DNA from: Chromera velia
Lineage: Eukaryota
Length of the DNA: 57,465 nucleotides
Assembly (NCBI GenBank): GCA_018398765.1
Contig: JAHBMJ010000067.1
Span: forward strand, 1-57,465
Reading direction: 5' to 3'
Position numbers and translations under genes: made by a program
Part shown: piece after piece, positions 1 to 57,465 of the stretch
Layout: every line of letters begins with the position of its first letter
How positions within the stretch are numbered: position 1 is the stretch's first letter
The notes under the pieces: model-generated
The model's database searches: none
What the model was told of the DNA's origin: nothing
The model's input: only the letters and a program-made list of their open reading frames with translations

Positions 1-59
1 CCTCTCTCTATTTCTCTCCCTCCGCCCTCCTTTCTCTCTTTCCCTCTCTTTCTCCCCCC

Positions 60-102
<43 letters not shown>

Positions 103-189
103 CTCTCTCCCCTCCTCACATGAACACAGAGACAAAATGAGTGAGAAAGGGACGCGCAAATGCATAGAAGCATGCAAACGGAAACGCAC

Positions 190-758
190 ACAAGAACTTC
201 TTGCCCCAATTGTCTGACATCTTCTGAGGACCTCCTCCGTTTCCCTCTAAGACCGCGCGACATCATGAAGAGATCACTAGCGGCGACGTAGAAACATTGA
301 AGGGCCGGGAGAGTTAAATCGCAAAAGAGCAAAAACAAAACGCCCAATTCAGAAGTAGTGCGAAGTATTGATCGACCAACCGATAGAAGACTTTCTCCTT
401 GCCCCAAACTTTCCCGGAGTCGATTTCCTTCCCGGTGTGCTGTGTTGCGACTTGTCATTCAATTTTCCCTCCTGCAGGAGAGACCGCCAACGCACACATG
501 CACTCCAAAGGAAACATTACGCAGATCGCGCGCGCGCACACATACACACACACACATACACACACACGCTTCGTCCAGTGGCAGCCACCCACGCACACAC
601 ACGAGCAGAGACAGAGACGGGCACAAAGATAGTACGTGTATTTGTGTGTTTGTGAGAGAGAGGAAGACAGAAAGAAAGCGAGACTGCTACACACACATTG
701 CACTCTCTCTCTCTCTCTCACATATACACACATACACACACATACTTACACACACTCA

Positions 759-795
<37 letters not shown>

Positions 796-960
796 GGACG
801 GACACACGGACACACGGTCACATGAACGGATGGACACACACACACACACACACACACATACACACACACGCGCGCGCGCGCGCGCGCACACACACACACA
901 CACACATACACACACACACACGCATACGCACACACGCAGAGACACACAGGCACACACGCT

Positions 961-1020
<60 letters not shown>

Positions 1021-1042
1021 AGAGAGAAAGAGCTAGAGTGAG

Positions 1043-1082
<40 letters not shown>

Positions 1083-3320
1083 AGAAAGGGGTCACTTTTG
1101 ATGAGGAGAAGCTGTGGCAAAAGCCTGCGAAGGGGGAAAAACTTCCTAGGCAGCATGAAAAAGAAGATTGACAAAACCAGTTTTTTGGCATGTACACTCT
1201 CTCAAAGTGGGCCAAAATCACTCTCAGACTACCCACCTTCGACGCTCCTTCGTTCTGCCTGCCCTTCGTCTGTGGCTCTGTTGCTCCAGAGCTGAGTGTT
1301 CCTGCAAGGAAGATAATTAAATAGAGCAAAAGAGTGTGATACAATTGATGTACTTATCAAAGAGAAGGGTGTGGAGAGGTAAGCGGCGCTTGTGACTACT
1401 CGTACAAAATCTGAGAGGCTCTGAGTCGGAAAACAACTTATACAGTGTCTTTGACTGTAACTTTGACAGATAGACAGTCTATCAGCTGCTGTCATTCCAG
1501 ATGTGACACTGCCCGGCTCACCTTCTCTCTTCACCACGTACTCCAGCGACACGAAAGGCTTTGCCGTGACCTCCGTTCCCTCAGGTTGCTCTTTCTTTGT
1601 TTTGGACTCGACTTTCGTCTTGAGGTGCGACTGCTATCTCAGTGCGATGTCGAGCGCCTGCAAAGGAGGGGATGCAAAAAAAAAAGAGGGACAAGGGATC
1701 CATTCAGAAAAAAAAAAAAGTTCAACAGCATATACCATGAACGCCCACATAGCACAGCGTTACTATCAAGAGAGAATGAATCAGATCCCGACAGATATAC
1801 TGGAGTCAACTTGATTGTTTCATCATTGACTGAACGTCATTGAAACGAAATAAGTGGATCATTCACGAGAAGGCAGAAAGTTTCAAACAAAAAGCAAGAA
1901 CGAGGATTCGAAAAGGGGACACAGGAAAGAGAAATAACAGGAAGAGTGAACAAAACGGACCTCTGCCAGTCGTGAGTGAGAGGAGTTCACGTCAAGGGTC
2001 CTAGAAAGCCAATCCCTCCACTGTGCAAAGATTCTGAACACCATGGCTTTGCTTCTCTCATGTGCTCCCATCTCTGGCCGCTGAAGGATCTTCTGAAATC
2101 CGTCCATCTACACGTCTTGATCCTCCCAACAGAAGTCAAGATCCATCTTCCGGAACGTAAAGTCGCCGAAAGACTTCACGATGCAGACGTAGCGAAGAAT
2201 GATCTCCCCCAAACGTTTCCGATCTTCGGCATCCCTTTCCCTCTCCTCCTCGTCAACAGCCAAAGAAAAGACTTCTTGTATCATGTACTGGACGCAGTCA
2301 AAGACTTCCAATTTGACGGTTGACCTGATGATCATTTGCTCCCCCTCAGTCTCTCCCTTCTTGAGTCTCACCAAAAGGTCCCTCGTGATCACGTCAATCA
2401 GCCTGAGGGAGTCCACCACGTTGTGAGACTGCAGATCATATCTCTTCCGTCTGAGCTCCCTCTCCACAACCTTCATGCATCTCTCGACTGTCAGCGCGTG
2501 GTCTCTCAGATCAATCATGTTGAAACAAAGACAGCGAAGGGCAGTAAAAACGCACATGTGGCCAGCCTCACCCCGGCGGATAACGAGGGCGATCCGCCCA
2601 AAATTCTCAACCACAGTCTGCCTCTGCAGGTGGATGGATTTCTGGAAAAGTTTTTCGGCGACGTCCAGGCAGGACTTGTCGGTCGCCGACTCGGAAGAAT
2701 CTTTTGCACTGTCTTCGATGACCTCAATGAGCTCATTGGAGAGACAACTACCTCCAAACCAGAGTTCTGCATGTTTTTCTATGTGGAGGTTCTTCTGATA
2801 CTGCAACGATACATATGCATGTTCATACAGATGCACAGACACAGAGGTCGTTGAGCGTATGAAAATGCACCACCTATGCGGGTCACTGATTTCATGAATT
2901 GTTTTGATCGCGCCGTGGCGCACATCTCCGTCGACATGCACAGGCGTTCAGGCACTCTCACGTAAACAGATACAAACACATACATAGACGGGGCCAAGAG
3001 TTGCCAGGAATTTGCGGAGGGGTGTCAGAGATTAAAACCAGGCATGCAGGACTGCAGCAGAGAAAGGAAGAACAGACCTCTGTGTATTCATAGTCTTCCA
3101 TGTCAGGTTTGTTCTCCAGAAGGTACTTCCCCAGGATGTACCAGAACTTTTTTGCTGCTTCCGAGACAGTCGCACTTTTGTTCTGCACGAAGTCCCCAAG
3201 GCTAAACGGCATGCTTCCAGGAGAAAAAATTCAATCAACTGTCGCAAAACAGGCAAGTCTGCATGAGACACCGAAATCAAGCAACGCGTTGGAGAGCCGA
3301 TCTGTCAGAGTCAGAGACAT
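190..3320 (-). pseudogene. Multi-exon gene of unknown function with three in-frame stop codons (probable pseudogene)
   Basis: ATG at 3320 gives MSLTLTDRLSNALLDF...ATVD*IFSPGSMPFSLGDFVQNK...DYEYTE. A phase-0 GT-AG intron (~3077-2802) leads to YQKNLHIEKH...WEDQDV*MDGFQKIL...SRLAE, and another phase-0 intron to ALDIALR*QSHLKTK. Stops: TGA 3233-3231, TAG 2110-2108, TAG 1636-1634; the frame is kept across each. Later exons (~1300, ~280-190) are uncertain. Confidence 0.6.
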
Positions 3321-3514
3321 TTGGTTTTTGCCTCAGTTGACCTGCATTCTTTGTGGTGCGCTGAACAAGCCTCTTTTGTGCTCTTATGTGCTCTTCTCGT
3401 GACCGACGAATCTCGTCTTTCGAGCTGGTGTCCCCGTCTATCTGAATTTGTTGTGTGAATTGAAATCCGACACATCAGACGTTTGCATTCCCTCTTCGCG
3501 CGACCTTGCCTGAC

Positions 3515-3615
3515 AGAATCCCGCGTCGACCATGGCCCGCGGGCCCGTCCGGTCCATATCGCGCGCGCCGGCCGGGATGCATGCATGTGCATGCATGCAT
3601 GCCGGGGCCGGAAAA
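3515..3615. promoter_or_regulatory. GC-rich, palindrome-rich island with a TGCATGCA cluster upstream of the left gene
   Basis: ggcccgcgggcc, cgcgcgcg, ccggccgg and atgcatgcatgtgcatgcatgcat lie ~200 bp upstream of the ATG at 3320. Similar islands precede other genes in the window. Confidence 0.4.
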
Positions 3616-3789
3616 TCTGGCTGCCTGGCCGGTTTCAAGGCGCACGGTTTTACTATGGTTTTACTACATTGCATGGAGCTGCATGAAGCATCATGAAGCG
3701 ACGGACCACACTGAGCCACGATCTTTCGACATGTTTGCGGTATATATCGATATATACTCTTCGCTGCTCATGAGTCCACTGGATCCAGT

Positions 3790-5435
3790 TATTAATATAG
3801 CCGCTGCAGACTGACGGATCGCGATCTGTCTCCGTCTTTCCTTGTTTGAGGAAGCCTTTGCGTCTTCCTCCTTTCAGTCGGCCCGGCCGTTGCTTTGGGA
3901 GCAACATCGACAACCTGCCCGTACCTGTCAATTCTTTGCAGTTTCGTCGGCCAAGAACCCATCCTCTCTTCTGCAGCCGCAGCCTTCCCACAATTCTGCA
4001 GTTGAGCCGAGAATTCTTGCGTTTCCGTTGTGGATATGGGCGGTCTCTCTGGGCGCGTCGTTGCCAGTTTCCTGTATATACAGCTGGGCGCCGTTGTCAC
4101 TCAACCTGTTAGATATCATTTAGGTCAGCGCATGACAAAAGCCTGTTTCTCTTCTTCAGTACAAGAATCCTCTCTTTCCTTCCCGTGGTCGAACAACGCT
4201 TGACAAAACAACACCTCCATCCTTACCCTGAATGTTGCTCGATGAATCTTGACCCCTCTGAGTTTGTTCTGTCCGCATGCCTGTTGTCTCTCTTCCTTGG
4301 TTTGCAGCAGCAAGGAGCCTTCTTCTTCGCCCGGCTTGCGCTTCATGACCTTGGAGAAGCAACAATCTCTCTTGATCCTACAGGTTAGTGCGGGCTCAAC
4401 GCGGTTTGTTTGTTCTGCCCCAACTGCGCCACGTCTGCAGAACAGAGAGGCATTAGACCCCGGTCCTTCACAAGCTGCTCCGTACAAGTTTGGCTGGCTC
4501 TCGCAGGCGTTGGCAAAGAAGGGTTTCCAATCGGCAAATGTATCAGCTGACTACTGATGCAGGGTTTCTGATGGATATCTTCCTTTTTCGATCGATCACC
4601 GATCCCCGATCAAGAAGGTAGAGGCATGGCTGCCTTGCCCTTGCATGCAATCGATGGTCACGTTTTGCTTGGTCTTCGATCTTTCCCTCCCACTGAAACT
4701 CCCACGACTGATTGGGAGTCGCAGCGATTCATTTATGACTCTCTTCAATCTGTGCATATGGTGTGTTGCTTACCTGCCTCATCCCCCGACCTTCTCCTTT
4801 CTGCCTGCTTGCATTTGTTCGATCGGAGTAACCTCTGGTGACTGAGCTTTGAGGCCTTGGCGTTCTAGTGGGCGGCGCTGCATGGCGGTGGGGGGACCCG
4901 AACGCGCCCCGCGATGCCTCATCCATCCAAGTGAGTGTGGGCCTTTCAACTTTTCTCCGTTCTCTTTCTCTTTTCTTTTCTTCTTCTCTCGCCTCTATTC
5001 CTAGTTTCTTTGTGCGATAGTAGGCGTGAGTACTCAAAGAGAATCGAGCTGCATGTACTGTCCCGTAGACTTCTTTCTTCTGTTTCATTTCTGTGTCTGA
5101 AAGTCCTTTTGCTCGAAACAGCCGCACTCTTCATCTGTTGAGTTGTTTCTGGTACGACCGCTTGTCTTTCTTCTTCTCCTCTGCTTCTTGCCCTCCTATC
5201 TGCACATATGCAGTCAGAAGGAGACGTACCGGCAAAGAGGCCCGAGAGAGGGTCAAGGAGCATAGAAAGGAATCCTTGGAAGCTCACACATCAGATTCAG
5301 AGTGCGACGAGCTGCATCATGCAGTCTGAGACTCATTTGCTGGACACGCACGGAGTTGGACTTGAGAGGAGAGCCTCAGGGGCACAGCCAAAATCCTAAC
5401 AACCCGAAACAAGCACTTCATCCACCGCTGCAGTG
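3790..5435 (-). pseudogene. Decayed coding relic (degenerate gene or transposon ORF)
   Basis: Long protein-like minus-strand frame (...GGQEAEEKKKDKRSYQKQLNR*RVRLFRAKGLSDTEMKQKKEVYGTVHAARF...) broken by TGA/TAA stops and lacking microsatellites. No diagnostic domain recognised. Confidence 0.3.
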
Positions 5436-5971
5436 AAGCGTGAAACAAGTCGAGGAAGGGAAAAAGAAAAAAACGCAGGAGCTGCATTAGAATAGCAGAA
5501 CCGAGCAGGGGAAGGGAAGGGGGTTAGTTTTTTCACAAGGATAGTACTGGAAGTTGACGGTGGGTCCTCCTGAAGTTGTGGGGAGTGAGGGTCGGACTGC
5601 CTGACTGACTGATTGGGTGACTTGAATGGAGAGAAGAAGGGGGAAAGAGAGCCTGCATTCAGAGCCGTTCGTCCCTCCTCCCTGCTGTCTCTAGCAAAAA
5701 AGGAAAGAAAGGAAGTCTGCATGAGTGACGGCATTCACCTCGATCTATCTCGGTGTTTGCCTCACTTCTTTAATTTCACGTTTACAGCTTCCTTGCCCCT
5801 TCGAATGTCTGCAAGGGGAGAAGAAAGAAGGTGCAACTCCATGTGTTATCATCTCCTGCATTCATTCAGTCGTCCTGGTGTGGACTTCTGCGGGTCCATT
5901 CACCAATCAGATAGGGAACAGGGGAAAAGGGGGGCGGGGGGGGGTTCGCAAGTTTCTCTATTGCTTTGTCT

Positions 5972-6020
<49 letters not shown>

Positions 6021-8133
6021 CTGTCTCTGTGTGTGTGTGTGTGTGTATGTGTGTGTGTTATTAGTGAGTGAGTGATCGTTAGGTTTGTGGATGTGCTTTT
6101 CCCTCTTTCAATCCTTTCTCTTCTTCCTTTCTTATCATTTTTTGTGCTCGCCGTCTGACTGACTTCCCGAAAGAAAGACCATGCGAGACGATCTACTCTT
6201 CTCCGGGTGTGTGTTGCACTCGTCTTCTGTTCCTGTGTGCCTGTGTGAAAGTGAAAGATGAAAGAGAAAAGGGTGGCCAGGGGGGGAGAGCAGCGTGGGA
6301 GAGTGATGGCATTCTTCTTTTCGTTTGTGATTGTCTCTCTTCCATCTGATGCAGCAAAAACATGCACCCACATTCATCGCACTGGGGGGGAGATGCCTTA
6401 CTCTCGTTACTTGGTAGGCACCGTTGTTCTTTCTGTCCCCTGCATCCCTCCTTCCCCCATTCGATTTCTTCCGTGAATTTTCAGCAGACTAGAAGGAAAA
6501 CGGATGGAGGCGGCCTCGCCTTCCTTCACGAGTTGTAGGTGAAGTTGTTTCGGAGAGGGAAGAGAAGAGAAGTACACAGGTGGTCCTTCTTTTTCTTTCT
6601 CTTCTTCATTCGCAGAACACTTCAACATCTTTGTCATTCGCGCCTTTTGCCTTCTGTCGGGCACTCGCGACCGAGCAAGCAAGCAAGCAGCGCAGGAGAG
6701 GAGAGAGTGAAGGAAGGAAGGAGCATGAGCTCGACAAACAGTTGAGGAATTCGCTCCTGGATGGCTAGAGAAAAGGAAGGAGGCAGCAATCTGCCGATTT
6801 GGTGTATGGCTAGCCCCCCCTGTCTTTTCCTTGAGCCTTCGTTCCGTCCTTCTGCGTGCGGAGTGTATATCTTTCTTGCTTTTCTTCCTGCCCTGTTCTC
6901 TTTTCGCCTTCTTCATCATGATCATGGTCACGAATCTCTCCTCTCCTCTCTTCCCCTTTCCACTGGTTTGGATGAATTCAATGAAGAAGAAAAGGGTCGA
7001 TGCGGTCTACATGTGTGTCAATCAGCTTGATTTTCCTTCTTCCTCTGCTCTTTCTTTCTTTCTTTCTTTCTGTCTCTCTTTCGTCTGTTGCTGAGGTATC
7101 CTTAAAATTTTTCTTTTGTCTTGTCTTGCATGTGTGTTCTTCCTTTGGCTGCCCTGTTGTCGGCTGGATTGCCTCATGGCCCGCTGGCTGGGTCTTTGTA
7201 TCTGCGTGTCCATCATCTTTCGTCTGTGTACGAAACGAAAGAGAAAAACGATTGGGGGGTGACCAGAGCAACAAGTGAGCGGCGGTTCCGTCTAGACTGC
7301 ATTTGTAAAGAGGGGGGCAGTTCTCGGCCTCCAGCGGAAAGGGAACGAAAGAAGGAAAGAAGGAAATCTGAAGACGCTTTAATGGTACGAATTTCAAACA
7401 GGGGACAATTTTGACAAAGAGGGGGAGGGGGGGGAGGGGGCGACGGGCTACGATGTGAGCCTGTTTGCGTGTAGTTGCTGGATAGCCTGTTGGAGAGTTC
7501 GTCGAAGGGATGTGAGAAAATGAGAAAGTAAGTCAAAGAGAGGGTGAGAAACGAAGAGGTAGATTGACTGATCGAATGACGGGACCCTCCCGCCATTCTG
7601 GTTTTGGTAGAAAATGAAAGAAGTCTGAAGGCCGATAGAGGAATATGTCAGAGGTTTGTTCCCTTCCAGCTACTGCTGGTGAGGGTCCACTGAGGGAGAG
7701 GGAGCTAACAAAAGGAGAGGCAGGAAGCGGCCTTTCCTCTCTTCTGACAGGCGGACAAGAAGAGCTCGAGTCGGGAATTAATGAAGTCGGAAGCCCTGCA
7801 GACTTCTGGATGAGGAAGAAGTGGCATGCAACTAAGGCTGGTGCCAAGGGAGCCAGTAGCCGTTCTATCGATACCTGCCGACAAGCTTGTCTTAGAGTTT
7901 GTCTTTTCTCTGCCCCTGTTGCATAGCGTGCTGGTAATCTCGTATACTGCTGTGCGAACCACGCAGCGCTTCTAGGAGCACTTACAGTAGCGGCTTACTC
8001 CATTGCAGGTATTAAAAAATTGTTTAAAAACCAGAACCCCTCATGGTAGAAACAGTTTTAAAAACATTTGAATTCGCTAACTTAATTAGCTGTGAGTCTA
8101 CCGTTAGATGACTACCTAGATGACTACGATAGT

Positions 8134-9018
8134 TGTTATGAACCACCCTGGTTCATACATAACGTCTGGCTTGTGTATGTTTGTGTGCGTTATGGGTCAG
8201 CCTCGTACCTTGCGGTGCAACCAGTGCGCCGCCCCTGCAGTGCCTGTCAGTCGGCCCCGGATGGCATGCGTGCGGGCCTATCGCATTCATTGGCCCAGTG
8301 CCACCCACAGTATGGACCTCTTTTCTAACGGCATATTCCTCCTCTGTCTCTGCAATAAGCGATTTCCTCTTGTATCGGCACGCGTTTAACATGTACCTAC
8401 CTTACTTTTTGTCTGGTGTTGTTATCATGTCTTCAGAAAAAGAGAAAGAAAACACCTGATCCAAAGTTTAAGAGAAAAAAAAGTTAGAAAAACGTCTTGC
8501 TCCTCATTTGTCCTCTGTATCTTCTTTAGAGCCTCACCATTGTGTGACTATTTCCTTTTACGTTTGCCCTCATCTTTTCCTCCTATCGCTAGCCACTCTG
8601 TCTCTCCTTCTCATCGTTTGGTCTGATTGCACTGCGAGAGACCTTCACTGGTCCCCAGTCTGTTTGACTTAAGCGTTTTCCTCCATTTCCTTTCTCTTCG
8701 TTTCGGACGTTTCCTCTTCATCAGTCAACCTCTTTCGTCACTCGTATTCACAACGCAGCCGTCCGTGATAAATAAAAAAAAAAAGAAAGAAAGAAAGAAA
8801 AAAAAAAAAGAAAAGGGAAAAGAAAGAAAGAATTTCAAAGAAAAAGAAAAGGGATGTATGTTATGAACCACCCTGGTTCATACATAACGTCTGGCTTGTG
8901 TATGCTTGTGTGCATCATGGGTCAGCCTCGTACCTTGCGGTGCAACCAGTGCACCGCCCCTGCAGCGCTTGTCAGTCGGCCCCGGATGGCATGCGTGCGG
9001 GCCTATCGCATTCATTGG
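8134..9018 (+). mobile_element. TRIM/LTR-like element: two ~160-bp direct repeats (8134-8293, 8859-9018)
   Basis: The repeats begin TGTTATG and end ...CATTCA+TTGG, and differ by six transitions. A purine-rich tract (PPT-like) lies just before copy 2, and TGG (PBS-like) follows the CA. No TSD found. Confidence 0.45.
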
Positions 9019-9252
9019 TATGCAGCGACTGATCGATTGATGTGTATCCTCACACCCAAAGAATGTGATCGTTGTCTTTGTCTGGTGATTGTGCTTGGTA
9101 CTGGACTGACATTTCCTCCTGACTGATGGAGTCCAACGTACGTGAATCTGTCCGCTAAGCCCACTAGTCGATCATACACCAACATGGTTCTTATTAATAG
9201 TAGTATGATTTGATGATGATGATGACTATAGAATGATGATAATATAAAAAAT

Positions 9253-9730
9253 CTGTACAGTACGCATACCAGTGGTGAGTGAAGTTTTTTTTGCCCCCCT
9301 AGAACGGCGCATTTCCGCAAAAAAACTTGTTCTCATAATTGGTAAGGAGTTAGAAGCTGAAACTTTGTGTAAGAAGACGTTGTAACGATAGAAAAACAAT
9401 TATGGAACAGATTTTTTATATCATTTCTAGAAACATAGGCTACCATACAAATTTTTTGATTTTGCAGTCATTTTTTAATGGTTTTCAACAGTAAGAAAAA
9501 CGGTATAAAACTTATAAAATTTATATGGCAGCCTATGTTTCTAGAAATGATATAAAAAATCTGTTCTATAGTTCTTTTTCTATCGTTACAACGTCTTCTT
9601 ACACAAAGTTTCAGCTTCTAACTCCTTACCAATTATGAGAACGAGTTTTTTTGCGGAAAAGCGCCGGTCTTTTATGCAGAGGGGGGGGCAAAAAGCATCC
9701 CACTCGCCCCCGGCATGCGGTACTACACAG
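9253..9730. mobile_element. Foldback/MITE-like element, almost entirely palindromic
   Basis: ~9253-9455 is the reverse complement of ~9515-9730 (e.g. ctcataattggtaaggagttagaagctgaaactttgtgtaagaagacgttgtaacgatagaaaaa vs tttttctatcgttacaacgtcttcttacacaaagtttcagcttctaactccttaccaattatgag). Confidence 0.75.
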
Positions 9731-11469
9731 CTATTCCCAGCTATGTCAGCTATATACGTATGCATACATACAAACAATCTAGGATTCAGACTAGCAAACA
9801 ATCAAATTAGGGGCGCCGCGCACTAAAGATTAATGGAAACCTAGTTTGCAAAGAGGTCTGGGACCCTCCCCCCCTTTTCTTATTTAAATTAGAAACCCCC
9901 CCCTAAATTTGCGCCGTGGCCTAGGCCGTGGCGCGCGTTCTAGCTAGGTCTGGCAAGGCTACCAAGGCATTTTTTTAACTTTTTTTGATAAGGCTGCACA
10001 AAAAAAAATCGGAGGTATGGCGGTACGTGCTTATGCGTACATAACATCACGTAGGGCAAGCATCAAACCGATATGTCACCTTGGATAAGTGTGTAGTACA
10101 ACCTTTTCTTCACCGATGTTCTTCTATAATTAAAGGTCTGTAATATTCTAATTTAAATTTTAGTATGTAATTTACAAACAATTAAATTGTTTTAACAATT
10201 GCACCATAGAATGCACTGAGGGTTGCATACAACACGGATCACCGGGATCAGTAAGGGCTTTCATGCTCGAAGTTCATCCAAAAAGGCGGCTTCAACTTTG
10301 AAGTGACAGTTAGGTTCAGGGAGGTCGATCATCCACGTATATATACAACGTCTACTGGCTTCAACAATAGCTTCGCTCATTCATATCAATAGACCTGCTG
10401 CAGTGCAGCAAGCCCAGTCTGCTGGCTCCTTGCAGCAAGAAGGGGTAGAGTTACAGTCAAAGTTTTTGCCTGGGAGTGGATTGATTCTGGAGAGGATCTG
10501 AGGAAGAGTTAAGTTATCAATACAACTATACAAGATAGTCGGGCATGCAAACAGAGAGGCAGACTGAGAGACTCTCGGAAGATCTCTCAGACAAGCATGC
10601 AGAGTGCATGCACGTCAGACGGCCCGATTCCACTGACACACAAACACAAGAAGACAAGATAGGTAGGGCGAGGAAGGTGACGTCCCATTGACTCAATCGT
10701 GTTCCCACCCAGGAACCCTGTCTTGAACGAACTGCAGAGATCCGCTGTTTGTACGTACGTGCATGAGAGAGACGGGTGCACCGATGCATCCATCAATTTC
10801 GCTTCCTTTTTTCTGGTTGGCGTCTAACTCTATCCATCTGTTTTCTTTCCTGTCTTCTGTCCGGCCGCTTCGTCTGTCGCTGTGAAGCGAAGCTGCCAGG
10901 CAGAAGTGGAATGTCCGTTTCTTCCTTTCTTCCTTCCTGATTTCCTTGCTTCCTTCGTATATTTCCCTCCCTCCCGCCCTCCCTCCCTCCCTCTGCTTTG
11001 CGTGGAGAGTGGACGTTCTCTCTCTCTCTCTCATCGCTTAACTTTCCGTCTTCCTTCGTCGCTCCGACCAACCAATACAACAGTTGAGAGATCTCGTGTG
11101 CGTGAGGGAAAGAAGACTTGGAGAGGGGGAGAGGCAGAGAAAGAGAGAGAGAGTGATGTGGAGAAGCGCCAAAAAAGAGGCGAAATATACAGACAGACAG
11201 AAAGAGCGGCAAAAACCCATCAAGCAATTGAGAAGAGAGAAACAAAAGGTCCAATCGCAACAACAGAGAGGAGATAAGAAAACGAAGCTGCCGCCCGCTT
11301 GATTGATCGATCGATCGATAGATACTTAATCTATCTATCGGTTGTAGACTTTGAATGACGTCAGGTCAATTCATCCCCCTCTGTCTCTGCCTCCCCTCCC
11401 CCCCCCTCTCTTGTTTTCTTCTCTTTTCTTACCCTCTCACTTCATCTCGCCACTTTCTCTTCTGTGCCG

Positions 11470-11504
<35 letters not shown>

Positions 11505-11910
11505 GGTGGCAACCGGGAAGACTATGCATTCATTCCCTCTGCAGTGACCCACCAACGGACCAGACGGATCTCTTCACTTCTAATTCTTTCACCTTTATTT
11601 CTTTCGATTGAATATGGACCATGCGGCGAAACAAAAAGGAGAAGAAGGAAAGAGCGAAGGCGTACTTCCTCCCTCCCTCCCTCCCTCTCCACACAGGCAT
11701 TCCTCCCAACCAACCAACCACGCTGTTCCAACGAACACAAAAGGAAAGGGAGCCAACCGACACACACACACACACACACACCCCACTCCATTCGCAGTGT
11801 CTGTTCGTCCTCGGGGATCTTTTCATTTGTGTCTTCATTCATTTATTCATCGATTTGCTTGTTGTCCCCTCTTCGTTTCTATTCTTCTCTCCTTCTCTCT
11901 CTCTCTTTCT

Positions 11911-12794
11911 CTATTCCCCTCCCCCTTTCTCGTCTTTCATCTTCTCATGAAGCTGCTGGAAAGATTTGCGCAGTTCCTCGATGTCTGGACGGTCCGGCCT
12001 TCCGTAGCCTCCGCCTGCCCCTCCTCCCGAGCTCTCTCTTTCGGCGGTCCCGTGGTCGTCGTCCGCAGGGGGGAGCTGCACAGAGACACAGACAAACAGA
12101 CAGACACAAGAGCAAGGCGACAGTGCACTACATGCGCATGCCGTTTTGGTTTCTGCATCTGTTTAAGCGTCAACGTGGGCGCGTGTGATAGGCAATTGGA
12201 GAAATAGATGGAAAGATACCTGGTGAGAGACTGAGCGCGCCTGAGCGCGCGCGTGTGTATTTGTGTGTCTGTGTCAGCGTGTTTGTGTGTGACGGGGTGG
12301 CTGTGCATGTGTGTGGGCGTTGGGCATCACACCCCGCCCACCCCCTCATTGCTGAACGCCAAATCGCCTGACTGACATGATCTGCTGGGTCCGTCGTGTG
12401 TGCCCGTCTTCCTCTCCTGCTGGTTGACATGGTGATGTCGTTCCCTACAGCGTCGTAGGCTGTCGGGTCCTGGAACCCGTCCGGCAGGTTCTGCTGCTGG
12501 GCTTCGCCGTCCGCTGCCGTCTCCTCCGCCAGGGTCGGGAGGTGGGCCTCCCAAGTCTGCATGGATCGAGGCGAGCTTGAGGGATCGCAAGCTGTGAAAA
12601 AAGGGTGCCTCACGAAAGGAAACGAAAACGAAGAAGCCACCGGACACAAAAGATTACAAATGACAGAGTCCAACGGAAACCGGAGAGAGGGGGGGATGAA
12701 GGAAAAAAGGAGAAACAAGAAATAGACTGAGGAAGAACCAAAGGGAGGATGAGAAAGAAGGGATGAAGGCAGCAAGGAAGGGAGGCAGACAGGC

Positions 12795-12849
<55 letters not shown>

Positions 12850-13885
12850 AAGAAAGAAAGAGAGAGAGAAAGAGAGAAAGAAAGAAAGAAAAAAAGAAAA
12901 AAAAAGAAAAGGAAGGACTAACCACATGACCAGACTGCGCCTGTTGCATTCTGGAAGGGGTTGTTGACATTCGTTTGTCGTGACGAGAAAACTCCTGCAA
13001 CAGACACGGAAAGAAAAAAGAAAGAAAGGGAGCATGCATGCCTACATCGAGGGGGGAGACGCACATCTAATCGAGGATGGGTGGCATATTTGAGAACCCT
13101 GCACTGATCAATGGATGGATGCAACACGCAGGTTGTTGGTACGGGAGGGAGGGAGGCAGGCAGGACAGATATCGGAAGGAAGGAAGGAAGGAAGGAAGAG
13201 AGAGGAATGAAAGAGAAGCCTGTTAGCCAACCTCTCGTAACCAGCCCATTGACGAACGAACAAATTAACCGACCCACCCACCAACCGGTTTCAGTTTGAC
13301 GGGTTTCGCAATCCGTCGACCTCTCCGTATTCCCTGAAGGTAACGGTGAATGAAGAGGGGGAGTAAGCACAGAAGAAAAGAAAGAACCCAACAGCAGGGA
13401 TGGAGGCAGGAAGGAAGGATCAGAGTGATCAGGGGGGCATGCAGGCAGGCAGGGAGGCGAAGAACGCACAAACAAGAAAAGAAAAACATGGACGGAAAGG
13501 AGAATACGCACGAAAAGAGACGGAGGCAGACGCGCAGACACACTCCACAAAGAAGAGGGGTCGAGGGGGGGGAAAGAAAAAGGCCAGGGGGAGATCAAGG
13601 GAACCGGAGGGAAGGGGGCGCCCTAGAATAATGCACGGAGGAGCAAACACACCGAGGGAGGGAGGGAGGGAGGGAAACACACAAATCCGCAACCCTCCCA
13701 TCCCATCCACTGACCCACCCCCACCCACCTTGTTGAATTCGTCCTCCAGCTGCTGCAGGAGCTTGTTCCTTCTCTCCTCCACCTCCTTTGGGACCTTCTT
13801 CTCCTCCCGACGCATCGTCACCTTGCGGCTGCAGTTACGTATACACACAAGACCACATAAAAGCGCACGTATGCACGGACGCACG

Positions 13886-13947
<62 letters not shown>

Positions 13948-16185
13948 CGCATGCACGCACGCACAGAGGGAGAGAGCAGAACGGAAACAGGCACATTGGA
14001 AGAGGCACATAGACCCGCAAAGAAAGAGACATGGAGACAAGGATGGGGACAGGGAAAGATGAGCAGAGAAGGCAGTCAGGCAGGTAGGCAGACACGGGCA
14101 GAAAGCAAAGGGAGACAGAACGGAAGGTAGGTATCTCGTGACGCCGACGCACGCACTGACTGTGCAGATCTGACGGCTTCGGCCTCCACAGGTTGTTGTT
14201 TCTCTGGTGTCGACACGGCTACCCACGGGTGCGCAATCGCTGCGGGCGTGTAATCAGACAAACAAAGAGAGGGGGGAGGGTGAGGAGGGGGAAAGGGAAC
14301 AGAAGCACGAAATCCAGAAATGCTGCAAAGACGGAAACAGCTCAAGGGGAAAGCGACAGTCGGGCGCAGCGAAGGCAAAAAGAAAAAAACTCATTTGAGG
14401 GGACATGGACAGTCAAAGGGGACAGAAAAGGAAAGAGAAAGAAAAGTGAAAAAGAGACGCGAAGAGAAAAGGACGCGGAGGCCTGCCGCACTTTTCTTTC
14501 AGCACTCTTCATCTCAACAAACCCGGTAGCCCGATGAGAGGCTCTCTCTCTCTCATCTTTTTTTTTTCATTTCATTTCTTGCATGCATGCACCGATGCAT
14601 CGATCCTCCCTCAAGAATCAGGGCAGGGCAGGCCAAACAAAGGAAAAACGAAAAGCAGAATAAACTCTGGGGCAAGAGAAGAGGAGATGATCGATAGGAT
14701 ACCACGGACCCCCCCCAAAAAAACCGCACCAACGAGCCAACGAACGGACCTTCAGCAGCAGTCAACCGTTTCGAGGGATCTCTCTGGAGGAGGGCCTTCA
14801 TGAAGTCAACTGCCTGCAGGCAGGAAGGAAGGAATTAGCATGGAAGGAAGGATCGGTGCGTGGGTGGGTGTGTGATTCATGGAGGGAAGCAGGTGCATTC
14901 GTTCATTCATTCCGATCTTCAGTCGTTTACTGAAATGGTCACTTCAGTGCGCATTGATTTGTGATGTGATCTTCTGCTACGTGCAGCTCATCCTTTATGG
15001 ACAACGGAGAAGAGTGAATACTACACGTCGGTGATAAATCACTTCTCCGTGAATATCCTGAAGTTTGTGAGGGTCGTGGATGGAGACCGGCCTTCGAGTT
15101 TTGCTCCTGTCCCCCCTCTGTATTTCTTTATCTGTTCGTCCATCCAGTTCTTTCTTTCTGTCTCTCTGTCAATCTGGCTTTCTTCCTCCCTGCCTTCGTT
15201 TTTTCCTTCCATTCTTCCCTTCTCTCCGTCGCTCTCTCCCCCTCATAGTATCATGAATGCTGCGCTGTGATCTTCAAGAGATTTCGCATGCCATTCCGTA
15301 CCCTCCCTCCGCACTTCATTCCATGCAACAGCAAGGCGATTTAATTCTCAAATTGTCGGTCAAACATGCTCGAAAATGAGTTTGTTCATGGGAAAGTTGA
15401 TCCGGTCCTCGCTCTCTTCCTTTCAGTCTCTCTGTCTGAGAAAATGGTCGTCTGTTTGCCTGCGTGTCAATCTACCGTTCAGACAGACAGACAGACCTCT
15501 TTCGAGTACTTGTACCGCTGCTTGTGCCACTGAATCTCTTTCTTCATGATCTCATGCTGCAGTACAGAGTGCAACGGTGTGCAGGCACAGGCACATGCAA
15601 ACAGAAGGCCAAATCAGAATGAACAGCAGGGAAGTGCGCACGGCCACGCTTGCTTGTTCACACGAGGAAGCCGAGACTCCTGAGGAACAACAGAGGTCAT
15701 GAAGACGAGTCACTCCGTACAGAGCGAAGGCAAGAAAAGAGAAGAACAGGGTCCAAAAAAATGGATCGACAAGCACAGAGACACGACGACAGCGAGAGAG
15801 GGAAAATGAACGTCTCGTCCTCCTTCCTCCCTTCATGACGTACACTCCTCCTCCTACTCATTGAAGCACTGACTGACTCATCAGACACACAAGACTCTAG
15901 ATTTCCTTCTTTTCCCAGGCAGGCAGGCAGGCATTCAGGCAGGCAGGCAGGCAGGCAGGCAGGCCGAAAGTCTCGCTGTTGTTTCTCTGCTCCGATCCAT
16001 TCCGTCATTCCGTTTCCTTCTTTCCTTTCGCGACAGAGACACACAGAGAGGCTGACCGACCGACCGACCGACCACGATCTCCTGGGTGTTGTTGCCATCG
16101 AAGGGGTACTTCCCGTAGAGCATCAGAAAGATCAAAACGCCCAGTGCCCACATGTCGGCCTTGGCGTTGTACTTCTTTCTGCACG

Positions 16186-16216
<31 letters not shown>

Positions 16217-17598
16217 AATGAAGGAGAAAAATTCAGGAACAAACAAAGGATTTCAGCAAGTCAATCAAAAGAATGAATGAAAAGGGAGACAGGAAGGACG
16301 GAAGGAGAACTTTCAGTCACGTCCGGTTCGAAAGCAGAGAGAAAGTGAAAGAAAATTCTTCGGTTGTTTTCTTCCGTTCTGGACTGCTGCACCTCTCTGT
16401 CGGATAAGAAAGTGGGCGGCCACTCCATTCCCAAGCACATATTCACCATCTATTTTCATCACACACACACACACACACACACACACTCTCACTCACTCAC
16501 CTAACAAGCTCTGGAGCCAGATAGTGGGGAGAACCGCAGACGTCAGAGAGAAACTCATCTGGATTCTCGAGCTGCAGGCGCGAATGCACACAGACAGACA
16601 AACAGACAGACAATGCAGAGAGACGTGCAAGGGAAGCCCTGCTTATCCATGCGGGCATGACCTTATTAGACTCGTCAAATATCTCTCCCAATCAAAATTG
16701 TGAATACCCCCCCCCCCCGGGTTGCCTGCATGACCACGCCGGAACACACGAAGAAGAAGTTGCACTGTTGAAACGCCCTGTCGCTGTCTGTCTGTAAAGA
16801 AGAAGAAGAAGAGGAAGAAGAAGACACTCATCGATTGCGCAAAGGGAGGAACAGGGGTCGGAGAGAGAAAGAAGGAGAAAGCAAGGTATACAGGAAGGAA
16901 CGAGGGATCGTGGCGAAGCAAAAAGAAGAGGAAGAAGAAAGGGAGAGGGAGACGTCCTGCCACGGAGGCAAACAAACAGGCAGACAGCCAATGAAAAGGG
17001 CGGGCTGCAGACAGACAGACAGACAGACCATGGCGGCCATTCCGAAATCGATCATCTTCAAATTTGACGTTGCCGTCTTGTCCTGCAGCAGACAGGACGT
17101 AAGACAAACAGACAAACAAAGAAGGAAGGAAAGAAAGAAAGAAATTGCAGGGAAGGGAAGAAAAGGAGCATCCAGTCAGCAAGGGGAAAAGAAAGAATTA
17201 AATGCACTCAGGGTTAGCAGAAGGCGGGCTGTCAATGACTGAGCGAAGAAAGGGACCGAAGGGTGAGTTCCTGCAGGGATACATGCGTGGGTGAATGGAC
17301 GGATAAACGCACGGATGGGACGACCTCGGCGCCCTTGCAGGCTTTTCGACTGCTTGTGCAGCCAACGATTTCACGCGAGCCCCTCCTCTCTGTTGTGTTC
17401 TTCCTTCCTTTCTGGTTTGACAGAATCAGGCGGGGACTTTGGACTTTGGGCACGCCAGCAGGCAGACAGGCAGGACTTTGGGCACGCCAGCAGGCAGGCA
17501 GACAGGCAGAAAAGCGAGCGGAGCGATTATTATTGCAGCTCGCTCACCCACTCACTCACTCACTCACTGACCTTGAAGAGAAAATTCTCGGCCTGCAG

Positions 17599-17634
<36 letters not shown>

Positions 17635-17752
17635 GCTCATGCATAAATAAATACAAATGTCACAGCACGTATAGACACTAAGACAGACGGACAGTCTCTT
17701 TGTGCAAGCGAATGTAGAGATCGGACCGCATCAAACACCGGCACACACGCAA

Positions 17753-17787
<35 letters not shown>

Positions 17788-18557
17788 GCCGACAGACAAA
17801 CTTCATTCCAGACAGACGTTTCTGAGACAGTCTGTACAGACAGACAGACTGTACGGTTTCTTTCTTTTTCTTCATGAACAGACAGACACAGACAGACAGA
17901 CCTTCACATCTCTATGAACGATGCCGAGAGAGTGCACGTACACCAGCGCGCTCAGCATCTGTCTGCAATTCCGCCAATACAAACAAACAAACGAACAGAC
18001 AAATGAAGAAAGGCACTCACTTCCTTCAGTGAATCCCACCGGCCAATCACGAAAGGTCAGTGAAGAGGAAATCGACAGAGAGGGACAATAAAAGCGGAAA
18101 GTAGGCGAGAAGAGAAGAGACGAGAGGAGAGGGCAGGATCGGGAGGGAATGAAGAGTCGTGACAGGTTCATTTGACCCTTTTGCTCTTCATTCTTTGAGT
18201 CAAAGCCATGCATTCAGTCAAGTCAAGTCACGGCCTGCACCACATCGTGGGTGTTCCTACACGAATCTGAGAGAGTGTGCTCACGCACGTCACCCCAAAA
18301 CTTTCCACACACACACACACAGAGAGAGAGAAGGGGGGGGACAGAGGAAGGGCATCGGGGAGGGAGCAAAAGTCACCGAGAGTTTATTTCTCTTTCTCGC
18401 TTTCTGCTTCGATCTTCCCCCCCTGTCCCCCCCCTCTCTCTCACACTCTTTCTTTCTTTCCTTCCTTCCTTCTCTTTCTTTTTTTCTTTCTTTCTTTTTT
18501 TTTTTCCTTTCTTTTTTTTTTTTTTTCTTTCTTTCTTTTTTTCTTTCTTTCTTTCTT

Positions 18558-18602
<45 letters not shown>

Positions 18603-18809
18603 CTTCCTTCTCTTTCTTTCTTTCTCTCTTTTTTTTTTTCTTTCTTTCTTTCTTTCTTTCTCTTTCTTTCTTTTCTTTCTTTCTTTCTCTCTTTTTTTTT
18701 TTCTTTCTTTCTTTCTTTCTTTCTTTCTCTTTCTTTCTTCCTTCTCTTTCTTTCTTTCTCTCTTTTTTTTTTCTTGCTTGCTTTCTTTCTTTCTTTCTTT
18801 CTCTTTCTT

Positions 18810-18862
<53 letters not shown>

Positions 18863-19131
18863 CTCTTTTTTTTTTTTCTTTCTTTCTTTCTTTCTTTCTC
18901 TTTCTTTCTTTCTTTCTTTTTCTTTCTTTCTTTCTTTCTTTGTTTCTTTCATTCATTCATTCATTCTTTCTTCCTTCTCTTTCTTTCTTTCTTTCTCTCT
19001 TTTTTTTTTCTTGCTTTCTTTCTTTCTTTCTTCTCTTTCTTTCTTTCTTTCTTTCCTTCCTTCCTTCCTTCTCTTTCTTTCTTTCTTTCTCTCTTTTTTT
19101 CTCTTTCTTTCTTTCTTTCTTTCTTTCTTTT

Positions 19132-19174
<43 letters not shown>

Positions 19175-19185
19175 CTTTCTTTCTT

Positions 19186-19252
<67 letters not shown>

Positions 19253-20415
19253 CTTTTCTTTCTTTCTTTCTTGACTGACTGCCTGACTGACTGACAGACT
19301 GACTGACTGGCAGAGCTGCGCCGCGTCCTGCTCGTTGAAATGCCTTCTCTTGACAATCTGGTCAAACAATTCCCCCCCCTCGCACTTCTCCATCACCGCA
19401 TACAGAAAGTGACTGTCTTCGTAAAAATCGAAATACTTGATAATATTGTCGTGCTCTGCAGGTCAATACGCACATGAATGTGCAAGTAAATTAGTGTGCG
19501 CTTCCATCCAGTTGTCTCGCTTCGTTTTTTCAAGATTAGGAACAGATCCACACCTCAGCCCCCCCCCGGGGGTCCCCCCAGTGCCCACGAACCACCAAAG
19601 CTGGCACAGACGTTGGTCCGCGTACTGTCTCTTGGCTTCTCTTCTCTTCTCTTCTCTTCTGTGCTAGATCTACTTTGCATTTCAGTGGTCTCGTTCTCTG
19701 CAAAGGAAGGATAATTTTCCCTGACTGCGACACAGCTCTCTGTCAGCCTGCCTGTCCGGCTGTCCTGCTTCTTCGGGTAAGCTACCTCCTCGTCTGGCTG
19801 AATGGCTGTCTGCATGAAAGCGGTCCTTTTGCTTTGCCAGACTGATAACTGACGGACTGACCGAGTCTTGACAGGACCGAAATTTCCCTTTTGAACATGG
19901 ACTCATTGGACCACTCTCCCTTCTCAGACGACCGTTTCTCCATGATCTTCACGGCTCGCACCTCCTCTGTCCCGTCCTTGGTCACGCACTCGCGCACCTG
20001 ACTGCATCCATGAGCCACAGACAGTCAATCAGTCAATCAGGAAGGGGGGGAAGAGAATGCATCTACGGACGTTCGCGTCAACTCACAATGCCTATGCGAG
20101 TGTTTGTGCACAGTACAGAAGAACATGGCAAGAGATGTAGTGAACTATTCAACAACGGTATGAGAAAACATGCACAGAGGACACACGTGCCCACAAGAGA
20201 CGACCCACATAACGAAGAGACGTGAGCAAGGGCAACACTTGCACGCACAAACCCCTCAGCATCGCATTGATTGACTCACAGTCCAACCCCACTCACCCAA
20301 AAGCACCGGAACCCAACTGCCTGCCGATTTTGTAAGAGTCTCGAATGTCATCGGAGGCTGCCGCCTGTTGACTCCCGTCGCCAGGAGCCGACCTGCCGCA
20401 ACACTTTCCGCCCAT
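11911..20415 (-). CDS. CAMK/CDPK-family Ser/Thr protein kinase, ~16 exons, N-terminal acylation motif, no recognisable EF-hands
   Basis: Spliced product [11 protein letters not shown]...[18 protein letters not shown]...AVKIMEK...[17 protein letters not shown]...[14 protein letters not shown]...HRDVKAENFLFK...IDFGMA...[12 protein letters not shown]...ADMWALGV...YPFDG...[17 protein letters not shown]. All kinase subdomains are intact with GT-AG introns. C-terminal exons (ending [12 protein letters not shown] 11913-11911) are less certain. Confidence 0.9.
18420..19272. repeat. Long homopyrimidine (TTTC/TC)n tract in a kinase intron
   Basis: ~850 bp composed almost only of C and T on the + strand. 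Confidence 0.9.
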
Positions 20416-20569
20416 CCTATTCCTTATTCACGCCTCCCCAATCCCTTTCCCCTCCAATGTTTTACTGCAAGCCAAAATGTCGCACATCAGCCGAAGGCAA
20501 AGGACAGCTTAAATTACGTTCTGTACAGAGGAAATGGCGGAAGTGGCGTTCCTTCAATGGAATTTGTTG

Positions 20570-20725
20570 GTCGGTGCGCGATCGTCGCGGGGAAGACCAT
20601 GCAGCCATACAGGCCGGGGGCCGCGGGTCCGCGGCCGGGGGTATGCATGGCGCCGGGGAGTTCGTACGTCGCCTGATTGGGCAAAAGTGCCCCTCAAGCA
20701 GCTCGCACGGCGCAGTGAATCCGCG
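20570..20725. promoter_or_regulatory. GC-rich island between the divergent kinase and RCC1-repeat genes (candidate bidirectional promoter)
   Basis: The ggccgcgggtccgcggcc palindrome and atgcat motifs sit between the ATGs at 20415 (-) and 21047 (+). Confidence 0.45.
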
Positions 20726-21046
20726 GAGCCATCTCGGAGCCTGACAATGAGCACATGCAAACAGTATCCCTGTTTCCTCGATCAGTTCAATGTCCGCAGG
20801 AACCAAAACCAGAAAAAACGTGGTCTTCGTGCTAAGCAGCTCAGAGCTGTCAAACTTCCGAATACTCAGGAACACTGGGTTGCTCGAAGGCGGGGCCACA
20901 AAAGAAGTGACTGACCTTTGCTGAGGAGACACGAAAGGACACCAAAATCGGATCTTCTTTTATTCTCTCATTGCATCTTCAAGACGGTTTCTGGCCACTG
21001 TAACTTTTGTTCTGAGATCCCTTTCCTTTGTTACAGCTGTGTGGAA

Positions 21047-22558
21047 ATGGGGACAACCAGGGGTTCCCTCCGCCAGCAAGGGAATGGGAAGGCCTCATTC
21101 CTTGCATCTCCTTTTGTGCTCGCTTTCACAGCGCTTCCGTTGTCGTCACGTGTACACCTTTGTACTGCCTCAACGATCTCGGTCAAGGAAGTGTTCACGG
21201 GGCAGTACCAGTCTTATCTCCTGACGACTACCGGAGAGATCTACTCTGCAGGGTACCAACCTAATGGAGCGCAGGGGAATGGGCAGACTTCAGGTTATAA
21301 CCCCACCTTCACGGACATCGGTGTCACCGGAGCAACCAAAATGTGCTGTGGATATCAATACTGCATCTACGTAGACGGCTCTAACAATGCGTGGTTTTTC
21401 GGGCAGAATGACTATAGCATGTCAGGAATGGCCCCGGCTAACCACCCCACTCCCGTTCAGATCACCGATGTCACCGACGTGAACACTCCCGGGTGTGCTG
21501 TTAGAACCGGGTCAGTGCGTCATGCATTTACAGTACAGGACAGTCTTTGATACGAGGATCGTATGCAGAATGTCCTGTCGCGCGTGGTTTGTGCCACGAG
21601 ATTTGACAGCTGTGTCCAATCTGTGCCTGCCTTGGGTTCCTCCAGTATGCCCCCATAGTGCAACACTTGATGCCTGCGCATCTAAATTGGGTGCTGAAAG
21701 TTGCGAATGAACGTCGAAAAGGAGACGAAAGGCAGAAGCCAACCTTTCCTCACGATGAGAAAGAAGGAAGGAAAGAAAGAAAGAAAGTTGATTTTCTCTC
21801 TCTCTCTCTCTCTCTTGTGCATGCGGATCTGTTTTGTACCAGAAAGAGGCTGTCGACTAGGCATAGCATGTCTAGAATCGGAGTTGCTCCCTCTGACTAG
21901 CATCTGTCCACTGCTTGTGTGTTGAATCCGTCACGTTCCTCCCCATACATGAATTCCTTCCTCTCCTACCTTCGCGCAGGTATCTGATCACCAATGCGGG
22001 CGTTATGTACGGTGCTGGCAACGACGGCAATTATGAGTTCGCGGGCGATGGGAGGACCGGAGCAACAAAACATACCGGTTTTGCCTCGTTCGACAACGCT
22101 GTGCACTTCGGAGGCGCAAAGCCGGTGTGGGTCAAGGGAGGCGGCTCAAACGGTGCTTCAAATTTTTGGATCATTGTGAAGACTGACGATGGCAAATTTT
22201 GGGGAAGGGGAAATGGAGGCTCGCACCAGTTTGGAAATGCTGTCGGCAACATGGCGAACTTCGGCGAGGTCACCATTACGGGTCGGTGGGATGTCTGTCG
22301 TGCCTTCAAAACTGTCTCTATCTCCGGCATTCCTTCCTGTCTTCGTGCTTGTGCGTGTATACAGGTGCAGAAGAAGGAAGGATGATTCAACTAACTGTCC
22401 ATCTACTTCCAACTAGGCATCTGATCGTTTTTCTGTTTTCGTGCAGATCTTTTCTCTTCTTTTTTTTTGTCATTTCCCCCTCTCTTTTTTTGTGACTCTG
22501 GCTACCTCCTTACTACCCTCTCCATCCATCATAGCTGTCTCTCATTGTTTCTCTCCTA

Positions 22559-22589
<31 letters not shown>

Positions 22590-24897
22590 ATCAGATGCAA
22601 CTGACCCGAAACAATGCAATGCTGGGAAGGTTTTGGGATGTTTTCGAATTTCCCGATACATATCGATCGATCTCTGCCTGCCCGCAGGGGAAACGATCGC
22701 CGACATAGATCTGGGCGAGGCCTTCATGTGCGCCACCACCACTGACGGGAAGTTGTACACCGCCGGCATCAATGTCTTCAGCAGCCTCAGTGGAATGTTG
22801 GGTGACGGGACGTCTGTCTCTAAAACTACGTGGACGCAGATTGAGTCCTCGGGAGTGGAGGAGTGCGAAGCTCAGCGGTTCCACACAATCTTCCGCAAGA
22901 CGGACGGGACCGTCTGGGCCTCCGGGTACTCTTCCGGCAACTTCTTTCTGCACGCTCCAGGTTCCAACAGGCTCTCTCCAGAACAACTCCCCGTGACCAA
23001 TGTACAGGCCCTCTCTGACTCCTCAGACAAGACCCAGACGCACTGGTGTGTGCTCACGTCTTCAGGTGTCGTGTGTGGAGGCCAGAATAATTTCAGCCAA
23101 CTGGGCACAGGAGATAACACGGCCGTCACCAGTACGGTAGCGGTGGCGAACACAGTGTCGGGCGTCAGCAGTGGGGGGGGCAGCAGTGGGGGAAGCAGTG
23201 GGGGCAGCAGTAGTGGAGGCAGCAGCAGCAGTGACACTTCCTCTTCCTCTAGCACAAGCAGCAGCACCTCCAGCTCCTCCAGCTCCTCCAGTGTGAGGAC
23301 TAGAGTTCAGCAGGACTTGAAGGTCGACGAGGTGACATCTCCAGGATCCTCCACCCAAAAGAAGGCACGTGAGCGCGAAAGAAACTAGGAAGGGAGGTGC
23401 GGGCGGGGGCGGTGCATGCGGTAGCTACTTTTTCTGTATGAAAAGAATGCCTTTTCTGTATGTAGAATACAGAAAATGCATGAAAGAAAAAGAATTCTGT
23501 ATGAAAGAAAATGCATGCGGTAGCTACTTTTTCTGTATGAAAAGAATGCTTTTTCTGTATGTAGAATACAGAAAATGCATGAAAGAAAAAGAATTCTGTA
23601 TGAAAGAAAATGCATGCGGTAGCTACTTTTTCTGTATGAAAAGAATACTTTTTCTGTATGTAGAATACAGAAAATGCATGAAAGAAAAAGAATTCTGTAT
23701 GAAAGAAAATGCATGCGGTAGCTAGGTGCCTTGACGCGATTTCCCTGCTTCGGCGTCTTCCTGAGACTCTCTTTCACTGCACTTCTGCATACACGCATAC
23801 GCGTGTCTCTGTTTTCAATGTGTGTCTTTCTGAACATGTTCCTCTCTGTATGAATATGTGGCTATCTGTATGAATGTGTGTCTGTATGAATTTGTGTCAG
23901 CCTCTGCAAATGTGTGTCTTGTTTGTATAAACGCGTTTCTGTTTGTATGAATGTGTTTCGTTCCGAATGAATGTGTGTGTTGGTCAGTACACGTATGCAT
24001 GGGTGAGTTTCTTATGGATGCCAAAATGATTCATCGAATCTGTTCGTTTATTCAGGTGACGATTCCCGACAGCGTGAAGACGGAGGCCGCCCAGTTGACC
24101 GACCCGAACGTTAAGCGATCGTTTGTAAAGGAAGTTCTGGGGGCAGTCGTGGATTCCCTGGGGGGATCTGGAACCGGAAGCGATGCCCAGAAGGTGACGG
24201 TCAGTCAGCCAGACAGCCAGTCGGTCGGTAGAGTCAATTATTCACCTAGCTGCTTCCAGTCGAGCTCTTCCTTCCTTCACCTAGCTGCTTCCAGTCTAGG
24301 TTTTTTTCTCTCTTTCTTGATCTGCCGTCTCCCGTCCCAGCTGGTTTTGTTCCTGCCTGCCTGGTTGGAGTGAATGAAGCTCCTGCATTGTGCTTTGAAC
24401 TAGGTTGAATTAAGTAACGGGATACACCCAACCAGTTAATTGGGTGAGTGCCTCAATCGAGGGGCAATTTCGTGTGTGTACGAGTGCGTGCTTGCGTGCA
24501 TGTGTATATGCGTCTGTGTATGATGTGCGTGCGTGCGTGCGTTGTGTGTGTATGTGTGTGTGTATGTGTGTGTGTGCAGGTCTCCACAGCAGATCTACCG
24601 TTTGATGACGAAGTCAAGAACGTCATCTCCTCTGTCGACGTGTACACCAGCGGGTCAACCATCGACGCCACCGAGTACGCGGAAGGGCAAGAGGAAGCCT
24701 CCGAGGACACATCCGCATCCGCAGGCTCAGACGGGTTCTACTGCCTCTTCCTGTCAGTCAGTCAGTCCGTGAGTGAGTGGAATGGAGAGAGAGCGAATGA
24801 AAGTATGAGTGAGAATGAGTACATACACTCGTGCAGAAGCATAGACAGGCACACACGCACAAGCACACACGCACACACACACACATGCACACATATT

Positions 24898-24929
<32 letters not shown>

Positions 24930-26242
24930 CACACGGATGTTCTTCTATGATTCTAATGCTTCTGCTCCGTTGTGCTCTGATTCGAATCAGCTCGGCAAGG
25001 CTAGAACAGAACAGAAACGTACCAAACCGAATTAACTCAGCAATACCTCCCGGAGGCACACTGCTGTAAATTGCAATTAATGCAGTGCTGGCTGGTTGGT
25101 TCTTTGCATGGTCGATCGAGTGCGTGCATGAGTGCAGGAGCCCAGGAGACAAATGCTGTGTGTCTATCGAGGACAAAGTATGCGTGCATTTATTTACATA
25201 CATTTATACATTCATTTATTTCTGCATGTATTGATAAATGAATAAATGCAGGAGCCCTGGAGACAAATGCTCTGTGGCCATCGAGGACAAAGTGTGCGTG
25301 CATTTATTTACATACATTTATACATTCATTTATTTCTGTATGTATTGATAAATGAATAAATGCAGGAGCCCTGGAGACAAATGCTCTGTGGCCATCGAGG
25401 ACAAAGTGTGCGTGCATTTATTTACATACATTTATACATTCATTTATTTCTGTATGTAAATAAATGAGTGCAGGAGCCCAGGGGACAAATGCTCTGTGGC
25501 CATCGAGGACAAAGTGTGCGAGGTGACGATGAATGCCGACAGCTCGTCGTTTGCCGTTGACTTCGACGGCGAGCGTCAGATGGAGGGGGCTGTAGGTGGT
25601 GAGGAGTTTTCGTTCGAGTGGCGGCGCTTCGACGTGACTGTGCGGATCGGCTCGGTGGTTGGTTGGACATCGACGAGGACGACGGACGTTAACGAAGAGT
25701 GGCCTGTGTGGGCCTGGTATGTGATTGCAGGGGGGGGGGCGCTGGTCGCAGCTGGGTTGGCTTTAGGCATTTATTTCTGGGTGAAGAGTTGCCAAAAGAA
25801 GAAAAGGACGGAAGAAAGATACAAGACTGAGGATCTTGAGAACGGCTGCAAGGGAGGAAGCGAGAAGGGGGGATCTCAAAGGAAGTTGATGGTGAACGAA
25901 AAGGGGGTGGAGCAGGCTCCGGTAGTTCCGATGCATGGCAGAGAAGAAGATGAGGAGCCCGTGGTTGAAGCAAATCCCTGGCAAGACCTTGATGACCTCC
26001 AGGATTTGGATGGAGCAGAAGAAGAGGCACAGCATGAGGAGGTGCAGGACAGCGCTTTTGAGAAAGAGCTGGACAGACTGGTTGAGGAGGTCGATCTGGC
26101 TTCCAGAGAGGAGGAGAAGGAGAAGCCACCAATGCTTCCCCACACGCCCGATCCCACACCGACCAAGCGTCACCCGAAGGCTGACACTGCCCCTTCCCTC
26201 CTCGACACCCTCCATGGGGAAGGAATCGACGTCCACGTGTGA
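21047..26242 (+). CDS. RCC1/BLIP-II-repeat type-I membrane protein (hydrophobic N-terminus, beta-propeller repeats, Ser/Gly linker, TM helix, acidic tail)
   Basis: Exons ~21047-21510, 21980-22281, 22688-~23364, 24057-24199, 24580-24752 and 25474-26242. RCC1-type repeats: GEIYSAGYQPNGAQGNG, GKFWGRGNGGSHQFGN, DGKLYTAG...GMLGDGT, CGGQNNFSQLGTGD. TM: WYVIAGGGALVAAGLALGIYFWV followed by KSCQKKKR. TGA at 26240-26242. Confidence 0.8.
23413..23724. repeat. 99-bp tandem array: 15-bp host segment x4 separated by 84-bp CATACAGAA-family filler x3 (intronic)
   Basis: TGCATGCGGTAGCTA at 23413, 23512, 23611 and 23710. The filler is built from TTCTGTATG(AAA) sub-repeats. Confidence 0.9.
25133..25520 (+). 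repeat. Four copies of a splice acceptor plus exon start (52 bp) separated by 56-62 bp AT-rich filler
   Basis: TGCAGGAGCCC..GACAAATGC..ATCGAGGACAAAGT(G/A)TGCG at 25133, 25247, 25361 and 25469. The filler starts TGCATTTATTTACATACA. Confidence 0.9.
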
Positions 26243-26361
26243 GGGAAAGCTCACAGTGGAGGGGGTGTATTTGGCCCATCATCTTAGGCACAAATATGAA
26301 GGGAGGAAATGAAAGAAGACCCCGTGAGTAAGGGCGAGGGGGGCTTTCAGGGTCTGAAGTT

Positions 26362-26668
26362 ATCCCATGAAATTAATTTGATGACCTGTTGGGTAGCAGA
26401 AGTCGATCCCATGAAATTAATTTGATGTCTTGTCGGGTAGCAGAAGCCAATCCCATGAAGTAAATTTGATGTCTTGTCGGGTAGCAGAAGCCAATCCCAT
26501 GAAGTAAATTTGATGTCTTGTCGGGAAGCAGAAGTCGATCCCATGAAATTAATTTGATGTCTTGTCGGGAAGCAGAAGTCGATCCCATGAAATTAATTTG
26601 ATGTCTTGTCGGGAAGCAGAAGTCGATCCCATGAAGTAAATTTGATGTCTTGTCGGGAAGCAGAAGTC
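26362..26668. repeat. 44-bp minisatellite, 7 copies
   Basis: Unit ATCCCATGAA(A/G)T(T/A)AATTTGATGTCTTGTCGGG(T/A)AGCAGAAG(TCG/CCA), with no unique spacers. Confidence 0.9.
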
Positions 26669-26849
26669 CCACGAAGTCTCCTGGGGTGAGAAAGGGGGGA
26701 GGCCATTTCTTTCTGAGGAAATTAACTGCTGAGGTGATCAAAATTTCAATGGTGAGACTTTTAATTCGGGAAAGAGGGTATGCTTTCTTTTAGGAGAGAA
26801 GCTATGCTTTCTTGTAGTCTAAGAAGAAGGACCCGAAGGCATGAAATCT

Positions 26850-27028
26850 TGCAACTGCAGTCTTCGGCAGTTACACTTTCTTACCCAAATGCATGGAAGC
26901 ATGCAACTGTAGTCTTTGGCATTAATATTTTCTTACCCAAATGCATGGAAGCATGCAACTGTAGTCTTTGGTATTAACGTTTTCTTACCCAAATGCATGG
27001 AAGCCTGCAACTGAAGTCTTTGGCAGTC
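26850..27028. repeat. ~52-bp minisatellite, ~3.5 copies
   Basis: Unit TGCAACTGTAGTCTTTGGCATTAATATTTTCTTACCCAAATGCATGGAAGCA. Confidence 0.85.
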
Positions 27029-27289
27029 ATGCACTGTGCCGGCCAGGGAAGGCATGCATGGACTTGGACTCCACCGAAGTGCACAGATGAGGGATCAATC
27101 TTATTTGTGGTGGCAGTTTCCTTGTGCTGTGAGCTGGACCTGACTACGTACTACCCGTGTGCGCTTGGTGGGATGCGCAAAACGCGCATGCTGAGTCACG
27201 CGTGTAAAGCGACAAAAACTTTTAAAGCAGATCAGTGAGCAAAGTCGACAACTTTGGTATCATGCAGTGATCGACCATGCAGCATCAAA

Positions 27290-27470
27290 GAGTGAAATCT
27301 TTTGACTTGAATGTTTGAAACCGGCTGCAAAACGTAGATACCTAGAAATTAAATCTGAAATTTATGTTAAAATAATTTGAATTAAAATTAATTAATATAT
27401 TATCAAATCATGTGTTTCAAATGTACTGTATTATGTTTGTGGCTAGGTTTGTTGATGCAAACAGGAAATA

Positions 27471-27511
<41 letters not shown>

Positions 27512-28170
27512 TATAGAGCCATAGACATTCGACTACTACAGTAAATAAGTTACTAGATAAGTTGCACTGTTGTGTAGACGGATAGAAAATTAAGAGTAAG
27601 ACGGACCTAGAGGCGGACATACTAGAAACGGATCTTAAATGCAGTTTCCTCGAGTTATAGAACAGGTGAAATTAAGATAACCAAACTACCTTAGGTGTTT
27701 CTGCCTAATGCTAAACACCTCAGGCTATTTATGGTCCAATGGTAATAAGATGTGATGATGATCAGATGATGATAATGATAGAATTTATGATAAATTTAAT
27801 GAAAATGTTTCATAAATCCATATAAAAATCACGCCTAGAAACATATTTTAACGGCCGGTAATAGCTAGGGGGCCCGCAATGTAACTAGATTTATTATTTA
27901 ATTTTATCTGATTTAACGTCGTCGACGACTCATCGTTACATCACATTATATCTGTATAAATGATAACATCATGATATCTAGCATGATATGGTGATTATAA
28001 AAAGGCTAACCCCGACGCCGTTTAAGCGCCGACAAGCGGCCGTTGTGTAAGACACCTTCCAAGCAAACTGTGGGTAAGGAAGCTTAGGGTCCACCAAAAC
28101 GTCCATATAAGGGCAGCCAAGTCTAGAGCCAAGTACGGGGCACATGCAAAAGTTAATAGACTCCTAGCTG
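27290..28170. mobile_element. AT-rich, CTAG/TpA-rich decayed repeat or transposon relic
   Basis: Abrupt compositional shift with many CTAG, a weak inverted repeat (~27740-27810 vs ~27880-27950) and no ORF. Confidence 0.35.
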
Positions 28171-28309
28171 CTATGTGGCAGATGATACCAATGCAAGTGC
28201 ATTTAGAAGTGCATGCATTTTACATAATGATCGAACAACACACGGCCCAAGTCAGAATGAAAACATTGAGTCGGATCACTCTTGTCACCTTTGTATGACC
28301 TGTCCGCCC

Positions 28310-28417
28310 TTATCTATGCCCCTGCCTGGCAAGCTGTAAAGCTGACTGCGTTTACTTTCATACAGAAAAAAAAAAAAATTATCTATGCCCCTGCCTGGCA
28401 AGCTGTAAAGCTGACTG
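28310..28417. repeat. 39-bp direct duplication of a CDS 3' end flanking a 30-bp filler
   Basis: TTATCTATGCCCCTGCCTGGCAAGCTGTAAAGCTGACTG at 28310-28348 and 28379-28417, with CGTTTACTTTCATACAG(A)n between them. Confidence 0.9.
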
Positions 28418-29288
28418 TCTGGGCCGTCCCCCCAGAGTCCTATCCAGAAAGGAGCTCGACGACCCGCCGTGCGTCTTTTTCCCCTTCAACTCTCCCTTGC
28501 CTTCGCCCGCTGAACTCCCTCTGGTGTCGCGGAGAGACTGAAAGACGACCTGTTGCCTGCAGACAATCAAACAAAGAAACAAACAAACAAGCAAACAACG
28601 AGAAGAGAGGGCTGATAGAACATGAAGAGGAATGAAAAGAAACCTGCTATTGATGTATGCAGGTAACTCTTGTACCACACAGGCTCCTTCACAGTGTAAA
28701 TATGTGCGCCTCATCGACCTAAACAGTTGTAGGTGCATGCACGCACGCACGCACGCACGCACGCAGTGAATCTGCCCCCCTCTTCCGTTCCTTCCACGCC
28801 CGTGCATGGCGCTGCTCTTTCTGCTTGTTCATCATGCGATGTATCGAATCTGCGTGGTTCACATATTGGCATGCAGCATCGGAAGGCATCCGATTTTTTT
28901 TTTTACACTTGATTCTTCTGATTCTCTCCTGCTTGCAATCTCTCCCTCTCTCTCCCTCTCCCATGTTCACTTTCTCACTGACAGCCAGCCAACATCTCAC
29001 TCACATCACCGGCCACCTGGTGCAACTGAACAAAGTGTCCTCCTACTCTTTCCTTTCACCCTCCCCCCCATCTCTGAGCCCCCAGCCCTCACCGAGGCAC
29101 CGATCGATCCCTCCCTCCCTCCCCCCCCCTGACTTTTTGGATGTCTGGACACGATCTTTGTAAGCTTTGAGAACGTCTTTCTGCTTTGAGACCCTCTCTT
29201 CGAGTGTCCGCATGATCTGCCGGTTCTTTGGATCTGCACACACCCACACACACACACACACACACACACATGCACCGACACACACATG

Positions 29289-29319
<31 letters not shown>

Positions 29320-29415
29320 ATACACACACATACACACACACACACACATACATACATAGACACAGACATACACACACACACACATACACACACANNNNNN
29401 NNNNNNNNNNNNNAC

Positions 29416-29447
<32 letters not shown>

Positions 29448-30467
29448 AGAGAGAGAGAGAGAGAGAGAGAGAGGCAAAGAAAGAGACAGAGACAGAGACA
29501 GAAATAGAGAAACGACAGAAAGAGAGCGGACATACCACGCAAATGTGGATGCGGCTAGACCCGAAGTGAATTGCGAAGCAGCGGCAACCAGACGATCAAA
29601 CGAACAAACGAACGAACGAACGAACAATGAAACAAACAGTCAAAAGTGGGACGAGTACCTCACTTGCGTACACACACGAATGCGCTCACCAGCACACGTG
29701 CATATACGAAGCAGCGCAGATGGGTGCATGGGCAAAATGCGCAGTCTTCCTCACTCCCTTTCCTTGCAGTGAAGGGCTCAAGGGAACAGATCATTGGGAC
29801 AGCACGCAAGGGGCAGGNNNNNNNNNNNNNNNGGGGGGGGGGGGGGGGGGGGTTGCACCGAACGAAGAACGATAGAGAGGTGGATTTAAAAACAGGCATG
29901 CTTTCACACCCAGACCAGCTATTTCTACCGACAGGTTCGTTTCATGCGGTCCCTTTTTTGCATGTGCATTCAGACATACACGCTGCATAGAATGGAGGAA
30001 GTGGATAGTCTTGAGTGAAAAAAACTCTTGGACGGAACTCAGGAGAGGAGCGCGCCTGAGAGCCAGAAAGCAAAAGGCGAGACCAATCTCGAAAGAAAAA
30101 AAATGCTTGCACCCACGGCATCGCTTGCCTCACCGTGCCAGAGGCGTTCGTGCGTTACGTCTCCGACTCGGACTTGCGGGTCTCCTTCACCTTCTCCTGG
30201 TTTCTCGGTGTCCTTCTTTGCACTCTTTTTCTGTGCGCTGCTCTCCTTCCCCTCTGGGAGTGTATCAATGGGGCGGTTCTGGAAGAATTGAAGGCCTACC
30301 GGCTGGATCTTTGGGATTGTGGGTGCATCCTTAGCTTGCTGAGCTTTCGGAAGTTTCTGCTTTGGCTTCTTTACCGCTTTCGTCTTCGCTTTCTCACCGC
30401 CGTTCTTCTTCGCCTCCTGTCCCTTCCCCATGCCCTTCTGCACCTCTGTTCCGGCTCTCTTCGGCAT
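28379..30467 (-). CDS. Small Lys-rich basic hypothetical protein, 3 coding exons
   Basis: MPKRAGTEVQKGMGKG...THERLWH|DPKNRQIMRTLEERVSKQKDVLKAYKDRVQTSKK|QQVVFQSLRD...QSALQLARQGHR* with phase-consistent GT-AG introns. TAA at 28381-28379. Confidence 0.65.
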
Positions 30468-30754
30468 TCTGCTCTGCAGCAGTCAGAGACAACACACAGC
30501 GGTTCAGTCTAGGGTCAGTGGAGCACAATCCCGTCAGCCAACCGAGAGTGTATCTATGCCCAGCGCGTCGGTCTGTCTCCGGAGCAGCGGAAATCTGTTC
30601 CAGGAAGTAGTTTTTCCAGCAAATAAAGGGGGGGAAGAGAGTTCGACGCCGACAGTGACAGGACGTTCACGCCTCTGGCTACAAGATCGAGAACACCAGT
30701 GTCATTTAGTCCGTCTACATCAAAATTAAGGTCAGACGAATTTCGTAACGGCTC

Positions 30755-30880
30755 GATCGCGGGTATGTAAAAAAGATCTGACGCACGCGAGGCCCGTCCA
30801 CGAAATCGCGGCTGTCGTGCGTGCATATAGGCATCCGCCGCCCATGCAGGCCTGCCGGGTCCTGCGCCTGTGCATGTACG
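30755..30880. promoter_or_regulatory. GC-rich island upstream of the Lys-rich gene
   Basis: CpG-rich segment with gcatgc-like motifs, resembling 3515-3615 and 20570-20725. Confidence 0.35.
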
Positions 30881-30911
30881 TAGGCTGTAACGTAGCTCCT
30901 GCAGTCCAGAG

Positions 30912-31438
30912 TACCCCCCTATCACTATCGACTGAAACTTCTTAGGAGATTCAAGTTCAGCCTAAGTTCTACGTTTTTCACCTATAAAGTTTAAGTCTAT
31001 TCCGAAGTTCTGCGCTATGTCAATCTTTACTAGTGTTCAATACCACAGTGTAACCACACATTGTCTTACATGAAATTTGACAGTCAGTCTTTCTCCTGCG
31101 CGGAGCTTCCACGTGCTGTCTTGATGCAGTGACGTACTGGTCAAACGCAACTGTCCTTTTTACTTTGGTAACGGCCAAAGATCCCTCTGTCCACCTCTGT
31201 CGTCATCAGCTTTTGTACTTTCAACTCTCTCTTAGTTTCTTCTTCTGTGAGCTAGGCTATCTAAACCTCCTTCTTCAAACACTCGCTTTCTCTTTGTACT
31301 AACTTCTGTCCTACACCCCTCCGAAGTTTTGCACCCTTTATCTCAAAGCACACTCCGAACTTCTGCAACAAATTAAGTTTAAGACTATTCCGAACTTCTG
31401 CAGTCTCAGTTCAAGGAGTCAATAGTGACAGGGGGGTA
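30912..31438. mobile_element. Non-autonomous DNA transposon (MITE), 527 bp, 22-bp TIRs, 8-bp TSD
   Basis: Left TIR TACCCCCCTATCACTATCGACT (30912-30933); right TIR reverse complement TACCCCCCTGTCACTATTGACT (31417-31438). TSD GTCCAGAG at 30904-30911 and 31439-31446. Subterminal CCGAA(G/C)TT(C/T)TGC repeats. Confidence 0.9.
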
Positions 31439-32563
31439 GTCCAGAGTCCAGAAAGCCATATCAATCAATGTAGGTTTCAGCTGGCGGAAGGCCTAGTGCG
31501 GAACCAATCACTTAATCAATCAGGCAGCGATTCAAGCTGCAGATACAAATAAAAAGAAAGTAAGACTCTAAGAGAAAACCCAGAAAAGAGTAAAAAAAAA
31601 CCATGAAAGAAATTTTCTTCTCCTAATACTATATAGTACTACTAAAGTACGGCTAAGACTATTCCCACAGTATACCGTTATGTATCGTAATGCAAACATA
31701 AAAGGAGATGGACAGAGTAGAACAGAGATAGAAACCAAGAATAAGCTTTTAAAAAAATTAAAAAAACGTGAGATTGAATCAAACTAAACGAAATTGAACA
31801 TGCACTAAACTTTTATGTTTTTTTCCATTAAAGTTATGATCATAAAATGAACCTATGTTTACATCAAGTAGCATGAAGAGATAAACAGGATGTCGCTCTA
31901 GTAATTAAACTGCCCCTCTTGCGCTTCGCTTTACTTCGCTTTTCCATCCTGATCCCCCCTCACTCCCCCGCATCTGAAACGTCTGAATTGCATTTTTGTA
32001 TCCTTCCGACATCTCATTCTGGCGCCACAAGACATGAACCAGAAAGAGAGAGAAAATGAAAAGGCGAAGCAAAAGAATCGACAGAGGGTGACTGATGGGC
32101 AAGAAAAGTCGGGGAGAGGAGATAAACAATCAATCAGGCGAATGAGCTTCGGTCAAACAATTCCTCAACCAACCACGTCCTTCCTGATGTCAATTACTGG
32201 CGTCGAGCAGTGATTCAACCAACTCGAATAGTGCAGAGAAAAAGACGGCCGGACGTACACTGACAGCTGTAGGACCAGTGTAAATAAGTAGACAGACAGG
32301 CTTTCCTCCCCGCCGTAGCCCTCAAAGACACTCACCCAATTCAATTGACGCACGCACACCGACAAGCCCACCCACCCATCCCGACGAACCCGTTCCCGTG
32401 AAGTGTCGGTGTGCCTTGAACACATACATACATACAGACAAACAGGTGACTGCTTTCTTCGTTCCGTCTGCCCACTTGGCGTTAGTCTCTCTCTATCTCT
32501 CTTTCCGCCCGTTTCAAGTTTCCTCGACGCCTCGCTCAATCACTCAATCACTCAATGAATCCG

Positions 32564-33364
32564 TCAGACCCCGTGTCTGCTCTGTAGAAAGAGTCTTCCC
32601 TTGGGCGCAGTGCGTCTTCTCTGCTCCTGTACGTACACCTCCGCATTGTGCGCGAGGGAAAGAAGTTTCTCGTAAGTCCTGCACGCAGACATGCGATATA
32701 AAACAACTACTCACATGTAGAGAGAGAGGGACAGAGGGGAAAAGAGAGCAACAAGAAGGGGGGGGGAAACGTAGCAGGAAGGAAGAAGCTTCTCCCTCGT
32801 GGATTCTTTGTGCAAACAAGCAGACAGATACATATTAATAAATTTCCCCTCTTCTTCACATACAGACGCAGCAGTGAAGTTTCAGGACAGGACGCACATG
32901 CCGTCAAGCATTAACGGAACGTTCGTGCCATCTGTTCCGTTCCCGACGCGAATCAATCAATCGAGACAGAATTTCTTCCTCCAGCAAGCGACAGCAATGG
33001 AACGGAGGGAGAAAGGAAGACGGAGGGCAGGGGAGGGGAGGGGACACGTACAGATACAATCTGTTAGTGAGGTCAGCTACAAGGAAACCAGAAGCGAGAG
33101 ACCGAACGGAACAAGAGAGAAGAAACCAGAGTTAGAGAGAGAGAGAAACACTGACGTACATGAACATGATCGCTGAAGTGAGGACTGTGCTGAGGAGTTT
33201 GGAGGTCATGCCTCTGAACAGTCCGGCTGGACCTTCCTGTTCGACTATCTTCACCAGACAGTCGAGAACACCTGCAAGCAAGCAAGCAACCTTGCAAGAT
33301 TCATCTTCTTTCGTGCGCTCAACACGCAAGGGCAGTCATTCATTCATTTGGCGCGCGCGCGCAA

Positions 33365-33410
<46 letters not shown>

Positions 33411-35366
33411 AGTATGTATGGAGAGAGGGGGGGGGAGAGAGCCGTGTATCTGCATCATAGAGAGATTAGCTGGGAGAGTGGAGACACTCCGGGGGGGGGG
33501 CACGTCACAAAGGCAGACATTCAGGCCGGCCAGCACACGTGCAGACAGAGTGTAGATAGGGGCGTTGACTCTTTCTTTCTCTGTACGGACAGGCAGGCAG
33601 GCGGACCTGTGTCCCCGGGTCCCGCGTCCTTCTTCCTTTTCATCTGCAGGCGGGACTTGACGACTTGGTAGGGGTACGTGGCGACTGTGGAAATCAACTT
33701 CGAGAAAGCACCTGCAGGCAGGCAGGCAGGGAGGGATGAAGCAGACCAGCAGGGAGGCATGCGTGAGGGAGGAAGAGGAAGAAGGATGAGGGAGAGGGAG
33801 AGGAGGGGGCACTCGTACCTGACTGACTGAATGACTGACTGACTGACTGAGGAAAGCGTAGACAGACAGACAGACAGACAGACACGAAGGATGGATGGAT
33901 GATTGATTTTGTTGATTTTCTTTCAATGGATGCTTTCTGTCTGTCTGTCTGTCTGTCTGTCTGTCAACATGGATTCATTCTGTCAAGGAAGAGAACAGAA
34001 GGAACAAAAGAGTTCTTCATCGCATCCATCCAGCAGGCAGGCAGGCAGGCAGGCAGGCAGCTAGGCCTTTCTCTTCTCACTCACCCTCTCACTCACTCAC
34101 TCACTCACTCACTCAGTCGAAAAAACGGAAAAGCGGGGGGAAGGAAGGAAAGACAGAAGGGAGGAGAGAGAAAGAGAGAAGAAATGGCATCGGAAAAGAA
34201 AGAAAAGAAGACGCCGTGGAAGTGGGATTGAAAATGAACGAATACACACACACACACACACACACAGAGCGCGCGCACGCTATCTCTCTGGAACGGAAAG
34301 CAAGCTTGCCTGCGAGGAAGACAGAGAGGGATGAGAGTTCCTGTGATGGTGCTTGTTGCTGTTCGTTGTTATTCAATGAAGAGGGAAACATCAATCGGAT
34401 GTTGCTCGGCATTGAACCTCTCCGTTTGTTCTGCACACAAATTGAATCAGCATGCAGCAGCAAAGGAGTTTTTGATTGCGGGCTCGCGTATTCTGGCACA
34501 CAGGCTGGCAAACAAGCACATAAGAAAAGAGAGACAGAGACAGAGGGGTATGTCTTCGCCCTGGCGGGTAGAGAGACATACTTTCTCTTTTGCATTCATT
34601 CTCTTTCTCTTTCCTTTCATCTCGTGTGGGACAAACTTCTCCTCTCAGTTGCCTACAACTCCTTCCGCTTCCCCTCCTCAATTTATTGCATTTCTATGCG
34701 GAGGAAAGAATTTAGAGCCACCTCTTCGAGCAGATGTTTTTTAGCAAGAAATAATATTTTTTAAACGTACAAGAATGGATTCATTTCTTGATTGGATTGC
34801 TGATTGATTGGATTGTTCCTTGCAAGCACTTCAGCTTATTTCCTTTTCAGCCAGGTCTCTCTCTCTCTCTTTCTCTCTCTTTCCACTGCCTATCGTTTGA
34901 ATCCTGCCTTGCCTGTATGGGAATGCGTTGTTTGAAGAACTCAAAACTGACTGCCATATAAGTCCGAAGAATCGATTTCAGCTTCTCGTAGACCGCAAAC
35001 TGAATGGTCGGGTTTGAGACCAGGATCAACGAGGGCAGAACCCCTGCAGGCACACATTGAATGCTCCCCCATGCAATCGATTGATCGATTGATTGATCGA
35101 TCGGTCAGGGAGGACACAGACAGATTATCATGACGGAAAGCTATTGATGCAACCTGTCGCCGCTGCATGGACACCCTCCCTCCCTCGGTCACTGAAAGAA
35201 AAGCAAGACTGTGTTGTTTTTCCCTTTTCTTCTATTCCTCCCACTTTCCGAAAACGGGCGCACGCGCACGCACGCACGCACATACACACACACACACACA
35301 CAGAGAGAGAGAGAAAGGGGNAAAGGGGGGGGGGGGCAGAGAAAGAGAGTGCATATTCTTCTGATA

Positions 35367-35398
<32 letters not shown>

Positions 35399-38157
35399 AG
35401 CAATGGCACAGGACACCCACATGCAATCATGCACGCCGGAAACAAAAAGATGAGCGAAAAGAAGGTCATCACTTTGTTTGTCACAGAGGGACGAACAGAG
35501 GGTCCCCTCGCCACTTTGTTTGAAGAACCAGACCATGCATGTGAAACAAACAAATCGGGACCGATGAGCAGAAGGAAAAGGGCGAAAATCAATCACCAAA
35601 ATAACCAGAACGACCAGAAGCAAAAGAAGCAAGAGGCAAAACGACCCACCCACTGACTGACCTGCCATCAGACCCCCCGCCCCCTCCTCCTTCGCGATCC
35701 GAAACAGCATCCGAAAGAAACTCTGCAGGCAGGACAGGGCGATGGGGGGAAGCTAGGAATGTTCGATATCCGCGCATGGTCACATCATTATACGAAACAT
35801 TTGTGTGCTGTGCAGGATGTGAAAACTTTGGCACTCGCAGCATGAAAAGGTTTTCTTCCAAACAAAAACTGATCCTGCCCAAACAAACAAAAACTGCATC
35901 ATGCCTTCGGGAAATCACAATCGTGGAAGGAAGGAAGGAAGGAAGGAAGGAAGCAAGGAAGGAAGGAAGGAAGCAAGGAAGGAAGCAAGGATCAGAGGCA
36001 GACAAGGAGATACGAGGAGAAGAGAGGAGAGGAGAAGGGGAGGAAAGGAGAAGAGAGGAGAGGAGAAGAGAAGAGGCGAGGAGAAAGAGACAGGGAAAAC
36101 AACCATGAATGCAATCACTACTCATTGGAGAAGAAGAAGAAGAAGAAGCAGAAGCAACAGCAGCAGCAGCAGAAGAAGAAGAAGAAGAAGAAGAAGCAGA
36201 AGCAGAAGCAGAAGCAGAAGAAGCAGAAGAAGCAGAAGCAGAAGAAGCAGACGCAGAAGCAGAAGCACAAGCAGAAGCAGAAGAAGCAGAAGCAGAAGAA
36301 GCAGAAGCACAAGCAGAAGCACAAGCAGAAGAAGCAGAAGAAGCAGCAGCAGAAGAAGAAGCAGCAGCAGCAGCAGAAGAAGAAGAAGAAGAAGCAGAAG
36401 CAGAAGCAGCAGAAGCAGAAGCAGCAGAAGAAGAAGCAGCAGAAGAAGAAGCAGAAGAAGAAGAAGCAGAAAAAGGAAAAAGAAGCAGAAGAAGAAGCAG
36501 CAGAAAAAGAAGCAGAAGAAGAAGAAGAAGAAGAAGAAGAAAAGAAAGCACTAACCCGATCTTCAGGGTCATCCTGACGCAACTTCAGCCGCGTGTTCAC
36601 GACCCACACTGGAGTCAAGCATGCATGCATGCATGCAGGCAGACAGGCAGGACGAATGAAAGAATGAATGCGCACAAAGAGAGAGGAAGACAAATACGCA
36701 CCAAAAAAAGGACACGACGACCGTTGAAAACTGGACCGTCAGTAAACACACAGACACAGACACACACACAGACGACAAGTTGCCGCACGCGCATAATCCG
36801 AACAACAGCTCGGCGAACAAAGCAGCTCGGAGCTCTCCTCTCACCCCAAAGGCAGCAAAGGAAGGTTTCCAGCCATCTGGTCACATAGCTCTTCCTGAAC
36901 AGAAATGAGAAAAAGGCACTAGCGAAAGAGACCCGCCCACCTACCCGGGTTTGTGACTACAGCCGAAATAACACCAGCGCCCAATGCCGTCACTAGGTTG
37001 ATCAGACTGCTTCTCTCTCGAGGGTATCTGCAGGCAGACAGACAGACAGGCAGACAGGCAGGGGCTATGATAGAAGTTGTGTTACGGAATATCCGGAGGC
37101 TGGAAGTAACTCTCCATGCATGCTTCCTCCTGCACTATCGAGATCCTTGTTCATTTAGGGCTTTCCCCGTCCCCGCAATGTTCTGTGTCTGAACGCAGTG
37201 TGTGCGTCAGCTTTCACCTCTCTCACTGCTGTCGTTTTCTTTTAGTCTCTCTCCCCCTCCATCCATTCGTCCTTCTGTGAGTGTGTGAACGAAAGAGAGA
37301 GAGGGGGGGAAAAAAGAAAGAAAGGAAGAAAACAAGAAAGGAAGCAGGGACGAAACGGGTTCATGCACTGATTCACTCGTTCTCTTCCCTCTTGCCTCTT
37401 CGCGTCGTCTCAAGGGATTGCAATTCCTCCCGTCCTCTCGTCTTGTGCTCCAATTCCTCCCTTCATTTTTCTTGTTTTTCACCTCATGCAGTGAACTCCC
37501 CCCCCCCCCCNCCCCCCCTCTGTGGGCTCGAACTCCGCCCATCCCGGGCGACCAGGAGAGAGTGAGCAAGGAGACAGTAATGCGCACGAACCTTTTTGCC
37601 AAATAGTCCTTGAACAGCGCATAGAAGTAATAGTACACGGCCCAAGACGACCCCACCCCTATTAGAGCACTCCTCAGGCCTGCATACAGCCCCTTAACTC
37701 CCTCTTTGTGAAGGATCTCCTCCAACAAGGCCAAAATCCCTCTGTTGTCCCTCTTCGTTGACACCTGTAACCGCGTCCTCAAATTGTCCAGAGGATAAAT
37801 CACGGCCATTGCAAGCAACGCACCTGCACAAGGAAACGTAAGGTTATGTTGTTTGTACATACCTGCTCATGTACGCACACGGATGTACAAACATCCGAAT
37901 ATTTGTCAAGAGGCTTCAGAGATCGTAGTCATCAACTGGGCCAACTCACCCGTTGCCCCAGCAATGGAGTGAGTGAAGGGAGTGTGAGAGGGTCGGTACG
38001 CATGATACTGTGCCGCCGTCTCTGCCGCTACCCCTGTTGTCCCCGTCCCTGGCGCCCTGACAGTGCCACCCTCCGTCCCCTGTGCCTTCACCAGGTCCCC
38101 AAACTTTGCGCCATTGAGCGAGACAGTCGAGGGAAGCCTCGTGGATGCAGAGGCCAT
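32564..38157 (-). CDS. Mitochondrial carrier family (SLC25) protein, peroxisomal PMP34/SLC25A17/PXN-like, 10 exons
   Basis: Three carrier signatures (YPLDNLRTRLQ, TNPVWVVNTRLK, TYPYQVVKSRLQ), plus EGVKGLYAG, GVLPSLILVSNPTIQFAVYEKLK and EGPAGLFRG. ATG at 38157, TGA at 32566-32564. Confidence 0.9.
36128..36545. repeat. Compound (GAA/GCA)n trinucleotide tract inside a carrier-gene intron
   Basis: ~420 bp of GAA/GCA/CAA triplets between the exons ending DDPEDR and starting SFFRMLF. Confidence 0.9.
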
Positions 38158-38876
38158 CTTCACCCCTCTCTCAACCCTTGGGAAAAGATGTGAGGCCGTC
38201 TCACGCCGATACGAGACGATAGAGACCGAATCACAAAATGCGTTAGCGCCCTTGAGCACTAGGAAAACCGTCAAGCACCTCTTCTGTGCAAGTGCGAATG
38301 TCAACACTTATCGGTGATGTAAATGATCGAGTGGATGGGCATACGCAGGCACATCTGCACACAGCTTGATCTGGCTATACGGCGATTCATGCAGATGAGA
38401 TGGTGATCGACGAATCGACGTCATGAGTGATTATTATCAGGCTGAGGCTTTAGTAAAAGGTGCATCATGCAGTAATTATGAATAAAAGTGCTCAAATTAA
38501 TAGTATTGTATTGTGGCAGACTCTCGGCCTGTTTAGTGCATGATACTCACGACAAATTTTTCACTATTATCTGTGCAGTGAGAGTGAACATCTGGGAGCA
38601 ATAATCCGTGCGATCGAATTTGTGGATCGATTGCATGCAGTCAAGCTCGATCAGTGTGCATGACTGACCTTTTTCTTTGCATGCAAAGTTCAATGTTTCT
38701 TTCAACCGCGAGTATGCAGAAATGAATGACATTCAGGTTAATAGCGGTCAGGGTCTGTTGAAACTCACAGAGAACATTCCCCCTGAGCCACCACTCTTGC
38801 TCGTTCCATAACTGAACACCCGTCACAGGTTTCGAATTCTTCGAACACTGCTTTCTCCTTCTTTTCGCTCAAAACG

Positions 38877-39597
38877 ATGGTGTTGATTGGGGGGCTGACG
38901 CTGACCCCGGAGGGCCGCACGGACGCCTCTTTGAAAGCCGAGGTCTCCATTGAGAGAAAAACTGCCATCGTCAGAAGGTCGGCTCTACTCAGCGTGGTGT
39001 TGTATTCGCGCTCCTTGTCTACATGGAGTGCATGCATGTGGGTTTCACGCTGAGTGTTGCTTTGGTGTTGCTCTGCAGAATTATTTCGGAAGAAATCGAG
39101 ATATGCAGCAAGGTATGTCAGTGTGTCCTGTCCATCTATCACAATTGTATCCCTGCATTCGGTATAGAGATCGGTGGTGACTCATCCGCGGTCTCCTGAT
39201 CCTATTGCTTTCATGCGGGAGTGCACTGCTTCTCCTTCCCTTGACAAATGGGGAAAATGTGTGTGTGTGTGTGTGTGTGTGTGCGGGGGGGGNNNNNNNN
39301 NNNNNNNNNNNNNNNNNNNNNNNNNNNNNNNNNNNNNNNNNNNNNNNNNNNNNNNNNNNNNNNNNNNNNNNNNNNNNNNNNNNNNNNNNNNNNNNNNNNN
39401 NNNNNNNNNNNNNNNNNNNNNNNNNNNNNNNNNNNNNNNNNNNNNNNNNNNNNNNNNNNNNNNNNNNNNNNNNNNNNNNNNNNNNNNNNNNNNNNNNNNN
39501 NNNNNNNNNNNNNNNNNNNNNNNNNNNNNNNNNNNNNNNNNNNNNNNNNNNNNNNNNNNNNNNNNNNNNNNNNNNNNAGGCGGGCGAGGGAGACACG

Positions 39598-39637
<40 letters not shown>

Positions 39638-40366
39638 ACGCGGTCGTTTCAAAGTTTTGAAATTGATGTCTGTCATATATAGATACATTTCTCTGTGCAT
39701 GCACGGCAATCACCTGTGCATCCGCTTTCTTTCGAACGCTGTGTTGTGTTGCGTGTATGCACACCCTGTGCATGCAGTTTCCTCCCGAAGAGGAGCTCTC
39801 AAGGGCGGAGAAGGTTCCCGTGCGGCTGCGAAAGTGGAGACTTGAGAAGGTCCGATGCATGGATGGAGGGATGCATAGATGTATAGAGGGACGGAGGGAA
39901 GGAGGGAGTGATGGAGGGAGGGTGGGGGCCTTTCATCAGAGAGGAGAGGAGGAGCACTCCACCGGCATCCAGTTGAATGCCACTCATCGCAACTCAGTTA
40001 GAGAGGGAAGAGGGGGGACAAGGAGGTGGCATATTCTGTAAGGTGAAGCAGGCCCTTTCTCTCAGTTTGTTGGGCAAGTTCGCAGAACAAAACCCTCGGG
40101 CCCAGACCCGTCAGAGAATGCAGCCTGCCTGGCCGAACATTGGAGGAGGAAGCGAGAATGTCAATAAGCAGAGAAAGAGATGCGCTGTTCCGAAAACAAA
40201 CAGTTTCATGATTTTTAGCAGGCAAACCGAATGCCTTCTGACGGGCACAGTTTCGTTTGACGGTCCATTTTGGTTTTGCCCCTCTGAGCACATTCACAGC
40301 TCGAGAAGAGCGCGGTGGCTGCTGACAGACAGAATGTATTTTCCCTTGTCTTTCAGTCAGTCAGAA

Positions 40367-40397
<31 letters not shown>

Positions 40398-40861
40398 TGA
40401 AATTAGTGCATCTGTACGTGGGATTCCCTTTCCATCTCATTGGCAAGGCAGCTTTGTCGATCTGTCTCTCTTGTACTCTCGCCGATTGCTAACCAGCATG
40501 ATGAATTCCGCCTGACTGACTGGTGAATGAGTCTCTCTCTCTCTGTGCAGCTCGAGCAAGCCGTTGACAACATCTTCAGATCGGACAGCTGCACACAGGC
40601 CGCACGCAATAGAATCATCAAGGATGTCCGTCAGCTAGTCAGGTGTTCGGATCGGAGGGACTGCATGCATTCTGCGGTTTTCAGGAACTGTCCTTCCTTC
40701 CATTTGTGTATGAATATGCATGCCCCTTTCCTTCCATTCTGTTTGATTGCTTCTTGCCTCAGAGAGGCAATCGAGTGGTTGCATGGGTCGTCCTTTCGTT
40801 CGTCTAGTTATCTCACACGGAGAGAGCAACCAGAAGGCTCCCTGTACCTTTCTCGCTCTCT

Positions 40862-40899
<38 letters not shown>

Positions 40900-41242
40900 T
40901 CTCTATGTGTCTATGTGTCTATGTGTCTGTCTGTGTGAGTGCGTGTGTTTGTGTGTGCGTGTGTGTCTAGCCGTCCATCCGCCTGCCTGCCTGACTGCCT
41001 GACTGACTGACTGATTTCCACCAGGCCATTAAATTGAATCCATGCAGGCGAATGCCGCCCGTCAGAGAGACGAGACGAAGATGAGGCAAATCGGAGAGAG
41101 ACTGGCCGCGCTGGACACAGCCAATGAGAAGAAGACGGAGACCCTCAAGGACGAAATCAGAGGAAAGCTCCAGCAGGGAAGGGACAAGCTGTACAATCTC
41201 AAAATGGAGGTAGGTAGGTAGGTAGGTAGGGAGGGAGGTAGG

Positions 41243-41305
<63 letters not shown>

Positions 41306-41711
41306 GTGTATTAGCGAGATTGATTCTACTGTTTTAAAAGAATTTGCGTGTATGCGGGCAACGACACTGATATGTACATTTCACATGTCCGTACATGTGT
41401 GTGCGGTTTATATCCATAGATTCCAAAACTAAGCGATGCAATGGTGATCGATCGAATGAGCCGAATGAATGCATGCATGCAGGCAAAGGCGAAGGGAGCA
41501 GCTCTGTCAAAGCACTTGAAGGAAACGAAGGAAAAGAGACAAGAGAGGGAGCGAGACCGCATCAGGGCAGTCAGGGAGACCCTCACAGACGAAAAAGTGT
41601 TTGAGCAGGCGCTGGAGAGGAAGAGAGAACACATGGAGACGGTTGGTCACCCTTCACTTCTCTTTTAAACTTCATGTCCTGCGTTGGCATACGTAGGTAT
41701 GCGTGTGTGTA

Positions 41712-41750
<39 letters not shown>

Positions 41751-43673
41751 ACAAAAAGCGAGTTTCCGTTTGCATGATCGATTTTGCGAAACGCGCTGGA
41801 GAGACTGGAGATCACTTCCAAGTTGTCATGAGCATTTTCATGAACCATGGATCTTAAGCATGCATTTCAGTGGATCGTCGGTCAAGTTTCTCTTTCAGTG
41901 AGACGCATTCTCCCCGGATGCAGGTTTGAATGAGGATCCTAAGCTCATGCTATTGTTTCAATAGCGGGAATCTTAGTATCATCATGCAGACATGCCCTCT
42001 TGATTAATTCAACGACCAATCACTCAACGAATGCATGTTGATCTTTCGAACTTCGATCAGATGGGGACGGGTGTTCGTACAGACTTGGAAGTGCATGAAG
42101 GGAACATCTACATACAGACTCCAAAAGAGTTGAAATACATGCAAAAAGAATGGAAGTCCATGCAAAAAGTCCACTTGAAGGAGGTACATGCTTGTTTGTG
42201 ACTTCGCTTCATCTGTTCATTTATTCATTCATTCATTCATTCATTCATTCATTCGATCATCAGACTGTCTTCGGCCCCCTCCGGGAAGAATTCAAGCGTC
42301 AGGAACAGGCAGCGATGAGAAACAACCAACAGGACGACTCATTCGACAAGGAGAGGACGGTCAGTCGATCGTGTTCGTTCATTCATTCATTCATTCATTC
42401 ATTGTTGCAATCACTGCTAGAAAAATATCCCCCTGCGGGTCGATGTGCACGTTGGTAGAATGAGTGCGTCGAATGGAGAGAAAGCCCGCCGACTACAAAG
42501 AGAAGGGACAGAAAACTAGTGGACAGAAGCACAAAGAAAAGATTTGTGGCGTCCTCCACCCCCCCTGCGCCAACACTCACATGCATGCATTGATGTGATG
42601 AATTCTGAGGGATGGGTAGCTTCCGATCTCATGCTTTTGTCGACTCATTCACTGGTTGCTTCTTCTCTCATCTTATGTCATCTCCTCTCTGCATGCCCCT
42701 CCGTCTCCCTCCTCCCTCTCCGTATGAACGACCAAACAACGAGCGCAGAAACGAATGGAGGAAGAACTCAGACGAACGGCCGCAATCGCCAAAATGCAGG
42801 CGGACCGATTCAAGGTCAGAGAAGGACAGGCATGTACACACACACACACACACACACAGAGGTCTTTTGATGGTCATTTGTGCATATCGCCTGTTATCTT
42901 GGTTTGTCATCTTTTTCCTCTCCCTGTGGAAGCCTTACAGGCTCACACGCGCTCCTGAGAGGAATGTGCGCGGTTAGGTTCCTGCATCCATGGGAGCTTC
43001 ATGAACAAGTGGAAGGAAGTGGGGCGTGAAACTTAAAAAGCACATACGTTCATGTGTCTGCATGTATCCCTTCATGTATGTATGTATATGTCCGTATGTA
43101 TGTGCATGAATGAATGAATGCAGTACGGACCCACCGCCCCACCTCAGAGGACGCTCCCCCGACAACCGCGGGCGGAAGATCAGTCGGTGAGTCAGTTCTT
43201 TCGACCGTGCACGGCCACATACGACGATGCTTATGCATGACTTCATTCATACGTGCATGTACGCAGTCGCCGGCCAATCCTGCAGGGATACGCACAAGAC
43301 GTACAACATCCCAAGTGCCTGCCCCTGCCATCTTTGCCTGCCCCTCGGCCTGCCTGCCTCCCGGCTTGTATGCATGCATGTTTCGATGCGTTTCCATTCG
43401 TCTACGTTTCGTTGCGTTGCATGCCTGCGTTTGGTGTTTGGCTGCTTTTTGCACAGGTTGAATGCTTGCTGCACTGATAGAGCGTCTGTACAAGTACGTA
43501 TATGTGTCCTTGTTCTGCTGTGGATGTAATGTTTTTGTACAATGAGACGATTTTGAATTAATTAATCGTGTATGTACAAGTGTGCACTCACCCTCCCTCC
43601 TTCCTTCCGTCTTTCCTTCCTTCCATCGTTTCTGCAGGGAGACGACGAGGGAGGAAGAGAAGCCAGCGCGTGA
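38877..43673 (+). CDS. Coiled-coil hypothetical protein, ~10 exons
   Basis: Phase-consistent exons MVLIGGLTLTPEG...IVRR|IISEEIEICSK|FPPEEELSRAEK|LEQAVDNIF...RIIKD|ANAARQRDE...NLKME|AKAKG...EHMET|TVFGPLREEF...KERT|KRMEEELRR...DRFK. The last exon and stop are uncertain (43673 or ~43828), and one intron spans an N gap. Confidence 0.65.
39293..39577. other. Assembly gap (N run); smaller gaps at ~29395-29413 and ~29818-29832
   Basis: Runs of n in the sequence. Confidence 0.99.
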
Positions 43674-45105
43674 AACAAACAGAAAGAAGGCGCAGGGAGG
43701 GAGGGAGGAAGTGAGAGGCGCAGAGAGGCGCAGGGAGGGATCAATTGCAGAAGGAATCATCAGAAAACAAAAGAGAATCAAGTGGAGGGGAGGGGAGGGT
43801 TATTTGGAGAAGGAGAAAGGAAACTGAGGGCCTGAATGAGAAAGAGAGAATGCATTGTGTGCACAGACAGGGAAGGAAGGTACAGGACGGAAAGAGAAAA
43901 AGAAAGAAAGAAAGAAAGAATGAATGAATGGATGCATGGATGAAAATCTTTGCATGATTGTATGACAACATTCACGCGTGAGGATGCAAGAATCTTTGCA
44001 AATGTGCTTGGAAGGCATATTGATTTGAGGAATTGACCCTCTTGAATAGAGCACAGAAGGAAATTAAAGGAAAGGATGGCCTGGAAAGTACGAGGAGGGA
44101 GAAGGTCATCTGCCCTCGATCATTAGTTCCGCTTCTGTCCTTTGACGGTCTCTTGTTTCTCGCTCGTCTGTTTTCATTCTTCCCTTTTCTCTGTTTCACT
44201 TTCGTCCTCTCCCTGCAGTGAGTAATGGATAATTAATTCGGCTGAACCAGAATCTTGCAAGGATCGAGATTCGCGACGGTTGTTTGGTAGCAGAGAGAGT
44301 CGATCGAATGGACGACAAGGGTGAATGAATGGGTCATAGAAGAAGAAGAAGAAGAGAAGAATAAGAGAAGGTGACGAAGGGGGATCGAGGAAGGCAAACG
44401 GTCAATGAAAGAAGATCAAACTTCAAACGCACACACGCTGCATGGGAGAGAAACAAATGCATCGGACAGAGACAGACACACAGTCAGTCAGGGGCACTGC
44501 ATGCAGACGGACCGAGGTGGAATCGAAAAGTTTAGGGGAAACAGAAAGTGGGCTGGAGTGCATAGAGAGAGAGAGCTCTGGCGTCATCGCTGCATGGGCC
44601 CTCCAATCTGCAGCTTCAATGAGTTGCATTGCATGTTAAGAATCCTGAGCTCTCGATCCGTGCATTTGTTTTTATTTCACCTTCAAGTTGGGAATGCAAC
44701 TGTTTGGACGACTAATGGTGCACATGTACAAAGAAACGTAAACAAAGGCGATGACTTCATGAAGCAGTGTAGCTGGTAAACACCCCATCCATATGTTCAA
44801 CTTGCAGCTAGTTTTATAAATGAAACATTGTATGCAACATGCCGCAGGGATGCTGTGTCATTATAGTAATGATTGATGTTTAAAAAATAATTGGGAAGTG
44901 TGATCAATGCATGGTTACATGCTACTGCCTGTGAACAAATCATGTTATTATTTTTCGTAATCTACTTCCCAACCATAGTTTTTTGACTATGACAAAGCGA
45001 GCAATGGTCCGACGCATGTATGCGTTTTTCCTGCACGCCGTACGTCGAACGCTCGGCATTAAGGCAGGAGACCAATCCTCCAGACCTTAATCCTATTCTA
45101 TCCCA

Positions 45106-45458
45106 TCCTATAATAATAAAGCTAGTAAGTTGAATCTTAATGACAGTTTAATCTAAGGTTTAATATGACATAAATTTAAGAACTTAACTTTTGAAGCTTT
45201 TTAGACTTGAGCTTTACACCTCATATTTTCTAGTTAATTAATCATCTAGCTGGTCGTCTAGCTACCATTTTTTATGACTAAATTTAGATTTAACTTTAGG
45301 ATATGCTACAGATTTTTTAGTTTTTGTAGGTGTTTAACTCTCTTATCTAGTCCTGTATTTACGCAGATTTTGTTTAGTATATACTAGAAGCTTAATTCTA
45401 GGCAACATTTAAGTTTCCTAATGCCTCATAGTATCTGGCATAAGTCAGTTTAAGCTAG
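45106..45458 (+). mobile_element. Possible non-autonomous Helitron-like element
   Basis: AT-rich block inserted as A|TCCTATAATAATAAAG ... CTAG|T, with a short ATGCC...GGCAT stem ~13 nt before the terminal CTAG. Confidence 0.35.
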
Positions 45459-45830
45459 TGTTTAAGACGGATTCTCATCTACTGCAAAGCTCGTATTTCA
45501 CTGACTATATTTCATGGTCTGAAGGCTGAAGCTTCCCTCAATGCTTTTTTGAGGTTTCTCTCATTTTCAGATATTCTTGCTACAGTTTTCAGGTAACAAA
45601 TCTTTTTTTTTTTTTGCTGTGTCATCCCGACTGTTTTTGTCGTTTTCGTTAACTCCTTACTTCGTTGACTTCGTTCCGGTGGAGGATTTTTTCTTTCTTC
45701 TCCGACTCTCTCTCTCTTTCTCTCTCTCCCTTCCTCTCTCTTTGTCTCTTAACTTGAGCGGCAGAGCTAGTGATAGAGTCGACAGCGCACGAAGATGACG
45801 AAAGCTTTCCATCGCAGATGGTTTGTGCAG

Positions 45831-47745
45831 CTAGTAGTACGCTCCCAGTGTTTTCTCTGTGAATTCCCCAAAGTCCATTCCCTCCTTCCATCTCGACAAA
45901 AGAGCAGGAACCCCAGGGGGCAGCAGCTCGCCGTTGGCCCCTCTCTTCAATTCAGTGTCGTCGATTCCTCTTGGGGCGGCCACAAGGTGGGCCCACTCAG
46001 GTTCCATGAAAACCGCCAGCGTGCTCCTGGAGACTCCCTTCTTTGAGGGCGGACGCACGCAGTGGGGAGTCGCTTGGAGAATCCCCCCTGTCATCAACTG
46101 CATTCATTCATTCAATCGTTCGATCAATCATTCGTTCGTTCGTTCATGCGCCCATGCAGACAAACAAATCCAGCATAGAATCTACACACACACACACACA
46201 CACACACACGCACGCACACGCACACGCGCGCGTGTGCGTCGGACAGCGAGAGAGAAACAGAGAGAGCACACAGCCGGGAGGGAACGCAGGGAGACAGACA
46301 GAGAGAAACAGACAGACGTATCGACGAACACACAGACAGAGGAAGACAGAGAAAGACAGCCGAAAAAGAAGAGTGAGCCCGAGTCAATACTTTCACGTGA
46401 TCACTGGGTTCACACGTTGATCCTCTGCTACGAGAAAAAGAAGACAAAAAGAGAAAAAAAGAAAGCGTATTGGACTCCAAACAAGTAATACACAGACAGA
46501 AAGACACACAGACGAACAGACAGACAGAAAGACAGACAGACAGACCTGCTCAGCCTCCCCAATCTGGAACGCCAGACATCCCGGAGGAGTCACCACCCTC
46601 ACGACCTCTCCTGTCCGGGACTTCACATACAGTCCTGCCTTCGCATCGGGACACTCGACTTCCTCCCCCTTCTCGTTGAAGAACATTCCTGCAGGCAAGA
46701 ATGCATGAGCTAGATCGCATTCTTGCAGAAAAACAAACAAGACCATCATCCACATTCAGAACAGGACGTGCGCGTAAACACAAACAAAAAAGAAAACACA
46801 CAGAGAGAAGCGGCACTAGAAAAAGATCTGAGGGAGATCACCCTGTTCCTGCCTCACACGCTTCCTTCACGTACGTGCATCTGATGTGAACCACACTTGA
46901 TGCAAGTGAGATCGAATGCACATGCCATGTTTGCAAATGTGCATGGTGAAGGGAAACGCGTCACAGACACAGAGAGATGGAGAGACCGGAGAAAGGTGGG
47001 GGCGGAGAGAAAGAGAAAGAGGCAGGGAAGGAAGGGGAGAGTGGGAGAGACAGACCAACCGACCGACCGACCAGGGGCCAGTCCCGTCAGAGATCCATGG
47101 TCGTTGTGCCACCCGCACCATCCTGATATGTCGTCTTTCTTCTCTTTCTCTTCCTCTCCCTCGTCATCCTCTTCGTCAGTATCCCTCGGAAAGTAGTAGA
47201 GCAGTCTCGCTTTATGACACCTGCATTTCGTCACCACATCCACAAGACTCACGTCCTTTCTGGCCGCGTCTCCACCTCTCTTAACCAATTGGGTTGAGAC
47301 ATACGCGTCGCAGTGTCTTGCCAGGAACTCTCCTGTCTTGACAATTAAGCCTCCGAGTCTCTTGAACGCTTTCTCGAACCCCGGGCAGTCCTCTTCTGAG
47401 GGCCAGATGTTCGGGTGGGCAAAAGAGGAGTGATCCCTTATGATTTTCTCGTCTTCATACTGCACCATGCACGCATGCATGCAGTCACGTGTGCGGACAT
47501 TTACGCAAGCGCGCGCAATTATCTGGGCACCGCAGGGCGCGTTCATGCTTTGCTTCTAAGTTTGCCGCCGAGAGGCAGGCAGAGAAACGAGACGAGACAA
47601 CAGAAGCAACTTTAAGGAAGGTGGAACAAAAGTGGCTGGAATGCAAACATCCTCCGAGCTCCAAACACAAGCTATAAAGAAAACGAAGCCCAAGTCGCCC
47701 AGGCGGGGAAGGAAATTGGAGAGTGAGAGAGTGAGAGAGAGTAAG

Positions 47746-47776
<31 letters not shown>

Positions 47777-49114
47777 AGCAAGCAAGCAAGGAAACAGCCA
47801 AAGAAAACGTCCAAACGAAACGAAAACGAAGAAGGAAAAAAGAAAAGAAGGAGAACATGACGGACGGGTCTGTCCAGCACAGGATTTGCATAGTAGCTTC
47901 CCTTCTTCAAATCTGGTTTTCCCTGCATTCATTCATTTATTTATTTTTTCTCATCTTTTACTCATTCATTCGCGGCGGAGGTACAATCGTGAGGAAGAAA
48001 TACAGCTTCATGCAAGACAGCAACATATGCCCATATGCAACGCATTCAGTCCCCTACTATCCTGTCCCGTGCTTCTTCATGAATGAACAAAAGAGAAACA
48101 GAAAGCGAAGAAAACGAAAGCAAGAGGAGAGGGGGCGCACGAAGCACGGAGAGTCTCTGTGACCCTTCGTCTGATCGCTTTCCTTCATCTTACTCGCGGC
48201 GCTAGCCCACGTGCCCACCTCCAATTTCTCTTTCCCATGGGACCACCCGAAGGAGAAGTACTTGCTTTCTGTATGGAAAAGAATTCTGTATGAAAGTAAA
48301 TGCACGTGCCCACCTCCAATTTCTCTTTCCCATGGGACCACCCGAAGGAGAAGTACTTACTTTCTGTATGGAAAAGAATTCTGTATGAAAGTAAATGCAC
48401 GTGCCCACCTCCAATTTCTCTTTCCCATGGGACCACCCGAAGGAGAAGAAGGATTCGGAGTGAACGTACTTCTCCTTCACGGCCTCGGGGAGGGAGGCAA
48501 ATTTGAAGGCAAGGGGCAGACACTCCTTCCGGGCATCCAGAAGATCCGGAACCCCGCGAACTGCCAGAATCCCCAGACCCCCAAACGAGTAGGCCTGCAG
48601 GCGAGGTTGTGACATGATGGGGGAGATAGGGAAGAAACGGAAACCGGGAGGTAGGAGGGGAGTGAAATAGTTGGCGAAAGATTAGGGAAGCCCGCATCCT
48701 TGCACGGTCTCTGTCAGGAACACATGAAAATACGGATAGCAGGGGTGCACTTTGGACAGTGGAGGCGGGTGGACAAAATAAAGGGAGGGCCAAGAGGACA
48801 ATGGTTGATTGGAGACGGCTGAGGGGGTATGGAGACGGATCTTGCAAAGCATCAACGATGTTGTATGGAAAGAATAAGAAGGAAGCCAATTGAAGGGAAC
48901 CCTACTAGGGTGAGCGTGGAGCCGATACTGGAAGAGAGGGAGGTACAGAGAGTGGACAAAGATTCTTTTGCCCACCGAAGCACATCGATCATGATGCACA
49001 CCGAACTCCACGAACCCTTTCGATCTTCTGTCTCAGATCTTCAGAAGTCTCCGCACTCAGAAGCTCCTCGTAGTTCAGCACCACAAGCTCACGACCTTCA
49101 ACGTCGGCAGACAT
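45831..49114 (-). CDS. 2-oxoglutarate/Fe(II)-dependent oxygenase (isopenicillin N synthase-like fold), 6 exons
   Basis: MSADVEGRELVVLNYEELL...|AYSFGGLGILAVRGVP...FGWSHGKEKLE|GKPDLKKGSYYANP...|...PNIWP...KARLLYYFP...WCGWHNDHGSLTGL|...FQIGE|...LQATPHCVR...VSRSTLAVFMEP...TLGAYY*. The HxD...H iron triad and the distal Arg are present. Confidence 0.9.
48208..48448 (-). repeat. Three copies of an exon end plus donor site (51 bp) separated by 44-bp CATACAGAA-family filler
   Basis: Period 95 bp, copies at 48208, 48303 and 48398. Minus-strand filler CATTTACTTTCATACAGAATTCTTTTCCATACAGAAAG(T/C)AAGTA. Confidence 0.9.
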
Positions 49115-49815
49115 CTTCCAGATCTCCGCAAGTGGTGTTCAATATCTCCTCAATTGTTTGCGGTAACTACTCGAGAAGGAGTGCCGTCTCCTACAAATGG
49201 AGCGACTGTTGCTTGGTGAATGGGCACTTATACACTGAATCAGGCCGAACTGCCTTCAGAATTTTGATTAGAAGCCCTTCCAAAGCTTCCAACTTTCAGT
49301 CAAGCGGGAGGTCAACTGGTGAACCTCTCAAACGGGATCGAACGACACTGCCGTGGATGGTTCAATGACACGTTTGCGCGCCAGGTGCAACGGTTCCGAA
49401 TAACCGCGTACATTGCCGCCGTACAAGCGTTGCGTCATCCACTTGGCCATGCAGCACCGTGACAAAACACAAAGTTTGTGTATTAATGCTTCCGCCTATA
49501 CTCGATCCGTTCGTACGCAGTAACGAATCCGAAATACCTCGGCGCGCAATGCGCGCCCACCCTGTTGTATAGATTTCCATGCACTGCATGCATATGAATT
49601 AATGGACTAATGGATGCCTATTGCATGCACTATACATAAATGAGGCATCCGCACGAGAGGGCCTTCAATCTCATGCAGTGGGTAGAAAGCGATCGAGAGT
49701 CAACCGGGAAAAGCAGAGCGGGCTGAAAGGAAAGAGGAACAAAGCTTTCTTTGCGGTCCCTCTATCTGTGTGTCAGACTGATTGACTGAAGGCTCATATA
49801 CCCAGCAGGGGCAGA

Positions 49816-50651
49816 ATGGGGCAGTGTCACTCTGGAGGGGCGTGCGGGGGGTCCTGTTCGAGCCAGGGGGTCAGTTGCACAGTCGATCAGTAGGGAGTGC
49901 GTGCGTCCTGGTGTGGACGGGAAGAGAGTCAACGCTCCGCTTGCGTGAATTTTGGTTTGTATGAATGTGCAAAGACAAATTTTTTGTCCAGAATCGAGGT
50001 GGGGGCTGTTCGCCCACACGGGCGGATGATATGCATGCATGAGTGTGAAATCTTTTCTTTCGCTGACTTGAGGGCATTCTGGGCCCCGCAGCCCGCTTGC
50101 AGGAGGGGAGAGGCGAACCCTGGGGTAGAACAAGTAAAAGGACTGAGTGACGTATGAGAATGTCAAGTTGTCATGCGAAAACTCCCAATAAATCGACGCA
50201 AACTTGTATATATGTGCGCCCATATGAGTGGTTGGATGAATGAATGGTTCGAAAGAAAGATGGAAAGATGGATGGACGGATAGACGGATGGATATGTTGG
50301 CTGCATGCCTGCTTTCCCTGCCTCTTTGGACAAACATGCGCAGGACCCGTACGGCTTTGTTCGGATCCCTTCTGAGGACGCCAGGTGTGTTGGCTCATTG
50401 GTTTCCCCCCTTTTCGAAGAAACTGGGGTGGCACAGCTTGCACACATACAGGCAGGCAGGCAGGTGGGCAGAGAGACAAACGTGCACGTATGGGTGGAAG
50501 AACAACAAAAATGAATTCATTTCCCTCCCAGAAGATAGCTAGATGTGAAGCAATGAGAGAACCGGCAGACAGAAGCAGAAACAGACTCTCCAACAGTGGA
50601 ATTGACTTTCTCCCCTTCCTTCCTCCCTTCCTTTATCCCTTCCTCCCTTTT

Positions 50652-50682
<31 letters not shown>

Positions 50683-50789
50683 GCAGGCCGAAAGTAATGG
50701 AGTGCATCTACGGGATAATGGACAAGAAGGGAACAGAGGACCCAGGAACTGTACGTCGTCGGTCGATCGAATTTAACTGCATGTGCGTG

Positions 50790-50830
<41 letters not shown>

Positions 50831-52350
50831 GTGCATGCATGCACGCGCATGTTTGGAAGTCGTGCCTCTCTACAGAGTTCACAGAAACTTAATATCAAAA
50901 TTTATGCCGGCATGGTGGTGCACTACTTGATGCCTGTCTGTCTATCTGTTCATCTGTCTGTCTGTCTGTCTGTCTGTCTGCCTGCCTGCCTTTCTGTCTG
51001 CTGCATGCATCTCTGCCTGCAGCAAAAGAAAACGGGTACGACGAGCGACCTTCTGTTGACTGACTGCACAGCTGCGTGGTCCTCCGTGAGAGGTTCCAAG
51101 GGAGCAAAGAAGAATCCTGTCAAAGAGAACCAGGACGACTTCTTCATTCTCAAGTCCGTCCGTTTGTCCGTCTGCATTCATGCATGCACACAAGAATTTC
51201 GTACAGACTATATAAATCGATACCGCATCCCGTAGCAAGACATGCAGAGAAAGAAAAAGCACCCATCATGTGCCTCCCACTCAAGTGGCATGCAGGGACC
51301 CGTTCCACACCAGCGGTAGACTCGCACGTTTGAGCGAAGCATTCAAGTTCAGGGACGGATCTATGTACGCATACAGTACATATGTACAGGCCGATGTAAA
51401 AAAATTGACTCATAAACACGCGAAGCGGGTGTACGTATATACGGACAAATGACAGTGCGCGAATTACCACGCGAATTGTGACAGCCAGTTTGTACGTCCA
51501 CAGGCATGCATGCATGATTCCTCCCTCGATCCTTCCTTCCTTCCTAATTGCAATGCAGCCTTCCGGGACACTCTGCATTCGCAGTCTTTGACGGACATGG
51601 TAGGTGATTCCTTCCTTCTTTCCTTCTTGGGTCTGTGTGTCTTTGCGTGTTGCTTTCATTTCTTCCATTCTTTTCTCGGCCCTTGTCCCCCCTCTTTGCC
51701 TGTCTGGTTGAAAGAAAGATGATGAACTGATCCATCCATCCATCCATCTGGGGGAAGCTCTGCCTGCCTGAAAGAAAGGGGAGGAGGATTGCAGTAGGGT
51801 CCTTCTAACCTTTTTCTTTCGTCCTTTGTTTTTCCCCCCCTCTTCTCTTCTCTTCTCTTCTCTTCTCTGCTCTTGTCCTCTCTCTCTTGTTTATCTGATT
51901 GCATGTCTATTGTGTGGCCGGCACATGACGAAGAAGGTGGACCAGAGTAGCTCTGTCTTTCTAGTCTTGATGTCTTTCACATTTTTGGTGTATTTCTCTG
52001 TCTGCACTTCTGTCTCTCTGTCCTTCTTTCTGTCTGCATATCTATCTTTCGATCTGTCGGTCCATGTGTCTTTCTTTTTTCTGTGTGTAGAAGCAGAAAG
52101 AACATGTAGTCTGTCCGACTTTCTGTGTACATTTGTCTACCGGAAACTTTTTCTGTCTATCGGCACACCTGAGGAAATAAGTTTTTTTCTTTATTTGTAT
52201 GCATTATTGGTGGTTGGTTGCTGACATAGCTTTGCTGCGTACTGCTTGCTGGAAGGAAGAGGAGACTTTTAAGTGCGTATGCATGTGAACACTTGTGTGT
52301 GTGTGAGAGAGAGAGTGTGTGTGTGTGTCCGTCTCTCTCTCTCTCTTTCT

Positions 52351-52390
<40 letters not shown>

Positions 52391-53557
52391 TATGCTCTTT
52401 TGGAGTGATAGAGCGAGAGGCAGCGCTGCTTGATTGACAGAATTGACGGACATGTGCAGGAGAAGACGGACAGAAAGTTGCAAATTTCGTGAGCGCCCGG
52501 CTGATGGCATTCCTGATCGAAAAGTGAGTGCATCAGTGAGGGGGAGAAAGGGTCGGTGGGTGGGTAGGTTTGTGAGCGGGAAGCGAATGCGATGACTCTG
52601 TGCTTTGTTTTATATGGGGAGGAGGGAAGGTCCTGTCCTGTTCCTTTTTTATGTGCCTTCCTCCCCCCTCTCTCCTCTCGAGGGAGGACATTTCCCCAAA
52701 GGGCGCAAGAGAGGGAAGAGGGAGCCAATGGATCGAAGTTCATGTTTTCTTTTCTCTTTTGTGCTCTCAATCAGACATGGATGTATCGATCACTCGAGAC
52801 GTGGAAGTCCTCCGAAGCTCTTGATGGATTCTTGTGCTGAGTTGCCGTTCTTGTGAATGGAGAAAGTCATTGGAGCTAGATCGTTATCCTATGGGTCCAT
52901 GAGACGTTTTTGTGACCCCAGTTCTTTCATAAACCGAAAGACGGCAAAGGACTGCACGTACGCACGCATGAACACAAACAAATACAGACACAGATTCCTC
53001 TTCGCACTTGCATCTGTTTGGGCCTGCTGCGATGGAAGAAACTGAATATCGATCCGTGTGAATGCATGCAGTGCTGCGAGTTGGCACAGGACTTCGGTGG
53101 GTCCAGATCTCGGCGTGTGGCAGCAGCACGTCTGCCGTCTCCTCACCCAAGCCTTTGAGGAGGCCCAGGCAGACCTCTGTGAGCAGAGAGGCCTGAAGGT
53201 GGAGACTTCGGGTGCCACTGCAACGGTTGTGCTCCACTGGAAGGGACTGCAGAGGATTGCGGTGGCACACATTGGAGACTCCAGGGCCGCCCTCGGCCTG
53301 GGTGTCTGCAAACCGTCTCGGTGGAACACTGAGCTCTCTCCTGGTGAGGGGGACAGAAAATGAAAAGGCAACACACAAATGCATCAATGCACATTTTTCA
53401 AGACACAATAGCTTGTGTGTAATTCTTACACATTGTCATGATAGCGCAAGACGTGACCGCGGAACTCTACCAGATTCATTGCGCTGCCCGTCCCTTCCTC
53501 TTTTCCTGCTGCCTTTCTTCATTTTTTCTCTTCTCTCCTTGCCCCATGAACCTCCCG

Positions 53558-53626
<69 letters not shown>

Positions 53627-55771
53627 TTTGCTTCCTTCTTTTTTTCGGTTCTTTTTCTACACGCAGACGAACGCACAAAGTCACTTCTTAGAGCTGACAG
53701 ACGCCGCAATACGCTTTAATGCCCTTTGTGTACTTTCAGATCAGATCATTCGTCAACATGTCTCGGGACCGTTTCGATAGATATTCTTTCTAGTACATGC
53801 ATGCGCGTGCATCAATCAAACGAAGGAGTATGCAAGCCTGCCTGCCTGCCTACCTGTGGGCGTGCAGACACGCGCCCCGTGTTCCAAGAGCTAACAGAGG
53901 ATCACTTTCCGGACACACCGAAGGAGCTCCAGAGATTGAGGGTCTGCCGAGCTAAAATCTCTCCTGACGGCACGCGACTTCTCAAGAAAGAGGAGGACGA
54001 GGAAGACGACGAGGATCAGCAAACGCAAATGCACTCGCAGCCGCAGCTACACCCGCAGCTCGTCCGAACGACATCCTTTTCGTCGGGTGTTTGGGCGTCC
54101 CCCCGACAGAACGGTGTTGCCTTGAGCAGGTAGGTCATCGAGAAGAGTGTGCTAGGTTGAGGACAGATGTATTTATGCATGCATACAGAAAGGCGTGCAT
54201 ATCTACACGCATACATGCATGCTTGCGTACATACATACATACATACATACATACGTACATACATACATACATCTATACAGACGGGCAGACAGACAGACTT
54301 GCCTGTCTACATACATGCAGGCGTGCAAACGTGTATACATATTCCCAGACACAGAGAAATACACTGATTCATACAGACACGGCGGAACAGACAATGGACT
54401 TGTCACCGTCGAGTTTGCAAGTTAATGTTCGACCGCAGACGTCTCTCCGTCACCAGGCCGCAGACAAAAAGAGGAATTAACTTTTGCCGCTCAGCCCTCG
54501 TTCTCGTCCACTTTTCCCTCTGCTTTGATGCTGTACATACAGATTGATGCTGTTATGATGCTGCATGGTGCACACTCATACAGATTGGCTGTGCATTTAA
54601 TTCTGAATCAATCTCGCTCGCTGCCTCCCTGCTTGCCTCCCTGCCTGCCTGCCTGCAGGTCCTTCGGAGACACGGCGTTTGTCTCGAGCGGCCTCTCCCA
54701 TGTGCCCGACGTTGCATTTCACCCCGCACCTCCGGGCTCTGTGCTCCTGCTGGCGTCGGACGGTGTGTGGCAATTCATGGATCTGGAGGTGGGTTTGTGA
54801 GTCTTGCATGGTCGATCGATCGATCTCTGCGTGCCTCTCTCTCTCTCTCTCTCTCTCTGTCTCTTTGTGTGACCGACCGACCCGGCTCCTTTGTGGCACA
54901 AAAAAAGGAAGGACGAAAGAAGAGAAGGAAGGATTCCAAGAATGGAGGAGAGACGATTGAGCCAACGTGGAGTGAAGACAGAAGGCTCAGATGAATTTTG
55001 TTGGAGGATGCGCATGCAAGTGTTTTTTTCCTTCAAAGTGTTCGTCGTCAGTTCCGTCTGTGTTGAGTGAGTCAGAAAGTTACCTTTTTTTCTATTCGTC
55101 TCCCTAGGCTTTGTCAACCGCTGCATTCCCATCTCCTGAACACTCTTCAGATCAGACAAAATATTCTACACGTTCAATGTATGTGCACAGACATACACGC
55201 ACGAATTTAAGTGTACATTTTCGTGACTCGCTCGCTCGCTCACAGGCCTCTCTCCAGAGCATTCGGGTAGGACTGCAGGGGGGGGTCTTGCAAGACGCCA
55301 CCAACAGACTGGCAGCAGAGGCGTGGACCAGGTGAGGAAGGAAAGGACAGTTCTGTCATGTCAATGCATTAACACAAACTGGCACACGCACACACATACA
55401 CACAGAGAAAGAAAGGGGTGGTCAGGCAGGCAGGCAGCCAAACATGAAATGAGGTGCGAGTATCAATGGCAAGGGAGAGTGAGTGAGCAGGAGGAGAAAG
55501 AAAAGAAAAAAAAGTGCATCCCTCATGCGCACGCGAAAAAAAGGTGTTCGAACGCCCGTCCGTCTTCCATGGGGCCCTGCTCCTCCTCTCGTTTCTTTCT
55601 GGTTTCTCCTCCCTCCCTCCCTCCCTCGCTCCCTCGCTCCTTCTCTCCCTCCCTCCCTCATACAGACAGACACCTTCTGCCAGCCTGCCCGCCTGCCCGC
55701 CTTTCCACGTGGCCCGTCTCTCTTTCTGCGCTTGTGTGGGCGTATGCGAGACTGTTTGTGTGTCAGAGAGG

Positions 55772-55802
<31 letters not shown>

Positions 55803-55830
55803 TTTTTGCTTGTGTCTCCCTCCCATTTGC

Positions 55831-55878
<48 letters not shown>

Positions 55879-55951
55879 ATGGATCAGAGACCCCGTGATG
55901 GCTCCCCGAAAATACATCGACGACATCACCTTGGTCACGGCCATCCTTTGA
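49816..55951 (+). CDS. PPM/PP2C-family protein phosphatase, ~12 exons, candidate MGQC N-terminus
   Basis: Motifs in order across exons: KENQDDF, AVFDGHG, SGATAT, AHIGDSRA, LTEDHFP, ALSRSFGD, LLASDGVW, DDITLV. TGA at 55949-55951. The first three exons are less certain. Confidence 0.88.
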
Positions 55952-56689
55952 AAGGCTGAAGAGAATTTACAGAATGCACGCAACGGAACTCGAATGGAAG
56001 TGCATGAATGCCATCACGAGACGGAGACTCAGGAATTCGGGATTCTGCATGCAAACAAAAAAAGGACGTCCGTCCAGACCCGTCAGACGGGTCGACGCAT
56101 GGGTCACCTCACCCCCGCTTCGTCGTCTTGACCTGACTTTTTTTTTGTCGGGTACAGAGCCTGTGTCTGTCTGGTTGTTGTCAGCATGGATTCTTTCCAC
56201 AACTTTGATTCATGTCACTTTTTCTCAAGGTATGGATGTAGGGGAGAAGACGGGCGGGGGGGAACACACTCGCTGAAAAGAATGGAGAGAGATGGGCCGG
56301 TTTCCGATGTTCCACCTCTGTCTGTCTGCTCCAGGAAGGCAGGCTCGATTGGACGTACGCAGACTATTTTTTCCCGCTCCCTGCTTGACACAAATGCATG
56401 TGGACAGAGCTCGGTAGGCGGGAAAGAACTTGCAAATGAAAGACGTACCGTGACTCTATCTAAAACAGAGCAGCACGTCGTGCTCCATGGATGCAGGAGT
56501 CAGAGCCCGCTTTTTTCTGACTCTATGATGTCCCGACGGCTTGATTGAAAAGAGATAGAGGTCCTGTTCTTTTTCTTCTTTTGCATGCTTGATCTGATGC
56601 AATCAGAACCTCAGGTTGTCGAAGATGTTCCATATAACAACTCCTAGAACAACTCAAATCGTTGGGTGTGCATAATATACAGTAACAAA

Positions 56690-57270
56690 TTATGTCAACA
56701 ATTTATTGTCTATCATTCGTTACCATTGAATTTAATACCTAAGTTCCCCATGATAAAAGAAAAAAAAAAGAAAATTTGGCTTAAAATTTAATTATTTTTT
56801 TTTTCTTGATTATATGATTGAAAGGTTTGGTTTGCACACAAGTTGGGGGGGCTTTTAAGTTGTTTGATGTGGTACTCGATCAGCTGCACAGACAGGGGTG
56901 ACCATCCTCCTCCACTTCTGATATGCAATCTCTGAGCTCAACAGTGTTTGGACGTAAACAATGATCTTGCCGTGTTTGTTTCGATCTTGTTCCCCCTTTT
57001 CCTCCCCCCCCCCCTCTTTCCTTCTTAATTTTTATCCAGTCAGGATGTGGTCTCGTGCGAGTGAACTTCTAGGTACTTCCAGGCAGGTAAAGGACTGAGT
57101 CCAACTGACTGCTATAACGATAAAAGCGGACAGAGGATTAAATTCGATAATTTATATCAAAAATTTATTGTGTATCATTCTTTACCATTAAATTTGATAC
57201 CTAAGCTCCCCATAACAACAGAAAAAAAAAAGAAAATTGCATGGACAAAGAACCTAATTAGTTTTTTTTT
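56690..57270. repeat. Diverged ~110-bp direct repeats (~56690-56805 and ~57152-57270) in an AT-rich relic
   Basis: aatttattgtctatcattcgttaccattgaatttaatacctaagttcccc vs aatttattgtgtatcattctttaccattaaatttgatacctaagctcccc. Confidence 0.7.
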
Positions 57271-57428
57271 ATTTTTTATTTTCTAGAACAACACCTGAAC
57301 AACTGTTGTTTGGGGTGTTGTACAATGCACACGTGTTTCTAAAAACAAACAGACACATACACATACACACACACATACACACACACACACATACACACAC
57401 ACACACATACATACACATACACACACAT

Positions 57429-57465
<37 letters not shown>

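What the first reader, a model, noticed from the sequence alone, without database searches (positions are those of the whole stretch)
23413..48448. The same short filler, (TG)CATTTACTTTCATACAGAA, separates tandem duplications of host sequence at four unrelated loci
Seen: four loci have the layout X-filler-X(-filler-X), where X is locus-specific host DNA: 23413-23724 (X=15 bp, 4 copies), 25133-25520 (X=52 bp, 4 copies), 28310-28417 (X=39 bp, 2 copies) and 48208-48448 (X=51 bp, 3 copies). Read on the appropriate strand, each filler starts the same way: TG|CATTTTCTTTCATACAGAATTCTTTT, GCG|TGCATTTATTTACATACA, TG|CGTTTACTTTCATACAGAAAA and TG|CATTTACTTTCATACAGAATTCTTTT. The far end varies (30-84 bp) and is mostly imperfect re-copies of the same TTTCATACAGAA core, or poly-A. 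Both orientations occur relative to the host gene. Established: variable-length target duplications with one fixed element end are typical of target-primed reverse transcription, and reiterative copying of a short template is typical of telomerase-like activity or template jumping. Inference: a polymerase or RT primes at TG(CA) target ends on a constant ~20-nt template (3' end ...UUCUGUAUGAAAGUAAAUGCA), copies it one to several times at staggered nicks, and leaves long duplications that later expand into arrays. I do not recognise this as a described element.
Basis: partly seen in the sequence, partly recalled or inferred. Interest (0 to 1): 0.9.

Follow-up and report, generated by a model that had tools for sequence, protein, structure and literature searches.

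The report
Tiny insertion stubs duplicating algal DNA
In the alga Chromera velia, a roughly 20-base sequence sits between 15-52-base duplications of host DNA at four places here and recurs at dozens of other places in the genome; it is likely the stub left by a retrotransposon-type copying enzyme, but no parent element was found.

Summary
The four X-filler-X arrays are real, with the stated coordinates, lengths and copy numbers. The host is Chromera velia (exon 100% identical to a UniRef protein). The ~20-nt core (TGCRTTTACTTTCATACAGAA) is a dispersed family: about 80 contigs in each of two DNA runs leave the window exactly at its fixed end, and two further loci show filler-X-filler. The core is not copied from the flanks and is not the telomere repeat (TTTAGGG, PMC3622300). 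Beyond the core, fillers A and B are self-copies, direct and fold-back, or oligo-A in C. Some copies carry the core at both ends, inverted. RNA contigs show arrays B and D spliced out and C near a transcript's poly(A) end. Best reading (0.55): abortive target-primed reverse-transcription stubs of a LINE- or Penelope-type machinery, closed by end-joining and then expanded in tandem. No longer parent showed at either end in the rows displayed, so a dedicated short template remains possible (0.15). Polarity is unresolved; the genome-wide duplication test could not be run. New variant of a known kind; interest 0.55.

The parts
23413..23724 (-). Array A: X (15 bp) at 23413, 23512, 23611, 23710; three 84-nt fillers, core reads on the minus strand; distal filler is direct and fold-back self-copies; predicted to lie about 40 nt inside an intron of an RCC1-repeat gene
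   Evidence: intron position inferred, no RNA laid
25133..25520 (.). Array B: X (52 bp) at 25133, 25247, 25361, 25469; fillers 62, 62, 56 nt with the core variant at both ends in inverted orientation
24753..25473 (+). GT..AG intron that contains the first three B units; the last X copy supplies the acceptor
   Evidence: one X3 contig joins at 25474 with a loose end equal to window 24723-24752
28310..28417 (+). Array C: X (39 bp) at 28310 and 28379; 30-nt filler = TGCG variant of the core plus an A-run; lies in the last exon of a minus-strand transcript whose poly(A) joins at 28176
48208..48448 (-). Array D: X (51 bp) at 48208, 48303, 48398; two 44-nt fillers = core plus a second sub-repeat
47923..48408 (-). 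GT..AG intron of the dioxygenase gene holding all of D beyond the first 40 nt of X; the first X copy supplies the donor
   Evidence: joint skipping 486 nt in one contig each of X3 and X7; exon map
45834..49114 (-). Host gene, non-haem dioxygenase (P0002, 379 aa), which identifies the organism

Best explanation
The fillers are a dispersed family of 17-45-nt insertions with one fixed end, each between long duplications of its target, and are likely abortive target-primed reverse-transcription stubs made by a LINE- or Penelope-type enzyme. Inferred steps: (1) the target is nicked so that a strand ends in TG or TGCA; (2) this end pairs with the template end and is extended by only about 17-45 nt; (3) a second nick 12-52 bp away sets the duplication length; (4) the new end is closed by end-joining with untemplated A's or self-templated direct and snap-back copies (polymerase-theta-like), or by a second priming event that leaves the core inverted at the other end; (5) the X-filler unit then expands in tandem; (6) near genes, copies survive when the duplication rebuilds the splice site or the stop. 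Shown: the anatomy, the dispersal, the self-copying, and the splicing of B and D. Inferred: the RT, the RNA template, the polarity and the repair polymerase.
For: Fixed end: 38+42 contigs in X1 and 39+37 in X2 stop matching exactly at 48304/48399 and run into unrelated flanks that share only a TGCA start; 13 and 16 more stop at the TGCG variant seen in C. Variable duplications: 15, 39, 51, 52 bp here; at other loci 12 letters (table 5c) and 39 letters (table 5c) lie between two fillers. Each X ends in TG, TGCA or TGCG at the fixed end. The core is absent from the flanks (8 or more mismatches within 500 bp on all 8 sides). Self-copy share is 54 of 84 nt in A and 38 of 56 and 40 of 62 in B, against null means 14.5, 11.2 and 14.2 (0, 1 and 0 of 500 shuffles as high). 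Inverted double ends: B; X7 record 28; 11 contigs per DNA run whose flank ends like the inverted core. Variable duplications, heavy 5' truncation, partial tandems and inverted partners are described for Penelope-like elements (PMC8557442; median Chlamys insert 128 bp, PMC9977147). Untemplated addition and template jumping are described for the R2 RT (PMC8857657 abstract). C. velia has 5.2 Mb of LINE and 13.8 Mb of unclassified repeats (PMC4501334 supplement 11).
Against: No parent: loose ends beyond the variable end have agreement 0.45-0.50 (n = 7, 8, 11) against 0.46, 0.44, 0.41 expected for unrelated sequences, whereas a repeat that does continue gave 0.71-0.95. A truncated LINE population should include longer copies; however 180 and 30 loose-end rows were not shown and contigs collapse repeats. 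No RT, endonuclease or transposase domain in the 94 frames scanned (16; 78 of 610). The published TE table has no Penelope row. Duplications are longer than the usual 7-18 bp of L1/RTE (PMC6007223) and the 8-10 bp of rotifer Penelope (PMC3846280). C and D show no self-copy excess (198 and 105 of 500 shuffles as high). No empty allele was seen.
Confidence: 0.55

Rival explanations
1. A dedicated short template (about 20-50 nt RNA) with a telomerase-like or reiterative RT adds the core to TG-ending staggered breaks; no long element exists.
For: All 4 window inserts are under 90 nt, with at most about 45 nt of shared sequence. No shared continuation at either end in the rows shown. Head-to-tail re-initiations at other loci (two joints going back 15-16 nt with one letter between, table 5c).
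Against: No template RNA was found (Rfam: 0 at gathering threshold, only weak chance-level hits). C. velia telomerase makes TTTAGGG. Re-copies in A and B carry locus-specific variants, so they came from the new strand. Longer parents may be hidden in rows not shown.
Confidence: 0.15
2. Same chemistry, opposite polarity: the core is the fixed 5' end (or a fixed truncation point) of a short poly(A) or internally primed RNA, as in processed or tailless retropseudogenes, and the TGCA junction is second-strand microhomology.
For: C and at least one other locus read core + A-run + duplication, the textbook retrocopy layout. Tailless retropseudogenes have a constant 5' end, 2-18 nt of target complementarity and were screened with 8-35 nt duplications (PMC5322556 passages).
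Against: The duplications do not start with A-runs after the tail (they start TT, TC, TA, CT). Target specificity sits at the fixed end and the messy self-copies at the other end. No source RNA family was found.
Confidence: 0.13
3. A DNA element: either a ~48-nt mini inverted-repeat element or a HUH (Replitron/Helitron-like) element transposing from one end.
For: Some copies have the core inverted at both ends (B). Replitron-1 has one fixed end after a dinucleotide target, a fuzzy other end and variable duplications (PMC10288648 section 9).
Against: Cut-and-paste transposases give fixed short duplications (recalled, established knowledge), not 12-52 bp. Replitrons have terminal direct repeats, are 0.9-3.6 kb, take their fuzzy end from the parent's flank, and were not detected in TSAR clades other than stramenopiles. 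B's two arms share B-specific changes, which fits snap-back copying.
Confidence: 0.1
4. Ordinary break-repair filler copied from nearby DNA, chance similarity in an AT-rich microsatellite genome, or an assembly artefact.
For: The distal parts of A and B do fit synthesis-dependent end joining (PMC2943611, PMC4912351 abstracts). One nearby intron has a 12-of-13 match to part of the core (2% of null).
Against: The core is not in the flanks, is shared by about 80 contigs per run with an exact end, and C is bridged by RNA-type contigs of two runs, one of which differs from the window at 13 other sites.
Confidence: 0.04

Closest known systems
Penelope-like elements (Naiad/Chlamys; Adineta Penelope) and their 5'-truncated or non-autonomous copies
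   Same: Fixed end, heavy truncation, partial tandems, inverted partner copy, variable target duplication, bias for simple-sequence targets (PMC8557442, PMC9977147, PMC3846280 passages).
   Different: Units here are 17-48 nt rather than ~200-bp pLTRs or a 128-bp median; duplications are 12-52 bp rather than 8-10; no RT/GIY-YIG ORF found; not reported from Chromera in the paper read (0 mentions).
5'-truncated non-LTR retrotransposons with long duplications (Dualen, R9, RTE)
   Same: Variable and sometimes long duplications; 3'-end microhomology with the target; untemplated additions.
   Different: No graded longer copies seen; the RTE signature (T stretch about 10 nt upstream, PMC6007223) is absent at A, C and D by inspection; clade cannot be assigned.
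Tailless and processed retropseudogenes
   Same: Very short insert, one constant end, target complementarity, duplications up to about 35 nt.
   Different: No known source RNA; self-copied and inverted ends; frequent tandem expansion.
[quoted passage not shown]
   Same: Direct and snap-back self-copies at the variable end.
   Different: The first ~20 nt come from a shared external template, not from the flanks.
Replitron-1 of Chlamydomonas
   Same: Fixed end after a dinucleotide, fuzzy far end, variable duplication.
   Different: No terminal direct repeats, far smaller, fuzzy end is self-copied, no Rep known in alveolates.

Membership tests
Non-LTR retrotransposon (truncated LINE/SINE copy) | Variable-length target duplication | tested here: met
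   15, 39, 51, 52 bp in the window; 12 and 39 letters between fillers at two other loci
Non-LTR retrotransposon (truncated LINE/SINE copy) | One fixed end with target microhomology | tested here: met
   76-80 contigs per DNA run break at the same base, flank consensus TGCA
Non-LTR retrotransposon (truncated LINE/SINE copy) | Longer copies continuing into a shared element body | tested here: inconclusive
   No shared continuation in the rows shown; 180 rows hidden and repeats collapse in contigs
Non-LTR retrotransposon (truncated LINE/SINE copy) | RT plus APE or RLE endonuclease ORF in a parent | not testable with these tools
   No genome held; none in 94 window frames
SINE | tRNA, 5S or 7SL-derived head | tested here: not met
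   No tRNA and no Rfam match; inserts are too short
Penelope-like element | RT with GIY-YIG endonuclease | not testable with these tools
   No parent located
Penelope-like element | Tandem and inverted truncated copies at one site | tested here: met
   B; X7 record 28; 11 contigs per DNA run
Penelope-like element | pLTR of about 200 bp | tested here: not met
   Shared sequence is at most about 48 nt against 181-218 bp in PMC3846280
Interstitial telomeric insertion | Insert is the organism's telomere repeat | tested here: not met
   C. velia telomerase makes TTTAGGG (PMC3622300)
Polymerase-theta templated insertion | Insert is copied from the flanks or the new strand | tested here: not met
   Not met for the core (8 or more mismatches in flanks); met only for the distal part of A and B
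MITE / cut-and-paste DNA transposon | Fixed short target duplication | tested here: not met
   Lengths 12-52 bp
Replitron | Short terminal direct repeats and a Rep transposase | tested here: not met
   No terminal direct repeats in A-D; Rep not testable

The most novel reading that the evidence does not exclude
Chromera velia has an RT or polymerase that writes a fixed ~20-45-nt sequence from a dedicated short template onto TG-ending staggered breaks throughout the genome: a non-telomeric, telomerase-like stamp or the smallest retroposon known, which seeds minisatellites and duplicates splice sites.
Probability: 0.18. Interest if true: 0.85.

Novelty: new variant of a known kind. Interest (0 to 1): 0.55.

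Why it matters
If these are retrotransposon stubs, they show an insertion route that almost never copies more than the element's last 20-45 bases yet makes 12-52-bp duplications which grow into minisatellites. Standard repeat annotation would likely miss such elements. Because the duplications rebuild splice sites (shown for B and D), the family is a ready test of whether duplication-with-filler events reshape or create introns in the closest photosynthetic relative of apicomplexans. If no parent exists, it points to an undescribed short-template polymerase activity.

Tried and rejected
No whole genome is held, so the genome-wide duplication test was not run. Pattern scans: viral contigs 0; metagenomes 0 for a 24-mer and 1 for the 21-mer (L001 shows no flanking duplication by eye, taken as chance); prokaryote genomes 0. 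Translated arrays as bait for other loci: 0 of 325 candidates; 1 hit, an unrelated repeat protein. Rfam and ARAGORN: nothing credible. Pfam on 94 frames: host domains only. The neighbouring 44-bp and 52-bp arrays, the 24241 duplication and the repeats at 27560 and 49450 match the core no better than chance (null fractions 0.32, 0.21, 0.99, 0.22, 0.61) and are left out. No RNA holder is listed as such: X3-X8 are guessed RNA; I use them only for splice joints and one poly(A) junction. Summed contig depths (8217 against about 15 at D; 820 against 10-19 at C) show repetition but are not copy numbers. X1 and X2 are near-identical to the window and may be its source, so they give no independent support for array structure. 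Earlier scan findings: none. Literature searches listed no description of this family; Repbase and Dfam could not be searched, and 4 of the 16 supplements of PMC4501334 were not searched.
Full report
Observation. All four arrays are in the sequence as described: A, X 15 bp x4 with 84-nt fillers; B, X 52 bp x4 with 62, 62 and 56-nt fillers; C, X 39 bp x2 with a 30-nt filler; D, X 51 bp x3 with 44-nt fillers. The 12-mer TTTCATACAGAA occurs 9 times, all in A, C and D, against 0.0-0.05 in simulated windows. Outside the arrays the 21-nt core has no match closer than 6 mismatches. Background recurrence of a 15-mer within 165 nt is 37 of 2205 positions, so 4 of 4 is not chance. Units inside an array differ by point changes.

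Host. An exon next to D is 100% identical to a 379-aa dioxygenase labelled Chromera velia by UniRef.

The core is a dispersed family. On 47800-49700, 442 contigs of X1 and 444 of X2 were laid; 261 and 266 fit two places of the stretch, and summed depth peaks over the D fillers (depth is not copy number, and part of the laid contigs belong to another repeat near 49500). At the fixed end 38+42 (X1) and 39+37 (X2) contigs stop at the same base and continue into flanks whose consensus begins TGCA and is otherwise unrelated; 13 and 16 more stop four bases earlier with the TGCG variant that C carries. Several contigs match the D filler over 34-43 nt, so the two-subunit form recurs. Two other loci show filler-X-filler, with 12 letters and 39 letters between. 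The C form with an A-run is also repeated, while B's variant is not (depth 26-29 against 14-18).

No parent in view. Beyond the variable end, loose-end agreement is 0.45 (n=7), 0.49 (n=8) and 0.50 (n=11). Unrelated sequences give 0.46, 0.44 and 0.41; the excess for n=11 is a short inverted copy of the core end. A different repeat that does continue gave 0.71-0.95. The limits are that 180 and 30 rows were not shown and that contigs collapse repeats. Pfam found no RT, endonuclease or transposase in 94 frames (16; 78 of 610).

Anatomy of the fillers. The core is not in the flanks (8 or more mismatches within 500 bp). After it, A and B are mostly copies of what was just written: 54 of 84, 38 of 56 and 40 of 62 nt, far above shuffles; C and D show no such excess. 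A and B fold back strongly (z -4.8, -5.3, -3.9), D weakly (-2.4), C not at all. B's two arms share B-specific changes, which fits snap-back copying. These are the direct and inverted templated additions described for polymerase theta and synthesis-dependent end joining (PMC4912351 and PMC2943611, abstracts only). That this enzyme acts here is inference.

Effect on genes. One contig each of X3 and X7 skips 486 nt with GT..AG ends, removing D beyond the donor supplied by the first X. One X3 contig joins 24752 to 25474, so B lies in an intron and its last X supplies the acceptor. C lies in the last exon of a minus-strand transcript with poly(A) at 28176; in one open frame the first X ends on a TAA, so the filler would fall in the 3' UTR (inferred). 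A is predicted to be about 40 nt inside an intron. All four are at or near exon edges; four cases are too few to tell targeting from survival. X3 differs from the window at 13 sites in this stretch yet carries C with a shorter A-run, so C is older than that divergence (inferred). These runs are guessed to be RNA. No empty site was seen.

Mechanism. A fixed end with target microhomology, variable duplications, strong truncation, tandem and inverted partners are the marks of target-primed reverse transcription. They are described for Penelope-like elements (PMC8557442: passages and section 9; PMC3846280: passages; PMC9977147: passages, which also reports long LINE duplications). Untemplated addition and template jumping are known for the R2 RT (PMC8857657, abstract). 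C. velia has LINEs and much unclassified repeat, with no Penelope row in its table (PMC4501334: passages; supplement 11 whole). I give 0.55 to stubs primed at the TG end, 0.13 to the opposite polarity (PMC5322556 passages), 0.15 to a dedicated short template, 0.10 to a DNA element (PMC10288648: passages and section 9 part 1 of 2) and 0.04 to local filler or artefact. Canonical telomerase healing is excluded because the repeat is TTTAGGG (PMC3622300 passages). Typical LINE duplications are shorter, 7-18 bp (PMC6007223 passages).

Novelty. It works like a truncated TPRT insertion, but membership of any family is unproven because the defining ORF could not be sought and the size features of SINEs and pLTRs are not met. 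Ten literature searches (listings seen) showed no description of this family; repeat databases were not searchable. What is unusual is the tiny size, the long duplications, the frequent tandem expansion and the missing parent. Verdict: new variant of a known kind, interest 0.55; 0.85 if the short-template reading (about 0.18) holds.

Noticed in passing
window 26362-26668 and 26831-27025: 44-bp x7 and 52-bp x3.8 tandem arrays covered by RNA-type contigs downstream of a stop; one X3 contig has one 52-bp unit fewer. No significant match to the core.
   Followed up: partly
window 27570-27649: A second dispersed repeat: contigs continue leftwards with 0.71-0.95 agreement and share a fixed right end followed by CCC and A-rich sequence.
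   Followed up: no
window 49450-49570: A third dispersed short repeat just upstream of the dioxygenase gene, with variable middles between shared ends.
   Followed up: no
window 23800-23980: Intron sequence next to array A with three TCTGTATGAA copies; 12-of-13 match to part of the core (2% of null windows). Possibly a decayed relative.
   Followed up: partly
window 36129-36546: Long AGAAG(A/C)-type repeat that reads as an E/A-rich or K/Q-rich frame.
   Followed up: no
window 18447-19272: About 825 bp of (TCTT)n-type microsatellite between frames that read like kinase exons.
   Followed up: no
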